The translations under genes and the position numbers were made by a program. The notes under the pieces are model-generated. The model saw only the letters and a list, made by a program, of their open reading frames with translations, had not been told where the DNA came from and did no database searches. From IMG/VR virus record IMGVR_UViG_3300029778_000002: DNA of 61,948 nucleotides, one strand, 5' to 3'. Shown here one piece after another: positions 1 through 61,948 of the stretch. This stretch comes from a virus. How positions within the stretch are numbered: the first letter of the stretch is position 1; each line of letters opens with the position of its first letter.

Positions 1-123
1 CATAATTCTCCGTATTTACCTCCCCATCGTAAAGTTTGTAATAGAACGCCAAACTCGTTCTCGATTTTCCGCTTCCTACGCCTCCGCATAAGATGCAGCC
101 GATTTTCATACGGTTGATCGCAT
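1..123. repeat. Terminal direct repeat, copy 1 (identical to 61826..61948)
   Basis: The first 123 nt match the last 123 nt base for base. This is typical of a circular or circularly permuted genome linearised with an overlap. Confidence 0.9.
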
Positions 124-157
124 CCAATTGGTAGTCGTAGAGCGTTACACCTGCCAT
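1..157 (-). CDS. SF2 helicase, 5' segment (same gene as 60762..61948)
   Basis: ATG at 155-157 with GAGGTG 9 nt upstream gives MAGVTLYDYQLDAINR, in frame with MKIGCILCGGVGSGKS. The frame leaves the window start and re-enters at 61948 through the overlap. Confidence 0.7.
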   Translation of the reverse strand, partial: MAGVTLYDYQLDAINRMKIGCILCGGVGSGKSRTSLAFYYKLYDGEVNTENY

Positions 158-165
158 CAGGTCGC

Positions 166-363
166 TCACCTCATTTCCAACGTCACATAAATGTCACTTT
201 TCTTGCAGTGATTCTCGTAGGCCAGAAGCGAGATCGTCGCCTCTTCCTCATCTTCGCCCTCCCCTCTGACGGTATAAGCAAAGAGCTCTTTCCGGTGCTT
301 TCTGAACACCTTCCAGAGCTCTTTTTTCTTAGTAAAGTCCGTGCTTTTTGCAGTAGGACGCAT
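166..363 (-). CDS. Hypothetical protein (65 aa)
   Basis: AAGGAGGG lies 8 nt before the ATG. No recognisable domain. Confidence 0.5.
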   Translation of the reverse strand: MRPTAKSTDFTKKKELWKVFRKHRKELFAYTVRGEGEDEEEATISLLAYENHCKKSDIYVTLEMR

Positions 364-556
364 ATTGCAAGCCCTCCTTATCTGCTTCGCGCATGATTTC
401 TGACAGTGTGAGCTTTTTAGGCTTTTCTTCCGTCGTTGACATGTTACGCGGTACGGTGTCTCGACATTTATCGCAGTACAATCTTTTTGACGGAACCTGG
501 TACATCATACCGCCGCATTTTTTGCAAGCCTTATCTACTCTGCGAAGTCCGCCCAT
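329..556 (-). CDS. Small zinc-ribbon protein (75 aa)
   Basis: Start moved to ATG 556 (context GAGGAGGTG-TGATATTT-ATG). Contains CKKC...CDKC cysteine pairs. Confidence 0.6.
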   Translation of the reverse strand: MGGLRRVDKACKKCGGMMYQVPSKRLYCDKCRDTVPRNMSTTEEKPKKLTLSEIMREADKEGLQYASYCKKHGLY

Positions 557-561
557 AAATA

Positions 562-837
562 TCACACCTCCTCAGAACGACAGAAGTCCGTGTAATAAAC
601 CAGGTCGTAATCCAGCGGATGGTTGTTCCAGTCGTAGTTCTGCTCGTAATCAGCAATCTCATCACGCTTGTCGAGTTCGCGGCAAATATCATCGTTGTGC
701 TCATAGAACCATTCCAGCGGAAGGTCGAACTTGTCGCACAGTTCCGGAATATCAAAGGCCCAGCAGCCGTAGTTGGTGTTCTGTGTACCCTCCGAAACCA
801 TGTAATCGACAATCTCTTTTACTTTTTCTCTGCTCAT
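562..837 (-). CDS. Hypothetical acidic protein (91 aa)
   Basis: GAAGGAG SD before the ATG. The ORF is uninterrupted. Confidence 0.55.
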   Translation of the reverse strand: MSREKVKEIVDYMVSEGTQNTNYGCWAFDIPELCDKFDLPLEWFYEHNDDICRELDKRDEIADYEQNYDWNNHPLDYDLVYYTDFCRSEEV

Positions 838-886
838 AATCCTTACTCCTTCTGTTGTTCAAATATCAGGCTCTCTGGCCCGGTTG

Positions 887-934
887 TGAGTCATGCGGGA
901 ATCGAACCCACCGTACAGCCCATGCTAATGACTC
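887..934 (-). other. Internally deleted tRNA-like remnant (acceptor stem plus T-arm only)
   Basis: The minus strand reads GAGTCAT-TAGCATGGGCTGTACG-GTGGGTTCGATTCCCGC-ATGACTC-A. It has a perfect 7-bp acceptor stem and a GGTTCGATTCC T-arm, but no room for D or anticodon arms. Confidence 0.5.
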
Positions 935-967
935 AAATAAAAGAGCCCCAGATTTCTCCAGGGCTCT
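934..967 (-). terminator. Rho-independent terminator (conserved GAGAAATC-loop family)
   Basis: The minus strand reads AGAGCCCTGGAGAAATCTGGGGCTCT followed by TTTATTT, just downstream of the stop at 975. Confidence 0.7.
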
Positions 968-974
968 CATGTGC

Positions 975-1370
975 TTATTCTTCAGGTGTACAATAATCAA
1001 CGTCGAGATGCACTTTACCTTCGCTATCCGTGTAGGTGACGAACTTTCTCGGTTGATGGAACATCTTCTCGTACTTCTCGACGAACTCCGGCAAAAGCTC
1101 ACCGAAATCATCCTCCGTGAGGCCTACAATCAGGAATGTTCCAACGATAATATCAATGGGGATACCATAAGGGCCGTCGAGCGTCCGGTTGAGTTTCTCC
1201 ATGCAATCATCATGCAGCTTTCCTTCTTCGTTGCAAATCAATGCCACCTCATCGTCCCACGGGTAAACAGCCTGAATCGGGCCTTCCACCTCTTTCTGGA
1301 GCGATTCCAGAGAACAGTCAATGTCGATCACTTCAGGGTAATGCTTTGGGCGAACCCTCAGAACTTTCAT
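975..1370 (-). CDS. DUF3846-like phage protein (131 aa)
   Basis: GGGAGG SD. The sequence pattern MKVL..P....E.I......LQ..V.G.I...Y......L.CNEEGKL is typical of DUF3846. Confidence 0.55.
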   Translation of the reverse strand: MKVLRVRPKHYPEVIDIDCSLESLQKEVEGPIQAVYPWDDEVALICNEEGKLHDDCMEKLNRTLDGPYGIPIDIIVGTFLIVGLTEDDFGELLPEFVEKYEKMFHQPRKFVTYTDSEGKVHLDVDYCTPEE

Positions 1371-1504
1371 ACTGTCAACCTCCCAAATTGCACATCAAAA
1401 ATATAAATCGAGCTGTTTCCTTAGAGCCGCCATTTGCGACGTGGGCACTCACCGACTGGACATTCGACCAGGGACTGACCCCGGCACTCGAAAAATATCA
1501 ATGA

Positions 1505-1885
1505 TCAATAATAGCGGTTGTACTTCCGGTTGGCTTTTGCACGAGCTTCCGTAACATCAGGGGCTACGAAACCAAAGTTGATCACATAGCTCGGGATATT
1601 GTACGAACGGGCAACCAGATTTTCGATTGCACAGCCACGGAACGCCTTCTCCTCATCGTAGATCCCGATAAAGTAGTCTGCATCCGCCATCTTCTTGATG
1701 CTCTCACCAAGGTACCAGACTGCCTGATTCGCATCAGCCGGAGGATCATCAGAAATATAAGTCTGGATCACCTCCAGCCCCTCGCCAAACACAGCCTCAG
1801 CAATATGGTGCATCTGCTCCACGGTTGCTCGGATCTGTGCTTCAGTGCGGCCTTTCATCGGTACGCTGATAAACAGTTTCTTCAT
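1505..1885 (-). CDS. DUF4406 / nucleoside 2-deoxyribosyltransferase-like protein (126 aa)
   Basis: Start moved to ATG 1885 (GAGGTG SD). MKKLFISVPMKG...ADYFIGIYDEE resembles the deoxyribosyltransferase-like fold family. Confidence 0.45.
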   Translation of the reverse strand: MKKLFISVPMKGRTEAQIRATVEQMHHIAEAVFGEGLEVIQTYISDDPPADANQAVWYLGESIKKMADADYFIGIYDEEKAFRGCAIENLVARSYNIPSYVINFGFVAPDVTEARAKANRKYNRYY

Positions 1886-1895
1886 ATGCTTCACC

Positions 1896-2435
1896 TCAGA
1901 ACGGAATTTCGGTGTGGTCGCTCGGCTCTGCCATGTCTGCTTCAGGAGCTGCAAACCGGGCATAGCGCTCTGCATACGGATCGGCATCCGCATCCTGCTC
2001 GACGTACATCACATCCGCATACAGGCTGTACTCGCCGGGTGCATTCCGCTTCTCGACAAGGTTTGCCTGGAGACAGACGTTCTTGACCCGGATAAAGTCC
2101 AGCTGGCTGATCGTGTCCATGTTGCAGAGCAGGCGCTTGCCGGAGGTGGTGACCCAGTAGATATGCGGGGGCCACTTGGAATCCATGTTGATCGTCACCG
2201 GCACGAAGTAGGTCGGAACGAACGGCTCGTCGTAGGTACGCTCAGGATTCGGATTGGTCTGACGAACCTTCACACCGAGGTCCATGAGGTGATTCACCAG
2301 CTCCATGGTGGGAATGACCACGTTGACGCGGCGCTTGTCCGAGCCGAAGCGATCACGGCTGGGATCACCGCTGAAGTTGGTGGTAAAGATGAAACGGGTA
2401 TCGTCGATATTGACTTTCTGGCGCTTGGTGTACAT
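1896..2435 (-). CDS. Hypothetical replication-module protein (179 aa)
   Basis: Start at ATG 2435 in the context AAAGGAGAC-TGATATTT-ATG. No confident domain; it could be an SSB-like protein. Confidence 0.5.
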   Translation of the reverse strand: MYTKRQKVNIDDTRFIFTTNFSGDPSRDRFGSDKRRVNVVIPTMELVNHLMDLGVKVRQTNPNPERTYDEPFVPTYFVPVTINMDSKWPPHIYWVTTSGKRLLCNMDTISQLDFIRVKNVCLQANLVEKRNAPGEYSLYADVMYVEQDADADPYAERYARFAAPEADMAEPSDHTEIPF

Positions 2436-2451
2436 AAATATCAGTCTCCTT

Positions 2452-3069
2452 TTACTTGCTGATTTCAATCTCCAGAATTTTCAGGTCTGCCACGAGTGCT
2501 GTCAGGTGGAGAAGCGCACCAGACTGATTGTTGCTCTTGGCAGCGCTGAGGAACTTCTCAAAATCCTTATTTGCCTCAGAACTGTACTTTTTCAGCACAT
2601 CCAGATCGACAGCTTTTCCGGCAGCAGGCTTCCCGGGATACTTCTTCCCGCTCTTCTCAACCCAATTCTGGATCTCCTTGTAATAGCCGCCCTTGTTACC
2701 ACCGCAACGCTTTGCAATTGCCATGGCCAGCCCCTTCTCCGGGTCGAAAACATCCTTCTCGCTGCACTTCACAACGGTCTTGGAACCATCCGACCAGTAA
2801 ACGATTGTGGCCGGAGGAGCAAAGATAACGTCCTTGATAGCAGCTGTGTTCGTAGCAGAAGCGGTCTTCTTACCCTCGCACCGAGGATAGAGCGCGCCAG
2901 AACGGATACGCCAATTGCCGTCTCGATCAGAGGTCAGATCACCCGGGCAAAATGCGAGTTCGTGACCAGTAGAAAGAATCACCCTCGTCAGGTCGTCGTG
3001 CAGATTCTTCTCAACGGTTCTGATATAGCCAATCAGCTGTCCCTTGGAATCGTACAGTTTGTTCGTCAT
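2452..3069 (-). CDS. Hypothetical conserved phage protein (205 aa)
   Basis: Context GAGGTGATATTTT-ATG. The PPATIVYWSDGSKTVVKC...EKGLAMAIAK block resembles a widespread Bacillota-phage domain of unknown function. Confidence 0.55.
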   Translation of the reverse strand: MTNKLYDSKGQLIGYIRTVEKNLHDDLTRVILSTGHELAFCPGDLTSDRDGNWRIRSGALYPRCEGKKTASATNTAAIKDVIFAPPATIVYWSDGSKTVVKCSEKDVFDPEKGLAMAIAKRCGGNKGGYYKEIQNWVEKSGKKYPGKPAAGKAVDLDVLKKYSSEANKDFEKFLSAAKSNNQSGALLHLTALVADLKILEIEISK

Positions 3070-3075
3070 AAAATA

Positions 3076-6000
3076 TCACCTCACGTCAAAATTTCTTGCT
3101 GCTTCTTCCTGCGCATCGCTCCAGGGAAGATCCGGCGCTGTCCATGGAGCAATACCGTCGTCGCCAACGAACCAGTTGAAGTCGCCGTACTTGGAGATCT
3201 CCTCAACTGCCTCATCGACTTCCCGGTTGAAATATCTTTTGTCGATATCCTCCTGCATCTGGAGCTGATAGACCGCCTCGCTTTCCAGCCAACGGTAATC
3301 CTTTGCTCCGGTCACAGAAGCATATTTCCGTTCGCCAGTATCCGTCAGGCCCGCTTCCCGCAGCAGCAGAGCGCCACCCTTTCCCGGCATGATCGGGCAG
3401 AACTGTCCCACGCGACCCACAAAAATATAATTGTGTTCGCCTTCAGGCAGGTCCTCGTTCTTGTCGAGATAGATAGCGCCCTTGGAAACGGTTTTTGTCT
3501 CGCAGAGGTCGGTGAACTCGATCTTCTCCTTGGAGAACAGGGTCTTGAACACATACGGCACCTGGAACTGGGTGCCCGTAGCCGTCCATTCGCCGCCTTC
3601 GTCCTTGCAGTCGCCCGGGGTATAGCCGTAAAGCGCCTCACAGCGGTCCGCAGTCATGTATTTCGCAATATAAACGGCATTGTTCACCAGACACATCCGC
3701 TCGTAGGTTGCCTCATGCTCGAACGTGTAGCCGTACTTTTTTGCAAAATCCATGCAGTACGCAATGATTTCCGGGGTCGCATCGGGGATCTTGATCGAAT
3801 CCGTTTTGATATGCGCGACCTTAAAGCCGCGCTGCTGCACTTCATCCTGCAAAGTGCGCATAAATAAAGCCCCTCGAAGCGCCACAATGTTGTTGGCGTT
3901 CTTGGGGTTGCGGAACGGGTTGTCGAAGCTTGCACTGGTCAACCCGTAAACCGAGTTGATGGCGATCTTCAACGCCTGCGCCAAAGCCTTTGCCTGCTGC
4001 GGATCATCGAGGTACTTTGCCAGTTTGCCGCCAAAGAGCCCCTTTGCCTTCTCGTACTCGCCGTGCTTGACGTAGATTCGTACATCCATCAGGTCGTTGA
4101 AATGCTTGGTGTACTCACCAAAGTAGTTCATGGCAACAGCCGAATGCGGATGCAGCGACGCAACATCAAGCAGAGCTACGTTCGTGTACATCCCGGGCTC
4201 AGCGTAGACATAACCACCCATACCCAGGTCCGTGCCCCGGAACATGTTGTGGTACTTGCCGTCCTCGCCCTTGGCCCACTCGTAACCGGGAAAGGCATTG
4301 ATGATGTTGCAGTCGGTCAAAATATCAGGCTCGACTTCCACGATCGCATCGGATTTTCCCGTAGCAAGGTCGGTGTAGACCAGCCTGGGGTGCTTTTCCT
4401 TGCCGAAAATAATGCGTGTTGTCAGCGAGTTTGTCGTGTCGTTCACCGTCATGCCGGCAAGGTCTGCCAGAATCTCTCGCGCCACAAAGTCTGCCTGACG
4501 CTTTTTCGAGTAGAACAGGGTCTCGGTCGCAATCACGTCGTTGTCGCAATACTCGGCCACCTTGTCCCACAGGCTCTTCGGCACCGGCTGATCCCACGGA
4601 AGCCCCAGCTCCTGATGGTGGATCCCTAACTCGATTTCAAACTTCTTAAGGCTCTGTTTTTTCGACGAGAAGTCGTAAATATCAGTGTAGGACAGGTTGT
4701 ACGCCTCACCAAAGAAGCCCGTGTGCTCGTTGATGATCCGGTTGGACAGCGCATAGATCTGCTCCACCGACATCCCGATCATGCGGGCCCAGAGGATATG
4801 GTTGTCGTACTTGCGGTTGTTGAAGCCGACCAGCCGATACTTTGTCAGGCTCTCGATCTCCTCCGGCGTAGGATTTACCATGCGGTGTACAGGCTCCTGC
4901 TTGGCAAACTTCCAGTTCACGAGCAGCAGATTCGGGAACACCTCCACGTCGAAAAATATCAATGGCGTTTCCTCCCCCACAGGGGCCTCCCGCTGAATAT
5001 CATCCTTCGACTTGAAGTGCATCTTCGCCACGATCTTCAGGCAGGTGTCCGCCTGGTTCGTGCTGCTGGCAGCAAAGCCCAGGATCGCATTCCGCATGTC
5101 GTCCACGTTGTAAACGACATTGCCCTCGTAGGCTTCGTCCATGATGTGCGCAATAAAGTCAATGCTGGGCTTCGTATAGGGGCTGATCTCTTTGGCAAGG
5201 GCTTTCTTGATGAGGATACGCAGGTGCCGCTCATCCTGGATCTGCTTTGTATCAACCATTTTCGTTTCTCCCTTCAGTGGCAGGCCGCTGCTGATGGTCG
5301 CAACCGGAATATCATTGCATTTCGACAGTTTTCTCCGCAGAGAGGACTTCCCCGTGAACACCTTGACCTCGATATTCTCGTCGTAGATCCTGCTCAGCTT
5401 CGTTGCATCGCCGGTGTAAATATAATGCAGGTGGATGCCCGCACCAGATTTGCTCAGCTCCGCATAGGTCTGGGGCCATTTGGAGGCAGCTTCCAGGTTG
5501 CGCTCGAAGCTCTTTTTTCCATCCGGCCCGGGAATATCAAAGTCGATGACAATGTGATTCTCCGGAACTTTCACGTAGTGCAGTCTCGAAGCATCCAGTT
5601 CGGCCAATTTTGACTCGACATTCTCCCATTTTCGCATCGGAATGCCATCGTCTGTCGCATACTGTGCAGGGCAGTCCTTGCAAATATCATTGAAGAGAGA
5701 ATGCTGCTCCTTGAACTCGATCCATGACGTTTCCGGCTCGGCAGTGGGTTCTTCTGCCTTCACAGGTTCGTCAAGGAACTCTTTGAATTTCTCCGCTTTG
5801 AAGCCACTGTAGTAGCTCCGCACCCGCTCGCCATTCACGGTCTCCGCGCGTTCCTTGTACTCCTCGAAGTAGTTCATCAATTCTTCCCGGAACGCACGGC
5901 GCGAATATGGGTACGCCACCTTAGCCTCGTCATTGTAGGTGTTGTACATCGCCCAGGCCCGCTTCAGAGATACACCGTCCTCTTTCTTGAAAATATAAAA

Positions 6001-7080
6001 GGAATCCAGCATGAAGTTGTAAAAGTCGTTCGATGCACCCAGCATACGGGTCGGAATATAATCATCGTAGAGATGCTTGTTCTGCTCGTATACTTCCTTG
6101 CAGTGCCATGCGATGCCACCCAGCTCAAAGTCCACCTTCGCTACAAGGTCACGGTACTTTTTTGCAGGGATCTTTTCGCCGGTAGGTTCCACATCAATCA
6201 GTCGTCGGATCAGGCCCGATTTTGCATCCGTGATCTTAACGGGCTTGTTGGTGCCCAGAAACATGAAACACTTGAACTGGCTGGAATACTGGCTGCGGAA
6301 CTTCTCGTTCACCAGCATGGTCTCGTGGGATACCAGCGAGTTCAGCCGGGTGTTGTCCTCGATGCGGGAAAGGTCACCGTCGTGCTGGATCGCGATCAGC
6401 GGGTTCGATTTGAACGCCTCCAGCGCAAACGCATTGGACGATGACCCCAGCACCTTGGAGTCGAACACCGACCAGTACCCGTCAAAAAGTTTCTGGACGA
6501 TGTTCAGCACGGTCGATTTGCCGCTGCCGGGTGGACCATAGAGCACGAGGAACTTCTGGATCTTGCGGGAATCGCCGTTCACGATCGCGCCAACCGCCCA
6601 TTCGATCTTCTTTCGCTCCTCGGGAGAATATAAGGTAGTCATCAGCTCGTCGTAGGCGCTGATGTTCCCCTCCTCCAGAAGATACGGCAGCCGCTTCGAC
6701 GCATAGCTTTCCTTCTTGACCGGGGTGTTCGCAAATATCAATGTATCGTCAAGGGTGTGGTAGTTGTCCCGCATCTGACGCTGACAGTATTTGTGCCAGT
6801 TGTCGATCATCCCGCTCTCCGCGTCCCACATGTGCAGAACACGGTAGCTGTCATTGAAGACCTGCTTGTGTTCCTCCGCGTAAATATCCAGCGCGCGGTC
6901 GATCATCTGGAGCGCATCCTGTTCGTCCGTGCTCCAAAGCCCCCGCTCTTCCATCCAGACCGCGTAAAAATCAGAACCCCGGATCATCAGGTCTTTCGAC
7001 TTTTTGATGATGAATTTGGGATAAATTTCGATTGTCCCGCGTTTTCCCGTCCGCGTTGCAATCATCAGGAAATCAATCAT
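3076..7080 (-). CDS. Replicase fusion: SF3/D5-like helicase + AEP primase + family B DNA polymerase (1334 aa)
   Basis: Walker A is VLYGPPGSGKST (about 6511-6540). AEP motifs are VIDFD and SGAGIHLHY (about 5460-5560). PolB ExoI is FFDVEVF, motif A is LDVASLHPHS (about 4141-4175), motif B is KIAINSVYG and motif C is IKTDS (about 3781-3810). Confidence 0.85.
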   Translation of the reverse strand: MIDFLMIATRTGKRGTIEIYPKFIIKKSKDLMIRGSDFYAVWMEERGLWSTDEQDALQMIDRALDIYAEEHKQVFNDSYRVLHMWDAESGMIDNWHKYCQRQMRDNYHTLDDTLIFANTPVKKESYASKRLPYLLEEGNISAYDELMTTLYSPEERKKIEWAVGAIVNGDSRKIQKFLVLYGPPGSGKSTVLNIVQKLFDGYWSVFDSKVLGSSSNAFALEAFKSNPLIAIQHDGDLSRIEDNTRLNSLVSHETMLVNEKFRSQYSSQFKCFMFLGTNKPVKITDAKSGLIRRLIDVEPTGEKIPAKKYRDLVAKVDFELGGIAWHCKEVYEQNKHLYDDYIPTRMLGASNDFYNFMLDSFYIFKKEDGVSLKRAWAMYNTYNDEAKVAYPYSRRAFREELMNYFEEYKERAETVNGERVRSYYSGFKAEKFKEFLDEPVKAEEPTAEPETSWIEFKEQHSLFNDICKDCPAQYATDDGIPMRKWENVESKLAELDASRLHYVKVPENHIVIDFDIPGPDGKKSFERNLEAASKWPQTYAELSKSGAGIHLHYIYTGDATKLSRIYDENIEVKVFTGKSSLRRKLSKCNDIPVATISSGLPLKGETKMVDTKQIQDERHLRILIKKALAKEISPYTKPSIDFIAHIMDEAYEGNVVYNVDDMRNAILGFAASSTNQADTCLKIVAKMHFKSKDDIQREAPVGEETPLIFFDVEVFPNLLLVNWKFAKQEPVHRMVNPTPEEIESLTKYRLVGFNNRKYDNHILWARMIGMSVEQIYALSNRIINEHTGFFGEAYNLSYTDIYDFSSKKQSLKKFEIELGIHHQELGLPWDQPVPKSLWDKVAEYCDNDVIATETLFYSKKRQADFVAREILADLAGMTVNDTTNSLTTRIIFGKEKHPRLVYTDLATGKSDAIVEVEPDILTDCNIINAFPGYEWAKGEDGKYHNMFRGTDLGMGGYVYAEPGMYTNVALLDVASLHPHSAVAMNYFGEYTKHFNDLMDVRIYVKHGEYEKAKGLFGGKLAKYLDDPQQAKALAQALKIAINSVYGLTSASFDNPFRNPKNANNIVALRGALFMRTLQDEVQQRGFKVAHIKTDSIKIPDATPEIIAYCMDFAKKYGYTFEHEATYERMCLVNNAVYIAKYMTADRCEALYGYTPGDCKDEGGEWTATGTQFQVPYVFKTLFSKEKIEFTDLCETKTVSKGAIYLDKNEDLPEGEHNYIFVGRVGQFCPIMPGKGGALLLREAGLTDTGERKYASVTGAKDYRWLESEAVYQLQMQEDIDKRYFNREVDEAVEEISKYGDFNWFVGDDGIAPWTAPDLPWSDAQEEAARNFDVR

Positions 7081-7112
7081 TTGTAACTGACTTCCTCCTT
7101 TCTCCGAGGTTT

Positions 7113-7367
7113 TTATACGTCTTTCTCTTTCTGGAGGGTCATCTGGGCCAGCGTTGCCTCTGCCTCGCGGGCACGCTCATCGGCTTCCTTGCGCTGCTTT
7201 TCTGCCTCGTTCACCATCTTGCAGGAAACGAAGCCAAACCACAGCAGACCAGCGATGAGAATGTTCTTCCGGATGCACTTGCCCTTCATGCGGCGGATGG
7301 TGTGATTGGCCACCTCCAGTGCAGCCTTGCTGTTGCTCAGGTCGATCAAAATATCAGTCAGTTCCAT
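7113..7367 (-). CDS. Hypothetical membrane/coiled-coil protein (84 aa)
   Basis: GGAGGA SD 8 nt before ATG 7367. One hydrophobic helix followed by a charged tail. Confidence 0.5.
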   Translation of the reverse strand: MELTDILIDLSNSKAALEVANHTIRRMKGKCIRKNILIAGLLWFGFVSCKMVNEAEKQRKEADERAREAEATLAQMTLQKEKDV

Positions 7368-7523
7368 TGTCAATTTTCCTCCAGTAATTCGGGTCAGCCA
7401 GAATCAGCCGGCCAATGTTATTCTCGTCTCGACACGCCGTGATTCGCATCATCACATGGGAATCGTCGAGTATCTTTTCAACAAATCCTTCCATAGGGAT
7501 GCAGATTTTTGATTCATATGTCA

Positions 7524-8075
7524 TCAAAACTCATTCTCATTCAACCAGCTCATCAACTGGTACCAAATATCAATGGTACGCATATCGATGGACGTACGGG
7601 TAATCGTAAAGAGACCGCCAGCCCCGTTCGGCTGATAGTCCCGATCCATAAACCGGGCCAGGATCGGTTCCGCGCGCTCTTCGCTGAAACGGGTGTCGTC
7701 CATGGCAGCCAGACCCAGGCTGACGACCATGCTCCAGAACCACTGCCCCACACGGTTGCCCATGCTGCGGTCTTCCATGATGTGTTCCTCGATGCGAATC
7801 GCCAGCGCCACCATCATCTCCAGCATAGAGCAGGGTACGCCCTGAAATACCGCATCGATCTTCCCGTACGGAATATTATTCTCCGATGCAAAGCGGTACC
7901 GCAGGTTGATGCCGTCCGTTGCCCGGCAGACATCCATTTCGCACGCCGGAATATAATCCCGGTTAAAAAGATACATCAATAAGCGGTGAAAGCTGAGGTT
8001 CCGGGGCTCCCATTCGCCGCAGACGATCTTGTAGAGCCAGTCATAATACTGCTCCGTCTCCCTCATAAAGTTCAT
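7524..8075 (-). CDS. Hypothetical protein (183 aa)
   Basis: ATGA start/stop overlap with the upstream gene. Long clean ORF. Confidence 0.55.
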   Translation of the reverse strand: MNFMRETEQYYDWLYKIVCGEWEPRNLSFHRLLMYLFNRDYIPACEMDVCRATDGINLRYRFASENNIPYGKIDAVFQGVPCSMLEMMVALAIRIEEHIMEDRSMGNRVGQWFWSMVVSLGLAAMDDTRFSEERAEPILARFMDRDYQPNGAGGLFTITRTSIDMRTIDIWYQLMSWLNENEF

Positions 8076-8608
8076 TCATCCTCCTCATCGTCGTGGTTGC
8101 CGGGCCAGTTCTCCCGAACCCGGAGAATCTCGTAATCCTTGTGGTAGTTGTGGTTGCGGACATGAACCGCGCTCGGTGCGAACTCGCCAATGCGGTCCAG
8201 TGCCTCGTTGCCAATGATCTTCGGAATATCATCTTCGTCCACGGGCTGATCCTCCGTATCGAACACCAGCTTTCCGTCCGCGTAGTAAGTCAGGAAGGAA
8301 GTCTCGTAGTCGTCCAGCTCACCAAACTGATCCGGCTCAATGACTTCGATGGCCTCATGTGCCACCACATCTTCCGGGTCAGATTCGGTACGGTACTTCC
8401 CGGCCAGCTGTTCAAAGCTCTTCTGGGTCGCCCTTTCTTCGATGGTCTTGTCCATATCGGCTTCCTTCTGCCGCAGATTCTCACGCTCGGCCTCGTACTG
8501 TTTGCCGTAATAGGTCTCGTATTTCTTCTCGAAAACGGTGTGCATCACAAGGGCACCTGCCCCAAAGCCTGCTGCGAAGAGCAGAATATCACGCACGGTC
8601 TTGTTCAT
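8072..8608 (-). CDS. Membrane-anchored acidic protein (178 aa)
   Basis: AAAGGAGA SD. N-terminal TM helix (ILLFAAGFGAGALVM) and an acidic C-terminus. Confidence 0.55.
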   Translation of the reverse strand: MNKTVRDILLFAAGFGAGALVMHTVFEKKYETYYGKQYEAERENLRQKEADMDKTIEERATQKSFEQLAGKYRTESDPEDVVAHEAIEVIEPDQFGELDDYETSFLTYYADGKLVFDTEDQPVDEDDIPKIIGNEALDRIGEFAPSAVHVRNHNYHKDYEILRVRENWPGNHDDEEDE

Positions 8609-8759
8609 TGTCGATGTCTCCTTTGATCGTCATCATGGTAAACGCCAATCCGCCAAAGAAAAGGGAGACACTCATCAGAATGCCTCCCACCATGTGGCGC
8701 TTGCGTTTGGTATCGGTCAGATAGTCCAGAAACAGGAAAGTGCTTTCCAAAGTTTCCAT
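8589..8759 (-). CDS. Small membrane protein (56 aa, not in ORF track)
   Basis: GAGGTGG SD before ATG 8759. Encodes METLESTFLFLDYL...GGILMSVSLFFGGLAFTMM and overlaps the next start. Confidence 0.4.
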   Translation of the reverse strand: METLESTFLFLDYLTDTKRKRHMVGGILMSVSLFFGGLAFTMMTIKGDIDNEQDRA

Positions 8760-8768
8760 CGTTCCACC

Positions 8769-8858
8769 TCACTCAGAAAGAACCGCCAGACCAGAGACGA
8801 AGCAGACTCCGGCCATGGCAGCAAACAGGTAAGACAGTCTCTTAACGAATCTGGTCAT
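8769..8858 (-). CDS. Tiny membrane peptide (29 aa, not in ORF track)
   Basis: Context TGATATTTTGGAGG then 8 nt then ATG 8858. Encodes MTRFVKRLSYLFAAMAGVCFVSGLAVLSE. Confidence 0.3.
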   Translation of the reverse strand: MTRFVKRLSYLFAAMAGVCFVSGLAVLSE

Positions 8859-8883
8859 AGCGTATTCCTCCAAAATATCAGTC

Positions 8884-9870
8884 TCAGATCTTGTCGATGA
8901 TGGGCCCGTCACAGTTGAACCGCAGCATCACCGAGCGCTCCCCGCCGTTGATAAAGCTGTTCAGTGCCTCGTCGCCCTCGACGTAGTTGGTCACACCAAA
9001 ATCCACGTGGTTCTGTCGGGTCGGGTCGTTCGGGTCATAGATCCAGCCAACGATCTGCCCTTCCGGGGTCTTCATGGTCACACCGCCGTGCGTTCCGATG
9101 CTGCTCAGAACGTCGTTCAGGAACAGGTGCCCCTGGATGCGCAGCCGCTTGTTTGCCGCCTGCTCCATCAGGAAAAGGTAGTTGCGGTTCAGCTGGTTGT
9201 CAGCCTGCCAGGTGTCCACAGTCTCGTCAAAGATGCAGGTATAGGGGCTGGTGTGCTGCATGGCGATGTCCTTGTATTCCTTGATGGTCTCCTCCACGCC
9301 CTGCTCGTTGGTGCTCTTGCTCTCGAGCTCCACAGCCTTGATGTTGTGCTCCAGCTCCTCCTGCACACGGCTGCCAAAGCGGTCGGATACACGGCTCTTG
9401 TATTCCTCAAAGGCCTTGTCCAGAGCAATATAAGCCGCGGTAAGGCTCGCATTGCGCTTGGACATAATGTGGTGGGAACCGAACATGCAGCCCAGAGATA
9501 CTGCACCCAGGGTGACCGCAGGCGCATACACCTTTGCCAGCTTCAGGCCGGTCTGGACGTAAGTGGTCGTAATATCGCTCTTGTAATCCTTCTCGGTGTA
9601 GGTCTCGCCCTCGCTCAGCTGGACCGTGCCATCCTCGATCTGCTTCTTGGCCGTGTGGATGCTCTCAACCTGAGCATAGTGCTCGGTCAGAATATCCTGT
9701 GCCTTGATGGTCGCCTTGCAGGCCAGCACGGTAGCAGTCACACCACCAATGGCAGCGCCAACGATCATAATGGTGGGGCTTGCCTTCTTCAGCTTGTAGC
9801 CGCACTTGGATGCAGCACGGGTCATCGTTTCCACGATTTCGGTTTTGTCGATCTTTTTCAGGAACTTCAT
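8884..9870 (-). CDS. Membrane-anchored protein, paralog family member 1 (328 aa)
   Basis: Start at ATG 9870 (AAAGGAT-TGATATTT-ATG). It shares an N-terminal TM, an RNASLTAAY...YK..V block and a GW..D C-terminal region with 11003..11788 and 12310..13128. Confidence 0.65.
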   Translation of the reverse strand: MKFLKKIDKTEIVETMTRAASKCGYKLKKASPTIMIVGAAIGGVTATVLACKATIKAQDILTEHYAQVESIHTAKKQIEDGTVQLSEGETYTEKDYKSDITTTYVQTGLKLAKVYAPAVTLGAVSLGCMFGSHHIMSKRNASLTAAYIALDKAFEEYKSRVSDRFGSRVQEELEHNIKAVELESKSTNEQGVEETIKEYKDIAMQHTSPYTCIFDETVDTWQADNQLNRNYLFLMEQAANKRLRIQGHLFLNDVLSSIGTHGGVTMKTPEGQIVGWIYDPNDPTRQNHVDFGVTNYVEGDEALNSFINGGERSVMLRFNCDGPIIDKI

Positions 9871-9893
9871 AAATATCAATCCTTTCTTATTGT

Positions 9894-10511
9894 TCAGCGC
9901 AGCGGTACAGGGCGAGGCAGCATCAGGCGATATCCGCCCGGGATGCCCTTGATGAACGCCCCGTCAAGGTTGTACCAGCCGTAATTGTAATCGGTGCTCT
10001 CGTTGGAAACGCCCATCAGATCCCACAGGTCGCCCACAGAAACCTGACCGTACTGGCGAATCGCATCATACATCTGGGAAAGCGTGTCGTCTGCATCCCC
10101 GCGGAACTCAAAGTCCAGGTTCTGCAAGCTGCGTCCTACGGCCCGGTTCGGATTCCCCTGCCGGTTGCCGGAGCCTCCCTGATAGTAGGTGTCATAGCTG
10201 TTCCGCTGGGTGCGGGAGCCGGAGTAGTTGCTCGAAGAGCCGCGGGAACGGTCCTCGCCAAACAGTGCAATGCTGACCGCAGAGTTAAAAATACTCCACA
10301 GACCGTTCTTCAGCATGGGCAGCAGATAGTCCACCACGATGCGGTTCTTCACGGTCTTGAGGTCCTCGGCCAGGAACTCGTTGGCGATCTTCTGGATATC
10401 GTTCTGCTCCTTGAGGGTCACTTTTCCTTTAACGACCTTCTGGAACTTCTTCTGGGGCTCTGCGACAGGCTGCTGTCCGATGCTGCTCTTCGGCATGTTT
10501 ACTTGTGCCAT
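9894..10511 (-). CDS. Hypothetical protein (205 aa)
   Basis: AAAGGA SD. Has a Gly/Ser/Asn-rich central linker. No confident domain. Confidence 0.55.
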   Translation of the reverse strand: MAQVNMPKSSIGQQPVAEPQKKFQKVVKGKVTLKEQNDIQKIANEFLAEDLKTVKNRIVVDYLLPMLKNGLWSIFNSAVSIALFGEDRSRGSSSNYSGSRTQRNSYDTYYQGGSGNRQGNPNRAVGRSLQNLDFEFRGDADDTLSQMYDAIRQYGQVSVGDLWDLMGVSNESTDYNYGWYNLDGAFIKGIPGGYRLMLPRPVPLR

Positions 10512-10526
10512 GGTGTCATCCTTTCA

Positions 10527-10568
10527 AAAAACAAAAAAGTAAGAGCCGCAGATTTCTCCACGGCTCTC
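10527..10568 (-). terminator. Rho-independent terminator (conserved family)
   Basis: The minus strand reads GAGAGCCGTGGAGAAATCTGCGGCTCTTAC plus a T-run. G-U pairs extend the stem only in the minus-strand RNA. Confidence 0.7.
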
Positions 10569-10581
10569 GCCTTACCTAACA

Positions 10582-10914
10582 TTACTTCTCTTCAGAAGTT
10601 TCCTCAACGTCCTCGTCAGGAACGTCCACCTGTGCAGAATCGACATTCTCGATCTTCCAGGGCTTCTGCCAGACGATCTTCTTCTTGGACTTCGGCTTCT
10701 CCTCGTCCTTGCTCTGCTTCTTGGCCTTGTGCTTCCGGTACAGTCCGTATCCCACGGCTGCAACCAGACCCACAGCACCAACAGCGAGACCAATGCCCGA
10801 GCCGTTGCTCGAAGTTTCCTCGTTATCGATCATCTGAACATTCTCCTCCGGAACGACCTCAACAGAAGTCTCGTTCTCCATAGTAGTTTCGTTCATGTTC
10901 ATCATTTCATCCAT
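10582..10914 (-). CDS. Small single-pass membrane protein (110 aa)
   Basis: Start moved to ATG 10914 (AAGAAAGAGG SD). The track ATG at 10968 lies inside the promoter-like motif. TM helix GIGLAVGAVGLVAAVGYGL. Confidence 0.6.
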   Translation of the reverse strand: MDEMMNMNETTMENETSVEVVPEENVQMIDNEETSSNGSGIGLAVGAVGLVAAVGYGLYRKHKAKKQSKDEEKPKSKKKIVWQKPWKIENVDSAQVDVPDEDVEETSEEK

Positions 10915-10964
10915 TTTTGTTACCTCTTTCTTAAATATAAATTTATAATGTCGGAGTATTACCT

Positions 10965-10990
10965 CCATAAAGGAAGCTGAATTTTTCGCG
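10965..10990 (-). promoter_or_regulatory. 26-nt promoter-like motif, copy 1
   Basis: Minus strand CGCGAAAAATTCAGCTTCCTTTATGG, 51 nt upstream of ATG 10914. Confidence 0.6.
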
Positions 10991-11002
10991 CCGGGTCAAA
11001 TA

Positions 11003-11788
11003 TCAATAGCCGCCCAGCCACTTCGGAGGCGTGTGATACTCCAGCGTCAGGCAGGGCATTCCATCCTCGTCCAGCCGGGACGCATAGAAAATATCAACGT
11101 TAAGCCCCGAATCCGTGTCCCAACCCAGCAGGTCACCGTTGACGCAGTGGTCGATGCCCAGATAGTCGAACAGATCATTCTCGCTCACCCGGAAGTCACT
11201 GAGCAGCTGTTTGTTGACCCCATTGACGGCCTTTTCGATCATGGCCTTGGTCGTCCAGAAGTAGGTGTTGGTCAGGCTTTCCCAGCACTTCACCCGCTGG
11301 TCGTAGGAAACATCGGTTGTGGCAAGGTTCTTGGCAGGCTGGATGGTTGCCGGTTCGGGGCACTTGGCCATCTTTTCCAGTGCAATGGTCTCCCGGATCT
11401 CCTGTTCCTTCTCGGGGCCGATGGCCTCCAGCACCTTGTCCTGATAGGTCTTGAGCGCGCTCTCAGAAAGGGTGCACGCCGCGGCCAGTGCAGCATTCCG
11501 CCGCTCGTCCACATGGACTGCACCAATGACGCAGCCCGCAGACAGCACCATGCTCAGCGCAGTCGGCACGTACACCGGGCCCGCCGTCTTGACAATGGTC
11601 TTCACGTCCAGCTTTTCCACGCCCAGCTCCTGCTTTTTCTCGTCCAGCAGGATCATGGCCTTGGGGGTGGCCGTCACAGCGAAATAGACCGCCGTGATGC
11701 TTCCCGTGATCGCCAGACCACCCAGGATCTTGGATGCGTTCTTTCCTGCGCTCCTGCGCACTGCCTTTGCAAATGTTTTCAGGTTCAT
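11003..11788 (-). CDS. Membrane-anchored protein, paralog family member 2 (261 aa)
   Basis: GGAGGT SD. N-terminal TM, an RRNAALAAACTLSESALKTYQDKV block and a GWDTDSGLNVD C-terminal region. Confidence 0.65.
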   Translation of the reverse strand: MNLKTFAKAVRRSAGKNASKILGGLAITGSITAVYFAVTATPKAMILLDEKKQELGVEKLDVKTIVKTAGPVYVPTALSMVLSAGCVIGAVHVDERRNAALAAACTLSESALKTYQDKVLEAIGPEKEQEIRETIALEKMAKCPEPATIQPAKNLATTDVSYDQRVKCWESLTNTYFWTTKAMIEKAVNGVNKQLLSDFRVSENDLFDYLGIDHCVNGDLLGWDTDSGLNVDIFYASRLDEDGMPCLTLEYHTPPKWLGGY

Positions 11789-11804
11789 CTTCGTACCTCC
11801 AAAA

Positions 11805-11844
11805 ATTTATAAAAAGAAAGAGCCTACGATTTCTCGTAAGCTCT
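11805..11844 (-). terminator. Rho-independent terminator (conserved family)
   Basis: Minus strand GAGCTTACGAGAAATCGTAGGCTC followed by TTTCTTTTTAT. Confidence 0.7.
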
Positions 11845-11850
11845 CGCCTT

Positions 11851-12075
11851 TCAGATATGTCCGTGCTGCTTCAAATTCTCGAAGCGAATTTCTGTTTCAC
11901 GCTGATCATCGCGCTCCAGTTGGATCTGGTAACGGATATACTCGTACAGTCTGGTCGGCTGCTTCTTCAGATAGTGATACAGCCCTGTAAAGCCGTATCC
12001 CACTGAACGTGCAACTGCCTTCAGTACGCGTACCATTGCCTTGTCCATCTTTGCATAATAGTCGTGATCGTACAT
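11851..12075 (-). CDS. Hypothetical small protein (74 aa)
   Basis: Start at ATG 12075 in the context AAAGGAGAT-TGATATTT-ATG. Confidence 0.55.
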   Translation of the reverse strand: MYDHDYYAKMDKAMVRVLKAVARSVGYGFTGLYHYLKKQPTRLYEYIRYQIQLERDDQRETEIRFENLKQHGHI

Positions 12076-12115
12076 AAATATCAATCTCCTTTGTTTGTCA
12101 GTTTGGATATCTCTT

Positions 12116-12141
12116 CCATAAGGGAGACTGTATTTTTCGCG
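12116..12141 (-). promoter_or_regulatory. 26-nt promoter-like motif, copy 2
   Basis: Minus strand CGCGAAAAATACAGTCTCCCTTATGG, 41 nt upstream of ATG 12075. Confidence 0.6.
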
Positions 12142-12142
12142 T

Positions 12143-12307
12143 TTACCGGTTCTTTTCTGCAAGCTGGCGCTGAACTTCCTCTCGCACCATGTCCTGCATT
12201 TCCTCTTCGCTGCGCTGCTCCTCGATCAGGTCATGGCCAAAGCTCAGGATTGCGCTTGCAGCCATCATGGCCACGGATGCAACTTTCCACCAATTGATCT
12301 TCTTCAT
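12143..12307 (-). CDS. Small membrane protein (54 aa, not in ORF track)
   Basis: GGAGA SD 6 nt before ATG 12307. Encodes MKKINWWKVASVAMMAASAILSF... and stops 1 nt before motif copy 2. Confidence 0.4.
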   Translation of the reverse strand: MKKINWWKVASVAMMAASAILSFGHDLIEEQRSEEEMQDMVREEVQRQLAEKNR

Positions 12308-12309
12308 AT

Positions 12310-13128
12310 TCATTCTCCTTTTTTCTCGCAGTAATCCGCATAGGGATCGTAGTTGATATAATTCTCGATGGGTGGCTGGAAAGCATCCACGTAGTAGACT
12401 TCAAGGCCGTCGTCTGTTGTCTGCTTGTAATACCGGAAGTCGATCCAATAATATTCCCATTCATTTGCCAGATAATCCGCCGACCAACCAGTTGTGTCCC
12501 CTTCCGGCAGATAATCCAGTCCGAGGTAATTATAAAGGTTGTTCATGGATGCCTCGCCATCCAGAGCAAAATCGCGGTTCATATGGTAGAATGCATCTGT
12601 CAATTCCACCTCTGTAGCATGGAAATATCTTTTTGAGATAGGCTCGTAGCAGAGTAGTTTTTCCTCTGCCATCTTGTCACGAACTTCAGGCAGCTTTTCT
12701 TCGCTGATCTGCTCCTGAATTTCTGCTTCTTTTTCCAGCCCGATGTTCTCAATCACCTTCTGCCGGTAGGTCTGATAGGTCTTTCCCAGTGCCATGTACG
12801 CCGCGGTCAGACTCGCGATCTGCTTTTTGTTCAGCGCGTTGGAGCCCAGGATGCAGGCAATGGTACCGCCGCCAAGAATCGCAGCCGGAACGTATGCTTT
12901 CCAGCACATCAGAACAATTTGTTTCTTTGTCGGAGGCCCTTCTGTCACGCCGAACTCGTCTTCGTTGAACTTTGTCAGCTCCTTGTCAACTTCAAGTATG
13001 TGCTTTGCCTTCGTGGTTGCCCGCCCGGTTTCAATGGCCGTTGCTACCACGCCTACAGATGCCGCCACCGCCAGAATGGTTCCGCCGTGTTTGCGCAAGA
13101 ATTTCGCGCATGTTTTCGTCAGTTTCAT
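12310..13128 (-). CDS. Membrane-anchored protein, paralog family member 3 (272 aa)
   Basis: GGAGGT SD. N-terminal TM, an NKKQIASLTAAYMALGKTYQTYRQKV block and a GWSADY C-terminal region. Confidence 0.65.
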   Translation of the reverse strand: MKLTKTCAKFLRKHGGTILAVAASVGVVATAIETGRATTKAKHILEVDKELTKFNEDEFGVTEGPPTKKQIVLMCWKAYVPAAILGGGTIACILGSNALNKKQIASLTAAYMALGKTYQTYRQKVIENIGLEKEAEIQEQISEEKLPEVRDKMAEEKLLCYEPISKRYFHATEVELTDAFYHMNRDFALDGEASMNNLYNYLGLDYLPEGDTTGWSADYLANEWEYYWIDFRYYKQTTDDGLEVYYVDAFQPPIENYINYDPYADYCEKKGE

Positions 13129-13146
13129 TGTTCAACCTCCATTTTG

Positions 13147-13181
13147 AAAAATAAAAGAGCCCACGATTTCTCGTAAGCTCT
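13147..13181 (-). terminator. Rho-independent terminator (conserved family)
   Basis: Minus strand GAGAGCTTACGAGAAATCGTGGGCTCTTTTATTTTT. Confidence 0.7.
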
Positions 13182-13189
13182 CGATTTGG

Positions 13190-13417
13190 TTAGCGCTTCA
13201 AATACTTTTCAGCCTGCTTCGTTCTCAGGAATTCATACAGCTTCCGTTCCCAATCCGGACTCTGGTCCTTCATAGCGTTATCGAGCGCATCTGCCGCCAA
13301 ATCTTCATTGCGCATCATAAGTTGTCTCCACATGATAGCAACGGAGTCAACGCAGAACAATTCGGTAATGCCATAAAACGCCACTGCGCCAAAAGCAACT
13401 TTCACCAATGTCTTCAT
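13190..13417 (-). CDS. Small membrane protein (75 aa)
   Basis: Start moved to ATG 13417 (GGAGGT SD). TM helix LVKVAFGAVAFYGITELF. Confidence 0.55.
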   Translation of the reverse strand: MKTLVKVAFGAVAFYGITELFCVDSVAIMWRQLMMRNEDLAADALDNAMKDQSPDWERKLYEFLRTKQAEKYLKR

Positions 13418-13457
13418 AATTTCGTACCTCCAAAATATAATTCTGAGACTAACCATC

Positions 13458-13483
13458 TCATAAAGCACCATGAAAATTTCGCG
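13458..13483 (-). promoter_or_regulatory. 26-nt promoter-like motif, copy 3
   Basis: Minus strand CGCGAAATTTTCATGGTGCTTTATGA, 41 nt upstream of ATG 13417. Followed by a conserved 5' leader shared with copies 13 and 14. Confidence 0.6.
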
Positions 13484-13708
13484 TCAGATCACATCAACCT
13501 TTTTGAGAATATCCATCAGCTGCGCCTTGGTCATCTCTGCATCCACTACAAGATGGATCTTCAACTTCTGCTCTTTTTCGCTCCAGTTCGCCTGAACCTC
13601 GCCCAGCTGTACCTCTGTACCGGGTAACTGCTTTTTCAGTATCTTATTGATGACCTGCGAGATGATGCGGCGCAGAAAACTTGACCGGATCAGCATAATG
13701 TCCTCCAT
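13484..13708 (-). CDS. Hypothetical small protein (74 aa)
   Basis: GGAGGT SD 9 nt before ATG 13708. Lies directly downstream of the tRNA-like gene. Confidence 0.5.
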   Translation of the reverse strand: MEDIMLIRSSFLRRIISQVINKILKKQLPGTEVQLGEVQANWSEKEQKLKIHLVVDAEMTKAQLMDILKKVDVI

Positions 13709-13738
13709 AATCGTTCAACCTCCAAAAATAAAAATGAA

Positions 13739-13808
13739 AAAAGAGAATGGGCCTCGAACCCATAACCTCCACAATGAAGTGGCGCTCTACCATTTGAGCT
13801 ATCTCCTC
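13739..13808 (-). tRNA. tRNA-like gene with a non-canonical anticodon arm (identity undetermined)
   Basis: Minus strand GAGGAGA-TA-GCTC-AAATGGTA-GAGC-G-CCAC-TTCATT-GTGG-AGGTT-ATGGG-TTCGAGG-CCCAT-TCTCTTT. The acceptor, D and T arms are standard. The anticodon stem closes a 6-nt loop (8 nt if the last pair opens). Confidence 0.5.
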
Positions 13809-13833
13809 CATAAGGGAACATGAATTTTTCGCG
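13808..13833 (-). promoter_or_regulatory. 26-nt promoter-like motif, copy 4 (drives the tRNA-like gene)
   Basis: Minus strand CGCGAAAAATTCATGTTCCCTTATGG. Its last G is nucleotide 1 of the tRNA-like acceptor stem. Confidence 0.6.
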
Positions 13834-13864
13834 GTTTGATAAAAAGATAAGAGGGCGTGATCTT

Positions 13865-14050
13865 TCAGATTTCGTCCTCTTCCAGATTGCTCTCTTCGTC
13901 TTTTGTATCAACCCAATTGTTCAGTTTGCTCATCTGATAATACGCCCATCCGCACAATGCCAAGCTAATGCTCGCACATACGGTGCAGTATTTGAAATAA
14001 GCCCCATAAGTAATAGGTTTGTTCATAAAGTTCTTAATAGCTTTCATCAT
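13865..14050 (-). CDS. Small membrane protein (61 aa)
   Basis: Start moved to ATG 14050 (AAAGGAGA SD). TM helix CASISLALCGWAYY. Confidence 0.5.
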   Translation of the reverse strand: MMKAIKNFMNKPITYGAYFKYCTVCASISLALCGWAYYQMSKLNNWVDTKDEESNLEEDEI

Positions 14051-14085
14051 AGTAATTTCTCCTTTCAATGCAAGCCCTCTTACCT

Positions 14086-14111
14086 CCATAATAGAAGCTG
14101 TATTTTTCGCG
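14086..14111 (-). promoter_or_regulatory. 26-nt promoter-like motif, copy 5
   Basis: Minus strand CGCGAAAAATACAGCTTCTATTATGG, 36 nt upstream of ATG 14050 and 1 nt after the preceding terminator. Confidence 0.6.
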
Positions 14112-14112
14112 C

Positions 14113-14149
14113 CGAAAAAGAAAGAGCCCACGCTTTCGCATCAGCTCTT
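14113..14149 (-). terminator. Rho-independent terminator
   Basis: Minus strand GAGCTGATGCGAAAGCGTGGGCTC followed by TTTCTTTTT. Confidence 0.65.
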
Positions 14150-14199
14150 CTCCGGGACGGCCCAACTCAAGTTGTGTTCAACCGGTCTATCGTCAATTA

Positions 14200-14337
14200 T
14201 CAGTCTTTCGACGGCCGGAATGCACGACACAACAGCCATACAATAACGGTTACAATCGCCATTGCAACTGCTGTCATGATCATCTGCCCAACCGTAATCG
14301 AATAATTCCAAATTTTCTTAAAAATAGATTCGTTCAT
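14200..14337 (-). CDS. Small membrane protein (45 aa, not in ORF track)
   Basis: AAAGGAGAATGTAAT-ATG at 14337. Encodes MNESIFKKIWNYSITVGQMIMTAVAMAIVTVIVWLLCRAFRPSKD. Confidence 0.4.
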   Translation of the reverse strand: MNESIFKKIWNYSITVGQMIMTAVAMAIVTVIVWLLCRAFRPSKD

Positions 14338-14367
14338 ATTACATTCTCCTTTTCTTGGGCCTTTGTC

Positions 14368-14393
14368 CCATAAAGCACGGAGAATTTTTCGCG
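14368..14393 (-). promoter_or_regulatory. 26-nt promoter-like motif, copy 6
   Basis: Minus strand CGCGAAAAATTCTCCGTGCTTTATGG, 31 nt upstream of ATG 14337. Confidence 0.6.
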
Positions 14394-14394
14394 C

Positions 14395-14757
14395 CTAGAT
14401 CAAACTCCGGTCAAACACGGTCTCCCAGCGTTCTTTCTTGAGGGGCTTCATGCGCAGTGCCCACATGATCTGTCGTACGGTCACAGTCGGGTACTCGCCC
14501 TTTGCGTTTTTCTTCTTGGCGTGACTGTCAAAATACTGCCGGAACCCTTCATGCAGATAGATCTTGTCGGTCAACCATGGGTCAATGGCGCTCCAGTAAG
14601 TAGCCTTGGTTTTCTCGTTGTAACGCTGCTGGATCACGCACAGGCCTTTCCCCTGTTCCCGGTAGAGCGTGCAGACACGGTACACCGGGTGATTGCACCG
14701 GTAAACGCTCCCGTAGTAGCTCGTCCACTCTTTTGGCGGTATGTCGTGATATCTCAT
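14395..14757 (-). CDS. Hypothetical protein (120 aa)
   Basis: Clean ORF from ATG 14757 (MRYHDIPPKEW...). It has no SD and no motif copy because it follows a terminator directly, so the start is uncertain. Confidence 0.45.
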   Translation of the reverse strand: MRYHDIPPKEWTSYYGSVYRCNHPVYRVCTLYREQGKGLCVIQQRYNEKTKATYWSAIDPWLTDKIYLHEGFRQYFDSHAKKKNAKGEYPTVTVRQIMWALRMKPLKKERWETVFDRSLI

Positions 14758-14800
14758 AAAAAATAAAGAGAGCCCGCAGCTTTCGCCACGAACCCTCTCG
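14758..14800 (-). terminator. Rho-independent terminator
   Basis: Minus strand GAGGGTTCGTGGCGAAAGCTGCGGGCTCTC followed by TTTATTTTTT. Confidence 0.6.
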
Positions 14801-14809
14801 GTTCCTCCT

Positions 14810-15214
14810 TTACTTTCTGTCCGTAAAGCCTCTTTTGATCTCATGGAGACCATCGTTCATTGCTCTGGAAAGCGGCGCTACACCGCCAGCCTCGCAGATC
14901 GACCAGTATACCGTCGTACCAATCGTTCCCAAAAACGTCAGGCAGCTGATGCCAAACTTCGCCCACTCAATGCGCCGTGCCTTCGCAGCCTTCTCCTGAT
15001 CGTTGATGACCTCCTGGCCCTTCCGCCGTTCCTCATCCTCTTTCAGGTTCTGGTTGCTCTCCTGCTCGTCGCTCTTGAGCTGCATGTCGTACAGCTGCAA
15101 TGCCATCTTCGCCGTGTTCGTGTACTCGTCCGTACCCGGTTTCAAGTCCTTGAGACTCTCCAGCGATTGCTTTGCCGCTTCCTTCAGCAATTCTTTGTTT
15201 TCGTAGTTTTCCAT
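14810..15214 (-). CDS. C-terminally membrane-anchored coiled-coil protein (134 aa)
   Basis: Start moved to ATG 15214 (AAAGGAGAAAATCAAA-ATG). Charged helical N-terminus with a hydrophobic tail. Confidence 0.55.
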   Translation of the reverse strand: MENYENKELLKEAAKQSLESLKDLKPGTDEYTNTAKMALQLYDMQLKSDEQESNQNLKEDEERRKGQEVINDQEKAAKARRIEWAKFGISCLTFLGTIGTTVYWSICEAGGVAPLSRAMNDGLHEIKRGFTDRK

Positions 15215-15251
15215 TTTGATTTTCTCCTTTACAAAGTAATTAGAGTTTCCT

Positions 15252-15277
15252 CCATTAAGCACCATGTTTTTCTCGCG
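15252..15277 (-). promoter_or_regulatory. 26-nt promoter-like motif, copy 7
   Basis: Minus strand CGCGAGAAAAACATGGTGCTTAATGG, 38 nt upstream of ATG 15214. It overlaps the 3' end of the upstream ORF. Confidence 0.55.
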
Positions 15278-15509
15278 TCAGGTCCAGTTTGTGCACCCGC
15301 AGCATGATGTACTTGTCGCCTTCAAAATTCTTCACCTCCTCATCCAGGCTCAGGCTCAGGTAGGGCCAGTCGGGGGAATCTTCCTCGCCGATCAGCAGCT
15401 CGCCCACTTCGTAAATATCACGGTAATGGAACCAGCGGTAGAGCGCCATCCCGAAGAGCAGCCCCAGAACGATGGCAACGAATAACACAGCATAGTAGAT
15501 GTACAGCAT
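15255..15509 (-). CDS. Small membrane protein (84 aa)
   Basis: AAAGGAGA SD. TM helix YYAVLFVAIVLGLLFGMALY. Confidence 0.55.
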   Translation of the reverse strand: MLYIYYAVLFVAIVLGLLFGMALYRWFHYRDIYEVGELLIGEEDSPDWPYLSLSLDEEVKNFEGDKYIMLRVHKLDLTREKHGA

Positions 15510-15561
15510 TTTGAAAATCTCCTTTTAATAATGTAGTGGATAAAACGGTCTTCTGCGTGAT

Positions 15562-15599
15562 GAAAAAATAAAAGAGCCTACGATTTCTCGTAAGCTCTC
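15562..15599 (-). terminator. Rho-independent terminator (conserved family)
   Basis: Minus strand GAGAGCTTACGAGAAATCGTAGGCTCTTTTATTTTTT. Confidence 0.7.
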
Positions 15600-15605
15600 T
15601 ACGCC

Positions 15606-15839
15606 TTAGATGTCGTTGCGAATCAGAAACAGGTCATTTCTGCTTCGAGTTGCTCTCACAATTCCTCCTGCCCGGATCAATGTAATTGCATTTACATAAG
15701 CCGCGCGTGCATTTTTTGCATCCTTGTATTCGTCCGTATTCACAAACATCACTTTCTGGTTGCTTTCGATAAACACCCGCACCTTATCCATTGCATTCAC
15801 ATAGCCCCGGTCAAAGTTCGTCTTTACTCGATAGTTCAT
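15606..15839 (-). CDS. Hypothetical small protein (77 aa)
   Basis: AAAGGAGA SD before ATG 15839. Confidence 0.55.
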   Translation of the reverse strand: MNYRVKTNFDRGYVNAMDKVRVFIESNQKVMFVNTDEYKDAKNARAAYVNAITLIRAGGIVRATRSRNDLFLIRNDI

Positions 15840-15879
15840 AAATAATAATCTCCTTTATTCATATTCGGAAGACATCCTT

Positions 15880-15905
15880 CCATAAAGCACGGGGAAAATT
15901 TCGCG
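15880..15905 (-). promoter_or_regulatory. 26-nt promoter-like motif, copy 8
   Basis: Minus strand CGCGAAATTTTCCCCGTGCTTTATGG, 41 nt upstream of ATG 15839. Confidence 0.6.
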
Positions 15906-15932
15906 TTGCTTCGTTACGGCCTATTCTAAAAT

Positions 15933-15972
15933 AGAAAAAAGAAAAGAGCGCATGTTTCCATACGCCCGTTTT
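15933..15972 (-). terminator. Rho-independent terminator
   Basis: Minus strand GGGCGTATGGAAACATGCGCTC followed by TTTTCTTTTTT. Confidence 0.6.
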
Positions 15973-15986
15973 CCGGTCAGAATCCA

Positions 15987-16133
15987 TCAGCGGATACCAC
16001 ACCGAACATCATTCAGCATGAGGAGTTCTTCGCCCTCATTCCAGCCTGCATACTTGTCGCTATACGACTCGTTAAATGCGGCCATAATAGAGTTCATCAT
16101 TTCCTCAAAGCCCTTCACAATATTCTTCAGCAT
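15987..16133 (-). CDS. Small acidic protein (48 aa, not in ORF track)
   Basis: TAGGAGGT SD before ATG 16133. Encodes MLKNIVKGFEEMMNSIMAAFNESYSDKYAGWNEGEELLMLNDVRCGIR. Confidence 0.4.
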   Translation of the reverse strand: MLKNIVKGFEEMMNSIMAAFNESYSDKYAGWNEGEELLMLNDVRCGIR

Positions 16134-16165
16134 AGTAAATACCTCCTAAAATTGTTTATTTCTTT

Positions 16166-16191
16166 CCATAATAGAAGGTGAAATTTTCGCG
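16166..16191 (-). promoter_or_regulatory. 26-nt promoter-like motif, copy 9
   Basis: Minus strand CGCGAAAATTTCACCTTCTATTATGG, 33 nt upstream of ATG 16133. Confidence 0.6.
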
Positions 16192-16196
16192 TCTGC

Positions 16197-16229
16197 GTAA
16201 AAAATAAGAGCCTGTGTTTCCACAAGCTC
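16197..16229 (-). terminator. Rho-independent terminator
   Basis: Minus strand GAGCTTGTGGAAACACAGGCTC followed by TTATTTTTT. Confidence 0.65.
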
Positions 16230-16237
16230 CATTTTGA

Positions 16238-16348
16238 TCAGTGTTTCTTCTTTGTTCTGCTTTTCACCTCGTTTGTCTTTGCTCCGATCAGCTTTGCCAG
16301 CCTGACCAGAATCACAACGATCAAAATCCAGATAATCAAGTTAAACAT
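16238..16348 (-). CDS. Tiny membrane peptide (36 aa, not in ORF track)
   Basis: AAAGGTGG SD before ATG 16348. Encodes MFNLIIWILIVVILVRLAKLIGAKTNEVKSRTKKKH. Confidence 0.35.
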   Translation of the reverse strand: MFNLIIWILIVVILVRLAKLIGAKTNEVKSRTKKKH

Positions 16349-16364
16349 ATTAACATACCACCTT

Positions 16365-16390
16365 TCATAAAGGCGGCTGTATTTTTCGCG
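16365..16390 (-). promoter_or_regulatory. 26-nt promoter-like motif, copy 10
   Basis: Minus strand CGCGAAAAATACAGCCGCCTTTATGA, 17 nt upstream of ATG 16348. Confidence 0.55.
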
Positions 16391-16396
16391 TCCAGA

Positions 16397-16432
16397 TAAA
16401 AAGAAAAAGCCGCAGATTTCTCCACGGCTCTC
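16397..16432 (-). terminator. Rho-independent terminator (conserved family)
   Basis: Minus strand GAGAGCCGTGGAGAAATCTGCGGCTTTTTCTTTTT. Confidence 0.7.
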
Positions 16433-16436
16433 GCCT

Positions 16437-16733
16437 TTATAAAACGATGTAGTTCGTCGGTTTGGTTACATGCTCGATGATTCCTGCTTTCTTCAGCAGC
16501 TCAAAGTCTCGTGCAATGCCGCCCAGGTCATAGTTTTCGAGCCTGAGCTGATACTCGCATTTCTTATGATCCTTATCACCACAGCTTCCCAGCTTGTCTA
16601 CCAGTGAATCAATGATTCGACTGTCAACATCGCAGTTTCTGCGGATGACTTCTCTCATAAGATCGCGACGATCAGTCATATCGTCAACACCCTTCACGTC
16701 AATGTACATAATAGTCTTTTTTGCCTTAAACAT
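16437..16733 (-). CDS. Hypothetical protein (98 aa)
   Basis: AAAGGAGA SD before ATG 16733. Confidence 0.55.
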   Translation of the reverse strand: MFKAKKTIMYIDVKGVDDMTDRRDLMREVIRRNCDVDSRIIDSLVDKLGSCGDKDHKKCEYQLRLENYDLGGIARDFELLKKAGIIEHVTKPTNYIVL

Positions 16734-16776
16734 AGTAAAATCTCCTTTACATAATCAAATTTTCGTGAACTTTCGT

Positions 16777-16802
16777 CCATAAAGGAGCCTGTATTTTTCG
16801 CG
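16777..16802 (-). promoter_or_regulatory. 26-nt promoter-like motif, copy 11
   Basis: Minus strand CGCGAAAAATACAGGCTCCTTTATGG, 44 nt upstream of ATG 16733. It starts immediately after the stop of the regulator gene. Confidence 0.6.
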
Positions 16803-17234
16803 TCATGCCCGCTCCCGGCTGAGGATCCAGAAGAATTTGCGATAGTTGTTGTAGTAAGTATCCTTGCAGCATGGGCACCCCTTGATCCGGAGGGCTTCAT
16901 AGGAATGTCCTTCTGTCACGCCGCGCAGAATATAAGGCGCGATTGCTGGTTCCAGTTCGCCCAGGCAGTTCTCCAGCAGATCGACCCTATTCGAATAGAA
17001 TGCTCGCGCCATCGCCATTTGCTCTGTCGGGTTCGAGGGTGTTGCATTGACGATTGCGCCCGTGCTTTCCGGAAACGCTTTCCATCCGTCGATGCGTACC
17101 AATGCGCGCTTCCATTCGTCGTATTGTCGGCAAAAATGTTTCAGTTCGTAATACCGATGCTTTGAAATATAATAAGGATTCTTTTTCGATAGCTCCGCCC
17201 GTTCGCCACGCATGATTTCGTTACAGTTTTTCAT
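16803..17234 (-). CDS. Phage transcription regulator, sigma-70 region-4-like (ArpU/RinA-type) (143 aa)
   Basis: AAAGGAG SD. YYELKHFCRQYDEWK and the C-terminal GHSYEALRIKG...YYNNYRKFFWIL resemble small sigma-like late-gene activators of Bacillota phages. Confidence 0.45.
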   Translation of the reverse strand: MKNCNEIMRGERAELSKKNPYYISKHRYYELKHFCRQYDEWKRALVRIDGWKAFPESTGAIVNATPSNPTEQMAMARAFYSNRVDLLENCLGELEPAIAPYILRGVTEGHSYEALRIKGCPCCKDTYYNNYRKFFWILSRERA

Positions 17235-17383
17235 AAAGTAGACTCCTTTGCACTATTTCTCAGCCCACGCTGAGTTCAAAGGAATACTACTGGAAAAAAC
17301 TGTCGTCTGCGTCCTGTTTTATTTTATTCTGGGTGAAGCGTTGCCCATTTTGAAATCTATCGTTTAATCTAGAATAGAATTCA

Positions 17384-17417
17384 TAAAAGAAAAAGCCCGG
17401 AAAATCCGAGCTTTTCA
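17384..17417 (-). terminator. Rho-independent terminator after int
   Basis: Minus strand AAAGCTCGGATTTTCCGGGCTTTTTCTTTT. Confidence 0.7.
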
Positions 17418-17420
17418 GCG

Positions 17421-18383
17421 TTATCTCATGTTTTTCAGAGGACTGTGCCTGCGGTACAGCTCTGCCAGATCCTCCTGTGTCAGGTCAAGATAAGCCTGTT
17501 CTGTCACGGTCACACTACTGTGCCCCAGAATCCGGCTCAGGGTGTAAATATCTCCGCCATTCATCAGGAACCGTTTTGCAAAGTTGTTCCGGAACACATG
17601 CGGATGAACGTTCTTCAAACCAACTCTCTTAGCGTACTTTCGGACGTTGGCTTCAAAATTATTTGCTTGCAGCGGTTTCCCCTCGTTTGTACAAAATAAA
17701 AAGTCGCTGTCACGGTAGCGGTCTTTGTATTTGCTCCACTTCCGGATCTGCCCTGCCATCTTCTCCGAAAAGAATACCGATCTGCCCCGTTTTCCTTTCG
17801 TGTTTTTCGCTGGCAGCCAGATGAACCGTTTTGCCAGATTTATGTCATTGACTTGGATCAGCAGGCATTCGCTGATTCTCATACCGGTGTCCATAAGGAG
17901 CTGAATAATCACAAAGTCCCTGTACTCACTGAATTTGGAAATATCCAGCGCTCTCAACAGCCGTTTGAAGTCGTCATCTGAGATAAATTCCAGCGGCTTG
18001 TGCTCTGTCTTCGTAAAGTCGCCACGCTTGATCGGCGATTTCCGAAGAATATCCTCATCGACGCACCAGTTAAAAAACACTCTGAGATTCCGCAGGTAGT
18101 TGTTGATCGTCACATCTGAGACTTGTTTTCCGTAGTCAGGACGGTTTTCCGGATAATTTCTGGCATCCTGATTCGTCACAGCGGTATACTTTCCCCGCCT
18201 CCGAATTTCCTGAATGTATCCCTGAATCGTCAGATGCGTAACATTTTCCGTGCGCTCAATTCCAATTTTGTACAAATGTTGCATGAACAACCTCAACGTC
18301 TGCTCATAACTGCCAATCGTCTTCATACTCAGTCCCTTTAACTCGCATGCCTCCAGAAACATTTCTACATCTTTTTCCACCAC
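17421..18383 (-). CDS. int: Tyrosine integrase (XerC/D-phage integrase family, 320 aa)
   Basis: C-terminal catalytic signature HPHVFRNNFAKRFL...LGHSSVTVTEQAYL. Start placed at GTG 18383, 6 nt after GGAGG; the track TTG at 18455 has no SD. Confidence 0.9.
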   Translation of the reverse strand: MVEKDVEMFLEACELKGLSMKTIGSYEQTLRLFMQHLYKIGIERTENVTHLTIQGYIQEIRRRGKYTAVTNQDARNYPENRPDYGKQVSDVTINNYLRNLRVFFNWCVDEDILRKSPIKRGDFTKTEHKPLEFISDDDFKRLLRALDISKFSEYRDFVIIQLLMDTGMRISECLLIQVNDINLAKRFIWLPAKNTKGKRGRSVFFSEKMAGQIRKWSKYKDRYRDSDFLFCTNEGKPLQANNFEANVRKYAKRVGLKNVHPHVFRNNFAKRFLMNGGDIYTLSRILGHSSVTVTEQAYLDLTQEDLAELYRRHSPLKNMR

Positions 18384-18455
18384 AAAAAACCTCCGGAATC
18401 CATTCGGCTCCACACCCAATAAATCCCGGAGATTTATCGCCCTATCAACAATCAA

Positions 18456-18500
18456 TTTATCGCTATGGAATCCATAATTCTATAATTCCATAGCGATAAA
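18456..18500. repeat. Perfect 16-bp inverted repeat with 13-bp spacer upstream of int
   Basis: TTTATCGCTATGGAAT (18456-18471) is the exact reverse complement of ATTCCATAGCGATAAA (18485-18500). The spacer CCATAATTCTATA contains a duplicated ATAATTC. Confidence 0.85.
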
Positions 18501-18564
18501 CATTTTTCACCATCCCAGAATTACAAGCTTTGCGCGCAAAATATCACGTTGGCGCGTACATCCA

Positions 18565-18777
18565 TCACACTGCCCTCTGCCGCTTATCCAGCCGCATCTT
18601 ATCAGCAATCATTGCAATGAACTCCGAATTGGTGGGCTTGCCCCGCAGGTTGTGGATGGTATAGCCGAAGTAGCTGTTGAGGGTATCCACATCGCCCCGG
18701 TCCCACGCCACCTCAATGGCGTGGCGGATGGCCCGCTCCACGCGGCTGGCGGTGGTGCCGTTTTTATGATAGGAAAT
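18565..18777 (-). pseudogene. spo0A: Start-less 3' fragment of spo0A (last 70 codons plus stop); attP-linked gene-end replacement candidate
   Basis: The minus-strand frame reads [70 protein letters not shown]. This matches the canonical Spo0A C-terminal DNA-binding region. An in-frame TAA lies immediately upstream, with no start codon or SD. Confidence 0.7.
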
Positions 18778-18976
18778 TTACCTAATTGTTGTGAGGTATT
18801 CTCCGTTCTTCACAGGTATAGGCGCAAGTTGTTTATCGTGCCCTTATTATACCAGATGCCGGGGCATATATCCATCGACAAATCGCTCAAATCCGACAAC
18901 TCAAAAAAGAAAAGTCCATGAAAATATCAATGCCCAGCGGCACCATATTTTTCCATAGACTTTTCCTCCATTTTGA

Positions 18977-19240
18977 TTACTTCCTGGCGTTGTTTTCCGC
19001 CCTCAGCCGTGCAAACAGTTCGTCTGCCTCGATGGCCTCCTTGGTGAAGGAGTTGTTCTTCCACCAGTTGATAATGGCCACCACAACGGTGATGAGGGTG
19101 CTGACCAGTTGCTGGAGCTGCTCGTTGTCGATGGGCAGCGGGCTCTTGTTGAACGAAGCCAGCAGACTGTTCAGCAGCGCCACGATCAGGCAGATGGTTC
19201 TCGCCCAGGTCGCAGCACTTGCATTGGTGTATTTCTCCAT
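18977..19240 (-). CDS. Holin (phiLC3-type, 87 aa)
   Basis: AGGAGG SD. Two hydrophobic helices and the WWKNNSFT signature. Last gene of the late block. Confidence 0.75.
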   Translation of the reverse strand: MEKYTNASAATWARTICLIVALLNSLLASFNKSPLPIDNEQLQQLVSTLITVVVAIINWWKNNSFTKEAIEADELFARLRAENNARK

Positions 19241-19256
19241 TTTGAAGTCCTCCTGT

Positions 19257-19583
19257 TCAGGCTGTGTGATCTTCCCGCAGCGGCAGTGCCTCCATCCGCT
19301 CGTATAGGTTCGTGCCGGTGCCGTTGCCTTTCAGTTCGTGATACGCCTCGTATACAAGCCCCACGTTGGTCAGCCCTTCCGAGTCAACGTACCCTTGCTG
19401 GATGTAGTACCGGCAGCTCTGATAGAGTCTGTCGTGGAGCAGAGCCTTCACCGCTTTTTTCAGTGCCTTCTGCTCCTGGATGGTAGCGTAGAACGCCTTC
19501 CCCGCCCATCCCAGTGCCGCCGCGATGATCAGGGAGACCACCTCGTTGAAATGGGTCACGATAAAGCTTTCCGTGGGGTTCAC
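19257..19583 (-). CDS. Lysis-cassette membrane protein (108 aa)
   Basis: GTG 19583 overlaps the endolysin stop (GTGA coupling). N-terminal TM helix VVSLIIAAALGWAG. The upstream 56 codons of the track ORF overlap the lysin out of frame and are rejected. Confidence 0.5.
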   Translation of the reverse strand: MNPTESFIVTHFNEVVSLIIAAALGWAGKAFYATIQEQKALKKAVKALLHDRLYQSCRYYIQQGYVDSEGLTNVGLVYEAYHELKGNGTGTNLYERMEALPLREDHTA

Positions 19584-20206
19584 GCTCCCTTCACGCTTGT
19601 CAGACCCGCTTTTGTAATGATACTCGGGTAATCCTTGTAGACATGGTTCATGTCCACCACGCCGCTCACACCAGCCACCTTGCCCTTGGAGCTGTACTGC
19701 CACATACCGTGCTTGCGGGTCGGCCGCTTGTTCCGGTAGTCCGCCAGCCATAGGTCAAAGTCATTCAGCTGCCACATGTTCAGGTTGTAGTCGGCAAAGT
19801 TCGAGTAGGTATACAGGGTCGCGTACAGTCCCCACTTTTCGATCTCCCTGAGCTCCATTTTGACAAGTTTCGTCAACTCGGCTGCGGGCAGACTTTTCAG
19901 ACGGGGGTCCTCCACGTCCATAGCAATGGGCAGCTCAAAGCTCTTTCCTTCCAGGCATGTCTTGAGCAGGTTCAGCTCCTTCTTTGCCATGCCTTCCGTT
20001 ACCGCAACGGTGTAAGTATATACGCCAACTGGCAAACCCACAGATTTGGCCCCGGCATAGTTCGCTTCAAAGCACGGATCGACGTAGAGCTGCCCGCTCT
20101 TGGTGGAAACTGCACGAATCATCACGCCACCTACTTTTCCGCTGGCCTTGACTTTTTTCCAGTCAATGGTTCCCTGCCAGCGGGAAACGTCGATGACATC
20201 AAGCAT
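19580..20206 (-). CDS. Endolysin, GH25 muramidase (208 aa)
   Basis: The N-terminus LDVIDVSRWQGTIDWKKVK and DLWLADY are GH25 hallmarks. Confidence 0.9.
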   Translation of the reverse strand: MLDVIDVSRWQGTIDWKKVKASGKVGGVMIRAVSTKSGQLYVDPCFEANYAGAKSVGLPVGVYTYTVAVTEGMAKKELNLLKTCLEGKSFELPIAMDVEDPRLKSLPAAELTKLVKMELREIEKWGLYATLYTYSNFADYNLNMWQLNDFDLWLADYRNKRPTRKHGMWQYSSKGKVAGVSGVVDMNHVYKDYPSIITKAGLTSVKGA

Positions 20207-20363
20207 TCCCCTGCTCCTTCAGTTTCTCGGCCAGCTGGGTGCACAGCTTTTCGTACTCCTCTTCGGTCAGGCGGTCGTTGGCAAAGAAGATATCCAGCTT
20301 CCGCTGCATCCCGTTGGTCTTGCCGCGTTCGATCAGGCGTGCACAGGTGTTGTAGAGTTCCAT
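20199..20363 (-). CDS. XkdX-like small protein (54 aa)
   Basis: Start moved to ATG 20363 (AAAGGAATCAAA-ATG). The ...NDRLTEEEYEKL... block resembles the XkdX family, which sits between fibre and lysis genes. Confidence 0.45.
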   Translation of the reverse strand: MELYNTCARLIERGKTNGMQRKLDIFFANDRLTEEEYEKLCTQLAEKLKEQGNA

Positions 20364-20479
20364 TTTGATTCCTTTCTGCTCACGTTCTGCATGAGCCATC
20401 TTAATGTAAAAAATCGCTCATCAGCATTCCTTTTCAGTGGGCCAATAAGCGAAACGATACAAATGGGCTGACCCGACTC

Positions 20480-20860
20480 TTATTCCTCCGGCGTAACCCC
20501 CAGCTCCAACATGGTCAATCGGTACTCCTGATCCACCACCAGGCTGTCGGTGTCGGTTTGGGCGCTTTGCAGGGCGGCCAGTGTTTCGGGCAGGGTGTCC
20601 ACGGCTTCCTGCTTTGCCGCTGCCTTCTGCTTTGCCGCTTCCTGTGCAGCCAGCTCTTCGGCGGTCGGCGGCTGTGGCACTTCCCCGTATTCGTACACCT
20701 CGTACTCCGCCCCGCATAGCCGGATGCCCCAGTAAGCTTCCCCGGGCTGTGTATTTTGGTTGTGTGCGTTTACCGCAGCCTCGATCGCGCTGTAATCTGC
20801 CGGGGTGCCGTCGGTCTCGGTCGGTATCGTGTACCCGGGGCGGATCGCTGTTTCTTCCAT
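20480..20860 (-). CDS. Hypothetical tail-fibre-associated protein (126 aa)
   Basis: AAAGGAGAGTTCAAA-ATG. It occupies the XkdW-like position. Confidence 0.5.
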   Translation of the reverse strand: MEETAIRPGYTIPTETDGTPADYSAIEAAVNAHNQNTQPGEAYWGIRLCGAEYEVYEYGEVPQPPTAEELAAQEAAKQKAAAKQEAVDTLPETLAALQSAQTDTDSLVVDQEYRLTMLELGVTPEE

Positions 20861-20883
20861 TTTGAACTCTCCTTTCCGGGTGC

Positions 20884-21699
20884 TCAGTTAATATAGTTAC
20901 TGGAGGCCCATAAAAAGGTAACCGTTGTTACCAGCGTATTCAGCGGCAGTACGATGCAGGGGCGCAGACCGTGCGAGTCCTCTCTGTAGCCTGCATTGCA
21001 GAAACTTCCGTCCGCATAAAACGCGTACATATAGTTGCCGTTGTGGGTTCGTTTGGAGCGTGTCCAGTATTCATCGTCTGCTTTTCGCTTGTCGGTGGCA
21101 TCAGTCGTATAGTCGAAGTAGTCCAGTTTTGCACCCTCCTGCGCCATCAGGCCATCTATGCCCTGCCAGGTGTAAATACCCATCTCGACCGCGGAAAGCA
21201 GAAAGCACTTTCTCGAAAGGCCGTTCGAGCCGGAGGAAACATTGGCCGAATTGTAATCCGCCTCCTTCACGTAGGGCAGATGCACGGTCATCAGGCGGTT
21301 TGCCACACTGGGTGTGATATTTCCGCCCGGGTAGTTGACACACCAGTTGTCCAGAGCATATCCTTCGTAACCGTAGATGTAACCGCCACTGATGGAAGTG
21401 GACGCTGCAATGCTCGACCTCCAGAGCCATGCGCCGTTGGCCGTGCTGTCGTATAATCCGCCGCCAGGAACGCCCTTGTGCACCAGCTTATACCAGCAGG
21501 TATTGCCGCTCGGGTCTGCAATGCCAAATTCCGTCCCCAACGCAAAGGAGCTGATGGGATTGCCGCCGTCATAAAACTTCTTGGCCACGCCATCCACGCC
21601 GATATAGCCCTTATGTACTGGCCTTGCAGCACCATCCACGCCGGTGTAGATTTTGGAGACCGACTTGGCACTTCCGCCGATTCCGGTATAAATTGCCAT
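20884..21699 (-). CDS. Putative receptor-binding protein (271 aa)
   Basis: AAGGAGG SD. N-terminal IYTGVDG.AK..HKGYIGVDGVAKKFY repeats and C-terminal WTRS...GLRPCIVL (DUF6273-like). Confidence 0.55.
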   Translation of the reverse strand: MAIYTGIGGSAKSVSKIYTGVDGAARPVHKGYIGVDGVAKKFYDGGNPISSFALGTEFGIADPSGNTCWYKLVHKGVPGGGLYDSTANGAWLWRSSIAASTSISGGYIYGYEGYALDNWCVNYPGGNITPSVANRLMTVHLPYVKEADYNSANVSSGSNGLSRKCFLLSAVEMGIYTWQGIDGLMAQEGAKLDYFDYTTDATDKRKADDEYWTRSKRTHNGNYMYAFYADGSFCNAGYREDSHGLRPCIVLPLNTLVTTVTFLWASSNYIN

Positions 21700-21711
21700 G
21701 TTTCGTCCTCC

Positions 21712-22986
21712 TTATGCGTATACCAGCAGGATAGAGCCGGTTGCAAGGCTGCTTCCCGCACCGGGGTCACTGGTTTGGGAGGTGATGGTGTTGGTGTTGA
21801 CATATGCCCAACCTGAAAAGCTGTTGCCATTAGTCCATCTCTGACGAAACGCCATTACCCCTGTACAATGAGCAATATATACTTGCGTTACATTGTCAGA
21901 ATAGTTCCACACCATAACAATGCCGTATTTATATACCCCGCTTGGCCCGTTCGTTCCCCAGTGCTCAGGAGTTGTCAGCCATATGCCTGTATCGAGAGCA
22001 TCCCAATTAGGCGCGCCAGATAGATAGTCTCTCCAGAGCAAAGTCTTGCACGCATCCAGGGCCGTCGAGCACCCAGTTCCTCCTCTTGCAAGTCCTAGAA
22101 TCCCGGAAGTGATATTGGCCGCGCTATGGCTATGCGCACTCGGTGGATAATTACTCGGCTTCCCGCTCACGCTGTCCCACGTAGAGGGAAACGTACTCGG
22201 TTTATCCGTCACGGAATTCCAGTCCGTCTTGATGCTCTTGAACTTGTCGCCCACGGTCTTTGCATCCGCGGGTGCGCCGTCAATGGTCAGGGTCTTGTCG
22301 GTGTTCACCACCTTCTTGGCCGCTTCCACCAGTTGGCGGGCTTCGTTCTCGCTGGCCTTGGCGTTTCCTTCGCTGGTCTTCGCATTCCCCTCGCTGGTCT
22401 TGGCCTTCCCTGCGCTTGCTTCGGCTTCTTTGGCCTTGGCGGTGCAGGTGGCCACGCTGGTCCCCATGCTGTCAGCACTGGCTTTCGCCTTGGTCTCGCT
22501 GGTCTTGGCGTTGGCCTCGCTGGTGGCAGCTTTCGTTTCGCTGCTCTTAGCATTGGTCTCGCTGGTCTTCGCGTTGGTCTCCGAGGTCTTGGCCGCATTC
22601 TCGCTTGCCTTGGCGTTTGTCTCCGAGGTCTTTGCCTTGGTCTCGCTGGTCTTGGCCGCGTTCTCACTGGCCTTGGCGTTGGTCTCGCTGGTCTTTGCCG
22701 CACTGGCCGAACCTGCCGCCGCAGAAGCAGAGGATGCCGCAGCGTTCTGACTTGCCCTGGCTGCATTCTCGCTGGCCTTCGCGTTGGTTTCGCTCACCTT
22801 GGCAGCATCCTGACTTGCCTTTGCCGCATCCCGTGCCGCTTCGGCCTGACGGAGCAGCTCTTTGATGTTGGCGATGCTCTGGTTCACAAAGTCCCGGGTC
22901 CACTCCATCGAGCTGGCGATGTATTCACGGACTTCCCGGCCATAGATCGCCTTCCGGATGCCCGTAATGATCGCATCAAAATCCAT
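21712..22986 (-). CDS. Tail fibre with heptad (SETNAKA) repeat shaft (424 aa)
   Basis: Start at ATG 22986. About 20 tandem 7-aa units (SETNAKA/SENAAKT) and a globular C-terminal domain. Confidence 0.7.
   Translation of the reverse strand: MDFDAIITGIRKAIYGREVREYIASSMEWTRDFVNQSIANIKELLRQAEAARDAAKASQDAAKVSETNAKASENAARASQNAAASSASAAAGSASAAKTSETNAKASENAAKTSETKAKTSETNAKASENAAKTSETNAKTSETNAKSSETKAATSEANAKTSETKAKASADSMGTSVATCTAKAKEAEASAGKAKTSEGNAKTSEGNAKASENEARQLVEAAKKVVNTDKTLTIDGAPADAKTVGDKFKSIKTDWNSVTDKPSTFPSTWDSVSGKPSNYPPSAHSHSAANITSGILGLARGGTGCSTALDACKTLLWRDYLSGAPNWDALDTGIWLTTPEHWGTNGPSGVYKYGIVMVWNYSDNVTQVYIAHCTGVMAFRQRWTNGNSFSGWAYVNTNTITSQTSDPGAGSSLATGSILLVYA
22340..22830. repeat. Tandem 21-bp coding repeats inside the tail-fibre gene
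   Basis: GGTCTCGCTGGTCTTGGC(G/C)TT-type units repeat head to tail. They translate to SETNAKA-like heptads. Boundaries are approximate. Confidence 0.75.
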
Positions 22987-23017
22987 TCCTATTCTCAACC
23001 TCCTCCATTTTGAGCCC

Positions 23018-24421
23018 TTACGAACTGCTCAGGTTGCCCAGCAGCTGGTTCAGGAAACTGATGATCGCCTGTGCGATCGTCCATACGCTGTCCATGGCCT
23101 GCTTCTGCACCTGCTGTTTGGTCAGCTTCTCGGGGGTCAGACCAAAGGTGAACTGCTTCTCGTTGGGCGCATCCAGCGGCAGCTTCAGCTTGGTGCACAC
23201 CAGCCACTTGTCGATCTCGTGGGGGCTGGAGATGATGTGGGTCTTGATCAGAAATCCCAGTCGGTCATTGCTTTCCCCGCTGTCAACCCGGTCGTAAGCG
23301 GTCAGGGTCATCACAGGCTCGATGCTCTGCTTGTACCCCTTCAGCTCGGTCTGTGCTTCTTTGCGCAGGTTGTCGTTGTTCGTGTTGCCATCGACCTGGA
23401 TGCACTTCTCAATGATGCCGTACTTTGCTTCTGCCGCCTCGTCCCGCACCGTTTCCGAGATCGCGCTCACGGTGGTCGTCTTGAAGATCCACCATCCGCT
23501 GGTGGTCGTCTGGGTGCCGTATGCGGTCACACGGGTCACCACGTCGCTGGACATCTGCTCCACATAGCTGAAATCCAGCAGGTTCACGCCATATTCAATG
23601 GTCTGTGTCGTGGTGGCATCCGTTTCCACGAGGTAATCGATGTACACCCGCCATACCGCAGTGCCGTTGTCTGCCCGCACGATCCGTGTCCGCAGGTATC
23701 CGTCGTATTCTTCCAGCAAAAAGGTGTTCAGCAGGCTCCACTGGCTCTCGAACAGGGTTCCCTTGCTGGAGGTGTCAATGGTGCGCCCGGGCTGGATGTT
23801 CACCTTCCCGATGCCAAAGGTCCCGTAAGGCCCCTGATAGTAGTCCTTCAACGCCTGCGTTGCAAGGTAGAAGATGCTGTTGGAGGGCACGCTCGACCAC
23901 TGCTCCATCGGGTTGTCGGTGGTCAGGTAGTAGGTTCCGCCATTCACTTTCGGCACAAATCGCTGGAGATATCCCAGCACGCCCTCGGCATACAGCTTGT
24001 AGCTCAGGTCAAACAGCTTTTCTGTCTCGGTCACGTAACCCAGCCAGATCGGTTTGCCGTCCTCTTCCACCACCAGCCACGTTTTCTCATACTTCAGGGT
24101 GGTGTACACGGGGTTCTTGTAGCTGCCGAATGCCGTGTTGATCTGATACGGAATGGTCGCCTCAAAGCTGCCGAACTCGTTTTTGGCCAGGTTCAGCACC
24201 GGGTCTTCGAGGAATCGGTTGGAAACGCTTCCCTCTATCGTGTCGCCCTGGGAATCAAAGATACACTCCCGGGTGTCCCACTGGAACCCCAGAGCACTCG
24301 TGCCGTTAAAGGTCTCCGTCTTCTTTGAGATGGTTCCCGCATAAACTTGATATCCGATGGCTCCTCCCTCCTTTCTGCATCCATTTTGAAATTTCGCAAT
24401 AGCGCTAATCGTCCAGTGCAA
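23018..24421 (-). CDS. Tail-associated (Tal / minor structural) protein (467 aa)
   Basis: Position after Dit and its size. The start is uncertain: TTG 24421 abuts its SD, and a strong GGAGGGAGG sits 50 nt downstream in frame without a canonical start. Confidence 0.6.
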   Translation of the reverse strand: MHWTISAIAKFQNGCRKEGGAIGYQVYAGTISKKTETFNGTSALGFQWDTRECIFDSQGDTIEGSVSNRFLEDPVLNLAKNEFGSFEATIPYQINTAFGSYKNPVYTTLKYEKTWLVVEEDGKPIWLGYVTETEKLFDLSYKLYAEGVLGYLQRFVPKVNGGTYYLTTDNPMEQWSSVPSNSIFYLATQALKDYYQGPYGTFGIGKVNIQPGRTIDTSSKGTLFESQWSLLNTFLLEEYDGYLRTRIVRADNGTAVWRVYIDYLVETDATTTQTIEYGVNLLDFSYVEQMSSDVVTRVTAYGTQTTTSGWWIFKTTTVSAISETVRDEAAEAKYGIIEKCIQVDGNTNNDNLRKEAQTELKGYKQSIEPVMTLTAYDRVDSGESNDRLGFLIKTHIISSPHEIDKWLVCTKLKLPLDAPNEKQFTFGLTPEKLTKQQVQKQAMDSVWTIAQAIISFLNQLLGNLSSS

Positions 24422-24493
24422 CCTTCACGCCATGCCAAGGGCTCCCCTAGTAGGGGAGCTGGCGAGCGAAGCGAGACTGAGAGGTTTAATCCG

Positions 24494-25336
24494 TCATAAG
24501 TACGCTGGCTGGTAATACAGGTTGAGTGTCCCCTCACCCATCAAGCCGGACACCCACACTTCGTACACGTCGTATCGCAGATCGTTGTCGATCAGGCCGA
24601 TGTCCACCTTTCCCATGCCCTCGTCCAGCTGAGGCATAATGGGCGAATCTGTCACCGCCGGAAGCCCCAGTTCCTTCGCTTTGTCGTAAGGGTAGGTCTG
24701 GCTCTTTGCCAGTGTAACCCCCACCAAACCGCCACCGGTCCATTTTGCTTGCAGCAGGCTCGGTTTTTCGCTGGGCGGCATCCGGAAGGTCTTGGTCTGG
24801 AGTGCCTTGATGGGGATGTCCTTGCAGTAGGGCACGGCCAGATCGGTCTCAAACCCAAAGGTATCCCACACCCAGTCCTCCTGAATGTTGTCGTACAGGA
24901 ACTTGAACGGGTAAAGGCTGTAAGCAAAGGTCACGACGCTGTGTCCGTTCTTCTGCTTGATGCCCCCGTTCACCCAGACACGCCCCAGATAAAAGAACGC
25001 CGGGTCATCCTCCAGCCGCACCCTGGTCTGTGCCGGGATCGAGTTGCTCTTCGCCAGCGCTCTGGAAAGATACTCCAGCGCTCCGGTTCCTACAGGGGTC
25101 GAAAGGTTCTGCCCTCGCCACTCGTCCGTGTCCAGATAAAACTCCCAGCTTCCCTCCCGGGCCTTGAATACCGGATAACCCGTCAGGCTCTTGGAAAGGT
25201 AGGTGGTTCCGTCTCGTCCGGGTACGTCCACGGAAAGGACTTTCTCCACCGGGGGAGCCACCACAGGCCGGGAGACCGGGATCATCTTCCAGTCATCCCA
25301 GGTGTTCTTGTCACCAATGGTGATGGAATGGTACAT
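24494..25336 (-). CDS. Distal tail protein (Dit family, 280 aa)
   Basis: AGGAGGAG SD. MYHSITIGDKNTWDDW...GSWEFYL...DDPAFFYLGRV is typical of the siphovirus tail-component family. Confidence 0.6.
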   Translation of the reverse strand: MYHSITIGDKNTWDDWKMIPVSRPVVAPPVEKVLSVDVPGRDGTTYLSKSLTGYPVFKAREGSWEFYLDTDEWRGQNLSTPVGTGALEYLSRALAKSNSIPAQTRVRLEDDPAFFYLGRVWVNGGIKQKNGHSVVTFAYSLYPFKFLYDNIQEDWVWDTFGFETDLAVPYCKDIPIKALQTKTFRMPPSEKPSLLQAKWTGGGLVGVTLAKSQTYPYDKAKELGLPAVTDSPIMPQLDEGMGKVDIGLIDNDLRYDVYEVWVSGLMGEGTLNLYYQPAYL

Positions 25337-25345
25337 GGCTCCTCC

Positions 25346-25966
25346 TTAACTCAGCATGTCGGCAGGCGGCTGGAAGTCATAGGAGATGGTCAGCGTCACC
25401 CGTCCGTCGTTGCCGTTCTTGACGTTGCTGATCCAGCAGCGCCCTTTGTAGCTTCTCGTCTGCGCGGTGGAGAGCACGGTTCCGCCCAGCTCCATCCGCA
25501 CCTCGCATTCTCTTCCCTGAATGATCCGCATCAGCCGGAAATAGGTGCTTGTCCAGTCACCTTCCCGGCTCGACCAGTCTGGGTAAAGCTGAATGCTCTG
25601 TTCGGTCTTGTCGGGGATGCCGCATCGCTCCCGCACATCGTCCATGGCATGCCGTCCGTAGTCATCCCAGCTGGAATGTGGTACGCCGTCCGCCACGTAA
25701 TAAAAGTCCCAGCTCCCGGTCGAGTTCTGGAACACCCTCTTTCCCAGCGGAGCCTTTTCCGGCGTGCCGTGGTAGGAAGGAAAATCCATCGTCTCGTATT
25801 TTTCCTCAAAGGCATTGACATGCAGGGGGTTCAGGGGGACCAGGTTGAAGTCTCTCGTGCTGTATTCCCGGGAAGCCCCTGCATTGTCATATACCTTAAA
25901 AATAAGCCCCGCAAATGTGGGGATCTGTGAGGAAAGCGCCGGGTCAGTTGCGCTCCGTCCCATCAT
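25346..25966 (-). CDS. Tail component, Dit-like paralog (206 aa)
   Basis: ATGA overlap with the tape-measure stop. GSWDFYYV and GRCWISNV blocks parallel the following Dit. Confidence 0.5.
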   Translation of the reverse strand: MMGRSATDPALSSQIPTFAGLIFKVYDNAGASREYSTRDFNLVPLNPLHVNAFEEKYETMDFPSYHGTPEKAPLGKRVFQNSTGSWDFYYVADGVPHSSWDDYGRHAMDDVRERCGIPDKTEQSIQLYPDWSSREGDWTSTYFRLMRIIQGRECEVRMELGGTVLSTAQTRSYKGRCWISNVKNGNDGRVTLTISYDFQPPADMLS

Positions 25967-28900
25967 CGGTTATTCCTCCGGTTGATCTTCCCCAGCCCCT
26001 CGTCCACGTCGTTGATGATCTCGCCCACCAGTTTCCGGCCGTTCATCTGGACCTTCATGTTGGCCACGGCCCGGGCAATGCTGTCGATGTGCTCGCCCAG
26101 TGCCTCCACGCTCGAAACGATGTCGGCGTTGGGGTTTGCCTTCTGGTCAACCTTGTTGGCCTCTTCCTGCTGGGCCTTGGTCACCTCGGCTCTGCGCACC
26201 ACGTTGGCGGCAAGGCCTGCGGTGCGCTCTGCATTCAGGGCGACCGTGCCGTTCTGGAACAGGGTGTCGTTCAGCCAGTCCACTCCATTTTGAACGTCGC
26301 TCATGTCCACTACGGGCTGGATGCTGGGCTCATACTCGAAGTCGTCGCTGGCAATGTCGCCCACACGCTGGGCCAGATCCATCATGGTGGAAAGGGCTGT
26401 GTCGCTCACGTCCTGTACGCCCTGCACCACGGAGCCGGTCTCGTCGGTGATGCCCTGCGCCAAACCAAGGCTCAGGTATTCGCCAATGCCCGCCATCACG
26501 CGGCTGGGGGAATGGATGCCAAAGAAGTCGCAGAATCCGTCCACGATACTGCTGCCGAAGTCGCAGATGCCGTTCCACACCGCACCCGCCGCGCCGGTAA
26601 TGCCCTGCCACAGGCCGGAAATCAGGTTTCCGCCCACGTCCACCAGACCTTTGAAGCCGTTGCTGATCCAGTCCCACAGGTGCGAGAAGGCATTTCCCAG
26701 CCAGTCAAAGAACCCACTGAAGAACTCGCTCACCTGATCCCAGTTGGCGATCAGCAGTCCGCCGCCAGCGATGGCTGCGCCAATGAGCCAGCCTTCGGGG
26801 CCAATGGAGCCCAGCACACTCACCAGAGTGCCGCCCAGTTCTCCCAGACCGCCAAGTAATCCACCGGAGCCGGTGATCATCTCGCCGATGCTGCCAAGGC
26901 CGCCCAGTGCTTCTCCCAGCAGTCCCGTGCCGCCCGTGGCAGAGCCCAGCAGGCCGCTCATGTTGCCCAGGATGCTGCCAAGGTTCTCGGTCACGCCGGT
27001 CACCTTGACCACCTGGCCCATCACCTTCAGGGTACCGCCGCCTTGCGCCAGCGCACTGAAGGCTTTGGGCAGTCCCAGCAGAGCGTTCATACCCTTGCTC
27101 ATCATCAGGCGGCCGAACTCCGTGCCCATAAAGTCCAGCACGGTGGTAATGCCGCCGGTCACTGCCCCGCCCCAGTCACCGCTCACAAGGGCGGTAATGG
27201 TGCCAAAGAGGTCGGTGATCACTTCGGTCACGCCGTCCTTGGTGGCCACGCCAAAGGCTCTGCTGAGCTTCGAGGCCATTTCCGGGGCGCTCTTCTGCAC
27301 CTGTGCCCAGACGCTGTTGAAGCCCTCTTGAATGGGCCGCCAGTTCTTCGAGATGGAGTAGCCCAGCTGCATCATCATCCGCTTGCCGGAGTCGTCCAGC
27401 TCAAAGGCATCCGCCAGATTTTCTGCAAAGCCCACAAAGCTGTACTGTTCGCTTTGCAGGTCTGCCAGTGCGTCCAGTGCGGTCTCGCTGTTCTTGCCAA
27501 ACTTCTTCACAGCCTCGTCGTACTTCAGCTGCTTGTTCGTTACCTTCTTCAGGCTGTAGCTCATGCTGTCCAGTGCCGTGCCCACGCCGATGATGGCGGT
27601 CATGGTGCCCTGGGTGGCGGCTTTCCGTGCCTGGGCGCTGTCGGCTCCGTATTGTTCCACCGCAGCCTTGTAAGCGTCCTCCCGGCCCGCAAGGTCCCCG
27701 TCGCCGTAGAGCTTAGCCAGCATGTTCTGCCGGTTGGTCACCAGCTTCTCCTGCTTTTCCAGGTAGGAGACCTTGCTGTCGTAGGCATCCAGCTGGGCCT
27801 GATTCAGCTCGTTGATGAGCTTCTGCTGCTCGGTCTGTGCCTCCAGATACTGCTGGTAGGCCGCCTGGGTCTTCTGGCTTGCCTCGCCGAACTCGTTTTT
27901 GATGGCGATGTAGTCCTTCTCGGTGGCCAGCAGGATCTCCGCCTGGTTCTTGATTTTCCGGTTGATGTAGTCGATCTTCTTGTTGGACTTCTCGGTCACC
28001 TCGGCGCTGTCCTCGTACAGGGCGCTCCAAAGCTCGTATTCGTCCTCCGCGGTCTTGGCATCGGTCTCGTACCGCTCCTGAATGACCTTCAGGATGCTGT
28101 CCTGCTTGCTTCTCTGAAGCTCCGCAAGGGTCTTCTGCTCGCTCAGCAGGGTGCCGTATGCATCTTTCGTCTTGCTGTTGTTCGCGCCCACCTTGGCCAG
28201 CAGGGTGTCGTACTGCTCTTTTGCAATGGCCACCCGTTTGGTCTGGAGCTCGATCTCCTTTGTCAGGCTCTCGGTCTTTTTGGTGATAAGTTCTTCCACC
28301 GTGGCCGTGTCGCCGCCCGTCACTTCCCACAGCGCGTATTCGCCGGTTGCGTTGGACATCTCGGTCTTGTTGGCCTTCAGCTGGTCGGAGAATGCACTTG
28401 TCAGCGTGTCTGCCAGTGACTTACCGGCCTTGGAGGCTTTGGACTTAGTGGTGCCGCCGCCCGCTCCGTCCAGTGCATCATCCACGGCGTTCTGGTACCA
28501 ACTGCTCAGGATGCCGTATGGGTTCTTCAGATTCTTCTGCGCATCCGCATTTCCCTGTTTTGCGCCTGCAATCTCGGCCTTCGTTGCGTTCCGGCTGCTG
28601 CCTGCTCTCTTCATGCCTGTCTTTCCGGGGATCACAATGGTATCGTCCATGGCATCGCTGAAATCGTTCATCGCGCCGGACAGCCCATTTTGATACAGCA
28701 GATTGCCGGGATGCAGACTGCTCTGCTTGAACGCGTCATAAAGTTCCGGCATCTTCTTCTGGATGGCAATAACGGTCTCGTCCATGGCCTGAAGGACACC
28801 GTCTTTCATCACCAATGCGCCAGAATAACTCGCCTGCCGCAGCTCGTCCTGTTTCGTCTTGTCGCCAATGCCCAGGATCGCACCCTCAAGGATGTTCTCC

Positions 28901-31900
28901 GCGTCGCTGGCTGCAACGTCACTGGGCGAATGGATGCCCCAGAAGGTGGTGAAGACATTCCGGATGGAGGTCGCCGCGTGCAGCATGTTGGCCTTGGCCT
29001 GCGCCAGTGCACTGGGGTCTGCAATGCCTTGTGCCAATCCCAACGTGATGTATTGGCCGATCTGCGCCATGACCTTGGACGGAGAATGGGTGTCGAAGGC
29101 CGTTTTGCTGGTATCAATTACGGCGTTTGCAACCTCTTCGGAAGCGTCCGTCGCATCTTTCTTGCCTTCGAGTTGGCCTTTTGCCACGCCTTCGCTTGCA
29201 TTTTTGCCAACGCCTGTGAACAGCTGGTAAAATCCGGCCGTCACGGAATTGCCATTCTTCAGTTCATCCAGAATATCTGCGAAAGGCAGTACAAAAGTCT
29301 GGGCCGAAACACCTTTGTCCTGTCCGCCCCAGTTTTTCGGATCAAGCGGATTGTGGTTTCCAGCCCATGTTGTAAACTTTGCCCATAGATCATTCAGTGC
29401 AGGCTCGATCTTTTCCCAGACATACGCTGTCAGGCTGACCACCGTATCAATAACAGTCGTCCCCAACACATACAATACCTGGCCGATTGCCGGAGCTGCC
29501 AGAATGATTGCATCGCAGAGGGCCTTGATGATCTTCGCAATGGAAGTCACCAGGCTGCTGGCAACCTCACCCAATCCCTCAAAAATACCGGCAATGAACT
29601 CAACCAGCATCCATGCCACGGCCTTAATGCCGTTCAAAAATACCTGGAAGTTCAGGCTATTCAGCAAACTCAGGCTGGATGCCAGATTACTGATGAACGT
29701 GGATGCCGAAGTCAGTGCCAGCAGTGCACCAAGGCTCAGTGCCAGCGCACTCAGAGAAAGACTCAGTGCTACGATTACCGGAGTCACAGGAGCCAGGATC
29801 ACTGCCGCACCGCCCATCACAACAAACGCACCGATGAGCGTCAACAGCCCTTTGCCGATGGTCTCCCAGCTCAGATTACCCAGACCCTGCAATGCAGGAA
29901 CCAGCAGATTCACTGCCGCAGCCATCATGGTCAGGCTGATTGCACTGCCGATGGTGCCTTTCGACAGATTCAGTGCTACTACAAATGCTGCAAGGCCTCC
30001 CGCCACCGCAGTAAGCCCACGGCCAATGGATTCCCAGTCCATTTCACCGAATTTTGCAACGGCATCCTGAAGGATCTCCATGGATGCAGCCATCAGTACA
30101 AAGCCAGTACCCTTCCCAATGCCGAATTTCGTGCCATTCATCAACTTGGCGGCGACCACCAGCTCGGCGCACAGTGCTCCCACTCCGGCAATCCCCTTAG
30201 CAAGTGCTGTCACGCTCAGGCCGCCTAAGGCTTTTACACTGACTGCCAGGATACGGATGCCTGCCGCAAAAGCGATCATGCCCGCAGCACCCTTGGTGAA
30301 CCGCCCTCCATCTCTTGAGAGAATGACTGCAACTAATGTCAGCTCTGCCATCACGCCGCCAAGTGCCACCACACTGCCGAGCAGCTTGTCGGAATCAATG
30401 GACGAAATAACTTTCAGTGCACCCGAGAGCACCAGCACCGCAGCCGAGACAGCCACCATACCACCGGCCAAAACGCTCAGCTTCAGGCTTTGAACATTCT
30501 TCGTCAGATGGGTCATAACGGCCATCACGCCCAGCAGTTCGCCGAATGCGACCGTCAGTACGCCAATGGCCGCACCAAGTCGATCTGCTTTCACCATGGA
30601 GAGAACAGCCAGTGAACCGGCCATCAATGCCACAGCCTTTGCAATCGTCATCAGGGTGTCTGCCTTCTTGGCTGATTTCCACGCATCGATTGCTTCGCCC
30701 AGAGATTCGATGCAGTTTTTGATGCCGCCGACCACATCCTTTGCACTGGAACCGATGGACTTGATGCTTTCAAAGAACCCCTTGAGGGAGACCAACATAC
30801 TGGCTCCCATGCCGCCCAGAATAAACTGATTCAGTTTCTCTGGGTCAAATTCATTGAATGCTTCTTTCGCACCCTGTGCAAGCTGTGCAAAGATCTTGTC
30901 CGCAACAGAGCCAAAAGAATAAAGCACCGGAGCAGCCGCATCCACAAAATTGGTCACCCAAGTACCAATGGTATCCAGCGGGTGAATCCCTTTCGTGATC
31001 TCCGAAGCAAATTCACCGGCAGCCGATGCCGCATCCAGCAGAATATCGGCCAAAGGCTTTGTCAGGTTCAGAACCCGTGCCACACCAGAAATGATACCTT
31101 CCAGAATATCTTTCCCGACTCGCAAAACAGAGAATACGCCCTCTGCGGTTGTCTTGATCTTCTTGGCCGTATCATCACTGATGATAAGCTTCTTTGTGAT
31201 GCTGTCTAGCCATTGTGCAAAGCTCTTGATCTCCTCGCCTGTCTTTGGCGGGAAAATATCTTGAAATGCCTCATGGATGGGCTTCACTATGGCACTCACT
31301 GCATCCATCAGGTTCCACAGGCTCTGCATCAGATGCTCTCGTCCCGAGAGTTCCCGGATCTGTTTCGAGTATCCTTCCAGATCAAGCGTTCCATTTTGAA
31401 CCTTTTGATTCAGTTCTTCAAATGCGCTCGCCTGTTTCTCAATTTCTTCCCGCTCAAGCCCTCGCGCCTTCAATTCGGCATCGCTCAGGGTCAGCATCTT
31501 CTCTGCACTTGCCTGTGCTTCATCCAGGCCTTTTTTCAAAAGATCTGCACTGATGCCTCCCTGTTTGATGGCTTCGCCAAAACTACCTGCATCGGAGATC
31601 TGCTTTTCAGTGATCGCACCGGAAGCCAGTGCCACCTGCTCCATGGTATACGCATACACGTCTGCCTGATCGCCCAGCTCATTTTCAAGCAGTTTATTCC
31701 ATCCGCTGTTCAGTCCGTCCTTCAGCCGTTCGTTCAGCCCGTCGATGCTGGGCACGAAAATGTCGTACAGCCGGTCTGAAAGCTCCGTCCAGGTCTCGGT
31801 GGCCTCTTCCTTGTTGCCAAAGAAGGTCTCGAAGACTTTCATCCAGGAAGAGCTGACCGCGTCCTTGGTGGAATCAATGGCCTGTCCAAAACTGGTTGCC

Positions 31901-32844
31901 TGCTGGGCCGCCAGTGCCGCACGTTCTGCCAGTTCACCGTATTGACCGCTCAGCTTTTCAAGGGCCTCGGAGCTGGTCATGCCCGGGTTCTTCTGGGTCA
32001 GCTCATAGGCCGCCTCCATCATGGAAGCATACTTTGCGAAGGTCTTTTCCATGACCTCAGTGTTGGCCCACTTCTTCTGCAGGCTCGACTCAAAGCTGGC
32101 GATGGTCACCTCGCCCTTTTTCAGAGTGCCCAGCTCCACCGCTGTGTCAATGAGCTCCTGCTTCAGGGCCTTGGTGGCCGTACCCATCAGGTTCAGGCTC
32201 TTCCAGTCCTGAAGCTGCAAATGTCCGGCGCTGTAGCTCTGGGTCAGGTTCCGGATGGTGCTCTGGAACGCAAAGCCCGTTTTGCCCGCGTCTGCGGTGG
32301 CGTTGGCAATGCCCATGATCATGGGGATCATCTTGTCGATGTTGCCGCCCGCAGCCGTCATCTGGGAAAGGGCGCTGGTCATCTCGCTGAAGCTGTAGCT
32401 GGTCTCATCGGAGTACCACATCAGCTTGTTCAGGTAGCCGTTCACCTGATCGATGCTCTTGCCCGTGGCGTTCATGATGGTCTGAACGTTGGAGGTCTTT
32501 TCGGTGTACTTGTCCCAGCCGCTGGCCACCTGATCGATGGACAGGCTCTTGACCAGCTTCTCGCCCGCGTCCACAAATTTGTTGGTGATGTTCACCAGCG
32601 CCGTGGTGGCCACGATGTTCAGGCTCGAGAACTTGGATTCCAGCCGGTCAAGGCTCGTCTGCATGGTGGCAAAGTCCACGTTCTCCGCGGCTGCGTCCAG
32701 CTTCTCAAAGCCCTTTTCCGCTCCCTTAAACTGGAGCTTCTCCATCAGCCGGTCAATGGTCAAGATGGTCTGCTTGGTATTTTTCTCAAAATTTGCGTTG
32801 TCAAACCGCATTTCAACAACGCGGCTGTCTACTTCCTGGCTCAT
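25963..32844 (-). CDS. Tape measure protein (2293 aa)
   Basis: Start at ATG 32844 (ATGA overlap, GAGG SD). Huge Ala/Gly/Leu-rich protein with a central hydrophobic glycine-zipper segment, in the canonical position. Confidence 0.9.
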   Translation of the reverse strand: MSQEVDSRVVEMRFDNANFEKNTKQTILTIDRLMEKLQFKGAEKGFEKLDAAAENVDFATMQTSLDRLESKFSSLNIVATTALVNITNKFVDAGEKLVKSLSIDQVASGWDKYTEKTSNVQTIMNATGKSIDQVNGYLNKLMWYSDETSYSFSEMTSALSQMTAAGGNIDKMIPMIMGIANATADAGKTGFAFQSTIRNLTQSYSAGHLQLQDWKSLNLMGTATKALKQELIDTAVELGTLKKGEVTIASFESSLQKKWANTEVMEKTFAKYASMMEAAYELTQKNPGMTSSEALEKLSGQYGELAERAALAAQQATSFGQAIDSTKDAVSSSWMKVFETFFGNKEEATETWTELSDRLYDIFVPSIDGLNERLKDGLNSGWNKLLENELGDQADVYAYTMEQVALASGAITEKQISDAGSFGEAIKQGGISADLLKKGLDEAQASAEKMLTLSDAELKARGLEREEIEKQASAFEELNQKVQNGTLDLEGYSKQIRELSGREHLMQSLWNLMDAVSAIVKPIHEAFQDIFPPKTGEEIKSFAQWLDSITKKLIISDDTAKKIKTTAEGVFSVLRVGKDILEGIISGVARVLNLTKPLADILLDAASAAGEFASEITKGIHPLDTIGTWVTNFVDAAAPVLYSFGSVADKIFAQLAQGAKEAFNEFDPEKLNQFILGGMGASMLVSLKGFFESIKSIGSSAKDVVGGIKNCIESLGEAIDAWKSAKKADTLMTIAKAVALMAGSLAVLSMVKADRLGAAIGVLTVAFGELLGVMAVMTHLTKNVQSLKLSVLAGGMVAVSAAVLVLSGALKVISSIDSDKLLGSVVALGGVMAELTLVAVILSRDGGRFTKGAAGMIAFAAGIRILAVSVKALGGLSVTALAKGIAGVGALCAELVVAAKLMNGTKFGIGKGTGFVLMAASMEILQDAVAKFGEMDWESIGRGLTAVAGGLAAFVVALNLSKGTIGSAISLTMMAAAVNLLVPALQGLGNLSWETIGKGLLTLIGAFVVMGGAAVILAPVTPVIVALSLSLSALALSLGALLALTSASTFISNLASSLSLLNSLNFQVFLNGIKAVAWMLVEFIAGIFEGLGEVASSLVTSIAKIIKALCDAIILAAPAIGQVLYVLGTTVIDTVVSLTAYVWEKIEPALNDLWAKFTTWAGNHNPLDPKNWGGQDKGVSAQTFVLPFADILDELKNGNSVTAGFYQLFTGVGKNASEGVAKGQLEGKKDATDASEEVANAVIDTSKTAFDTHSPSKVMAQIGQYITLGLAQGIADPSALAQAKANMLHAATSIRNVFTTFWGIHSPSDVAASDAENILEGAILGIGDKTKQDELRQASYSGALVMKDGVLQAMDETVIAIQKKMPELYDAFKQSSLHPGNLLYQNGLSGAMNDFSDAMDDTIVIPGKTGMKRAGSSRNATKAEIAGAKQGNADAQKNLKNPYGILSSWYQNAVDDALDGAGGGTTKSKASKAGKSLADTLTSAFSDQLKANKTEMSNATGEYALWEVTGGDTATVEELITKKTESLTKEIELQTKRVAIAKEQYDTLLAKVGANNSKTKDAYGTLLSEQKTLAELQRSKQDSILKVIQERYETDAKTAEDEYELWSALYEDSAEVTEKSNKKIDYINRKIKNQAEILLATEKDYIAIKNEFGEASQKTQAAYQQYLEAQTEQQKLINELNQAQLDAYDSKVSYLEKQEKLVTNRQNMLAKLYGDGDLAGREDAYKAAVEQYGADSAQARKAATQGTMTAIIGVGTALDSMSYSLKKVTNKQLKYDEAVKKFGKNSETALDALADLQSEQYSFVGFAENLADAFELDDSGKRMMMQLGYSISKNWRPIQEGFNSVWAQVQKSAPEMASKLSRAFGVATKDGVTEVITDLFGTITALVSGDWGGAVTGGITTVLDFMGTEFGRLMMSKGMNALLGLPKAFSALAQGGGTLKVMGQVVKVTGVTENLGSILGNMSGLLGSATGGTGLLGEALGGLGSIGEMITGSGGLLGGLGELGGTLVSVLGSIGPEGWLIGAAIAGGGLLIANWDQVSEFFSGFFDWLGNAFSHLWDWISNGFKGLVDVGGNLISGLWQGITGAAGAVWNGICDFGSSIVDGFCDFFGIHSPSRVMAGIGEYLSLGLAQGITDETGSVVQGVQDVSDTALSTMMDLAQRVGDIASDDFEYEPSIQPVVDMSDVQNGVDWLNDTLFQNGTVALNAERTAGLAANVVRRAEVTKAQQEEANKVDQKANPNADIVSSVEALGEHIDSIARAVANMKVQMNGRKLVGEIINDVDEGLGKINRRNNR

Positions 32845-33227
32845 TCTGTCCTCACCTCGCCCCATGCCCGTGCTGCGATCCGCTCAAAAATGGGCCGCAT
32901 CGCAGGGTTGATATAATCCACGCCCTCTACGTATCCTCCGTTTCGTGTGCCGTGTCCGTATTGCAGGATCACCGCAATGGGCACACCGTCCACGATGTTG
33001 GAGTTTCTCCATGTAATGGCGATGCGCTCTTTTCCCTTGGTCACCGTGTAGCTCCAGCTTGCCGCCGTCTTTCCCGTGTCCTTCGGGGTTGCTTTTGCAA
33101 GGGCCTCCACGCCCTCCTGTCCGTATCGGTCCAGCAGCTCATCCAGGCTCAGGTTCGAGCATCGCTTCAAAAATTTCCGGCTCTTCTTCCAGTCGCCCTT
33201 CTGGCGAAAGACAATTACTTTTGGCAT
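32841..33227 (-). CDS. HK97 gp10-family neck/tail component (128 aa)
   Basis: The ...AKATPKDTGKTAASW...ILQYGHGTRNGGYVEGVDYINPAM pattern is gp10-like. Confidence 0.5.
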   Translation of the reverse strand: MPKVIVFRQKGDWKKSRKFLKRCSNLSLDELLDRYGQEGVEALAKATPKDTGKTAASWSYTVTKGKERIAITWRNSNIVDGVPIAVILQYGHGTRNGGYVEGVDYINPAMRPIFERIAARAWGEVRTE

Positions 33228-33228
33228 C

Positions 33229-33819
33229 TTACCCTCTCGTCTTCAGCCGGGCCTTTCTCTGCTCGTTCAGCATCCGCTGTTGAGCCATTCGGTCGCCCTT
33301 GCTCATCTTCTTCGCCGGTGCCTGGCTCTCCTGGCATACCCGGATCAGGGTCAACAATCGGTTCAAATGCCACTTCTCGCACTCTTTCGGAATGCCAAAG
33401 CTGAACATCTGGCAGTACAGCACCTCAGCCGTGGTCTCGGTCCCGCTTTTCCGGGGCGGTCGTTTTGGCCGGGGCTTTCCTGCGGTCTTTCGTTCGTTGG
33501 GTCTCGGCTCCCCGCTGAACCATGTTGCGGTCATGGGAGCTTCCATATATTCGTTAATGGAACGGTACTGTTCCCGGGTCAGTCTGGCGTACACTTCGGG
33601 GTCTACCCCCTTGGTCACCGTCATGCAGCGGATGTAGTCCAGCCACTGCTCCACGGTCAGCTTGTCCAGATTGCTCAGGAACGGGATGTTCCAGTTGCTT
33701 TCCCAATGAGCCAGGGAGAGTAGTGAATGTTCCAGCTTCAGGACCACGGCAGGCGTGTAGACAAATTCCTCTGTCTTTTCATTCCACCGCTGTTGTCCCG
33801 GTATCGTAAGCGTCATCAT
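33229..33819 (-). CDS. Putative tail assembly chaperone (Gp15-like, 196 aa)
   Basis: Lies between the major tail and tape measure genes, with a basic C-terminal tail. Confidence 0.45.
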   Translation of the reverse strand: MMTLTIPGQQRWNEKTEEFVYTPAVVLKLEHSLLSLAHWESNWNIPFLSNLDKLTVEQWLDYIRCMTVTKGVDPEVYARLTREQYRSINEYMEAPMTATWFSGEPRPNERKTAGKPRPKRPPRKSGTETTAEVLYCQMFSFGIPKECEKWHLNRLLTLIRVCQESQAPAKKMSKGDRMAQQRMLNEQRKARLKTRG

Positions 33820-33964
33820 TTGCTTTCTCTCCCTGGTATGTGTTCATTGAGGTGCCCTTCTCAGAGCACGCTCCATTTTGAATACTCTTCTAAACAGAGC
33901 TCGCCTCTTTGGGGAGCTCTGCGACGCGCCGCCCTTTGGCGGACGGAGCGGTAAGAGGGGCATG

Positions 33965-34414
33965 TTACTGCTCCTCAGTGCCCTTCACGGGGGCTTCCAG
34001 CACCTTCAGGCCGGGCTGTGCGTTCACAGGGGCGGCCTTCTTGGTCTCCTCCTTCATGTCCTCCGGCAGGATGCCCTCAAAGAATGCGGCCGCGGCCTCG
34101 CCGTTGGAGGCCAGCTTGTAGTACAGGTCGCTGTAGGCCTGGGTGGACATAAAGTCCGCCAGCACCGCATCGTTCTTGATGAATTTCCGGCCGTCCGGGC
34201 TCAGCACACCGTAGCTCTTGCAGATGATCTGCTTGAAGAGCTTTGCAAGCTCCAGCTGGCTCTGGGCGGCAGTGATGCGGTTGATCATCTGCACAAGGCC
34301 GCCCTCGGTGGTCAGCTCCATCTCCATGATCTCGGCACGGGTCAGATTGAAGTAGTAGTCTTCCGTCCGCTCAGTACCGCCAAAGTCCACGGTGGTCATC
34401 GTCTTTTTCAGCAT
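33965..34414 (-). CDS. Tail assembly chaperone (gpG-like, 149 aa)
   Basis: AAAGGAGAAG SD. Acidic protein immediately after the major tail gene. Confidence 0.5.
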   Translation of the reverse strand: MLKKTMTTVDFGGTERTEDYYFNLTRAEIMEMELTTEGGLVQMINRITAAQSQLELAKLFKQIICKSYGVLSPDGRKFIKNDAVLADFMSTQAYSDLYYKLASNGEAAAAFFEGILPEDMKEETKKAAPVNAQPGLKVLEAPVKGTEEQ

Positions 34415-34453
34415 TTTTCTTCTCCTTTATCGTGTTCATTGATGCCTGGCTTC

Positions 34454-35119
34454 TTACACCTGGCCCTCGCTGTCGGTGATCAGCTTGATCAGCTCGTCGG
34501 GGGAAGGCAGGGTCGCCTCGGCAGTCTCGGTGCCCCAGAGCTTGTCCTGAATGGCCTTCACGGTGGCAGGCTTCAGCTTGGCGCAGTCGATCTCCATGTG
34601 GCTGGTGGGGCGGTGGCCGGTCACGCTCACGGGGGAGGTGGTGCACTCCCAGCTGAAGGTGATAGCATCGGGGTTATCGTTGATGGTGGCATAGCTCTTC
34701 TCGCTGGGGGAAGCGGTGCTGTTCCACGCAATGTGGATCTTCTGGCCCACCTCGTCGTCAACGTCGTTGCCCACGGTGGTCACCCAGCTGAAACCAAAGC
34801 CCTGGCGCTTCTGCTGGCCGATGGAAACACCCGTTGCAACCTGTGCGGAACCGTCACAGGGCTCCCACTCGGTAGGGTAGGTGTAGGCTTCGATGGTGTA
34901 GCCGTACTCCTCGGCAGAGCGCAGAGAAGCATACTTGATGTCGTCGGCGTAGAGCTTGGTCTCCTCAGCGCCGGAGGGACTCTCGGCCACGGCGGTCAGG
35001 CCATTCCAGGCCACGCCCTTGTCGTAAGCGCCGGTGTTGTTCATGGGATACAGGACACCCAGCTTGGTGCCCATCTCGTAAAACTTTTCGCCGACCGCGC
35101 CCCAAATCAATCTGGACAT
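34454..35119 (-). CDS. Major tail protein (phi13/TP901-1 type, 221 aa)
   Basis: Start moved to ATG 35119 (TAAGGAGG SD). MSRLIWGAVGEKFYEMGTKLGVLY...AWNGLTAV is a family hallmark. Confidence 0.8.
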   Translation of the reverse strand: MSRLIWGAVGEKFYEMGTKLGVLYPMNNTGAYDKGVAWNGLTAVAESPSGAEETKLYADDIKYASLRSAEEYGYTIEAYTYPTEWEPCDGSAQVATGVSIGQQKRQGFGFSWVTTVGNDVDDEVGQKIHIAWNSTASPSEKSYATINDNPDAITFSWECTTSPVSVTGHRPTSHMEIDCAKLKPATVKAIQDKLWGTETAEATLPSPDELIKLITDSEGQV

Positions 35120-35130
35120 ATAGTTCCTCC

Positions 35131-35448
35131 TTAGATGTAGATCGTAAAAACGGTGTGGTATAATCCGTCCGAAACAAAAGAGCGGTCGTAGGTGCATTTT
35201 GGCAACACACTTACGGCCGCTTTGATCTTGCTGTCAGGGTCTTTGTCCATCACAGTCACCGTGTAGAACGGATGCTGGATGTACACCCTGTTGTTTGCAT
35301 GGTTGTTCCGAATCCTGGTTTCGCTGTACACGATGCAGGGATATTGGAGCTGGAATCCCGCTTTCGGCTGATAATAGAGGTGGATCGACTTTCCGTTCTC
35401 CTTCAGCACTTCGCGCAGGAGCGTGTCAACCTTCAGCCGTGCTTCCAT
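35131..35448 (-). CDS. Putative tail-completion/neck protein (105 aa)
   Basis: GGAGGG SD. Assigned by position in the neck module. Confidence 0.4.
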   Translation of the reverse strand: MEARLKVDTLLREVLKENGKSIHLYYQPKAGFQLQYPCIVYSETRIRNNHANNRVYIQHPFYTVTVMDKDPDSKIKAAVSVLPKCTYDRSFVSDGLYHTVFTIYI

Positions 35449-35755
35449 TCCAGAGCCCTCCCAAGGTCAGGATCAGGCGCGGGTATTGTACCTTCACGCC
35501 GGTCACCTGCCATTTCTGTCCCATAAACACCGCATACCGGAGATCGTAGAGATGGTCGTTCGCAAACGGGTCAGCCAGAATGCTCAACTGGTTTCCAACC
35601 GTGATGTCGGGGTTCACTTTGTCCCCCACCTGCATCTGCCGTCCAAACTCCAGCACGTCCCCGTAATAGGTGCGTTCCGTCATCTTCTCGGTAAATACGC
35701 TGGGGGCGGTCTCCTCCACCTCATCTGCAAATCCCAGCTTCCCGCAGTATCTCAT
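35426..35755 (-). CDS. Putative head-tail adaptor (109 aa)
   Basis: Assigned by position in the neck module. The SD is supplied by AAAATGGAGTGAG upstream. Confidence 0.45.
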   Translation of the reverse strand: MRYCGKLGFADEVEETAPSVFTEKMTERTYYGDVLEFGRQMQVGDKVNPDITVGNQLSILADPFANDHLYDLRYAVFMGQKWQVTGVKVQYPRLILTLGGLWNGSTAEG

Positions 35756-35807
35756 CTCTTCTCACTCCATTTTGATTTGTTGTGACTAACCTTGAAACCT
35801 GAAAAGA

Positions 35808-36074
35808 TCAGGCCTCGTCCGCAGCCATGGTGCAGGTGGTGGGGGTGGTGCCGTCGGTCACGACCACACCGGCAGCCATCAGGGCCACAGGCAGGTAGGT
35901 CTTGTCGGCAGCCATCACGATCAGACGGCCCAGCTTAAAGGCCTTCTCCACGTCAGCCTTCTTGGCCTGAACCTTGTGGGCCTCGTCCTCGTACAGCTTC
36001 TTGTCGGTGTGCAGGTAGGCAACGTAGTTTGCCACGTGCAGGTCATAACCGGTCTCGTAGATGGTGTTCAGCAT
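35808..36074 (-). CDS. Hypothetical head-associated protein (88 aa)
   Basis: Start moved to ATG 36074 (AAAGGATAG SD). Lies directly after the capsid gene. Confidence 0.45.
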   Translation of the reverse strand: MLNTIYETGYDLHVANYVAYLHTDKKLYEDEAHKVQAKKADVEKAFKLGRLIVMAADKTYLPVALMAAGVVVTDGTTPTTCTMAADEA

Positions 36075-36091
36075 AGTTCTATCCTTTCTCT

Positions 36092-37873
36092 TTAAGCAGC
36101 CCACTCAACAGCCATGGCGCTGAACGGGGTGGTCAGAGCGCCGGAGCAGCGGGTCTCGATCAGGTACTTCTGGGCGTTGAAGTCGATGTCGAAGTCGTCG
36201 AACATGGAAACAGCGCCGCCCTTGTCTGCGCCCACGGTGTAGTCGGCCAGGTTCACGATCAGGCAGACCAGGTCACCGCCCTTGGCACCCTTGCGGCCCT
36301 CCATCTCGGGGATGGTCACAATGTTCTTCACACGCAGCTTGCGGGCCAGAGCAGCCTCGTCAGCATACAGCGGGTGGCCGATGCCGTCCTCCAGCAGGAG
36401 CATCTCGGTCAGAGCGTCCTCCGTGGTGAACAGGGTGGGGGTGCCGGAGCCGCGGTACTCCTTGCGGCTGCGCAGGATCTGCTTGATCAGGGCCTTGTAC
36501 TTGTCCTCCACGGTGGTCAGGCCGGTGGTCTTGCACTGGACCTTGATGGTAAACAGGTCGCTGTCGTTGAACACAGGACGGATGCAGTTCTCGTCGATCT
36601 TGTCCTCAGAAGCAGCCAGACGACCGTCGCCCAGCAGGTAAGCCAGAGCCAGCTCACGGTTCAGCTTCAGGCGCATCTCCTGCTTCAGCCATGCCACAAC
36701 GTCAAAGCTGGTAATGTCGATCACGTCGTCGCGGTCCAGCTTCTGCTTCTTGTATACGGTGGTGGGGCTGGTGGAGCGGCGCAGCAGGCCAAAGACCTCT
36801 TCCTTCTTGAAGTTGCCCTTGAAGTAACCCTTTGCGCGGGCATCCTCCTCGGTCAGGTCAGCAAACATGCTCTTGAACCGGCTGAAGGGAATGTGGTGCA
36901 CAGCGCCCATGACCACGCTCACCCAGTCGTCGGGCTTGTCAATGATGCGGGGCGTGGTGTCCAGCAGGTGATCCTCAGGGAACAGCCAGTCGATGTTGTC
37001 GATGCTGTGGGCCAGCTCGTCACTGTCCATGCCGGCATCCTCAAAGGCAGCCTTCATGGTGCCGTGGCTCTTTGCGGTCTTGACCACGTTGTTGATCTCA
37101 TCGATGCTGTGCTTCAGCACGGTTGCGTTGGTATCCTTGTCGAAAACATTCTGCTTCACGGTATCGTCCTCCTCACCGTCATCGTCCTTTTCACTGGGCA
37201 TAACAGAGCCAATGATCGCGTATACGACATTTTTCTGCTTCTCCGTCAGGGTGTTGAACACATCCTCAACGGTCTCTTCTTTGTTCATGTTCTTTTCGTC
37301 CGCCATTTTGGCTTCCTCCTGTGTTACTTTGTCGTCGGTCACGGCATCGCCGCTGTCCGCACTGTGTGTAAGGTCTTCCAGCGGGTTGCCCTCGGGGTCC
37401 ATGCCATGGGTCAGGCTCAGGCCGTCCTCGTTATAGATAAAGGCCTCGCCGCCCTCGTAGTCCTCATCGGCGCTGTGCTTTACCACCTCGTCGATCAGGG
37501 CACCCGGGTTGCATCCGGCCAGTACCAGGCTCACTTCCCGGATAAAGCCGTGCTTCACGGTGCTGCCCACCTTCTTCAGGCCGTTGGCAAAAATGGAAAA
37601 GGCGCTCAGGTCGCCGCTCTCCACGCACTGTCTTGCGGTCTTGCCGGTGTCGGTGTCGTTGAATTTGGCATAGCAGTACACGCCACCTGGCCGGTTCTCC
37701 AGCAGGCAGTGGCCGATCACATTGTCCACGTTGGCGTGGTCGTGGTTGTACACCATGGGCACAACCTTGCCGCTGCACTCCTTAAAGGCATCCTGTGCGA
37801 TCACCAACCCGTCATAGCACCGGACGTTCGCTTTCGTTGCCCAGCCGCTGCAATCGTAGTCAAAATTAACCAT
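36092..37873 (-). CDS. Prohead protease - scaffold-like linker - HK97-fold major capsid protein fusion (593 aa)
   Basis: N-terminal protease-like block (VPMVYNHDHANVDNVIGH), an acidic Lys/Glu linker, and a C-terminal capsid block (DDFDIDFNAQKYLIETRCSGALTTP). ATG 37873 overlaps the portal stop. Confidence 0.75.
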   Translation of the reverse strand: MVNFDYDCSGWATKANVRCYDGLVIAQDAFKECSGKVVPMVYNHDHANVDNVIGHCLLENRPGGVYCYAKFNDTDTGKTARQCVESGDLSAFSIFANGLKKVGSTVKHGFIREVSLVLAGCNPGALIDEVVKHSADEDYEGGEAFIYNEDGLSLTHGMDPEGNPLEDLTHSADSGDAVTDDKVTQEEAKMADEKNMNKEETVEDVFNTLTEKQKNVVYAIIGSVMPSEKDDDGEEDDTVKQNVFDKDTNATVLKHSIDEINNVVKTAKSHGTMKAAFEDAGMDSDELAHSIDNIDWLFPEDHLLDTTPRIIDKPDDWVSVVMGAVHHIPFSRFKSMFADLTEEDARAKGYFKGNFKKEEVFGLLRRSTSPTTVYKKQKLDRDDVIDITSFDVVAWLKQEMRLKLNRELALAYLLGDGRLAASEDKIDENCIRPVFNDSDLFTIKVQCKTTGLTTVEDKYKALIKQILRSRKEYRGSGTPTLFTTEDALTEMLLLEDGIGHPLYADEAALARKLRVKNIVTIPEMEGRKGAKGGDLVCLIVNLADYTVGADKGGAVSMFDDFDIDFNAQKYLIETRCSGALTTPFSAMAVEWAA

Positions 37874-39122
37874 TTTGATTTGCAATACTCCTCTCTACGG
37901 CATCCCGCCCTGCCGTGATTGTTTTGTTCTGCGCCGCAATTTCCTCACTGCTCTGGCTGATGTTTGCATTCCGCAGTTCATCTGCCTTGGGGTCCTTGCT
38001 GGGTTTCATGCCAATGGCCTGCCGGAACTCGTTGGAGGTCATGATCTCGTTGCGGGTAAACTTGTCGGCCATTTCGGCAACGGCGGAAACAGGGGTCAGC
38101 TTGAACGGGTCGCGGAAGTACATCACGGATTCCCGGTTCGCCCGGTCGTCCTCGGTCAGGAACTTCCGCCGGATCTCGTCCACGGCAGCCGCCACAATGG
38201 GTTCGATGGTGCGGTTCTCGTAGTTGGTCATCACAGCATCGGAAGCAGTACCGTTCATGATCTCCGGGGTGATACCCAACTGGCTGTATGCCATGTTGGT
38301 CAGGTACTCCACGGTTTTCAGAAGGTTGTTTTCGAGGCTGCGGTTCAGCTGCGTGATATGCTCCGTGCCATCGGTGTAGGCAATGCCGTATTTGGAACCG
38401 GCGAGCTGCTGTTCGATCTGTGCCCGCCGTTCTTCGGCCTGTTTCTTCCGGGTCTCGCCCTTCACAACGTAGGGCAGCTGGATGATCAGGTCGAGCTTGC
38501 CGCTGCCCACCTGCTCGTCGATCACGTCCATCAGGTTCAGCTTCCGGATCAGGCGCTGCACCGTGCCGTTGGGCTCGTTCATCACGGCATAGAACGGGTT
38601 CTCCACCAGGGCCACCTGTGTCTTCGGCAGGGTGATTTCCTCTTTCCGTCCGGTCCGGTCGTTGTACACTTCCAGCCGCACGTCGTCCGGGTACCATTCC
38701 AGCACCTTTCCCACCCGCATGGATTCGATCCGGGTCTTACCGGTCTTCCCATCGTAGTCCACGTCAATGGGCACCAGCGCAACGCATCCCTCATCCAGCA
38801 TGGAAAGGAACATGTCATATCGCAGTGCCCGGCCCGTCTGGTCCTTATTGCCGGAAAGGTTCAGGCAAGAATTAAGGCCCGAATCAACGGTTTCGTCGTA
38901 GCGTCCGTTTTCATCGAGCCTTACATGATTGATGGTAATTGCCGCAGCGTCCATTGCAATGCGGGTGTTGATGGCCGTCATGATCGTCCGGTCATTGCTT
39001 CGGTTCAGCCTTACCCGGTCGGGGCGGTAGCTGTATCCTTCGCCGCTTCTTCCGGGGGGATCACGGTTCAAAAACGCATTCCAGGCGTGTCTCAGTCTGG
39101 AGCCAAAGGTTTGTGATGTCAT
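37866..39122 (-). CDS. Portal protein (418 aa)
   Basis: GGAGGG SD. Assigned by size and by position upstream of the protease-capsid gene. Confidence 0.75.
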   Translation of the reverse strand: MTSQTFGSRLRHAWNAFLNRDPPGRSGEGYSYRPDRVRLNRSNDRTIMTAINTRIAMDAAAITINHVRLDENGRYDETVDSGLNSCLNLSGNKDQTGRALRYDMFLSMLDEGCVALVPIDVDYDGKTGKTRIESMRVGKVLEWYPDDVRLEVYNDRTGRKEEITLPKTQVALVENPFYAVMNEPNGTVQRLIRKLNLMDVIDEQVGSGKLDLIIQLPYVVKGETRKKQAEERRAQIEQQLAGSKYGIAYTDGTEHITQLNRSLENNLLKTVEYLTNMAYSQLGITPEIMNGTASDAVMTNYENRTIEPIVAAAVDEIRRKFLTEDDRANRESVMYFRDPFKLTPVSAVAEMADKFTRNEIMTSNEFRQAIGMKPSKDPKADELRNANISQSSEEIAAQNKTITAGRDAVERSIANQNG

Positions 39123-39138
39123 TTTGATTCCCTCCGGC

Positions 39139-39591
39139 TTACACTTCTGTGTATTGAGCGTACATACGGCCTCTCGTTTCGTTCTTATACGCTTTTTCCG
39201 CCGCCATATTTGTGAGCGCCCTTGCTACGGCATGTTTGGCCGCATTTTTAGCAGCCGAACTAACTTTACCTCCAGTCAGATAGTCATAGACATATACGCT
39301 TGCTACCGCCCTTGAAACAGCCTTTCCTCGTGCAATTCGCTTCTTTTCTCTCTCCACAGCGGTCTTTTTATCCATTCCCTTGGAATAATCCTTTTCGATT
39401 CGGTTTGCGCCTTTAACGCCATAGTCCATTCGATACATTGTTTTTTGATAACTTGTAAGCTTACGATCAGGGTCGCCATATTTTTTCTTTCCCGCCGCAG
39501 TTAAAGTACCATCAGGGTTCTGGTAACGCCGTACACCCCACTTCATGCCCTTGATGCCATGATGATACAGCTCATCTTTATAAACTTGCAT
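39139..39591 (-). CDS. YHxGIKGMKWGVRR-leader family protein A (150 aa)
   Basis: Start moved to ATG 39591 (AAGGAGG SD). N-terminus MQVYKDELYHHGIKGMKWGVRRYQNPDGTLTAAGKKKY. Confidence 0.6.
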   Translation of the reverse strand: MQVYKDELYHHGIKGMKWGVRRYQNPDGTLTAAGKKKYGDPDRKLTSYQKTMYRMDYGVKGANRIEKDYSKGMDKKTAVEREKKRIARGKAVSRAVASVYVYDYLTGGKVSSAAKNAAKHAVARALTNMAAEKAYKNETRGRMYAQYTEV

Positions 39592-39601
39592 TTTTTCCTC
39601 C

Positions 39602-40030
39602 TTATGCACCATGTGCCTTCATCGTTGCGGTCAGTGCGCATCCAACAACAGCGTTCTTAAACGCCCCAGATTCAACAATACTCTTGCCGAGCTTCATCGC
39701 GTTCGAACCATTATTATAAAGCGTTGTAACAGTCCCAAGCGCCGTGGCAGTTGCTCCGGCAATTTTAATGGCTTTCTGTAGCTTGCTGGGAGAAGCAGTA
39801 AGCCGTTCATACTGTTGCTCTTTCTGCAATCGATTGATTCGAGCATTCAGTTCGCTGTCACTCATTTCACGGACACTTTTCTTTGTATGTGCTCGTGTAT
39901 AGTCCTCGTGATCTTGACTATAGTGTTTCTTTCCTTCAGAAGTAAGTGTACCATCCTTGTTCTGGTATCGTCGCACGCCCCATTTCATGCCCTTGATGCC
40001 CCAATGATAAAGTTCATCCCTGTATACCAT
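39602..40030 (-). CDS. YHxGIKGMKWGVRR-leader family protein B (142 aa)
   Basis: Start moved to ATG 40030 (GAGGAGGTG SD). N-terminus MVYRDELYHWGIKGMKWGVRRYQNKDGTLTSEGKKHY. Confidence 0.6.
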   Translation of the reverse strand: MVYRDELYHWGIKGMKWGVRRYQNKDGTLTSEGKKHYSQDHEDYTRAHTKKSVREMSDSELNARINRLQKEQQYERLTASPSKLQKAIKIAGATATALGTVTTLYNNGSNAMKLGKSIVESGAFKNAVVGCALTATMKAHGA

Positions 40031-40098
40031 AATGTTCACCTCCTCACAAACAAAAAAAACGCACCAGCAATTAAGCTGATGCATTCAGATGTACCGTA

Positions 40099-40302
40099 TT
40101 ACGGAATGATGTCTAAAATAGATTCGCACATCGTTCCTATCTCATTTGGAAAGTAATTGTCATCCAGCCCCCGATATTCCAGTTCATCGCCGACTCGTTC
40201 TTCGATTTCGGCCCACTCATCGGAAAAATTATCGATTTTGGTATAATCGTAATCAAGCCCCAGACTTTTCAAAAAATCGATCTGTTTCTCGGTAAGCATC
40301 AT
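40099..40302 (-). CDS. Small acidic protein, immunity/antitoxin candidate (67 aa)
   Basis: Starts 4 nt after the stop of the toxin-like gene. Rich in D/E. Confidence 0.45.
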   Translation of the reverse strand: MMLTEKQIDFLKSLGLDYDYTKIDNFSDEWAEIEERVGDELEYRGLDDNYFPNEIGTMCESILDIIP

Positions 40303-40305
40303 GGA

Positions 40306-40728
40306 TCACCTCTTAGTGTATTTTCGGATTACATCATGCCCTGTTTTCCAGACAGTCGTGACACAGCCATTTTCGGGGTTTACGTTTACCGTAGCGTGCT
40401 GGCCAATAAACCGTTGACTAGGCTGTCCCTTCTCATTATACCGCACCTTTATTGTATCAGAGTTTAGCGGCTTTTGCAACGCATCCAGCAATCCTTCCAG
40501 AGTCACCTGTCTGGTAGGGTCTTGGGTACGGTCCAGTGCATGAATCGATAGACCTTTCACAAGGACACCATTTGAGGTATAAAATGGTTTTCTGAATTTC
40601 CGAGCAGCTCTCGCTTCGATTGAATATCGGTCATGCGCGAGTTGTTCTTTTGTCCTCCGAACACCCCACTTCATACCTTTGATTCCGTAATGGTACAGTT
40701 CCGTTGTACCATCATTCCATCGCCACAT
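40306..40728 (-). CDS. Leader-family protein C with C-terminal RNase-toxin-like domain (140 aa)
   Basis: Start moved to ATG 40728 (AAAGGGG SD). N-terminus LYHYGIKGMKWGVRR. The C-terminus IHALDRTQDPTRQVTLEGLLDAL...FIGQHATVNVNPENGCVTTVWKTG resembles DUF4258/BECR-fold toxins. Confidence 0.5.
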   Translation of the reverse strand: MWRWNDGTTELYHYGIKGMKWGVRRTKEQLAHDRYSIEARAARKFRKPFYTSNGVLVKGLSIHALDRTQDPTRQVTLEGLLDALQKPLNSDTIKVRYNEKGQPSQRFIGQHATVNVNPENGCVTTVWKTGHDVIRKYTKR

Positions 40729-40750
40729 TTCTGCCCCTTTCGATTTTCTA

Positions 40751-40779
40751 TTGCAAATTACTTTCCTATGTTGTATGAT
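40751..40779 (+). promoter_or_regulatory. Sigma-A type promoter for the plus-strand moron
   Basis: TTGCAA (40751-40756), 17-nt spacer, TATGAT (40774-40779). GAGGAGG SD and ATG 40808 follow. Confidence 0.6.
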
Positions 40780-40807
40780 AAACATATCAACATGAGGAGG
40801 ACTCACC

Positions 40808-41860
40808 ATGGCGGACGACAAACAGCTTTCCATGCAGAACCTTAATTGCGAAGTGACCGCAAGCGATGTTTCTTTTGATTTTGGCGATACATCCCGCTTT
40901 CGGAAGATTAAATTTCCGGAGCAGGCTGGCATTACAGCAAACGCCCTTCTACAGCTGGTTCCGGCGCAGCTTGTGGCTGGCACGGCATCCAATCTGTATG
41001 TTCTCCATTTTCCGAAGGGCATTCAGGGGGCTTTAATGAACCTCCATCAGGGCGGTCAGTCCACCACAATGATAGACGCAGCAGGCAGTTTTGCCGGAAG
41101 TGCATCTCTGTATAAGGTCAATCCCACAGCAGTTGCTGCCTTCCAGATGTTCAGTGTAGCATCTTTTGCAACAGGCCAGTATTTTCTTGCAGATATCAGC
41201 TCCAAGCTGACAGAGGTCAACCGGAAGCTGGACGACCTTCTGGCATTCCTTCAGGCATCCAAGCGTACTGAGCTGCTGTCAGAGCTTACCTTCGTAAAAT
41301 ATGCGCTCGCAAATTACGCAACTATCATGCTCAGTGAACCGCAGCGCATGGCTACGATCGGGAATCTTCAGCGAGCAAAAATCAAAGCGGTTGCGGACAT
41401 AGAATTTTACACAGAGCAGCTGGAGAGTTCTGCTGCTGCAAAGTCCAACGAAAATCAAGCAAAAACTGTATTGCAGAACAAACAAGGAATTGATCTCGCC
41501 TCGCAGCTTTACGCCATCAGCACGATCATGGAAGCGTATTATTCGCAAAACTGGAACCAATCCTATCTTGCAAATATCAGCGCTGATGCAAAGCCTCTGT
41601 TTGCACTGACGCAGAACCGCATGATCAGTGCCATAACAAAATTCTCCGACAGAATCAGCAAGGACCTTGAAAGTAAGAAAAAGGGCCTGCTGAAAGGTGA
41701 TGTATCACAGAGCGAACATAAAGTTCTGAAACTGTACGACACTCTGAATTCGCAATCGGAGACTCCGCTTCTTGCGTTTATTGAAGAAGCACTGGACAAG
41801 CCCTCCGAGCCATTTGAACTCTACCTCCGTTCTGACGGAAGTGTTTATCAAAAAATCTAA
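40808..41860 (+). CDS. Unknown-function protein (350 aa), opposite-strand moron
   Basis: Own promoter, SD and terminator. Reads as mostly helical. Inserted between terL and portal. No family recognised by eye. Confidence 0.7.
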   Translation: MADDKQLSMQNLNCEVTASDVSFDFGDTSRFRKIKFPEQAGITANALLQLVPAQLVAGTASNLYVLHFPKGIQGALMNLHQGGQSTTMIDAAGSFAGSASLYKVNPTAVAAFQMFSVASFATGQYFLADISSKLTEVNRKLDDLLAFLQASKRTELLSELTFVKYALANYATIMLSEPQRMATIGNLQRAKIKAVADIEFYTEQLESSAAAKSNENQAKTVLQNKQGIDLASQLYAISTIMEAYYSQNWNQSYLANISADAKPLFALTQNRMISAITKFSDRISKDLESKKKGLLKGDVSQSEHKVLKLYDTLNSQSETPLLAFIEEALDKPSEPFELYLRSDGSVYQKI

Positions 41861-41871
41861 AAACAAGAAAC

Positions 41872-41919
41872 CGCCAGAGTACTACGTTCTGTTCCGTAAT
41901 ACGCTGGCGATTTTGTTTT
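41872..41919 (+). terminator. Terminator of the plus-strand moron (possibly bidirectional)
   Basis: CGCCAG...CTGGCG hairpin followed by ATTTTGTTTT. It abuts the terL stop. Confidence 0.55.
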
Positions 41920-43663
41920 ACTCAAACGCATCCCGGTTCTGTTTCCACGCCACATAAGCGTCCATCATAGCAGCCACGGCATCGATCTTCTGATCCTGCC
42001 GCTGTTTGTAGAGTTTCCGGTTGCCGTTGGTATCCACCAGCGTAATGCAGTTGCCCATGGCAAATTGCATCAGCTGTTCGTCAAACAGCAGTTTCCGCTG
42101 TTCGCTCAGCTTTTTCAGCTCACCCAGCGGCACGCTTTCGGTCTTTGCACCCTGGATCACTTTCACAACGCCAAAGGTGCTGTTTTCATCGCCCCAGCGC
42201 TTCACGAACTCCTGTGCGTTGTAGGGGTCGTAGCCAAACGCCCGTACGTCGTACTCGTTCTCCATGATAAAGTTGTCCAGGTCATCGTACACCTGCATCA
42301 TGTCCAGAACCGTGCCGTCAAACACGAACAGGGTCCCTTCCCGCATGAACTCCTCATACTGCTGCCGTCTCGAAGCCGGAAGCTGGCTGAGGGTGTAGGA
42401 TGTGATGTAGTCCCGCGTCTTGACCCCAAAATATCCGTTGGACAGCGGAAACAGGAAGGTAAAGGCGCAGAAGTCGTCGCCCATGGAAAGGTCCGCGCCC
42501 ATAGCACAGGGCATCTGCCAGAAGCTTCTCTTCCTGTGGCACAGGGTCTCCTCGTAGGGGAAGAAATAGGTGTAGCCCTCCATGGGCAGGTTGAAGCGCT
42601 TGGCCAGAATATCGTTTCGGGCGCTGGGGGATTTCTCCGCACGCTCCACGTCCAACTGGTAGGTCTCGTAGCTCACGGTCTTGCCCAGGTTCGGGTTGGC
42701 CTTCAGCCACATCTCCGGCTGGCCCACTTCCTCGATGGAATCCAGCTTGTAGTACCAGATGGACACATGTGGGTTGACGTACTCCCCTTTCAGGATGCTC
42801 ATCAACTCCATTTTGATGTCGTCGCCGCAGCCGTTGCGCACCGTGCCCTCGGAGGAAGCCGCCACGATGAGGTAATTCTCGTTCTTGGCCGCGCCCTGCT
42901 CAATGGCACCAATGGGGTCTTCCCGGATGTCGCAGGAGAGCCACTCGTCCACGGTCGCCACAGTGTCGCGCCGTCCTTGCAGCTTCTCAATGGTCATCGG
43001 GCGCACTTCCAGAAGGCTGTTGGTCAAAAAGTTCTCGATGCCCTTCTTGGTGGAAGCCATCTTCACCCGGTCTGCCTTAGAGCCGGTGGTGTTTTGCAGG
43101 CTGCCCTCGGTCATAAACTGGAACACCGGTCCCTTTGCCCGCGCCAATGCGGTGCGGAAGGGTGCCAGCACCTCCTCGGCCTGTTTCATGGTCGGGGCGG
43201 TGGTCAGCTGCTGGGTCGTGGTGGTGTACGCCGTCAGAAAGTACGCCTGCAAAAACTCCAGATACATGGTCTTCGCGGCCGATCGGGTAATGATGAGGTA
43301 CTGCTTTGTCACCAGCCGCTTTTTCAGCCGCCGGGTCTCGTAGTGTCCGCCGCCTCCGCGCTCGTTCGGCACAAAGACGCTTCGTTCTACAAAGTAGTAC
43401 CATCCAAAGATCTCTTCAGCCCATAACTTGAAACTGTCCAGCAGCTTCACGTCGGTGCCGTCGGTCAGGGTCAGCTCATCCTCGCAAAAGGAGATAAAGC
43501 CGTTCACTGCTTTGTCGTCATAGTAGATGCCCGGGTTGGCGATCAGGTCGTCGATCCGCTCCATCTCCATGGCAATTTCCCGGCATACGGGTATTTCGCC
43601 ACGCATCACGGCCTCCCGAAAACGGCCGTAGTAGATCGGCGTGGCCGTGTTCGAGAGTGCCAT
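41918..43663 (-). CDS. terL: Terminase large subunit (581 aa)
   Basis: Start moved to ATG 43663 (AGGAGA SD). ATPase then nuclease layout, with a typical Terminase_1-like N-terminus (PIYYGRFREAVMRGEIPVC). Confidence 0.85.
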   Translation of the reverse strand: MALSNTATPIYYGRFREAVMRGEIPVCREIAMEMERIDDLIANPGIYYDDKAVNGFISFCEDELTLTDGTDVKLLDSFKLWAEEIFGWYYFVERSVFVPNERGGGGHYETRRLKKRLVTKQYLIITRSAAKTMYLEFLQAYFLTAYTTTTQQLTTAPTMKQAEEVLAPFRTALARAKGPVFQFMTEGSLQNTTGSKADRVKMASTKKGIENFLTNSLLEVRPMTIEKLQGRRDTVATVDEWLSCDIREDPIGAIEQGAAKNENYLIVAASSEGTVRNGCGDDIKMELMSILKGEYVNPHVSIWYYKLDSIEEVGQPEMWLKANPNLGKTVSYETYQLDVERAEKSPSARNDILAKRFNLPMEGYTYFFPYEETLCHRKRSFWQMPCAMGADLSMGDDFCAFTFLFPLSNGYFGVKTRDYITSYTLSQLPASRRQQYEEFMREGTLFVFDGTVLDMMQVYDDLDNFIMENEYDVRAFGYDPYNAQEFVKRWGDENSTFGVVKVIQGAKTESVPLGELKKLSEQRKLLFDEQLMQFAMGNCITLVDTNGNRKLYKQRQDQKIDAVAAMMDAYVAWKQNRDAFE

Positions 43664-43696
43664 TTTCAATTCTCCTATTATAATAAGGTTGGAACC

Positions 43697-43969
43697 TTAC
43701 GTTTTATCCTGAATCACTGTCCAGTATCTCGGCCAAGTGGTCATTTCCAAATATTCGAGCAGCCATTTAGGATCACTCAAATCTCGTTCGATTCCATCCT
43801 CACGATGCACCACCAAATGCCTGTCGGCATTGATATACCAGTAATCTTTGTAGTCATGCCTACCAGTTTCATCAACATAGTAGCAGTACATACAAATTTT
43901 CTTACCCGAAACCAATTGGCGATATGCTTCGGGCCATTCCATCAGGATGTTGCCTTCATGTTTCACCAT
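43697..43969 (-). CDS. Hypothetical protein (90 aa)
   Basis: Clean ORF with a weak SD. Confidence 0.45.
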   Translation of the reverse strand: MVKHEGNILMEWPEAYRQLVSGKKICMYCYYVDETGRHDYKDYWYINADRHLVVHREDGIERDLSDPKWLLEYLEMTTWPRYWTVIQDKT

Positions 43970-43973
43970 GTTG

Positions 43974-44324
43974 TCACACTTCTTTCTCAGAATTATCGTG
44001 CTCCACGTTCAGCCGCCATTCCATCTCGGAGGCGGTATTCTTCAGTGCTTCCATGGTGGTGCTGCTCTGGGGCGGGTCAAAGCCCAGCAGCCGTACCTTC
44101 ACGGCCACGTAAGCCTTCACCGCTTCCACCTTCACCGGGTCGGCAACGAACTCCGTCCATTCGTTTTCTTTCCCGGAAATGGCGTACCCTTCGCCGGGCC
44201 CCACGCCCATCTGCACCAGTGCAAACAGCGCCATGTTGATGTACATGATGATGTCCGCATCAAAGTCGGTGCACTCCTCGGCAATGCCCAGCAGCTTCTT
44301 TACGCTTGTAAGGATGCTGTCCAT
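43974..44324 (-). CDS. Head-tail connector (gp6-like) protein (116 aa)
   Basis: MDSILTSVKKLLGIAEECTDFDADIIMYINMALFAL is a typical gp6-like N-terminus. Confidence 0.5.
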   Translation of the reverse strand: MDSILTSVKKLLGIAEECTDFDADIIMYINMALFALVQMGVGPGEGYAISGKENEWTEFVADPVKVEAVKAYVAVKVRLLGFDPPQSSTTMEALKNTASEMEWRLNVEHDNSEKEV

Positions 44325-44336
44325 ACTGCGCCTCCG

Positions 44337-44615
44337 TCAATGTGCGGTGTTTCCGTCCGCAATGCACTGGTTCTCCCACTTCTTGTACACGTCGAGGTAG
44401 GTCTCCTTCTTGTCGCCGTTGTGGGTGATCTCATAGTACATGCCATCGGATACGGTGGTGCTTACAAGCGCCTTCCAGTTCTGCAAGGTCTTCGAGAACC
44501 ATACGATGAACACATCCTCCATCGTCAATTTCTTGCCGTCGGTCGCGTCTACATGACTGTTGAAGTAGTCCACCACCAGCTGCTTTGCGCGGGTCATAAA
44601 ATCTCTCTGTTCCAT
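44337..44615 (-). CDS. DUF6275-like phage protein (92 aa)
   Basis: VFIVWFSKTLQNWKALVSTTVSDGMYYEITHNGDKKETYLDVYKK block. Confidence 0.5.
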   Translation of the reverse strand: MEQRDFMTRAKQLVVDYFNSHVDATDGKKLTMEDVFIVWFSKTLQNWKALVSTTVSDGMYYEITHNGDKKETYLDVYKKWENQCIADGNTAH

Positions 44616-44617
44616 TT

Positions 44618-45208
44618 TTATTCCTCCTCGGCATCGCTGTAGCCACCCATAATGTAGCTCATCATGGCATAATACCAGTCCTTCTGAGCCCTCGCCAGAA
44701 GTTCCAGTTCGGCCAGATTGTGGGGCGCGCCGTCCTTCCCCATGGCCGCTTCTTTCTGTGCACTCTCCTCGACCAGCTTGGCCAGCCTCCCCGCATCTAT
44801 TGCCACTTGACCAGGCTTCAGCAAAACGAGGTCTCCCCCAGCACTCGGAGCAGCGTTTTGTGCGGTCACAGCCTGATTCTCATCCCTCCGCGGGACAATC
44901 TTCATCCCATCAAACGTGATATCCCCGGCCCGTGTTGCCCGCACCTGCTGCCCATCAACATTTGTCGCCAGAGCATTGTCAAAGTCAAAGCCTTTGTTCC
45001 GCGGTACAGCCGTATAGCCCTGCTGGATCCCGGCTTCCGCAATGCCCACGTTCGCCCAGAGCAGTGCTTCGTCCAGCTTGGTCAGTGCCAGGCTTCTCGC
45101 ACGGCTCGGTGCAAGGTGCTGGAGCATCGCCTCTGCCTCTTCCAGCTTCCGCCGCAGCCCCATGGCATAGTCCTGCTCTCGCCGGTTAAATGCTTTTTTC
45201 TGGTACAT
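44618..45208 (-). CDS. Hypothetical protein (196 aa)
   Basis: Start placed at ATG 45208, 8 nt after GGAGG. Alternative ATG/GTG codons lie up to 45223. Confidence 0.5.
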   Translation of the reverse strand: MYQKKAFNRREQDYAMGLRRKLEEAEAMLQHLAPSRARSLALTKLDEALLWANVGIAEAGIQQGYTAVPRNKGFDFDNALATNVDGQQVRATRAGDITFDGMKIVPRRDENQAVTAQNAAPSAGGDLVLLKPGQVAIDAGRLAKLVEESAQKEAAMGKDGAPHNLAELELLARAQKDWYYAMMSYIMGGYSDAEEE

Positions 45209-45242
45209 ACTCATTTCCTCCACTGGATATCAGACTTTTTTC

Positions 45243-45271
45243 TTTACATACAACATATGGATTGATATACT
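45243..45271 (+). promoter_or_regulatory. Sigma-A type promoter with extended -10 for the second plus-strand moron
   Basis: TTTACA (45243-45248), 17-nt spacer ending in TGA, TATACT (45266-45271). Confidence 0.6.
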
Positions 45272-45309
45272 TATCTCAAACGGTTTTTCTTATACTTCGG
45301 AGGCAATAT

Positions 45310-45654
45310 ATGCAGTCTTACACCTGTCCCAACTGCGGTGCTCCTGTAAAAATGGATGACCACGGTGCATTTCTCGAGTGTCCTTATTGTGGATCACAGT
45401 TCAAGCCCGATGATTCTTCATCTGATGAGCCAAGCAGTCGTCAAACGGATTCGGACGATGATAACGAAGAACTTCGCACCTATGCAGAAATAGTAAATCG
45501 CCATATTCCAGAATTTTCGGTCACCGAATTTATCGATAGAGCCAAGCATATTCTCGAAAGAACTCTTGATTTTCTCGGTGATCACGGAATGTACATCCAA
45601 GTCGGTGTCGTTTTGCTTTTTGTCGCCTTAGCCATTGTCAGTTTCTTCTTGTAA
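45310..45654 (+). CDS. Zinc-ribbon, C-terminally membrane-anchored protein (114 aa), moron
   Basis: GGAGG SD before ATG 45310. CPNCG...CPYCG motifs, an acidic linker and the TM helix VGVVLLFVALAIVSFFL. Confidence 0.6.
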   Translation: MQSYTCPNCGAPVKMDDHGAFLECPYCGSQFKPDDSSSDEPSSRQTDSDDDNEELRTYAEIVNRHIPEFSVTEFIDRAKHILERTLDFLGDHGMYIQVGVVLLFVALAIVSFFL

Positions 45655-45659
45655 CTTAT

Positions 45660-45800
45660 TCATGTTTTTATCCATGGGCAGGTGTCGCCCGGTCTTCTTT
45701 CTCCGTCCGGAAGCTTCGGGCCCTTCCCCGTTCCGTAATGGATCACCTTGTGCGTTGCCGCCGAAACACAAATGGCGTTCTCCGGGTCAAGCAGCTTTTC
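45660..45800 (-). pseudogene. Duplicated 3' end of the HNH gene (about 46 codons, no start)
   Basis: Reads EKLLDPENAICVSAATHKVIHYGTGKGPKLPDGERRPGDTCPWIKT*, which parallels the C-terminus encoded at 46387..46530. Confidence 0.7.
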
Positions 45801-45836
45801 ACACTTGTCAGGATGTTTTCCATCTTGATTTTTTCC

Positions 45837-46385
45837 TTATTTATACTGATACTTAACCCATGGATCATCAGGGAGTACCGACGATTCGTCCAACTTAAAT
45901 CCGGATTTCTCGGCGATTTTTATAGATCCAGCATTATCTTTTCTGGCCCACCAGACAATTTGGTCGTATTCGTCTTTATGTGCGTCCAGCCATTTCATGC
46001 CTTTTTCGGCTACTTTTGAGCAATAGCCCTTGTTCCGATACTTACTTCCAGCTCTTGTTCCAATGGAGACCGCCACTCCTTTTTCATCACCAATGATGTC
46101 AAAAAAAGAAATAGGCACATCCCCTGATTTTTCAACAAAACGTTTTACGTATGCATACCCATCCTCGGCTCTTTCCTGATAAACATCCCCATCAAGGTTG
46201 AGGAGTTCTCTGTCTTTTCGAGACATTGTTTTTACAATTTCGTTTACAGCATCCATGTTTTTGTTTACATCCATGGCACGCTTCCGCGCTTTCCCCTCAC
46301 TCGTCAATGTTCCATCCGGGTTCTGGAACCGGCGCACGCCCCACTTTTGGCCCTTGATGCCATGGTGATAAATATAATCGCTCAT
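45837..46385 (-). CDS. Leader-family protein D with C-terminal GNAT acetyltransferase-like domain (182 aa)
   Basis: Start moved to ATG 46385 (GGAGGAAATAAA-ATG). N-terminus IYHHGIKGQKWGVRRFQNPDGTLTSEGK. C-terminus RNKGYCSKVAEKGMKWL...NAGSIKIAEKSGFKL. Confidence 0.6.
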   Translation of the reverse strand: MSDYIYHHGIKGQKWGVRRFQNPDGTLTSEGKARKRAMDVNKNMDAVNEIVKTMSRKDRELLNLDGDVYQERAEDGYAYVKRFVEKSGDVPISFFDIIGDEKGVAVSIGTRAGSKYRNKGYCSKVAEKGMKWLDAHKDEYDQIVWWARKDNAGSIKIAEKSGFKLDESSVLPDDPWVKYQYK

Positions 46386-46386
46386 T

Positions 46387-46830
46387 TTATTTCCTCCATG
46401 GGCAGGTGTCGCCCGGCTTCCGTTCACCATCCGGCATATTTTTATTTTGACCGGTGCCATAATGGATCACCTTGTGCGTTGCCGCCGAAACACAAATGGC
46501 GTTCTCCGGATCAAGCAGTTTTTCGCTGTGCTGGAGAACGTCATTTTTTGTTATGGGGTTTATGTGGTGGATGGAGATCTTCGGTCGGATCGGCCTTCCG
46601 TCCCGCAGCACCCAGTCTGTGATCGGATGGTCTTTGCACCCCAGGTCGCATCCCATGTCCCGGGCGATGATTCTGTCCCTGAACTGCCGCCACTCTCTCG
46701 ATTGGTAGAAGTCCTGGTTCAGCCATCGGTCAAACCCAAAGGTGTCTCTCCCCACTTCCCCGTGCAGCTGTAAATACTCCAGCCTCTCCTCGTATGTCGG
46801 CAGGGTGCAAAGTTCCGTGTAGCTTTTCAT
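46387..46830 (-). CDS. HNH endonuclease (147 aa)
   Basis: Start placed at ATG 46830 (ATGA overlap). Contains ISIHHINPITKND...NAICVSAATHKVIH. Confidence 0.8.
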   Translation of the reverse strand: MKSYTELCTLPTYEERLEYLQLHGEVGRDTFGFDRWLNQDFYQSREWRQFRDRIIARDMGCDLGCKDHPITDWVLRDGRPIRPKISIHHINPITKNDVLQHSEKLLDPENAICVSAATHKVIHYGTGQNKNMPDGERKPGDTCPWRK

Positions 46831-47003
46831 CCAAACAGCCTCGTACATTCGCAAAGAAACAAAACCAGCCCTAGGATGCCGCAGCCCATCAGTGCGCTTG
46901 CACTCACCGGATTGTCCGGCCTATTTCCAAGCCATGCCGCTACCAGAAAAATCATTAAATAAAGAAGGATGTTGGGTATCAATATCAACTCATATTCCAT
47001 CAT
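46827..47003 (-). CDS. Small membrane protein (58 aa)
   Basis: GGAGAGG SD 9 nt before ATG 47003. Two hydrophobic helices. Confidence 0.45.
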   Translation of the reverse strand: MMEYELILIPNILLYLMIFLVAAWLGNRPDNPVSASALMGCGILGLVLFLCECTRLFG

Positions 47004-47337
47004 ACTCGTCATCCTCTCCTAGACCGTTGTATTTCTTCATAGCAGCAATGACCTTCTCGTACAGCTCCTCGGAGTGCTGTGCATTCTGTAGTGTCTCGGT
47101 CTTTGCCCGCAGAAGCTTGTTTTCCTCTTCCAGCTTTGTTTTCTCCAACTCGTTCTTGGAGGTCGCCAGCTTCAGAAAATGGGTCGTCTCAGCGCTGGAT
47201 GCCGTACCTTCCAGCAGTCGTTTCTCAACCAGCTTCATCGCCAGGTTGATCATATAGTTTTCTTGTGCTTCCGGGGTTCTTGCAGGCCGCGAAGTTGCAG
47301 CCGTCATTTCGCCCGGAGCAGACTTCTTAGGTTTCAT
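46990..47337 (-). CDS. Conserved packaging-module protein, possible small terminase (115 aa)
   Basis: First gene after the long leader. YMINLAMKLVEKRLLEGTASSAETTHFLKL followed by a coiled coil. The function is inferred from position only. Confidence 0.3.
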   Translation of the reverse strand: MKPKKSAPGEMTAATSRPARTPEAQENYMINLAMKLVEKRLLEGTASSAETTHFLKLATSKNELEKTKLEEENKLLRAKTETLQNAQHSEELYEKVIAAMKKYNGLGEDDEYDGI

Positions 47338-47371
47338 TGCAATAACCTCGTTTCACATTCTTATTTTGCTT

Positions 47372-47524
47372 TTGCAAGGGTTCATGGGAGTCGCAGTAGT
47401 ACCAGTTAAGCCTGTCTCATTTGAAAGGAGAAGAAAAAGCAGATCATGCCCAATGGAGGTTGAACATCGTGAAAGCCCTGAACCCAAACATATAGGAGGA
47501 TACTACTCCCATGAGCCCTTGCAA
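47372..47524. repeat. Long-range inverted repeat (about 27 bp stem, one 3-nt bulge, one mismatch) in the packaging-module leader
   Basis: TTGCAAGGGTTCATGGGAGTcgcAGTAGTA (47372-47401) pairs with TACTACTCCCATGAGCCCTTGCAA (47501-47524). Confidence 0.8.
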
Positions 47525-47751
47525 AAACCGCCGAAGCCCCGGTCTACACCCCAGAACCTCGGCGATTTCCCATATGACTGTAAATCTTAACACCTGCTGT
47601 GGATACAGGCATCGAGAGTTTACACAAATATAATCGGCAGCTTTCGCTGTCGGAGCCTTAAAGCCAAAATATCAATTTTCCCTCCGGGGAAATATCAAAG
47701 ACCGGCGCGATTTGAGAGGGGGTGTCGATTTTGAGACCCCCTCCCTATGGT

Positions 47752-48021
47752 TTACGCGGTTTGGCCGAGCGTGTCCTCGTCGGGCACAGTAATCTTGAGC
47801 TTCTTGTAAATGTTTATCGGGTCGGCAGCAACGATCTTGTCGATTGCCTTCTCAATTTCATAGGCGTTTTCATTGTCCGTGAACTGAGAGGAGGTCTCGG
47901 CGATCCTCATAAGCAAACCGGAAGAGTTGTAGCCATGTGCGATATCATACTGATACCACTTCTCGAACTCATCGTACGGACTGTACGGGTTATCAAAAGT
48001 GGTGAGAAAGCACCGAACCAT
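47752..48021 (-). CDS. Hypothetical protein (89 aa)
   Basis: Clean ORF, followed by the GAGGGGGT...ACCCCCTC hairpin at about 47715-47745. Confidence 0.5.
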   Translation of the reverse strand: MVRCFLTTFDNPYSPYDEFEKWYQYDIAHGYNSSGLLMRIAETSSQFTDNENAYEIEKAIDKIVAADPINIYKKLKITVPDEDTLGQTA

Positions 48022-48049
48022 TATTCAAAGCCTCTTTCTTAATAGATTG

Positions 48050-50824
48050 TTACTTGTCGAGTGCGCTGTAAATCGTAGATTTAGGCACACCGCATGCCTT
48101 GGCAACCTCATCATATGACGCGCCAAGATTGAGCATTGCTTTTGCCTTTGCCAATTTGGCAGAAGACAACGTAGCCGTTGCTTTCGGCATTGCACGCTTT
48201 ACAATTTCGTCAGAATCAGACGAATTAAGGAACTTCGTCAACATATTGTCGGAAATTGCGCCAGCCTGAACAGCTTCCCATTCTCTGTCCGTGAAGGTAA
48301 CCTTGGACTTGCGTCCGCTTGCACCAACAGAATCGCGAGCACGCTGCATCTCGACAGAAGAGATCTTCTTGATTACCTTCTTATCTTCCGAAATGTTGGG
48401 ATCAAGCCCCTGTTCCTGAATCTTCGCCTTAATATTCGCGTTCGCAATCAGCATTGCTTTGCGCTCTTTAGGCTTGTTAGCGATCATGTTGTTATACTTT
48501 TCTTTCAGAGAAGCAACCTCAGGCGCATAGGTCTTGGCGGCAGAAGGACTGTATTCAAGTCCCTTCATATTTACCGCCTCTTTGCGCGCCTGATTGGCCA
48601 TAGCCTTCAACTTGTTAGAGAAGTCCGCGTACAGGTTCTCCTGAATAGTACCAGAAGACAGTGTTCGCGCATCTTTGGTCTCCGATATAAGACTGACCGT
48701 GTCCTCGGCCTTACGTTCCTTACCCGTCTTAGGGTCAACGAAGGTACGTCCACTTTCTTTGTAGATGTATTCACCAGTTTCCTTATCGACTCGAATACTA
48801 CCACGGCGCTCGGGTACACGAACCGTCTGCTTACGGCGAGACAGGAGCGTGGATGCGCCACCATAGTGTATAGCGCCTTCCTCATCCACACGAATCTGCC
48901 ACTTCTGCTTCAGCTCGGGAATGCCATTCTCCTGCTCAGACCGCTTGTAGTCCAACTTATGTTTTTCAGCATCGATAACGACCATGGAGTGTTTAACGGC
49001 ACGTGCCAGCTCGTCCTCGTCGGCACCACGCAGTGTCATGTCAGTGATGAGGTTGGAAATCACGCCCATTTCGCGCTGCTTGTCTTCTTTCTTCATCAAC
49101 CTGACATTATTTGGATTGCCTTCAGGAACTGCATAAGCGGTCTTGGGATCAAATCCTTCCAATGCTTTCAGCGCACGGGTGGACTTAATGTTGACTTTGT
49201 CAGTAACCGGGATTGCCATGACTGTGTCGCCATCGAAATCAGCACCAGACAGCCGCTCTGCAACCTTTGCATTGATACCGATTGCATCCTGAATTGCACC
49301 GAGATTCCGCTTGCCGCTGACATTCTTGTTGTTGACAGTCACGATGGGAATCTCAAAGGTACCTGCATGGGGATAACGGATCAGTGCAAGCCTGGTGCCA
49401 TTCTCATAGGTGGGGCAATAAGCCTCGGTCTCCTTGATCTTATTGATTGGCAGGATAACCTTCGTGGACTGGCCCGGGAAAGCAGACGCTTTCAGGGTCA
49501 TGGACGTTCCTTCGACGGTATCAGCAAAATCGTAGAGCAGCTTCTTTTTGACCGTAGGATTATCATAGTGCATGATCTCGTCATACTGCGCCTGATAATC
49601 CGCAACGGTAAGCTTCAACTGATTCTCAATCAGCTTCTTGGGCTGCTTGGAAAGGAACTGAGAAGAGACATTCCGAGACATCGTGTCCCAGTCGCCTTCC
49701 TCCTTCAGCTTGTTGATCGGCGAGAGGTGCTCTTTGCCGTCATCACCGATATACATACTCTGGCCGTTGGCCTTGATAGCTGCGCCAAACGGGTTGTCAG
49801 GATCCGCTTTTGCTTCTTTAAGGACCTTCATCTTGGGCGTGCCAGAAGGCTTATTGGTGTTGAACATAACGTCCACACCATCCGGCAGATCATCAGAATA
49901 GACTGCCATGCCCTTCAGATAATGGTCGCCGTCAACAAGGATGCGAACCTGCGCATAATGGCTCTTGCCGAGATCAAGGTCAGGAACACCACGGCGAATT
50001 TCCATGACACCGTCTTTATCCAGACCGCCTTCATCGCCATAACGAATTGCAACTCGACTGGAATCCAGACTAGAGGGGCGCTGAAGCTTCGTGAAGGTCT
50101 CGCCGCCATCATCTGTATGATAATCGCCAAGTGAATCGATCTGTTCCTGATGATTGTAGGCATACTTCTGATCGAACTCTGGTTTCGCAAGCACCATGAT
50201 ATTGGTCTGCTGGCGATTGTTTGTCGGTTGCTTAATGCCTACGCCGTAACGCTTATAACCGTATTCGGCCTCTAACGTATATGCCGCATCCTGAAGTTCA
50301 GTATCAGTTACGCCCAACGCAAAGTTTGCGCCCTCCGAAACATCGATCATTCCCTTTTTATCGACTTCTTTTTTCAGAGTTTCGGCGATGTTTTTTGCAC
50401 GCTGCGCTTTTTTGTCTGCATTTCCGGCATATTTGGATCGAACGCTCGATTCGCTCATTCCAAGCTGGTTGGCAATTTCAGTCCAGCCAAGGTGATCTTC
50501 GTCTTTCAGCTTATGGATCTGCTCGTATTCTGATGTTTTCCGCTCATGAATGGCAGTTCGCTTTGCCACACGGAATTCGGACAGGCTCATCTGATACTCT
50601 TTCGGAAGAGAGTCATTAATGCTCTCCAGAATATCTTTCTCAGACAGCCCTTTCTTCTTCAGAACTTCCACACGAGACAGGAAATCGCCGGAATGCTGAT
50701 ACGGATTATCGCCGGAACCCCAAGGATAGCGACCAGAATGCCGCTTGGTACCATAGTGCTCCAGGATATTGCTTTCGGAAGTGATGCCAAAATAAGAACG
50801 GAGGTCTTTTTCAATCGGATTCAT
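48050..50824 (-). CDS. Single-chain two-barrel (DPBB) RNA polymerase candidate, YonO-like, with N- and C-terminal HTH modules (924 aa)
   Basis: Beta-like barrel: GDHYLKGMAVYSDDLPDGVDVMFNTNK (about 49862-49935), compared with bacterial beta GDKMAGRHGNKGV...DMP...G.PVDIVLNPL. Beta'-like barrel: LIRYPHAGTFEIP...SGADFDGDTVMAIP (DFDGD at 49226-49240), compared with beta' LNRAPTLH...NADFDGDQMAVH. Confidence 0.65.
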   Translation of the reverse strand: MNPIEKDLRSYFGITSESNILEHYGTKRHSGRYPWGSGDNPYQHSGDFLSRVEVLKKKGLSEKDILESINDSLPKEYQMSLSEFRVAKRTAIHERKTSEYEQIHKLKDEDHLGWTEIANQLGMSESSVRSKYAGNADKKAQRAKNIAETLKKEVDKKGMIDVSEGANFALGVTDTELQDAAYTLEAEYGYKRYGVGIKQPTNNRQQTNIMVLAKPEFDQKYAYNHQEQIDSLGDYHTDDGGETFTKLQRPSSLDSSRVAIRYGDEGGLDKDGVMEIRRGVPDLDLGKSHYAQVRILVDGDHYLKGMAVYSDDLPDGVDVMFNTNKPSGTPKMKVLKEAKADPDNPFGAAIKANGQSMYIGDDGKEHLSPINKLKEEGDWDTMSRNVSSQFLSKQPKKLIENQLKLTVADYQAQYDEIMHYDNPTVKKKLLYDFADTVEGTSMTLKASAFPGQSTKVILPINKIKETEAYCPTYENGTRLALIRYPHAGTFEIPIVTVNNKNVSGKRNLGAIQDAIGINAKVAERLSGADFDGDTVMAIPVTDKVNIKSTRALKALEGFDPKTAYAVPEGNPNNVRLMKKEDKQREMGVISNLITDMTLRGADEDELARAVKHSMVVIDAEKHKLDYKRSEQENGIPELKQKWQIRVDEEGAIHYGGASTLLSRRKQTVRVPERRGSIRVDKETGEYIYKESGRTFVDPKTGKERKAEDTVSLISETKDARTLSSGTIQENLYADFSNKLKAMANQARKEAVNMKGLEYSPSAAKTYAPEVASLKEKYNNMIANKPKERKAMLIANANIKAKIQEQGLDPNISEDKKVIKKISSVEMQRARDSVGASGRKSKVTFTDREWEAVQAGAISDNMLTKFLNSSDSDEIVKRAMPKATATLSSAKLAKAKAMLNLGASYDEVAKACGVPKSTIYSALDK

Positions 50825-51381
50825 GCTGCCACTCCTAACAAAATATCAGTGATGATCGGGTCGAACTCTTTGATTTTAGCGATGACGGGGCTGATTTCCT
50901 CTTCAGTGGGGTTCTCGACCCAAACTTCATCGTTCTGGTAGATACGGAGCTCCATCCGAATATCTTTCGGGTGGTATCCGTACTCCAGACAGAACAGAGC
51001 GGCATAAATATAGAGCTGCTCCATATGTGCAGGAACAGCTCCGGTTTTTAAGTCGTGGATGCGAAGGAACCCATCGTTGAACGAAATGGCATCCGCAGTT
51101 CCATAGCAGTTGTCGCTGTAATACAGCACCTGCTCGGTATCCATGCGGAAACCAATGGCATCGTTCACGTAGGTATTGAGGGTTTTCTTGTTCTTCGGCA
51201 GTTTTTGCTTCAGATCAATGCACTCTGCTGCAAATGCGTGCAGCCGTGTTCCCCGTTCCTTCGCCTGGTAATTGAGAACTGCATTGGTCAATCTATCTGC
51301 GTCATAGTTCAACCAATGGTAGTTACTTGCTCCGAGGAGGGCATGTTTCCCCGTGAGCCTCGAATGATCTCGCCAGTTCAT
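50821..51381 (-). CDS. PD-(D/E)XK nuclease (Cas4/RecB-like exonuclease, 186 aa)
   Basis: Start moved to ATG 51381 (AAGGAGGAAG SD). GTADAISFNDGFLRIHDLKTG carries the D...D-x-K core. Confidence 0.55.
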   Translation of the reverse strand: MNWRDHSRLTGKHALLGASNYHWLNYDADRLTNAVLNYQAKERGTRLHAFAAECIDLKQKLPKNKKTLNTYVNDAIGFRMDTEQVLYYSDNCYGTADAISFNDGFLRIHDLKTGAVPAHMEQLYIYAALFCLEYGYHPKDIRMELRIYQNDEVWVENPTEEEISPVIAKIKEFDPIITDILLGVAA

Positions 51382-51643
51382 TAAGAACTTCCTCCTTGTT
51401 TTCAGGATAGATAAAGGCCGCAAAACTCATCTCGTCCATCTGGTGAACGTAATAGTCCTGATTTGGACGATGAGATGCACTCGCTGACTTCTTGCCCTCC
51501 AATGCACCCCATGTTGTGCCGTAGAGAACCAAGAGATCGGGGATTCCCTGAATCTCGTTTGGGTCAAGATGGACAACCATGCAGCCAGGAAAGCGTTCTT
51601 TCAGCTCCCTTATCAATCCTGTCTTGAATTTGTTTTCGAGCAT
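51323..51643 (-). CDS. VRR-NUC / Hjc-like nuclease (106 aa)
   Basis: GGAGGT SD. GIPDLLVLYGTTWGALEGKK is a PD...E-x-K motif. Confidence 0.55.
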   Translation of the reverse strand: MLENKFKTGLIRELKERFPGCMVVHLDPNEIQGIPDLLVLYGTTWGALEGKKSASASHRPNQDYYVHQMDEMSFAAFIYPENKEEVLNELARSFEAHGETCPPRSK

Positions 51644-51698
51644 GATACAACCTCCAAAAATAAGAGGAATAGTGCATCCTGAGACGCATTCTATTCCC

Positions 51699-51724
51699 CC
51701 ATAAAAGGGGATGTTTTTCTCGCG
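51699..51724 (-). promoter_or_regulatory. 26-nt promoter-like motif, copy 12
   Basis: Minus strand CGCGAGAAAAACATCCCCTTTTATGG, 56 nt upstream of ATG 51643. Confidence 0.55.
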
Positions 51725-51767
51725 TGAGTTTTTAGGAAAAAATGTGAATTTTTAGGAATTTTCAGAG

Positions 51768-51808
51768 CAAAAGAAAAAGCCCCTGCGTTTTTCGCGCAGA
51801 GGCTGTTG
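51768..51808 (-). terminator. Rho-independent terminator
   Basis: Minus strand GCCTCTGCGCGAAAAACGCAGGGGC followed by TTTTTCTTTT. Confidence 0.7.
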
Positions 51809-51820
51809 GCATAACTCATT

Positions 51821-52186
51821 TTACCACTCTGGATCAGGGTCCAGTTCATCGCTGTAGCTTGCTTCTTCGGTTGGCGAAGATAGGCTGTCGATATCCTCTT
51901 CAGAAATCTCGTCGCCGCATCCAGTGCATACCCAGACTTCGCCATGTTGGATCATCTGACAATGGCAGTTCCAACACCAGTGCTCGCCTGTCGGACGATC
52001 ATATCCGGGCGTGTGAATGACCCAATTCTCAAATGAGCCATTCGAGTGCTTCAGCCATAAAACAGGAAGTCCGAGGTTCAGTGTATCCCACACCCAAACC
52101 TCATCGCCATCGGGAAGTTCATCACGAGATTCGTAAGAATAAGGAAAATCTTTCCAGTGAGATGCCAGCTCTTTTATGTTCGCCAT
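51821..52186 (-). CDS. Cys-rich hypothetical protein (121 aa)
   Basis: Start moved to ATG 52186 (GAGGTG SD). WCWNCHC...VCTGCG zinc-binding-like pairs and an acidic tail. Confidence 0.5.
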   Translation of the reverse strand: MANIKELASHWKDFPYSYESRDELPDGDEVWVWDTLNLGLPVLWLKHSNGSFENWVIHTPGYDRPTGEHWCWNCHCQMIQHGEVWVCTGCGDEISEEDIDSLSSPTEEASYSDELDPDPEW

Positions 52187-52288
52187 ATTTTTCACCTCAT
52201 AAAATCAAAAGTGCTACGTTCGTACACAGTGCTTTAAGGATACACTATTCGGCGCTCTTTTGCAAGGTGGAAATGGGAAAACTCGCTG

Positions 52289-52460
52289 TGGCCAAAAACC
52301 CGTTTTTTATCCTCTATTACTATATATATTTTTTCATTTTTTTAAGTAAGTTAAAGAAAAAAGTGGGTTTTTGGCCAAATAGCATATTTTTAACGCAGCT
52401 TCGTTAAATTTTGTGGCCATTTTTATAAAAATTTTTGGCCACGAAGTGGGTTTTTGGCCA
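52289..52460. repeat. TGGCCA-core iterons in an AT-rich 340-bp intergenic region (replication origin or operator candidate)
   Basis: Five TGGCCA cores at 52289, 52372, 52414, 52436 and 52455. AAGTGGGTTTTTGGCCA occurs twice as a direct repeat (52361-52377, 52444-52460) and once in part inverted (52289-52303). A TATATATATTTTTTCATTTTTTT tract lies between them. Confidence 0.6.
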
Positions 52461-52538
52461 TAAAACTGACAAAATCTGACATTTTACCACAAAAATTCAC
52501 AAAAAGCGGCAAAAGAAAAATGGGCAATGCAAAATTTA

Positions 52539-52841
52539 TTACCGTGCCAGCGCTCCATAAAGAAGCAAAAATACAATGATGCCTATCATAATAGCCAAAG
52601 AGGATTTCATGGATTTGTTGCTTTCCTTTGCTCTCCATCTCTCCTGCTCCATCTTCTTAAGCTCAAGTTCTTTCGCATCCTTGGACTCTTGAATCCGTGC
52701 TTCATCCACAAACCGATGCGTCTCCTGATAGTCATCGAGCCGAACCTTCGTCCCGCAGAACTCACAGAACATGAAATCTCGGTTGTCATCCTTCACCGTA
52801 AGATCCGCGCCACAGCCAGGGCATTTTACCGTCCGTGCCAT
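52539..52841 (-). CDS. Zinc-ribbon, C-terminally membrane-anchored protein (100 aa)
   Basis: TAGGAGGTG SD. CPGCG...CEFCG motifs and the C-terminal TM helix LAIMIGIIVFLLLYGAL. Confidence 0.6.
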   Translation of the reverse strand: MARTVKCPGCGADLTVKDDNRDFMFCEFCGTKVRLDDYQETHRFVDEARIQESKDAKELELKKMEQERWRAKESNKSMKSSLAIMIGIIVFLLLYGALAR

Positions 52842-52970
52842 AAAAGCACCTCCTATTCGTCATGTACCAAGGATATCATGTGCTCTGCCCGTAGTCAAGT
52901 AAATCAGGGCGGTCGAACCCATAATATAATATTTTTAATCATCTTCATAAAATTTTAACCTTTCATATCA

Positions 52971-53000
52971 TTGTTTGTTCACGATTTGGTGTGGTATACT
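52971..53000 (+). promoter_or_regulatory. Sigma-A type promoter with extended -10 for the plus-strand HTH gene
   Basis: TTGTTT (52971-52976), 18-nt spacer ending in TGG, TATACT (52995-53000). Confidence 0.5.
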
Positions 53001-53073
53001 TGCGCTAGTAAAGGCCAGTAGCAGTAATCCGATGCACTTGGCCGCCATTAGAACTGTTACATAGGAGGATATT

Positions 53074-53385
53074 ATGGGTTCTAATTTAGCAAAGGTACTT
53101 CCGAACGTCGATACAGCCGAGCTGGTATCTGTTGTTGCTCAGTATAGCAAAAAATTCGGAGCCATGATAGGTCGTGCTGCTTGGAACAATGGCCGAACTG
53201 CCATAAAAATTATAACCAAACATGGCGGCCAAGTTTTGGTTCACATAACAGTCCCCCAAAATATGTCCAAGAATCAACGTGATGGGATAATTCACGACTT
53301 TTCAAAACTCGGTTTAACACAGGCACTGATAGGTGCGGCCACTGGTACTTCCCAATCTACGGTATCTCGAGTTCTGAGGAAATGA
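53074..53385 (+). CDS. HTH DNA-binding protein, lysogeny-repressor candidate (103 aa)
   Basis: TAGGAGG SD. C-terminal HTH LTQALIGAATGTSQSTVSRVLRK. It is the only plus-strand gene of this region and is divergent from 52539..52841. Confidence 0.5.
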   Translation: MGSNLAKVLPNVDTAELVSVVAQYSKKFGAMIGRAAWNNGRTAIKIITKHGGQVLVHITVPQNMSKNQRDGIIHDFSKLGLTQALIGAATGTSQSTVSRVLRK

Positions 53386-53397
53386 CGATTCAACTCA

Positions 53398-53715
53398 TCA
53401 GCAACCCATAAGCTGACTGAGCGTAACTTCTCCATCAAGCATTCCGAGTAAGCTCTCAGCATGATTCCTTGCAAGCTCAGCTGGCACCTGCAATGGAATA
53501 TCTATCCCGGCTTTGGGGCAGTGCATCATGAATTCGATACCTTCTTTGCCCCATAGTTTACATTTCTTCACATCCAGTAAAACAGTTTCAGATTTGAGTA
53601 ACTTTCGAGTCGCTGCATTTTCACCAATGGAACCAGCTGCCACGCCAAGCACAAACATTCCGCCAATAATGGCAACTTTCTTCCAGTTGATTTTATTTTC
53701 GTTAGTCTTTTTCAT
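53398..53715 (-). CDS. Membrane-anchored hypothetical protein (105 aa)
   Basis: AAAGGAGAAAG SD. N-terminal TM helix VAIIGGMFVLGVAAG. Confidence 0.5.
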   Translation of the reverse strand: MKKTNENKINWKKVAIIGGMFVLGVAAGSIGENAATRKLLKSETVLLDVKKCKLWGKEGIEFMMHCPKAGIDIPLQVPAELARNHAESLLGMLDGEVTLSQLMGC

Positions 53716-53820
53716 AATGCTTTCTCCTTTAATTTCACAAAAATTCAGACCTCACACTCGCTCAAACAACGAATGTGAGGCCTTTTATTTACGGATTACT
53801 CATGCAAACTCGAATCAATT

Positions 53821-54069
53821 TCAACGCTTGCCGTCCCACATATACCCCGTCTGCTCATACAGCAGCTTCGGTGAAATGTAGTAGCTGATCCTCCCATACT
53901 TCGAGTCCATCTGCTTGATATCCGTAATCCTGACACCATTCCGCGTCGCCTCGCCGATCGGCAACCAGCCAGTGATGATGCCCGCACGAACCCACGAAGG
54001 ATCACGCCCGTACACTTTCGCTGCCACCCTAACAGGTACAGAACCACATGCAAATTTGATTTCATCCAT
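53821..54069 (-). CDS. Small DNA-binding-like protein (82 aa), possible excisionase/regulator
   Basis: Start moved to ATG 54069 (GGAGGT SD). VRVAAKVYGRDPSWVRAGIITGWLPIG resembles Xis/AlpA-type HTH proteins. Confidence 0.4.
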   Translation of the reverse strand: MDEIKFACGSVPVRVAAKVYGRDPSWVRAGIITGWLPIGEATRNGVRITDIKQMDSKYGRISYYISPKLLYEQTGYMWDGKR

Positions 54070-54102
54070 AATGTTCAACCTCCAAATTGATTTATGAGTG
54101 AA

Positions 54103-54136
54103 TAAAAATAAGAGCCGCAGATTTCTCCACGGCTCA
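54103..54136 (-). terminator. Rho-independent terminator (conserved family)
   Basis: Minus strand GAGCCGTGGAGAAATCTGCGGCTCTTATTTTTATT. Confidence 0.7.
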
Positions 54137-54142
54137 ATGCCT

Positions 54143-54394
54143 TTATTTTTGTTTTGCCTTCTCGTAGTCTTCGTTTATTTGACGATTGATTGCCTTTCTG
54201 CACTGTTCATATTGTTCATCGCCAAGTTGCTTATTGAACAAGTAGCCGAGATACTCAACTTCGCAGTCAGCGCCGTGGTACATACCGAGTTTATAAATGC
54301 CCCAGATAGCCACAGCTACGCCTACAATAGTTCCGATTCCTCCACCCGTTGCACCAGCAACATAGCGATAATAGTTATACCATTCTTTTTGCAT
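54143..54394 (-). CDS. Small membrane protein (83 aa)
   Basis: GGAGGT SD. Gly-rich TM helix GATGGGIGTIVGVAVAIWGI. Confidence 0.55.
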   Translation of the reverse strand: MQKEWYNYYRYVAGATGGGIGTIVGVAVAIWGIYKLGMYHGADCEVEYLGYLFNKQLGDEQYEQCRKAINRQINEDYEKAKQK

Positions 54395-54436
54395 AATAGT
54401 TCAACCTCCAAAAATATAATTTTGAGACTACTCATC

Positions 54437-54462
54437 TCATAAAGCATCAAGAAATTTTCGCG
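54437..54462 (-). promoter_or_regulatory. 26-nt promoter-like motif, copy 13
   Basis: Minus strand CGCGAAAATTTCTTGATGCTTTATGA, 43 nt upstream of ATG 54394, followed by the shared 5' leader. Confidence 0.6.
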
Positions 54463-54472
54463 TTACAAAGAT

Positions 54473-54670
54473 TTAATCCTCAATCTCAAACATTACATTC
54501 TCCGGTGAGATGATCGTATCGCACTTCTTACCTTTGAACCGAAACCTAACAAACTGGTTCGTCAAACCGGAAATTTTCTCAACCAGTCCGTATTTACCAC
54601 TAAAATTAGCCACGATCTTAGCCCATACTCTCCCCTGCTTGGCCAGTTCGTTAAATTCACCCGCGGTCAT
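54473..54670 (-). CDS. Hypothetical small protein (65 aa)
   Basis: Start moved to ATG 54670 (GGAGGTG SD). Confidence 0.5.
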   Translation of the reverse strand: MTAGEFNELAKQGRVWAKIVANFSGKYGLVEKISGLTNQFVRFRFKGKKCDTIISPENVMFEIED

Positions 54671-55016
54671 TACCCACACTCACCTCCGTCATCAAACTTC
54701 TCCCCGCCGCATACAAGAATTTCTTCAGCGACAGCACCTTAATATCGTACGTACTCTTCAAATTCTCCAGCTCAGCATTAACCCCACCAGAGCGATATTC
54801 CGCCATATCCAATGCATACCGCATCCGGCGATCCGCAACACCAGGGCTGCAATTGAACTTATCTGCCAGTGATGCCTCGATATCCCTCATGGACATAAAT
54901 CGGTGCGAGTTCAAGTCATCGACGACCATCTCCACAGCCTCGCCCATCAGCTCCCCGCCGAAGGTCAGCATGGGAACCTTCAACTTAGCGAGAAAATCAT
55001 ACGTTCTTTGCTGCAT
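54657..55016 (-). CDS. Spo0A C-terminal-domain-like DNA-binding protein (119 aa)
   Basis: DIEASLADKFNCSPGVADRRMRYALDMA parallels the Spo0A block [27 protein letters not shown]. Confidence 0.4.
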   Translation of the reverse strand: MQQRTYDFLAKLKVPMLTFGGELMGEAVEMVVDDLNSHRFMSMRDIEASLADKFNCSPGVADRRMRYALDMAEYRSGGVNAELENLKSTYDIKVLSLKKFLYAAGRSLMTEVSVGNDRG

Positions 55017-55041
55017 TTCTTATCACCGCATCCTTTCCCAC

Positions 55042-55296
55042 TTAGGTTTTCATAATAGCGTTTGCTGCATGAACCAGATATGTGGTACCGTCAATCGTGA
55101 TTTGCAGCTGATCGCCTTCGTAGTCAGTCCAGTTGTCCACTTTGCCTTGAACTATAGTTCCATCGGGCAACTTAATCTGTGCCCAGGAATAGGTAAATGT
55201 CGTATCAAACACCCTATAGTTTCCGCAACTGCATAACCCGAGGCAGCCAACGAGCATCATCATACATGCAACGACGCAAATAATACGATTTTTCAT
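55042..55296 (-). CDS. Lipoprotein (84 aa)
   Basis: Start at ATG 55296 (GAGGTG SD). Signal peptide with lipobox-like LVGC/LCSC. Confidence 0.6.
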   Translation of the reverse strand: MKNRIICVVACMMMLVGCLGLCSCGNYRVFDTTFTYSWAQIKLPDGTIVQGKVDNWTDYEGDQLQITIDGTTYLVHAANAIMKT

Positions 55297-55307
55297 AGTC
55301 AATCACC

Positions 55308-55451
55308 TCAACCAAATATCATGTAAATCAAAAGCAAGAACCATCCTGTATATCTGATGATTCTCTGTTTTTCTTCGCCGATGTTCTCAGCAAAAGACAT
55401 TCCAATTGCGATAGCTTGCAAAATAATGCTTGCGAGCAGCACAATTCGCAT
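55308..55451 (-). CDS. Small two-helix membrane protein (47 aa, not in ORF track)
   Basis: The ATG overlaps the thyX stop (TGATG). Encodes MRIVLLASIILQAIAIGMSFAENIGEEKQRIIRYTGWFLLLIYMIFG. Confidence 0.4.
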   Translation of the reverse strand: MRIVLLASIILQAIAIGMSFAENIGEEKQRIIRYTGWFLLLIYMIFG

Positions 55452-56161
55452 CACTTCACCATACTTCCTTTCCATGTCTGGTCATCCGCAGGCCAGTATG
55501 TGTAGATATCATCGAACACCACCGGGATCTTCTTCTGGAGTTCCATCAGCAGCGGGCACATGAGCTCCCGCATCTGAGGATGGGCCGCCACAGGAGTACG
55601 CAGCTTGAAGATGTTGCGCCACTCACGGTAGTTGGCAGTCACCACGATCTCGGTCTTCAGGCACAGCGGCAGCACACAACGGGCCTGTTCGGGACGCATA
55701 CCGAGTGCGATCATATCCTTATAAAGGATTTCCGCAGATTCGCAGGAATCAAGCCAGGTGCTGCCAGGCGTATATTCTGTGCTTTCACGTTTCTCGTCAG
55801 TGTCGGTCACATCAATATAATACGGCCGAATGAATGTCAACTCTCCGCCAAACTTCTCCTTCGAGTAGTTGCAGTACCGTGTGCTCTCCTGCGCAAAGCT
55901 CGCAATACGGTGCCTTATCAGTTCATTGGCCACGCCACGATCACAGGTAAACAGCACACTCAGCTGCGAATGCTCCAGCATAGCCTCATGCCCCTGCTTC
56001 ACCAGAAAGCCCACCAGTTTCTTTGCCGACTCACCATCCGGCGTGATCTTGTCCTCGCTCTTATAGCAGACCCGGGCCACCCGCTCGATCTGCTGGAGCT
56101 CCTTAATGCCTCCCTCAGAAATATCAGTGAGGATTTCGTACTTAGGTTCAACGATTTTCAT
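55451..56161 (-). CDS. thyX: FAD-dependent thymidylate synthase ThyX (236 aa)
   Basis: ThyX motif IRHRIASFAQESTRYCNY, plus HEAMLEHSQLS. Confidence 0.9.
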   Translation of the reverse strand: MKIVEPKYEILTDISEGGIKELQQIERVARVCYKSEDKITPDGESAKKLVGFLVKQGHEAMLEHSQLSVLFTCDRGVANELIRHRIASFAQESTRYCNYSKEKFGGELTFIRPYYIDVTDTDEKRESTEYTPGSTWLDSCESAEILYKDMIALGMRPEQARCVLPLCLKTEIVVTANYREWRNIFKLRTPVAAHPQMRELMCPLLMELQKKIPVVFDDIYTYWPADDQTWKGSMVK

Positions 56162-56345
56162 AATTAGTTCTCCTTTTCATCAATGAATCAATGATTTCAA
56201 GCTGCCGCAGGCTCTTTCCATTACCTCTTTGGGCAACCATAATGTATCCGAGATGAGCCAGTTGCTTATGGTCGCAAGTTTCCACCTTCGGACACTTCTG
56301 GCATTTAGGTGCAAGTATCGTAAGTGCTCCGAAGTCGTTGTTCAT
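56148..56345 (-). CDS. Cys-rich small protein (65 aa)
   Basis: Start moved to ATG 56345 (ATGA overlap). Contains CQKCPKVETC. Confidence 0.45.
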   Translation of the reverse strand: MNNDFGALTILAPKCQKCPKVETCDHKQLAHLGYIMVAQRGNGKSLRQLEIIDSLMKRRTNYENR

Positions 56346-56521
56346 GTTGTCCACTCCGATATCATTTTGCATTCCCAATTCCCACAGATATCACCCGAAG
56401 CATGTTTCTTTGCAAACGCCATGCCCTTCTTGATGGCCTCCTGCTTATTCTCTGCTTTGACTTCAAAAGCCTGATGTCCACCACCATTGTCGGTACATTC
56501 AAACCAAAATGTGTACTTCAT
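56342..56521 (-). CDS. Small protein (59 aa, not in ORF track)
   Basis: ATGA overlaps on both sides. Encodes MKYTFWFECTDNGGGHQAFEVKAENKQEAIKKGMAFAKKHASGDICGNWECKMISEWTT. Confidence 0.45.
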   Translation of the reverse strand: MKYTFWFECTDNGGGHQAFEVKAENKQEAIKKGMAFAKKHASGDICGNWECKMISEWTT

Positions 56522-56778
56522 ATATCAGCCAGCCTTTCTCTATCAGGATCTCGCAAAATAGAATCCCAGTCTCTAATAAGTTTCCGTAAGCCATGATCAT
56601 CTGCTATTGGGTTCATCGTTTCGTCATCATATTGCACTATGACACTGCCTGCTTTATCGCATCCAAATCCGCAATTCCGACACTGAATCTTATACTTGAT
56701 TTCCAGGCTTGTTCCAGTGGTAGCTGTTCCGTATACAGTTGGCCTCACTTTTGAATAGCATGCCGGACAACATCTCAT
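56518..56778 (-). CDS. Zinc-ribbon protein (86 aa)
   Basis: Contains CCPAC...CRNCGFGC. ATGA overlap with the upstream gene. Confidence 0.55.
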   Translation of the reverse strand: MRCCPACYSKVRPTVYGTATTGTSLEIKYKIQCRNCGFGCDKAGSVIVQYDDETMNPIADDHGLRKLIRDWDSILRDPDRERLADI

Positions 56779-57350
56779 ATAAAATCCTCCAAAATCGAGT
56801 TAAGCAGAATCTCCAGCACCCGGTTTATACCCGCCACCACTCGATATGGCCACGGTTCTTTCGGTTTCACCCGGGCAGGGGTATCAGACTTTCTCAGCGC
56901 ACCATAAAGCCACCTGTCGAACTGCCCAAGTGAAATATCATTCTCCATGCACCATTCACGAGCATCTGCGTAGCTAATGTCACCATTCATGCAAAGCTCG
57001 ACCACATCACGCAATGTAGCGTTCGGCTTGATCAGGGTATCTTTTTGAATCTCGTAATCATCAAAATACAAGTCCTCGCGTGACCCGTCAGCCCTGTGAA
57101 TAACTTGCGCAAAGGGTTTGCCATCCGCATAAAGCGTCGTAATATCCTCATCAATGTCAATTCGAGGACAGTCGTACCTCCATATGGCCTCAACAACTTC
57201 TTCATAGTCAATCATATCGCACCTCACAGCAGAATCCGGAACAAAATGAACCAGATCACCTTCAGCGTGAACGCAATAATGATCAGCCATGCACAAATAA
57301 CCAGCGTTGCCGCCAGAATATGACCCAGCATATGGCCGATTTTTTCCCAA
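56775..57350 (-). CDS. Hypothetical protein (191 aa; start uncertain)
   Basis: Clean ORF. The track TTG start lacks an SD, and the first ATG is 20 codons in. Confidence 0.45.
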   Translation of the reverse strand: MGKNRPYAGSYSGGNAGYLCMADHYCVHAEGDLVHFVPDSAVRCDMIDYEEVVEAIWRYDCPRIDIDEDITTLYADGKPFAQVIHRADGSREDLYFDDYEIQKDTLIKPNATLRDVVELCMNGDISYADAREWCMENDISLGQFDRWLYGALRKSDTPARVKPKEPWPYRVVAGINRVLEILLNSILEDFI

Positions 57351-57356
57351 GTATTA

Positions 57357-57557
57357 TTAGTCACCGATATTCACCCTTTCAAATCCTGTAAAAACACCGA
57401 CACCAATATTTCCATTATCACAGATGTGAACAGCTTTGTGGTACATCAATTCTTTTGCTTTATTAAATGCTTCCTCTTCATTATGATAGCGATTACCCAC
57501 TTCAAACTCTCGCTCACAGAAATTGCAGAAATATGTAGGACAGTAGAAAGTTGTCAT
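57357..57557 (-). CDS. Cys-rich small protein (66 aa)
   Basis: Start moved to ATG 57557 (GAGGAGGTG SD). Contains CPTYFCNFC. Confidence 0.5.
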   Translation of the reverse strand: MTTFYCPTYFCNFCEREFEVGNRYHNEEEAFNKAKELMYHKAVHICDNGNIGVGVFTGFERVNIGD

Positions 57558-57763
57558 ACCGCACACCTCCTCGCAGCATCCAGACGGCTCTCCGCAGCGT
57601 TCAGCTCGAAGATAGCAGCCGTGATAAACTCCGGATCGCAGTTCTCAAAGTGGTTCCGGGCCACCTCAAGATCCCGCAAAGCCTCCCACATGGTATTGAC
57701 CGTCGTTGGAATCGGCTCCATACGGAATATCTTTTTGGCGAAATCAACGATTTTTCGCAGCAT
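57554..57763 (-). CDS. Hypothetical small protein (69 aa)
   Basis: Start moved to ATG 57763 (GGAGGTG SD). Begins MLRKIVDFAKKIF. A decayed paralog lies at 58940..58981. Confidence 0.5.
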   Translation of the reverse strand: MLRKIVDFAKKIFRMEPIPTTVNTMWEALRDLEVARNHFENCDPEFITAAIFELNAAESRLDAARRCAV

Positions 57764-58121
57764 TTCTACACCTCCACATCTTTGTAACCTGACGAGCCGT
57801 GAGCCAGCCCTCAACATCATCAAGGCCAAGTGCCTGCCTACCCATCACCTCGATAAGCCCCTGCTCAAAGCCATAGGAACCCCAACCCCAAATGCCATCC
57901 CAGATACGATTTCCAGCAGCATCATATGCAGTGATTTGCTCACCACCATCGTGTCGTCCGCCCGGGAGATATTCCTGACAGTCCGGTCTGTCCATCTCTG
58001 GCCAGCGACGTTCATAAGTATGCGGAACCTTAGCATGCTTCAGCAGAATATCCAACTTCTGCATCTCGGTCATGTGATTCCAAACCCGGAGTTTCCAGGT
58101 TTTCTTAGACATGTTTCTCAT
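57744..58121 (-). CDS. Hypothetical protein (125 aa), paralog of 58962..59294 at both termini
   Basis: Start moved to ATG 58121 (AAAGGAAA SD). MRNMSKKTWKL... and the C-terminal ...AAKNR match MRNMSKKTRKL... and ...VAQNR. Confidence 0.5.
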   Translation of the reverse strand: MRNMSKKTWKLRVWNHMTEMQKLDILLKHAKVPHTYERRWPEMDRPDCQEYLPGGRHDGGEQITAYDAAGNRIWDGIWGWGSYGFEQGLIEVMGRQALGLDDVEGWLTARQVTKMWRCRNAAKNR

Positions 58122-58269
58122 TTCTGCATTTCCTTTCGTCGGCCTCCATGGTCTTTGCAATTTTATGCTGAATATAAAGCACACAGCCAGCCTGACTATC
58201 ACACCCGAATGAAGCCAATAGTCCAGCAATAGCATTCAAAGAGTTCAGATCCTCTTCAGCAAATATCAT
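58105..58269 (-). CDS. Possible small protein (54 aa, not in ORF track)
   Basis: Opens with ATGATATTT. Encodes MIFAEEDLNSLNAIAGLLASFGCDSQAGCVLYIQHKIAKTMEADERKCRNEKHV. No clear SD. Confidence 0.3.
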   Translation of the reverse strand: MIFAEEDLNSLNAIAGLLASFGCDSQAGCVLYIQHKIAKTMEADERKCRNEKHV

Positions 58270-58276
58270 TTAGCGT

Positions 58277-58504
58277 TCACCGTTTCTCCTGGTACTCTAC
58301 AATTTTGGTTACTTCGCTCTGAACCCGGCGTAAGAAATCATACGCAAGAAAGCAACCGCATTCCGCCAATTCCTCGGCGATATCGCCCAAAATATCCATA
58401 TCGGTTCTTGTGAGATTAACTTGAGGAATAACTTCAATGTTCTCCTCTGTGATAAATGGGATATAGTCTCCACAATGGCAACATTTGATGTTCATACGTT
58501 GCAT
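58277..58504 (-). CDS. Cys-rich small protein (75 aa)
   Basis: AAGGAGA SD. Contains CCHCG...CGC. Confidence 0.5.
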   Translation of the reverse strand: MQRMNIKCCHCGDYIPFITEENIEVIPQVNLTRTDMDILGDIAEELAECGCFLAYDFLRRVQSEVTKIVEYQEKR

Positions 58505-58523
58505 ACAAGCATCTCCTTCAACG

Positions 58524-58560
58524 ATAAAAATAAAGAGCCGCAGATTTCTCCACGGCTCTC
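58524..58560 (-). terminator. Rho-independent terminator (conserved family)
   Basis: Minus strand GAGAGCCGTGGAGAAATCTGCGGCTCTTTATTTTTAT. Confidence 0.7.
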
Positions 58561-58580
58561 GCGTTAATGATTAGCTCGTA

Positions 58581-58799
58581 TTAACGTTCCATAAAGTCCT
58601 TATCTATTAAATCATATTCCACATCATGGTCGTTGGAATTGCCGATAAATATCGAAAACGCCTTATCAAGGTCTGTAAAGTCACACACTGCAATTTCATT
58701 ATTTTTGAATGCCGGTGATCCAACCAGTGCCTCGCACATGCGATCACGAAATTTAGCCATTTCCTCCGGATTTTTGCATTTGATGTTCAAAACGATCAT
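58581..58799 (-). CDS. Hypothetical small protein (72 aa)
   Basis: GGAGGT SD supplied by the shared leader. Confidence 0.55.
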   Translation of the reverse strand: MIVLNIKCKNPEEMAKFRDRMCEALVGSPAFKNNEIAVCDFTDLDKAFSIFIGNSNDHDVEYDLIDKDFMER

Positions 58800-58840
58800 A
58801 GTTTTGTTACCTCCAAAATATAATTCTGAGACTAATCATC

Positions 58841-58866
58841 TCATAAAGGAGCCTGTTATTTTCGCG
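58841..58866 (-). promoter_or_regulatory. 26-nt promoter-like motif, copy 14
   Basis: Minus strand CGCGAAAATAACAGGCTCCTTTATGA, 42 nt upstream of ATG 58799, followed by the shared 5' leader. Confidence 0.6.
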
Positions 58867-58939
58867 TCTTCTCATCGAACTTCACGGGCTTCATAGTCAA
58901 CTCCCGCAGAGTATTAACTATTGCCGGCATCGGCTCTGT

Positions 58940-58981
58940 CTAGAATATCTCTTTGACGAAATCAACGATTTTGCGCAACAT
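58940..58981 (-). pseudogene. Truncated paralog of 57554..57763 (13 codons then TAG)
   Basis: ATGTTGCGCAAAATCGTTGATTTCGTCAAAGAGATATTCTAG encodes MLRKIVDFVKEIF*. It has the same 20-nt overlap architecture as the intact copy. Confidence 0.6.
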
Positions 58982-59294
58982 AATTTTTACGAAGTCCTCC
59001 TTTTTTGCATCCAAATTCTTTTCGGCGACGGTTAATCCATTCGGAAACTTTAGGAGAAAGTGGCACACCCTTTTTCACAATCAGAATTGCCTGCACATAT
59101 TCTTTATGAGCTGGCACATACATCCAACACTGAGTATCGTCATTATGGTCGATTGCATCACCAATCCACAAACGTGCAGGCCAAACATGGTTTGAGTGAT
59201 AGAATATGCTTCCCTCCAAATAATCGAACCAGAAATACTTATGGACGACCTTTCGATCAATAAGTTTTCGTGTCTTCTTAGACATATTTCTCAT
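58962..59294 (-). CDS. Hypothetical protein (110 aa)
   Basis: ATGA overlap with the upstream gene. Paralogous termini with 57744..58121. Confidence 0.5.
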   Translation of the reverse strand: MRNMSKKTRKLIDRKVVHKYFWFDYLEGSIFYHSNHVWPARLWIGDAIDHNDDTQCWMYVPAHKEYVQAILIVKKGVPLSPKVSEWINRRRKEFGCKKGGLRKNYVAQNR

Positions 59295-59458
59295 TTAATT
59301 TTCACCTTTGCTTCCTCGAACTTCAGAGGCTTCACCGTACCCTCCCGCGCACACTCCGTCAGGCACTCGTGGCAGGGTTCATCCGTCTCCAGCACCTTGA
59401 AGCTCTTGCACTTCGGACAGTAGGTCGCATAGTCCACTTCGCGCATCCAGTTATTCAT
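59291..59458 (-). CDS. Zinc-ribbon small protein (55 aa, not in ORF track)
   Basis: GGAGGT SD. Encodes MNNWMREVDYATYCPKCKSFKVLETDEPCHECLTECAREGTVKPLKFEEAKVKIK. Confidence 0.45.
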   Translation of the reverse strand: MNNWMREVDYATYCPKCKSFKVLETDEPCHECLTECAREGTVKPLKFEEAKVKIK

Positions 59459-59631
59459 CAGCGCTTACCTCCGTCGTATCTATGCATCGTGTATCCATTG
59501 CAAATCTTGCACTTAGCATAGCGGATGTTCGGATAGTACCTTGAATACCTTTCAGCTTCATTCCATTTATGAAGTGCGATTGTGCGTTTGCAAGCGCAGT
59601 CCATGCACACAATTTTTATTCGGTCACTCAT
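59458..59631 (-). CDS. Zinc-ribbon small protein (57 aa, not in ORF track)
   Basis: GGAGGTG SD. Encodes MSDRIKIVCMDCACKRT...KCKICNGYTMHRYDGGKR. Has a TGATG overlap downstream. Confidence 0.45.
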   Translation of the reverse strand: MSDRIKIVCMDCACKRTIALHKWNEAERYSRYYPNIRYAKCKICNGYTMHRYDGGKR

Positions 59632-60526
59632 CAGGTTTCACCTCCGAAATAAAAGTGTCCTTTCCGCAGCGAGGGCAACGTGCCAGAACCTCACCGTTAT
59701 GGATTGTGCACTCCTTCATACTGTTCCAGTTAGATGCAGGAATCCCAAAATGAGCATTACAGCCACCGCATTTAACAGCAACGAGCTTTTCGTCAGGATC
59801 TGCATATCCGTCAAGGTCGCCGATGTATTTATGTACCCAATGCCCATTACAAAACGGGCATTTCAAAATTCTACTGCTCGCAGGAACTTCATCCATGTCG
59901 TACAGCCACCCCTCAGGGGCAACAGGATGGCGTTTATTGCAATTGGTACACTCAACCGATATCCAAGGACGTTTTTTCTGGGTCTTCTCCTGCTTAACTG
60001 AGAACCTATCATCCAGAATATCTTTCATGGGAACAAGCACCGAATGGTTGCAAAAACAACACTTTAATTCAAGTTTTTCTCCAGAAACATCCTTTCGAAA
60101 TCCTACCCCATCGCAAATCTGGCCATTCTCTTTAATAATCGTAGCCTCACAATTGGGGCAAAGGACTTGATAGTTCTTTTTCTTAACCTCCCCAACCTTT
60201 ACCGCAAACCTATCATCCAGTTCCGGATGGGTCTCTCGCTGATTCAATGCCCACAGCAGGTTCCAGCAGGCCGCGCGCAGGTGATCCTCATCGTCCATGC
60301 CAACCATGTACTTTGCCAGATGCCGAGAAGCGCTGTCCAGCAGCGAATGCAGCGGAATACCCTTGTCTACGTTGTGCTCACCATACTTCAGTGCGCCCTC
60401 CTCGCAGTGCTTGCTGACTTCCATGATGCCATACCAAGGCAGAAGATCCATCCGCCCCTTCCCTGCGTGCATATCACGCTTTGCGCCAGTTTCAAATTCG
60501 GTGCGATCTCCAGAATCTTTAATCAC
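59624..60526 (-). CDS. dATP/dGTP pyrophosphohydrolase-like (DUF5664-type) domain fused to three zinc-ribbon modules (300 aa)
   Basis: Start at GTG 60526 (AAAGGAT-TGATATTT-GTG). N-terminus GAKRDMHAGKGRMDLLPW...GALKYGEHNVDKGIP...RHLAKYMVGMDDEDHLRAACWNLLW, followed by three CxxC-N-CxxC units. Confidence 0.55.
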   Translation of the reverse strand: MIKDSGDRTEFETGAKRDMHAGKGRMDLLPWYGIMEVSKHCEEGALKYGEHNVDKGIPLHSLLDSASRHLAKYMVGMDDEDHLRAACWNLLWALNQRETHPELDDRFAVKVGEVKKKNYQVLCPNCEATIIKENGQICDGVGFRKDVSGEKLELKCCFCNHSVLVPMKDILDDRFSVKQEKTQKKRPWISVECTNCNKRHPVAPEGWLYDMDEVPASSRILKCPFCNGHWVHKYIGDLDGYADPDEKLVAVKCGGCNAHFGIPASNWNSMKECTIHNGEVLARCPRCGKDTFISEVKPDE

Positions 60527-60544
60527 AAATATCAATCCTTTCTA

Positions 60545-60775
60545 TTAGCAGTGTTTATGAATCCGCCCCTGCATAACTTTGTTAGCCATGTCGGTCTTAG
60601 GAATCTTGCATTTCGGATAGCTCGGACGGAATCCATTGGCAGCTTTCCGGTCATTTGCAATTCTCATATAAACCTCGTCCTCCAGTTCATCTGTGATTTT
60701 CTTTATTTTATCTGCCGCAGATTCAAAAGAATGAATCAGGTCAGCAAATACATCTTCAAAGTTAACCTGCTCCAT
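60545..60775 (-). CDS. Hypothetical small protein (76 aa)
   Basis: Start moved to ATG 60775 (GAGAGGAAA SD). Overlaps the helicase 3' end by 14 nt. Confidence 0.5.
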   Translation of the reverse strand: MEQVNFEDVFADLIHSFESAADKIKKITDELEDEVYMRIANDRKAANGFRPSYPKCKIPKTDMANKVMQGRIHKHC

Positions 60776-61948
60776 AAAATTTCCTCTCATTAAACGCTTT
60801 CTTCGAGTTCAGGGCTCTCGAAATTGCCAGATCAATACCACTCCTACTCTTCAGATGGTAGTAGTACAGATCCTTGTACGGTGTATTCAGCCGGTCAATG
60901 CGCCCCGAGGCCTGCTCCATGATCTTATATGAGTAGTTCTGGCTGTAAAATATAATGGTGTCCGTCTTGATGCAGTTCCAGCCTTCAGCACCGGCATTGT
61001 ACTGCACCAGATACACCCACCTGTCGCCTTCAGGAAGCGGCTGATGCTTGTGCCCGTTCCATTGTGCAACTTCGGTGTCCTTGCCATAGTCCAGACCCAT
61101 CAGAATATCAAGCTCATAATCAAAATTATAGAAGATAATGACCCTAGGTCTGCCTTTGCAAATATCCAGCACTTTTTCTTGTCGGCTTGCATCAGCGTTC
61201 ACCAACTTCCGCAGCAGATAGCAGAACTCGCTGGCGGTCTCGATTGGTTTGTTCTCCCAGAGGTTCCACCGGTTCTTGCAGATTGAAAGATACTTCACCT
61301 TGTCATACTCCACAAATACATTCTCATGGTGCGATACAGTCGGCCGCTCGAAGTCCATGTCAACCAGAATCCGTTCCCGCAACCGTACCAAGCGCTGGGT
61401 ATTCAGATACCGGTCGATCTTCGGGTACTTCGTGCAGAATTGGCTGTATACCACATGCTGGTTGTTGAAGTCCGTTCTGTTTCGGTAGAACCCATTGGCG
61501 ATGAACACCGGGATATAATCCGTCCAGCAGTCCCCGGGGGTGGCGCTGAGCAATATCCACTCGTTATTTTGCGTAATTTTGTAGAAAGATTTCACCCATG
61601 CGCCCTTTCCAACGACTCGCTGCTCGTCAAATATAAAGAACGCATTCTTCACGCCAACGTACTTTCCGATATTGTTCCAGGAATCCACCACGACCTTGTG
61701 CTCGTAAATATCATGCTCTGGATCTGTAGACATATAGAAATGGGCCAGTTCTTCGTCCCACTCTCCCGTATCCCGTTTCCGGGCAGTCGTGATGATGTAA
61801 AGATCCGGGGGCTCTGTCATGCGTACATAATTCTCCGTATTTACCTCCCCATCGTAAAGTTTGTAATAGAACGCCAAACTCGTTCTCGATTTTCCGCTTC
61901 CTACGCCTCCGCATAAGATGCAGCCGATTTTCATACGGTTGATCGCAT
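60762..61948 (-). CDS. SF2 (DEAD/SNF2-like) helicase, 3' part; the 5' end continues at 124..157 across the circular junction
   Basis: Walker A GGVGSGKS, FDEQ (motif II), LSATP (motif III) and QASGRIDR (motif VI). The full-length protein is about 406 aa when the genome is circularised. Confidence 0.85.
   Translation of the reverse strand, partial: AINRMKIGCILCGGVGSGKSRTSLAFYYKLYDGEVNTENYVRMTEPPDLYIITTARKRDTGEWDEELAHFYMSTDPEHDIYEHKVVVDSWNNIGKYVGVKNAFFIFDEQRVVGKGAWVKSFYKITQNNEWILLSATPGDCWTDYIPVFIANGFYRNRTDFNNQHVVYSQFCTKYPKIDRYLNTQRLVRLRERILVDMDFERPTVSHHENVFVEYDKVKYLSICKNRWNLWENKPIETASEFCYLLRKLVNADASRQEKVLDICKGRPRVIIFYNFDYELDILMGLDYGKDTEVAQWNGHKHQPLPEGDRWVYLVQYNAGAEGWNCIKTDTIIFYSQNYSYKIMEQASGRIDRLNTPYKDLYYYHLKSRSGIDLAISRALNSKKAFNERKFYGAG
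61826..61948. repeat. Terminal direct repeat, copy 2 (identical to 1..123)
   Basis: See copy 1. Confidence 0.9.

Follow-up and report, generated by a model that had tools for sequence, protein, structure and literature searches.

Two strand-specific motifs divide the replication-gene and virion-gene blocks in genomes of a gut-bacterial phage family

The analysis of the window, the whole 61,948-nucleotide stretch of viral DNA, outlined two short motifs (M1 and M2) that split the genomes of a very common gut-bacterial phage family into a replication-gene and a virion-gene block. Both motifs exist as selected, strand- and block-specific elements that are conserved in position and across the family, and they co-occur with a family of phage RNA polymerases (RNAP). 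They most likely constitute short orientation-specific cis-elements, together defining two lytic transcription programmes, and we infer that they act in transcription initiation and are read by the phage polymerase. As the likeliest mechanism we favour minimal promoters of two classes, used in phage-directed transcription, although we hold this tentatively and rate it slightly below even odds. The phage is an Oengus-type temperate siphophage with cos ends; it is related to Faecalibacterium phage FP_oengus, with respect to which the window is circularly permuted. The GC content of the window, overstated as GC-rich in a preliminary description, ranges from 43 to 61% in 2-kb windows.

M1 reads TGATATTT on the coding (-) strand (AAATATCA on the + strand), with the extended form A-N-TGATATTT. 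An exact count identified 31 copies on the coding strand and one on the other (31:1), matching all 31 + strand starts reported in the preliminary description; the single copy in opposite orientation, placed there at about 21313, lies at 21315-21322. In 100 dinucleotide-preserving shuffles the count on both strands averaged 1.66, with a maximum of 6, and none reached 32. As first described, 30 of the 31 copies fall within 1-19 kb and 47.6-62 kb, and in the window M1 ends at the RNAP gene. The late block is not free of M1 on its coding strand, as had been claimed, since the copy at 41572, present in the same original list, is an exception. The ORF spanning it (40808-41860) is the only one on the opposite strand.

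Synonymous codons were then permuted inside each gene 1000 times, using gene calls that, here and in the assignment of contexts, are our own and crude. The non-structural blocks contain 17 intragenic M1 copies versus a mean of 2.2 (maximum 7) in these codon-preserving shuffles, and the late block contains one versus 0.74. Because the shuffles fall short, neither the M1 count nor its regional bias can be attributed to codon usage, in agreement with the original contention. Intragenic copies make up about 55% of the total and occupy two reading frames; two M1 copies supply stop codons. The 1334-aa replicase ORF holds five copies, as previously noted along with the use of at least two frames, and a sixth provides its TGA stop. 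Six copies (60527, 12076, 9871, 3071, 2436 and 557) are flush (0-1 nt) with a start codon after a Shine-Dalgarno sequence (SD), an arrangement correctly described before but for seven copies. Five others, close to the earlier estimate, precede a start by 11-25 nt and are separated from it by the SD; the one at 58261 lacks a clear SD. The copies adjoining start codons would fit an RNA operator or cleavage site akin to RegA/RegB targets, the leading analogy of the preliminary description; this is possible, but the analogy extends to those copies only and is at odds with the 17 intragenic ones.

The second motif, M2 (TCAAAATGG(A); consensus form TCAAAATGGA), presents 18 copies on the coding strand and none on the other (18:0). 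Its territory comprises the late block and about 6 kb beyond, with an onset about 5 kb after cos. Nine intragenic copies were observed in the window, versus 0.95 in codon-preserving shuffles. The ATG of M2 itself serves as the start codon of portal, capsid and other late genes. All sites are collected in Table 1.

Table 1. Copies of M1 and M2 and features of the RNAP and cos region, all on the (-) strand
Feature	Position	Context	Relatives
M1	61706-61713	Intragenic, 390-aa helicase-like ORF 60762-61934	Identical in FP_oengus
M1	60527-60534	SD-to-GTG spacer, ORF 59624-60535 (dATP/dGTP diphosphohydrolase-like)	
M1	58261-58268	Intergenic, 25 nt upstream of ORF 57744-58235 start	Identical in FP_oengus
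M1	56933-56940	Intragenic, ORF 56775-57350	Identical in FP_oengus
M1	56119-56126	Intragenic near 5' end, ORF 55451-56161	TGATATCT in FP_oengus
M1	55314-55321	11 nt upstream of ORF 55042-55302 start, SD between	
M1	50841-50848	16 nt upstream of RNAP start codon, SD between; last dispersed M1 before cos	
M1	47690-47697	First bases of presumed virion left end (cos-left); 5' flank of hairpin	
M1	47667-47674	3' flank of cos-left hairpin	
M1	41572-41579	Sole late-block copy; within span of opposite-strand ORF 40808-41860	
M1	18922-18929	Intergenic, upstream of integrase gene	
M1	18539-18546	Intergenic, upstream of integrase gene (17421-18455)	
M1	15413-15420	Intragenic, ORF 15255-15509	
M1	12076-12083	SD-to-ATG spacer (aaaggagatTGATATTTatg)	Identical in FP_oengus
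M1	11089-11096	Intragenic, DUF6353 ORF 11003-11788	
M1	10998-11005	TGA is stop of ORF 11003-11788	
M1	9871-9878	SD-to-ATG spacer, DUF6353 paralogue (8884-9870)	Identical in FP_oengus
M1	8873-8880	Directly 5' of SD, 14 nt before ATG	Identical in FP_oengus
M1	7565-7572	Intragenic, ORF 7524-8075	Identical in FP_oengus
M1	7349-7356	Intragenic near 5' end, ORF 7113-7373	
M1	6733-6740	Within replicase ORF 3076-7080	Identical in FP_oengus
M1	5682-5689	Within replicase ORF	
M1	4954-4961	Within replicase ORF	
M1	4677-4684	Within replicase ORF	
M1	4320-4327	Within replicase ORF	
M1	3071-3078	TGA is replicase stop; 1 nt before ATG of ORF 2452-3069	
M1	2436-2443	SD-to-ATG spacer	
M1	1493-1500	Intergenic, 122 nt upstream of DUF3846 ORF 975-1370	TGGTATTT in FP_oengus
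M1	861-868	Intergenic, ~70 nt after terminator 968-941, 23 nt before ATG of ORF 562-837	
M1	684-691	Intragenic, ORF 562-837	
M1	557-564	SD-to-ATG spacer (gaggaggtgTGATATTTatg)	
M2	42808-42816	First after cos; large-terminase ORF 41918-43669, in frame I-K-M-E	Shared with FP_oengus and Hungatella hathewayi prophage
M2	37870-37878	ATG at protease/capsid start, here inferred by homology	Annotated gene start in FP_oengus; same arrangement in L205
M2	35767-35775	11 nt upstream of ORF 35426-35755 start	
M2	33873-33881	53 nt upstream of ORF 33229-33819	
M2	31391-31399	Within tape-measure ORF 25963-32865; ATG out of frame	
M2	28685-28693	Within tape-measure ORF	
M2	26285-26293	Within tape-measure ORF	
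M2	24381-24389	5' of SD-like stretch, tail-gene region	
M2	23005-23013	GG opens SD of ORF 21712-22998	
M2	20857-20865	ATG is start codon, ORF 20480-20860	
M2	20360-20368	ATG is start codon, ORF 20199-20363	
M2	19855-19863	Intragenic, ORF 19580-20206	
M2	19237-19245	ATG is start codon, ORF 18977-19240	
M2	18968-18976	Overlaps SD, 11 nt before ATG	
M2	17345-17353	Intergenic, ~40 nt after terminator 17416-17390	
M2	16229-16237	Overlaps foot of hairpin 16230-16207	Identical in FP_oengus
M2	15211-15219	ATG is start codon, ORF 14810-15214	
M2	13139-13147	Last copy; fused to T-run of terminator 13182-13155; GG opens SD of DUF6353 ORF 12310-13128	Identical in FP_oengus
RNAP gene	48050-50824	924-aa single-subunit two-barrel enzyme, YonO/crAss-like (bioRxiv 10.1101/842583); candidate motif reader	
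cos-left hairpin	47677-47692	TTTCCCCGGAGGGAAA, between two M1 copies	
cos-right hairpin	47716-47745	GGGAGGGGG-TCTCAAAATCGACA-CCCCCTC; loop resembles M2, one mismatch	

Conservation in relatives, a check named in the preliminary description, was evident for M1: 16-17 of the 22 sites alignable to FP_oengus are identical (for 16/22, P = 3e-6 against a background of 25% identity for the full set of 8-mers aligned). Together with the codon-preserving shuffles, the other refuting test suggested there, this bears out selection on the strand-specific, block-restricted signal originally proposed. FP_oengus presents the same map (M1 36:2, M2 17:1), with intragenic excesses over codon-preserving shuffles for both motifs (M1 20 versus 1.9, M2 12 versus 1.8) and a few M1 copies in its lysis genes. 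The two motifs, separated into the same blocks, are found again in 87 close relatives. There the M1 density before the RNAP gene is 0.4-1.7/kb and falls to near 0 downstream, except for the cos pair; M2 is near 0 upstream (0.00-0.03/kb per bin) and, starting about 3 kb past cos, attains 0.3-0.6/kb. The motif class hence switches sharply at the polymerase gene and cos. Both motifs were also detected among more distant loci, 74 in number, with RNAP identity of 40-57%; these are for the most part prophages of Oscillospiraceae, Lachnospiraceae, Hungatella, [Ruminococcus] torques, Enterocloster, Christensenella and other Clostridia, with 33-54% GC. The related loci, close and distant, are phylogenetically non-independent. 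In the distant ones M1 upstream of RNAP amounts to 330:35 (expected 20.6; present in 60/74) and M2 downstream to 169:0 (expected 3.5; present in 53/74). In the AT-rich relative L152, M1 clusters where intergenic regions are larger. The motifs are not a host-wide signal, since they are lacking from three unrelated Faecalibacterium phages (136 kb), which total 3 M1 and 1 M2. We found no published description of either motif.

The obvious candidate reader of the motifs would be the phage's own 924-aa RNAP, encoded directly downstream of the M1 block. It carries the invariant signature SGADFDGD and three HTH modules, two N-terminal and one C-terminal, and is without a sigma factor. YonO-type enzymes transcribe phage late genes (PMC5467207), and Thermus phage P23-45 has two motif or promoter classes for its two two-barrel RNAPs, a situation comparable to that of M1 and M2. 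Under a promoter function, M1 would mark the replication, nucleotide-metabolism and recombination block, ending at the polymerase gene, and M2 the block of virion and lysis genes together with the few kb that follow. Both would act without a -35 element, as does the T4 late promoter TATAAATA. An element of 8-10 bp could be accommodated between SD and start, in a stop codon (M1 through its TGA), in a start codon or SD (M2 through its ATG and GGA) or in codons of two frames; being this short, it could be placed almost anywhere in a packed genome, and internal copies may re-start transcription for downstream genes.

Several lines of evidence are consistent with such promoters: strand and block specificity, selection, the class switch at RNAP and cos, the pattern in distant loci, the HTH-bearing two-barrel RNAP with its YonO-type and P23-45 precedents, and the presence of M1 in L152 intergenic regions, 16 nt before the RNAP start and as a pair at cos-left. 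The interior of the RNAP gene points in the same direction. In the window it contains neither motif, and across about 160 related loci it is almost M1-free (0.00/kb in close and 0.01-0.03/kb in distant loci over 2.8 kb, with about 0.5/kb just upstream), unlike the 4-kb replicase gene, with 5-8 copies. As the last large gene of its block, it has little downstream in need of a promoter. A pause or antitermination signal and a polar DNA signal are also possible; a signal needed per unit length would be expected in this interior too.

Other observations count against promoters. About 55% of M1 copies are within genes, and the six positions flush with a start codon would not allow a conventional promoter to drive the gene that begins there. 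With its ATG as late-gene start, M2 looks like a translation-initiation signal as much as a promoter. Within +/-45 nt of the motifs there is neither a further conserved element nor any fixed feature downstream. The other block boundary is fuzzy: M2 extends over ~6 kb of early-left genes, and a few M1 copies enter the FP_oengus lysis genes. Furthermore, two phages have the same polymerase family without the motifs: Lactococcus phage 1706 lacks both, each having been counted, and Arthrobacter phage Gordon shows no comparable k-mer outlier. Finally, a single phage polymerase is evident for two motif classes; the second class might be read by host RNAP with a phage factor, by another HTH module or by a specificity factor.

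The hairpin with its M1 pair (47667-47697), noted before, makes up the left side of the cos junction, which homology to the Scap1, Gordon and 1706 termini places at about 47698/47699. The pair lies upstream of the late operon. In the lineage L093-L095 these cos-left copies are degenerate beside unchanged dispersed M1, which also argues against a promoter role. A parallel with the actinophage relatives Scap1 and Gordon speaks in favour of promoters: their bipartite early promoters adjoin the T-run of a terminator without a gap, just as the M2 copy at 13139 does. The loop of the cos-right hairpin repeats the upstream half of these promoters; in the window, that loop is M2-like. The facts that most constrain the mechanism had escaped the preliminary description: M2 as a partner motif on the same strand in the complementary block, the phage's own RNAP with its HTH modules, cos-left, the M1-free RNAP interior and the conservation among Clostridia phages.

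An exact count over the window recovered all 31 plus-strand copies of AAATATCA claimed in the preliminary description, each at exactly the position reported. The single opposite-strand copy also proved real, although it lies at 21315 and not, as had been estimated, at about 21313. This word (M1) reads TGATATTT on the coding, minus strand, which carries nearly all genes of the window, and a k-mer scan identified it as by far the most over-represented 8-mer in the window, with dinucleotide-preserving shuffles predicting 1.66 copies on both strands together (maximum 6). The assertion that codon bias does not generate the pattern was likewise borne out by the control proposed alongside it, in which synonymous codons are permuted inside each gene 1000 times. 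The non-structural blocks contain 17 intragenic M1 copies, as opposed to 2.2 (maximum 7) in the shuffles, and the late block contains one, as opposed to 0.74, so that codon usage explains neither the number of M1 copies nor their regional bias. The earlier account of a strand-specific, block-restricted 8-mer was hence correct, but it had missed a partner word. The unbiased k-mer scan outlined a second motif (M2), TCAAAATGG, usually extended to TCAAAATGGA, with 18 instances on the coding strand and none on the other. M2 ranges from 42808 to 13139, encompassing the late block and about 6 kb after it, in a territory complementary to that of M1 except for a short overlap. Nine intragenic M2 copies were observed in the late block, compared with 0.95 in codon-preserving shuffles, and chance or codon usage as an origin is rejected by the two types of shuffle. 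Both motifs are therefore restricted to the sense strand (31:1 for M1, 18:0 for M2) and to complementary blocks, and the profiles obtained from the wider population agree.

The window shows about 80% nucleotide identity over the replication region to the Faecalibacterium reference phage FP_oengus, with respect to which it is circularly permuted. The phage is temperate, with a tyrosine integrase encoded at 17421-18455 and related prophages in Faecalibacterium genomes. Comparison with the physical termini of other phages (see the table) indicated a genome junction, cos, with the layout GGGAGGGGG-TCTCAAAATCGACA-CCCCCTCTCAAATCGCGCCGGTCT up to the junction and TTGATATTT-CCCCGGAGGG-AAAATTGATATTTTGG from it. 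The pair of M1 copies previously described as flanking an intergenic hairpin is genuine, but the same comparison places it on the left side of cos and not in a plain intergenic region. In virion order, cos-left is followed by about 5 kb that hold small genes and an HNH gene, and next come the late genes (terminase through lysis). attP and the integrase separate these from the small early genes, after which the replication and nucleotide-metabolism genes and, finally, a nuclease, the RNA polymerase (RNAP) and an 89-aa ORF lead to cos-right. On this map, with coordinates derived by hand, M2 copies are found from x = 4.9 to 34.6 kb and M1 copies from 28.8 to 58.8 kb of a total of 61.9 kb; the cos pair aside, there is no M1 in the last 3 kb of the virion chromosome and no M2 in the first 5 kb. 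FP_oengus presents the same arrangement (M1 36:2, M2 17:1), with 20 intragenic M1 and 12 intragenic M2 copies as opposed to 1.9 and 1.8, respectively, in codon-preserving shuffles.

Positional conservation between the two genomes is well above background. Among 22 alignable M1 copies, 16-17 are identical in FP_oengus, whereas the background identity in these alignments is 25% for all 8-mers and 35% for AT-rich ones (P = 3e-6 and 3e-4, respectively). There is also turnover, several M1 copies being lineage-specific with a counterpart that differs by one base, and the tape-measure genes of the two phages, which cannot be aligned in nucleotides, yet harbor 3-4 M2 copies each. In 80 IMG/VR relatives (RNAP 86-100% identical), for which up to 10 kb were covered on each side of the RNAP gene, the pooled sense-to-antisense counts were 668:10 for M1 and 168:22 for M2, figures that overstate the number of independent events given the kinship of the loci; the antisense M2 instances correspond mostly to one inherited site. 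A profile in 1-kb bins around the RNAP gene was compiled from these relatives and seven Faecalibacterium prophages (87 loci). It revealed an M1 density of 0.4-1.7/kb upstream of the gene, 0.00/kb in its interior, 1.9/kb at cos, where the pair is located, and about 0 past it. M2 density was 0.00-0.03/kb per bin upstream and 0.3-0.6/kb from about 3 kb past cos. In one lineage (loci L093-L095) the cos-left M1 copies are degenerate and the dispersed copies intact, which weakens the notion that the dispersed motif, or an antisense regulatory RNA, originates from the cos copies. The idea that the motifs turn with the genes in inverted cassettes met with no discriminating evidence, the antisense copies in relatives being sporadic and outside convincing reverse-strand genes.

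The RNAP family comprises 847 clusters at 50% identity (E < 1e-30). A profile search with one genome per species yielded 80 loci, mostly prophages, from Oscillospiraceae, Ruminococcus, Lachnospiraceae (Hungatella hathewayi, [Ruminococcus] torques, Enterocloster, Cuneatibacter and Lachnospira), Christensenella and others. The same block switch was observed in 74 distant loci, with RNAPs 40-57% identical and GC contents from 33 to 54%. Upstream of the RNAP gene, M1 occurs 330 times in sense and 35 times in antisense orientation (expected 20.6; 60 loci), and downstream of it M2 occurs 169 times in sense and never in antisense (expected 3.5; 53 loci); M1 density in the RNAP interior is 0.01-0.03/kb, compared with about 0.5/kb upstream. 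M1 and M2 are therefore family-wide in the Clostridia. A Hungatella prophage carries four M2 copies, one at the same in-frame I-K-M-E site of the large terminase as in the window and three providing the start codons of the portal, the protease/capsid and a small downstream gene of the connector region, with the SD-to-ATG spacing stretched to 10-13 nt at these starts. An AT-rich distant relative (L152) presents up to three M1 copies per kb, with an A-rich 5' flank and clustered in its larger intergenic regions.

The words do not accompany every member of this RNAP family. Present in about 160 clostridial loci, both are missing from Lactococcus phage 1706 by direct count, and no comparable exact over-represented 8-mer was found in Arthrobacter phage Gordon or Streptomyces phage Scap1. 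A codon-independent, sense-only excess of the core ATATT(T/C), in three reading frames, was nonetheless detected in Scap1 (21 vs 4.5 expected) and in two oral siphovirus contigs, S29632 (46 vs 10) and contig89 (40 vs 13.7), but not to this extent in the unrelated phage Epona used as control (12 vs 9.5), and the M1 core may thus predate the Clostridia branch. A host-wide signal, such as Chi, was rejected, as three unrelated Faecalibacterium phages (Brigit, Mushu and Epona; 136 kb) contain M1 2+1 and M2 1+0 times on the two strands. One Faecalibacterium MAG fragment had neither word, and the DNA retrieved with integrase relatives stemmed mostly from unrelated low-GC Clostridia and was uninformative. 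Scap1 (L005; 22650-26870 and 43026) and Gordon (L098/L099; 30014-34600 and the right terminus) also revealed 7-8 conserved bipartite promoters, TCGCAAG(A/T)TT-N9-T(A/G)TA(A/G)TGA, which lie just after the lysis genes, abut terminator T-runs and are common to both host genera. Their early promoters read TCGCAAG-N(~12)-TATAGTGA or TATAATGA, and TCGCAA recurs in the loop of their cos-right hairpin, where the loop of the window is the M2-like TCTCAAAATCGACA.

Some further observations were made in the distant loci. At the cos of L152, positions 9380-9530, three inverted M1-like copies (GAAAATATCAATCCAAAATATCATTTCAGGAATATCAGC) precede sense copies beside G/C hairpins, which suggests a protein-binding array. 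Upstream of the RNAP gene, TGCCCACTTT(T) was found 138 times in sense and 48 times in antisense orientation in 52 of the 74 distant loci (L148-L226), against 0.2 expected; occurring in both orientations, it may be part of a conserved hairpin or operator. Oengus-family contigs were also encountered in MAGs labelled Bacteroides, Oxalobacter, Burkholderiaceae and Parabacteroides (L091, L094, L154, L155, L171, L203 and L223), which probably reflects mis-binning of the phage contigs and not the true hosts.

Within their blocks, the words occur in diverse contexts. According to our own heuristic and rather crude gene calls, about 45% of motif copies are non-coding or at gene junctions and the rest are intragenic. 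M1 constitutes the spacer between SD and start codon six times (GGAG-N(1-2)-TGATATTT-ATG), pushing the spacing to 9-10 nt, and lies 11-25 nt upstream of a start another five times, four of them directly 5' of the SD. It supplies a TGA stop codon twice, and 17 of its 31 copies are intragenic, in two reading frames, including five in the replicase gene (eight in that of FP_oengus). The gaps between copies are irregular, with a coefficient of variation near 1 when computed by hand from the exact coordinates. Five window genes begin at the ATG of an M2 copy, and the GG of M2 belongs to an SD about four times; about 8 of the 18 copies are intragenic, three of them in the tape-measure gene with the ATG out of frame. 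The words are hence written wherever the local sequence tolerates them, pointing to selection on their presence and not on a fixed position relative to a gene. Their boundaries are sharp. Within 45 nt on either side, a longer hidden motif or bipartite promoter could be dismissed, since no information is present beyond an A two bases upstream of M1 (-2) and an A at +1 of M2, and a search for a conserved downstream feature within 45 nt of the motifs returned none. Single-mismatch variants of M1 are rare, except for TTATATTT (14:0), [AG]GATATTT and TGATATTC. A possible third motif, GATATTCT(G), present 13:1 in the window and in both blocks (e.g. at 61102, 50628, 42606, 31103, 29270 and 9689, minus strand), was set aside: it is nearly always in frame as Asp-Ile-Leu and may reflect a codon-pair or peptide effect.

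These contexts bear on the proposal that the words are RNA operators. Class-specific phage proteins, an endoribonuclease or a small RNA would then recognize UGAUAUUU and UCAAAAUGGA in the transcripts and so control translation initiation or decay of middle and late messages. The preliminary description had drawn the analogy with the RegA/RegB targets of phage T4, which are short words in the SD/AUG region of a single temporal class of messages. The words are found only on the sense strand, their exact-match sharpness is akin to seed-type recognition, and their copies overlap initiation regions, with M1 as spacer and M2 as start codon; in Hungatella, the stretching of the SD-to-ATG distance makes room for M2. 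The restriction to a class thus holds, but the confinement to initiation regions fails, given that over half of the M1 copies lie deep within ORFs, at a distance from every start codon, and that intragenic M2 copies include the out-of-frame ones of the tape-measure gene. RegA/RegB sites, moreover, are degenerate and confined to initiation regions, whereas M1 is also present at cos, with inverted copies in the case of L152, which points to recognition of DNA. No RNA-binding protein or nuclease candidate emerged from the ORFs scanned, and an Rfam search of the window returned one tRNA and nothing else. A transcript read in antisense from cos might contain both anti-motifs, yet the L093-L095 sequence no longer matches M1. 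Overall, we consider operators acting at the RNA level unlikely.

An obvious candidate for a protein reading the words as DNA is the phage polymerase. The 924-aa product of the ORF at 48050-50824 is 86.6% identical to gp55 of FP_oengus, which a preprint assigned by HHpred to the YonO/crAss-like two-barrel RNA polymerases (10.1101/842583). Alignment of 30 diverse homologues showed the catalytic S-G-A-D-F-D-G-D stretch (DxDGD loop) to be invariant and revealed three similar HTH modules, two near the N-terminus and one C-terminal, designated Sigma70_r4_2 and HTH_23 by Pfam; a search of the RNAP profile against PDB sequences returned generic HTH matches alone. By homology and catalytic loop, the protein is hence predicted to be a YonO/crAss-like two-barrel RNAP, and the phage encodes a plausible cognate reader, with DFDGD and three HTH modules, and no sigma-like protein that we could find. 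A Pfam scan of about 35 early-block ORFs, about half of the early genes, detected no sigma factor, no NusG-, RfaH- or Q-like factor, and no RNA-binding protein or nuclease partner. The sole relevant match in that scan was a 100-aa ORF at 52539-52841 (minus strand), about 1.7 kb upstream of the RNAP gene, with sub-threshold similarity to TFIIB-type and poxvirus A2L zinc ribbons (26.9 bits for a cut-off of 29), a possible transcription-factor candidate. A RecB/PD-(D/E)XK nuclease beside the RNAP gene, together with a primase-helicase-polymerase, is a signature of the family.

On their coding strand, the early blocks contain 14 or more strong hairpin terminators, of which eight form a conserved family consisting of a GAGAGC..GAGAAATC..GCTCT hairpin followed by a T-run. 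They are located directly after a stop codon, and their stems vary by compensatory changes. After most of them the next SD/ATG follows within about 10-40 nt, where a classical promoter would not fit. Three copies of an element of about 40 nt, ctttATGAGAtgRttagtctcaRaaTTATATTTtggagg, were also identified. It comprises a putative sigma-A-type promoter (ATGAGA-16-TATATT), whose -10 is the M1 variant TTATATTT, and a palindromic operator (TGAGA-N7-TCTCA), and each copy precedes a small ORF closed by a terminator of the eight-member family. The notion of a promoter in every inter-terminator interval was discarded upon visual inspection, several intervals having no motif.

Terminators, promoter-like elements and genome junction located in the window
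Feature	Coordinates	Strand	Remarks
GAAA-tetraloop terminator family	58560-58533, 54137-54112, 16432-16405, 15599-15571, 13182-13155, 11845-11818, 10568-10541, 968-941	-	Near-identical
Sigma-A-type promoter-like element of about 40 nt, three copies	58844-58817, 54440-54413, 13461-13434	-	Identified from sequence
cos junction	~47698/47699		Placed by comparison with the physical ends of phages Scap1 (Streptomyces), Gordon (Arthrobacter) and 1706 (Lactococcus)

The presence of these classical promoters weighs on a further explanation, in which the words would be stoperator-like sites where a monomeric immunity repressor blocks the elongating polymerase across the prophage, as in the cluster A mycobacteriophages (L5). 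The phage is temperate, with an integrase and Faecalibacterium prophage relatives, and it shows the hallmarks of stoperators (PMC9283540), namely dozens of asymmetric sites that all face along transcription, many of them where two genes meet. Those of L5 and TipsytheTRex likewise comprise more than 20 asymmetric, transcription-oriented sites, many in short intergenic gaps (PMC9283540), but they are 13-bp, repressor-bound and immunity-group-specific, whereas M1 and M2 are shorter (8-10 bp), invariant, for the most part limited to one class, and frequently intragenic. With over half of the sites inside ORFs, the confinement to promoters and short intergenic gaps is not observed. Stoperators co-vary with immunity groups, and the present words are invariant across lineages whose RNAPs are 40-57% identical and across host families. 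Three sigma-A-type promoters with a palindromic operator are already in place, and no repressor candidate was identified. We hence regard a stoperator function as very improbable.

The interpretation that we favor, though tentatively and at somewhat less than an even chance, is that M1 and M2 are two classes of minimal promoters for phage-directed transcription. Their strict sense orientation and class specificity, with the switch at the RNAP gene and cos, are consistent with it, as is the presence of a phage polymerase that lacks a sigma factor and has its own HTH modules; YonO, a related enzyme, transcribes phage late genes (PMC5467207). The distribution of M1 around the RNAP gene also argues for promoters. 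This gene, the last large one of the M1 block (2.8 kb), is nearly M1-free in about 160 loci, whereas the 4-kb replicase gene holds 5-8 copies, as would be expected if internal promoters are useful only with genes downstream; a signal needed per unit length (pause, priming or Chi-like) should occur inside the RNAP gene too. One M1 copy lies 16 nt upstream of the RNAP start, with the SD in between, and the cos-left pair lies ahead of the first late genes. Furthermore, the M2 copy at 13139 abuts a terminator T-run exactly like the early promoters of Scap1 and Gordon, and the upstream half of these promoters recurs in the cos-right loop, which is M2-like in the window. Both words contain a -10-like hexamer (GATATT and CAAAAT, both of the form NANNNT), each after a T, and M2 is followed by GGA, which resembles a discriminator. 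These patterns are read off the sequence, and any meaning given to them is inferred.

Known phage promoter systems offer partial parallels. T4 late promoters occur in dozens of copies, some inside upstream ORFs, serve one temporal class and extend over a broad, multi-host family. Recognized by gp55/gp33 with the host core RNAP, they consist, like M1 and M2, of an 8-bp sense element without a -35 partner (TATAAATA), and the persistence of an exact 8-10-bp word across a broad family parallels them. Here, however, there are two words for two blocks and no gp55-like sigma was found, the likely reader being a two-barrel polymerase with a single subunit. In contrast to the T4 promoters, many copies directly adjoin a start codon. 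The T7 group likewise has its genes on one strand, distributed class II/III promoters and a polymerase-recognized word, the pause signal, at the genome junction, but T7 promoters are 23 bp, mostly intergenic and fast-diverging, while M1 and M2 measure 8-10 bp and persist without change at an RNAP identity of about 50%. The genome of Thermus phage P23-45, which also encodes two-barrel RNAPs, is split by two unrelated short motifs, each mapping to the region transcribed by one enzyme, the virion or the non-virion RNAP (10.1101/2022.12.01.518664). These two motif classes for two genome regions (bioRxiv 10.1101/2022.12.01.518664) constitute a precedent for the promoter interpretation, but P23-45 has two phage polymerases and mapped start sites, with motifs that are at least 15 nt long and lie upstream of the starts, while the window has one evident polymerase and half of its copies are intragenic.

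Several features weaken the case for promoters. Six M1 copies are flush with start codons and the ATG of M2 itself starts major late genes, many copies are intragenic, the mid-genome block boundary is fuzzy, two word classes have to be matched to one evident phage polymerase, and phage 1706 has neither word and Gordon no comparable outlier. If promoters, M1 and M2 would be unusual in their brevity, in their embedding in spacers, stops, starts and ORFs, and in their conservation at about 50% RNAP identity across host families.

Several of these features would instead suit signals acting during elongation. The non-template strand or the nascent RNA would then contain sequence-specific sites for pausing, re-loading or anti-termination, through which a polymerase that is fast, sigma-less and resistant to pausing stays coupled to the ribosomes or gets past the numerous intrinsic terminators. 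The motifs are sense-only and lie both at start codons and within long ORFs, and many terminators of the early blocks leave classical promoters no space. The -10-like hexamers of both words and the discriminator-like GGA after M2 can be accommodated, such hexamers being akin to sigma-dependent or NusG-dependent pause elements. The M1 pair at the genome junction recalls the class II pause signal of T7, located at the T7 concatemer junction. YonO-type polymerases, in addition, pause little while extending RNA (PMC5467207). A per-length need, however, should extend to the 2.8-kb RNAP gene, which is essentially devoid of M1 in about 160 loci, M1 spacing is irregular, and two codes would require two polymerases or factors, when no NusG-, RfaH- or Q-like factor was found among about 35 early-block proteins. 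Elongation signals are accordingly rather unlikely in our judgment. A more far-reaching proposal, to which we attach a low probability, is that the words are neither promoters nor operators but the genome-wide punctuation code of the pause-resistant two-barrel RNAP. Non-template -10-like elements (T-S-A-W-A-W-T) would be recognized in elongation by the RNAP or an accompanying factor, with stalling or re-engagement at gene starts and within long genes, one code per chromosome half, and the same words at cos would tie transcription to genome maturation. If true, this would represent a new built-in coupling device, kept across a very large family of gut prophages.

The two halves of the linear chromosome, M2 on the left and M1 on the right of the virion map, can also be read in terms of polar DNA signals for a translocating or scanning machine, be they Chi-like, priming, packaging or ejection signals. 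Attenuation of the host AddAB or of the RecB-like nuclease/helicases of the family, and priming for the fused primase-helicase-polymerase, are candidate functions, and the genes of the family signature would provide the machinery. As in Chi, KOPS and SRS, the words are exact, oriented, over-represented oligomers in coding and non-coding DNA; copies of M1 are present at cos, and the sense ATATT core is also selected, in three reading frames, in actinophage relatives. Classical Chi logic, though, would place one word on one strand in the first half and on the other strand in the second, whereas two words on one strand are observed here, and they thin out or disappear towards both ends, where end protection would require the reverse. 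Chi, KOPS and SRS are host-wide and switch strand with replication or end polarity, while M1 and M2 are specific to a phage family, stay on one strand and switch identity, and in Faecalibacterium DNA, for which three unrelated phages and one MAG fragment were covered, no enrichment was found. An explanation through bidirectional replication or a primase was rejected because it needs the same word on opposite strands, which is not seen; a single primase needs no two block-confined words, and the switch matches the transcription-class boundary at the RNAP. Polar DNA signals thus appear improbable. The probability left over from the five readings, promoters included, falls to mechanisms outside them.

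Within human gut viromes, phages of the Oengus type rank with the most prevalent ones of Faecalibacterium; Oengus itself occurred in up to 40% of samples (PMC5883640), and the paper describing it mentions neither motifs nor promoters. The promoter of YonO itself was left undetermined in the 2017 paper (PMC5467207), and the literature searched describes no promoter for the HTH-bearing two-barrel RNAP family and mentions neither word in a phage context. The block-specific, family-wide words would hence constitute testable candidates for the cis-code of this RNAP family, and a sequence-only marker for splitting prophages into temporal modules and finding the cos boundary. For synthetic biology in Clostridia they are compact parts and candidates for orthogonality to host signals. 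Should they not be promoters, their embedding in spacers, stops, starts and ORFs would suggest a kind of signal not yet described for phages.

The analysis also identified additional elements in the window and in FP_oengus. Three DUF6353 paralogues are encoded in the early block (12310-13128, 11003-11788 and 8884-9879, minus strand), and likewise in FP_oengus. The tRNA gene detected by Rfam (13738-13809, minus strand; 47.5 bits) has an abnormal anticodon according to ARAGORN ("tRNA-???", "ca"). At about 880-930 (minus strand), between the terminator at 968-941 and the M1 copy at 861, ggtgGGTTCGATTCCCgcatgactca resembles a tRNA T-arm and 3' end and may be an att-type remnant. The ends of the FP_oengus record (L001 1-28 and the end of L002; NC_047916 58364-58391) repeat TGTGTAACACCATTTCTATCTGATATTT, which ends in an M1 copy and is presumably the att core of the FP_oengus prophage.

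Follow-up and report, generated by a model that had tools for sequence, protein, structure and literature searches.

A tandem run of small phage genes in which almost every unit is preceded by the same short sequence raises the question of what that sequence does and what reads it. The window analysed, the whole of IMG/VR record IMGVR_UViG_3300029778_000002 (61,948 nucleotides), is a relative of Faecalibacterium phage FP_oengus, and its carrier is a temperate siphovirus of Faecalibacterium. We consider it somewhat probable (about 55%), judging from sequence comparison, that the repeats serve the phage's own polymerase as promoters and combine with terminators to make portable cassettes similar to the PeSLs of T4-type phages.

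The 26-nt motif has the consensus CGCGA[A/G]AWWW-N-TTATGR. A preliminary description of this DNA gave its spacer as N9; that formula, taken literally, has 0 matches, and the true spacer is N8, but the total of 26 nt was correct and, as claimed, is kept without indels in 14/14 copies. A search with CGCGAAAWWT-N10-TTATGR and at most one mismatch found 12 sites, 12/12 on the minus strand, where shuffled sequences predict 0.02. Two degenerate copies, at 15252 and 51699, were added by a PWM scan, giving the 14 copies counted earlier, 11 within 10965-16802 and three outside (51699, 54437, 58841). All 14 lie on the gene (minus) strand. The copy at 15252 owes its degeneracy to its position: it lies within the last codons and TAA stop of an ORF. 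Typically the motif stands just 3′ of a strong hairpin terminator and just 5′ of a leader, a Shine-Dalgarno sequence (SD) and a small ORF or tRNA-like gene; it has no dyad symmetry. The units of the array, and the copies outside it, are as follows.

16777..16802, minus strand: unit H motif, beginning directly at the stop codon of the gene for a 143-aa protein; then ORF 16437-16733 (98 aa), terminator 16432-16405
16365..16390, minus strand: unit I motif; 16-nt leader, SD AAGGTGG beginning 2 nt past the motif, ORF 16238-16348 (36 aa, hydrophobic), terminator 16230-16207
16166..16191, minus strand: unit B motif; ORF 15987-16133 (48 aa), terminator 15967-15946
15880..15905, minus strand: unit C motif; ORF 15606-15839 (77 aa), terminator 15600-15571, then motif-less ORF 15255-15509 (84 aa)
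15252..15277, minus strand: degenerate motif CGCGAGAAAAACATGGTGCTTAATGG inside the 3′ end and TAA of ORF 15255-15509; then ORF 14810-15214 (134 aa), terminator 14799-14766
14395-14757, minus strand: ORF (120 aa, phrog_17256) 3′ of terminator 14799-14766, without its own motif
14368..14393, minus strand: unit J motif; ORF 14200-14337 (45 aa, hydrophobic), terminator ~14150-14115
14086..14111, minus strand: motif copy; ORF 13865-14050 (61 aa, hydrophobic), with no clear hairpin 3′ of it
13808..13833, minus strand: motif copy before the tRNA-like gene, its last base being position 1 of that gene
13739..13808, minus strand: tRNA-like gene, its anticodon loop of 6 nt (UUCAUU); ORF 13484-13708 (74 aa) next, in the same unit
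13458..13483, minus strand: unit G motif; shared 5′UTR GAGATGRTTAGTCTCARAATTATATTTTGGAGGT, ORF 13190-13417 (75 aa), terminator 13182-13155
12310-13128 and 12143-12313, minus strand: DUF6353 gene and an ORF, 3′ of the unit G terminator, both without their own motif
12116..12141, minus strand: unit E motif; ORF 11851-12075 (74 aa), terminator 11845-11818, then motif-less DUF6353 gene 11003-11788
10965..10990, minus strand: unit F motif; ORF 10582-10914 (110 aa), terminator 10568-10541, then motif-less ORF 9894-10511
58841..58866, minus strand: motif copy outside the array; 5′UTR and terminator (58533-58560) as in unit G, unrelated ORF 58581-58799 (72 aa)
54437..54462, minus strand: motif copy outside the array; unit G-type 5′UTR and terminator (54112-54135), unrelated ORF 54143-54394 (83 aa)
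51699..51724, minus strand: motif copy CGCGAGAAAAACATCCCCTTTTATGG outside the array, 3′ of terminator 51778-51804, heading a nuclease-polymerase operon

Rfam confirms the tRNA-like gene (tRNA model, 47.5 bits at 13739-13808). Most units hold one gene, as the preliminary description had it, but six loci behind a terminator or another ORF lack a motif of their own (15255-15509; 14395-14757; 13484-13708; 12310-13128 with 12143-12313; 11003-11788; 9894-10511); these would be expressed at a lower level, by read-through. The leaders measure about 16-55 nt rather than 17-56, once the start codons in units 14086 and 13458 had been set by hand. Strong hairpin and T-run terminators on the minus strand do close most units, and most motif copies do lie just 3′ of one, only 3 nt separating the terminator at ~14115-14150 from the motif at 14086..14111. 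A near-identical terminator, GAGAGC-yyryg-GAGAAATC-yryrg-GCTCTT, occurs seven times in the window, plus 968-941, and its versions differ by compensating stem changes. Three units (unit G and those at 58841 and 54437) have in common 64 nt of promoter and 5′UTR, plus the terminator, around unrelated ORFs. Promoter, short 5′UTR with SD, small ORF and terminator, butted to the preceding unit's terminator, would form a self-contained cassette.

Close relatives show the same arrangement. FP_oengus has 14-15 motif copies, all on the gene strand, and in ~100 IMG/VR relatives matches fall on the gene strand only. Comparison of cassette content, proposed earlier as a check, showed that the arrays of 20 relatives are collinear and differ by whole optional units, gained or lost from promoter to terminator. 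The variable motif spacer travels with the downstream gene, and breakpoints lie at the junction of T-run, linker and CGCGAAAA. Since these ~20-45 nt are repeated at every junction, homologous recombination could exchange whole cassettes; it might add, delete or move them and bring new ORFs into an existing regulatory shell. If so, the array would be the phage's hyperplastic accessory-gene region. The PeSL-like shuffling suggested earlier holds in that units are present or absent between relatives and the tRNA unit is relocated, but no free reordering was seen among them.

PeSLs, described from T4-type phages, unite a terminator and a promoter in one composite element (Arbiol et al. 2010; Comeau et al. 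2014, PMC4122927). The parallel stands in three respects: a terminator stem-loop fused to a promoter occurs over and over among small, variable genes whose function is unknown, such elements bound the indels of accessory cassettes between close relatives, and they wrap unrelated ORFs. Membership does not: the PeSL promoter is the host sigma-70 TTGACA-N17-TATAAT of T4-like myoviruses, whereas here a 26-nt phage-specific signal is found in a temperate siphovirus of Faecalibacterium and in siphoviruses of Actinobacteria and Lactococcus, with no sequence or lineage tie to T4, and the changes seen are unit presence or absence and one relocation.

The start site can be approached from the geometry of the motif. 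The 5′ end of the tRNA-like gene is the last motif base here and lies within 1 nt of the motif end in FP_oengus; in relatives, units N, T and O each have an SD beginning 1-2 nt past TTAT-G, and in Lactococcus phage 1706 an extended SD, AGAAAGAAGG, lies directly 3′ of TATAGT. With SDs and a tRNA 5′ end directly adjoining it, the motif probably has the transcription start at its own 3′ end, the G of TTATG-G/A. The misfit to a sigma-70 layout noted earlier is evident, the conserved blocks being 5 nt apart (ACA-N5-hexamer), not 17. The hexamer in the window (CTTTAT, CCTTAT) has no -11 A, and sigma-70-like sites were at chance level everywhere scanned. The sequence data support a promoter-like motif of non-sigma-70 type, fused to a terminator.

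Two candidate readers had been named, a two-barrel RNA polymerase (RNAP) and a sigma-like 143-aa protein, encoded as follows.

48050..50824, minus strand: 924-aa YonO-like two-barrel RNAP with GADFDGD, the proposed reader
51323-51643 and 50821-51423, minus strand: VRR-Nuc and Cas4-like exonuclease, in one operon with the RNAP, headed by the motif at 51699..51724
47660..47750, minus strand: predicted cos site (...TCGCGCCGGTCT / TTGATATTTCCCCGGAGGG..., cut near 47699/47698)
16803..17234, minus strand: 143-aa protein (phrog_11237), rival or auxiliary reader, only in the Faecalibacterium-type lineage

The RNAP carries a sigma70-region-4-like HTH at its N-terminus (residues ~106-131) and an HTH at its C-terminus (895-922). 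It matches phrog_4291 with E=0, sigma70_r4 and HTH domains occur family-wide, and the literature describes it as a YonO/RdRP-like signature protein of this phage supercluster. A 24-nt layout of C-R-C-R, an A/T-rich stretch, ACA, N5, a TATAAT-like hexamer and a purine start recurs 8-12 times in Arthrobacter, Gordonia, Microbacterium and Lactococcus phages, and as single copies at key positions in a Streptomyces phage. Circum (CGCGTAAATTACA-N5-TATAAT), Petito (CGCR-N3-ATTACA-N5-TATAATGAGACCCC), Camille (CGCG-A-rich-AACA-N5-TATGRT) and 1706 (CACATGTTTTACA-N5-TATAGT) have 8-10 copies on the gene strand, against 0.6-1.6 expected; HotFries (CGCACGTTTTACA-N5-TATAGTGAGACCCC) has 3 against 0.5, not significant by count. 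These five named phages share the RNAP at 34-45% identity. One copy always heads the nuclease-RNAP operon: it keeps its position in FP_oengus, Circum, Camille, HotFries and MT835495, and 1706 also has one there. In MT835495, which has the RNAP, this is the sole motif copy. A profile HMM of the 143-aa family found no homolog in Circum, Petito, Camille, 1706 or MT835495. The layout thus follows the RNAP across phyla and into phages lacking a 143-aa homolog, which suggests that it is the RNAP's promoter. MT835485 has at least 18 motif copies and a homolog of the 143-aa protein, yet its record contains no RNAP; this case against the link is not decisive, because the scaffold is a truncated prophage.

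On this evidence the motif would be a compact phage-specific promoter, most likely read by the 924-aa single-subunit enzyme. With cos as predicted, virion DNA would carry the RNAP operon at its right end and the late genes at its left; once the DNA is circular or concatemeric, the operon driven by its motif copy may cross cos into the late region, which has no strong terminators. An RNAP delivered in the virion could serve the promoters of early-looking genes, the situation in crAss-like phages and P23-45. The 1706 homolog is labelled a structural protein in the depositors' record; Garneau and colleagues are said to have based this label of orf75, in 2008, on virion mass spectrometry. Several points speak against the RNAP as reader. 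A promoter of its own type before its operon poses a bootstrapping problem that only a packaged enzyme or a host promoter would solve, and no host promoter was found for the operon; induction of a temperate prophage cannot rely on a virion enzyme. The perfect TATAAT of the actinophage versions looks sigma-A-like, YonO transcribes late, not early, genes (PMC5467207), and early transcripts of the crAss-like phage RNAP gp66 showed no common motif.

Alternatively, the 143-aa protein might redirect host RNA polymerase to the motif as a small sigma-like or MotA-like activator, with analogous non-homologous factors in other phages. Its gene ends where the first motif copy begins, its family is large (3402 proteins), the more distant relatives L104 and MT835485 have homologs (44-50% identical) with the motif downstream, and the box-plus-hexamer layout resembles T4 middle promoters. 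In an AF2 model the protein is helical and has an HTH-like trio at its C-terminus; ECF sigma factors are among its weak top Foldseek matches. The sigma-like assignment nevertheless stayed unconfirmed: there is no Pfam match, Foldseek gives E > 1 and PDB profile matches are insignificant. In MT835477 a family member is flanked by TerL and portal, and neither the motif nor the RNAP is close to it. Together with the five phages that have the layout and no homolog, the missing -11 A, needed by sigma-A region 2, and a start abutting the hexamer rather than ~7 nt downstream, this makes the activator unlikely.

That the host housekeeping sigma alone reads the motifs, as oddly laid-out early promoters kept uniform by recombination, appears more doubtful still. 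The perfect TATAAT of Circum and Petito and the TATAGT of 1706, the early-gene position of the array and the sigma-70 promoters of T4-type PeSLs (PMC4122927) would fit. However, there is no -35 at 16-18 nt but a second conserved block 5 nt upstream, the -11 A is absent from the Faecalibacterium version, SDs and the tRNA 5′ end leave no space for a start 6-8 nt past the hexamer, and phages whose hosts belong to different phyla retain the upstream CGCG/ACA box. We regard as very improbable a motif that is no promoter at all, but an integron-like recombination or cassette-capture site, a repressor operator, or an RNA processing or 5′-stability signal in longer transcripts. A tyrosine recombinase gene does lie just upstream of the array, cassettes are gained and lost at the motif, and genes behind terminators without a motif imply that read-through must occur. 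Yet the lack of dyad symmetry, chance-level complementarity of the spacer to downstream sequence within the site (4.44 versus 4.40 ± 0.09), and strict gene orientation after strong terminators at a fixed short distance 5′ of SDs argue otherwise. Furthermore, a copy heads the RNAP operon in the integrase-less lytic phages Circum, Camille and 1706, and the window and FP_oengus differ in integrase type and orientation but not in the motif.

Promoters read by the phage RNAP would have counterparts in known systems. Thermus phage P23-45 (gp96/gp64; bioRxiv 10.1101/2022.12.01.518664) likewise has its own two-barrel RNAP, a conserved motif directly upstream of many starts that tracks the polymerase among relatives, and a virion-borne enzyme reading early promoters; there the link comes from Cappable-seq and ChIP-seq, whereas here it is comparative. 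The polymerase family is a different one (~900 aa, HTHs at both ends), as is the motif sequence, and here promoters and terminators pair up as cassettes. YonO, from the Bacillus prophage SPbeta (Forrest et al. 2017, PMC5467207), is likewise a two-barrel RNAP formed by a single chain of ~100 kDa; its catalytic loop is DxDGD, and a temperate siphovirus encodes it immediately before a long late operon. It is, however, a remote relative, shown to transcribe late genes from one start, with neither the promoter sequence nor the factors it requires defined (PMC5467207). The family here differs in its fused sigma-r4-like HTH domains and in having a candidate promoter in multiple copies. T7-type promoters share a contiguous conserved block of ~23-26 bp ending at the start site, an A/T-rich TATA-like segment before a purine start, and hairpin and U-run terminators, but the analogy is of layout only, as the RNAP here is not T7-like (Pol I fold) and there is no sequence relationship. 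The morons of temperate phages, too, are small accessory genes with their own promoter and terminator beside the integrase end of the prophage; classical morons rely on host promoters, each inserted alone between conserved genes, whereas here about a dozen units stand in a tandem array with one phage-specific promoter and terminator family.

The 26-nt signal that stands before most of the small genes was analysed for number, sequence and strand. The pattern CGCGAAAWWT-N10-TTATGR, with at most one mismatch, occurs at 12 sites in the window, all on the minus strand, against 0.02 expected, and a weight-matrix scan adds two degenerate copies, at 15252 and 51699. The count of 14 copies of constant length in the preliminary description, 11 of them in the array, is thereby borne out; the N9 spacer written there matches nothing when taken literally, and N8, which gives the 26 nt also stated there, is correct. 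Positions C1–A7, C12 and T21–G25 are invariant, and positions 14–20 are variable and specific to the gene downstream. Overlap with the final codons and TAA stop of ORF 15255–15509 accounts for the degeneracy of the 15252 copy. All genes of the window lie on the minus strand. An exact-pattern scan of 596 Gb of bacterial genomes returned, among the matches listed, only scattered single sites at about the chance rate.

Features of the window used below
10965–16802, minus strand, array with 11 motif copies
51699, 54437 and 58841, minus strand, the other three motif copies
16803–17234, minus strand, gene of the 143-aa protein, a proposed motif reader
48050–50824, minus strand, gene of the 924-aa polymerase, a proposed motif reader
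47752–48021, minus strand, gene of an 89-aa protein
13739–13808, minus strand, tRNA-like gene (Rfam tRNA, 47.5 bits)
8884–9879, 11003–11788 and 12310–13128, minus strand, three DUF6353 paralogs (E 1e-63 to 1e-72)
17340–17390, minus strand, CTATTCTAGRTTAAACGATAGATTT block
47660–47750, minus strand, non-coding block of ~90 nt
47350–47600, minus strand, hairpin and inverted repeat downstream of the predicted cos

A typical unit consists of the motif, a 16–55-nt leader with a Shine–Dalgarno sequence (SD), an ORF of 36–134 aa and a hairpin with a T-run. The hairpins have 9–15 bp and a GAAA-type loop, and their T-runs end 3–14 nt before the next motif (for example, at copies 16390, 16191, 14111 and 51724). 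Seven terminators, plus one at 941–968, are variants of GAGAGC-yyryg-GAGAAATC-yryrg-GCTCTT with compensating changes in the stem; two of the seven lie far outside the array (58533–58560 and 54112–54135). No strong same-strand terminators were found in the late region (18.4–38 kb). Several of the cassette ORFs are hydrophobic; none has a Pfam family, and comparison with Pfam and PHROG gave no functional assignment. The array is not purely monocistronic, as had been proposed: six genes without their own motif, two DUF6353 paralogs among them, sit behind a terminator or another ORF, and would therefore depend on read-through. The three DUF6353 genes, placed between cassettes, have homologs in actinophage relatives and are therefore part of the conserved backbone, not of the accessory set.

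One unit does carry the tRNA-like gene that had been described. Its anticodon loop has 6 nt, not 7 (UUCAUU), and the corresponding loops of relatives are UUGAUU (FP_oengus, record L001, 2935–3006) and AUUAUU (MT835485, near 45660); read as CAU, GAU and UAU, all would belong to the Ile/Met box. ARAGORN assigns a 2-base anticodon to the window and FP_oengus copies and calls no tRNA in MT835485. The gene could be an unusual decoder or an anticodon-nuclease decoy.

The window is 78% identical to Faecalibacterium phage FP_oengus, which has 14–15 motif copies at homologous positions, only on the gene strand, one of them adjoining its own tRNA-like gene. Motif matches are confined to the gene strand also in ~100 IMG/VR relatives, whose arrays behind the 143-aa gene hold 9–14 copies each. 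When 20 arrays were divided at the motifs and the pieces clustered, the arrays proved collinear, with the order H I [L] [K] B C D [M/N] [P] [O] [T] J A A G E F, in which units L, K, M, N, O, P and T are optional and are gained or lost whole, from motif to terminator. Cassette content in these arrays thus varies by whole units, with indels bounded by motif and terminator elements, the point on which the preliminary description had suggested that related phages be compared. Free reordering was not seen among the 20 arrays; the tRNA-like unit is relocated, lying between B and C in FP_oengus and after A in the window. At the junctions the variable motif spacer goes with the downstream gene, and the upstream side holds the terminator of the preceding unit, its T-run and the short linker sequence ttacgca(c)aga. 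Exchange would therefore take place within the common T-run/linker/CGCGAAAA stretch. The units at 58841, 54437 and 13458 have one shell in common (64 nt of putative promoter and 5′ UTR, and the terminator) around three unrelated ORFs. Unit L (~159 nt; 2193–2353 in L083, 2447–2604 in L090, 2490–2636 in FP_oengus L001), absent from the window, has a motif and a terminator without a convincing ORF or, in FP_oengus, an annotated CDS; it may be a small-RNA cassette.

These arrays had been likened to the promoter-early stem-loop (PeSL) elements of T4-type phages, and as a functional analogy the comparison holds: a terminator stem-loop is directly followed by a promoter-like motif, close relatives differ by element-bounded indels, and the same shell surrounds unrelated ORFs. 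Membership of the PeSL class, however, does not follow. The PeSL promoter is of the host sigma-70 early type, TTGACA-N17-TATAAT or close variants (PMC4122927), whereas the window motif is not. PeSLs, moreover, lie in hyperplastic regions of T4-like myoviruses, whereas the window is an Oengusvirus-type siphovirus that has cos ends, head genes like those of HK97 and a tape measure protein. Integron cassettes were also considered and rejected, as the motif shows no symmetry and precedes the ORFs instead of ending the cassette as attC does, the hairpins are canonical terminators with T-runs, and the adjoining integrase is a generic phage tyrosine recombinase that differs between relatives.

Base 1 of the tRNA-like gene is the last base of the motif in the window and lies within 1 nt of the motif end in FP_oengus. 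In unit I only 16 nt separate the motif from the ATG, and AAGGTGG begins 2 nt past the motif; in units N, T and O of the relatives the SD begins 1–2 nt past TTAT-G, and in Lactococcus phage 1706 an extended SD, AGAAAGAAGG, directly follows TATAGT. From the tRNA 5′ end and these SD positions, the transcript is predicted to start at or before motif position 25–26. The 5′ UTR common to three units (58815–58840, 54411–54436 and 13432–13457, minus strand) has a small hairpin, GAGATGRTTAGTCTC, at the predicted +1, and in Gordonia phage Petito GAGACCCCTAYGAAAGGA follows every putative promoter. Such elements may act as 5′ stabilisers or be conserved initially transcribed sequences.

Sigma-70 promoters have −35 and −10 hexamers 17±1 nt apart, the −10 hexamer has A at −11 and T at −7, and it ends 6–8 nt before the start. 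The window hexamer at motif positions 19–24 is CTTTAT or CCTTAT in most copies; TTTATG, given where a −10 hexamer has to end, cannot be one, and it is without the −11 A. There is no −35/−10 pair at 16–18-nt spacing in the motif, as the conserved blocks are 5 nt apart, with no second block 17 nt upstream. The earlier remark that the motif is unlike a sigma-70 layout therefore stands on spacing, hexamer and start position alike. Scans of four regions (~59 kb of the 62-kb window) gave sigma-70-like sites at shuffle-level counts, so that neither the 143-aa gene nor the RNAP operon could be given a host-type promoter. By analogy, the layout of the motif (contiguous block, A/T-rich end, purine start) is that of phage-encoded polymerase promoters. 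A hairpin promoter of the N4 virion-RNAP type, or pairing of the motif spacer with sequence further downstream as an RNA stem, was rejected, since within-site complementarity equals that with permuted partners.

We analysed the two proposed readers. The 924-aa protein, which corresponds to gp55 of FP_oengus, contains GADFDGD, the catalytic DxDGD loop of a double-psi beta-barrel, and matches phrog_4291 ('RNA-dependent RNA polymerase') with E=0; its N-terminal sigma70_r4_2 is above the Pfam cut-off, and both this and a C-terminal HTH are family-wide. Pfam RdRP is only sub-threshold in the homologs (16–22 bits), and a PDB sequence search found no match. On the catalytic loop and the profile match, the protein is a predicted YonO-like, two-barrel single-subunit RNAP. 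A preprint describes this HTH-bearing polymerase as the YonO/RdRP-like signature protein (HHpred probability 95.7%) of a supercluster that unites Faecalibacterium and Lactococcus phages with phages of Arthrobacter, Gordonia, Rhodococcus, Microbacterium and Streptomyces; promoters were outside its scope. A tblastn search detected the polymerase in 251 phage records, against only 4 for the 143-aa protein.

In distant phages the layout was sought as repeats in the equivalent small-gene arrays, and counted with one degenerate pattern.

Motif layout in polymerase-bearing phages (motif; sites on the gene strand, on the opposite strand and expected from Markov simulations; position of the copy heading the RNAP operon)
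Window: CGCGAAAAATACA-N5-CTTTAT-GG; 9, 2, 1.9; 51699
FP_oengus (Faecalibacterium): 12, 0, 1.8; 27684
Circum (Arthrobacter): CGCGTAAATTACA-N5-TATAAT-GA; 9, 1, 1.6; 54407
Petito (Gordonia): CGCR-N3-ATTACA-N5-TATAATGAGACCCC; 10, 0, 0.8
Camille (Microbacterium): CGCG-A-rich-AACA-N5-TAT(G/A/T)(G/A)T-GAGAAC; 8, 2, 0.6; locus position 33397
1706 (Lactococcus): CACATGTTTTACA-N5-TATAGT-AGAAAG; 8, 0, 1.4
HotFries (Streptomyces, 61% GC): CGCACGTTTTACA-N5-TATAGTGAGACCCC; 3, 1, 0.5 (not significant by count); 39594
MT835495: operon-heading copy at 609

All five distant-phage motifs align ungapped to that of the window, and the layout is present in 7/7 RNAP-positive lineages examined; the HotFries copies lie at the array start and upstream of the RNAP operon. 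In every lineage a motif-type copy heads the VRR-Nuc/Cas4-exonuclease/RNAP operon. MT835495 has the polymerase and late genes without the array or a 143-aa homolog, and its operon-proximal copies are its only ones. Among the proteins common to all distant phages, the polymerase is the sole DNA-binding transcription candidate. The layout is clearly homologous between phages whose hosts belong to different phyla, and the hexamer of the Faecalibacterium version is unusable for sigma-A; both points are economically explained by a conserved reader that the phages themselves encode.

The 143-aa protein, whose gene ends where the first motif copy starts, might itself be that reader, and two more distant relatives with 44–50% identical homologs, L104 and MT835485, also carry the motif. 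However, a profile HMM of its family finds no homolog in any distant phage with the layout, and in MT835477, which encodes a 30%-identical member between TerL and portal, motif and polymerase are both absent nearby. An AF2 model of the protein (pLDDT 81.6) shows a helical fold whose C-terminus is HTH-like; no significant match came from Pfam, a PDB sequence profile or Foldseek, whose ECF-sigma hits are at noise level, and a single-sequence search of genome contigs gave no match. The label 'sigma-r4-like' in the preliminary description thus stays a guess, and of the two readers named there the two-barrel RNAP is favoured, because the layout tracks it; the 143-aa protein may be an auxiliary factor in this lineage and is disfavoured as the sole reader. 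MT835485 has at least 18 motif copies and no polymerase in the record; we rejected it as a 'regulator without RNAP' control, as the scaffold is a prophage that ends before the late region, with bacterial genes at its other end.

Between the integrase terminator and the 143-aa gene, the CTATTCTAGRTTAAACGATAGATTT block contains TCTAT...ATAGA and recurs in FP_oengus (L001, 1450–1490); it might serve as an operator or be related to att. Many IMG/VR contigs stop ~1.15–1.4 kb before the 143-aa gene on its upstream side, a pattern that fits a prophage boundary at the integrase. MT835495 (L109/L110), from the human gut, has the RNAP operon, cos and head–tail genes in common with the window, but neither the replication module nor the array. 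In place of an SD it has AAAATCAAAATGG before its start codons, which resembles the translation context of Bacteroidota, and the polymerase module may accordingly occur in phages of a further phylum. The 89-aa protein, encoded directly after the RNAP, is kept in every RNAP-bearing phage examined, including MT835495 (29–79% identity), and could act as a partner of the polymerase or as a cos-adjacent packaging factor.

The most likely mechanism, to which we give a probability of about 0.55 from the sequence comparisons, is that a promoter of the phage polymerase is fused to a terminator and so makes portable cassettes. A wider proposal, which we advance tentatively and hold at somewhat under even odds, is that the motif would give a widespread family, the ~900-aa single-subunit two-barrel RNAPs with fused sigma-region-4-like HTH domains, its first promoter consensus, with the enzyme carried in the virion and initiating unaided on a 24–26-bp promoter whose layout is kept in phages of Clostridia, Bacilli and Actinobacteria. 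The shell would then be a host-agnostic socket for accessory genes, because expression would be independent of host sigma factors, and this would help to account for a lineage that crosses phylum boundaries. In the literature searched, neither the motif strings nor a promoter of phage 1706 or of a YonO-like enzyme turned up. The original YonO paper states the promoter and any factor requirement as undetermined (PMC5467207), and the promoter specificity of YonO-type single-chain RNAPs has been an open question since 2017. With a precise multi-copy candidate promoter and a predicted +1, a single purified protein and a short piece of template DNA would be enough to address it directly. Should the reading hold, the fused promoter and terminator would account for early-looking gene expression without host-type promoters, provide a compact orthogonal polymerase/promoter/terminator set from a gut-commensal phage, and extend the PeSL idea, of junctions as recombination linkers that build hyperplastic accessory regions, past T4-like phages and host promoters.

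With the polymerase operon behind the same promoter, the first enzyme molecules would need another source. In the GenBank record of phage 1706 the depositors label the polymerase homolog, orf75, 'structural protein'; the structural labels of 1706 reportedly come from virion mass spectrometry by Garneau et al. in 2008. Virion-borne two-barrel polymerases that read early promoters have precedents in crAss-like phages and P23-45 (for P23-45, bioRxiv 10.1101/2022.12.01.518664). A virion enzyme would be no help to a prophage at induction, and a host-dependent route therefore probably exists too; sigma-70 scans of the window found no such promoter for the polymerase operon.

Just behind the small gene downstream of the polymerase lies the ~90-nt non-coding block, whose conservation reaches to MT835495 and which matches the physical ends of Circum, HotFries and 1706 (...GCATCGCC...CT / C...TTTCCCCG..., the slash marking the ends). 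This match predicts cos near 47699/47698 and the window as a circular permutation of a cos-ended genome; virion DNA would therefore have the late genes at its left end and the polymerase operon at its right end, and transcription from the 51699 copy would reach the late genes only through closed cos. Just inside the left genome end TTGATATTT occurs twice. Downstream of cos there is a hairpin with a T-run, CGCCGAGG...CTTCGGCG-TTTTT, and after it a long-range inverted repeat, TTTTGCAAGGGCTCATGGG ... CCCATGAACCCTTGCAAAA, with ~170 nt between its arms, partly kept in FP_oengus; these elements could be a non-coding RNA or a late-control region before the first late gene.
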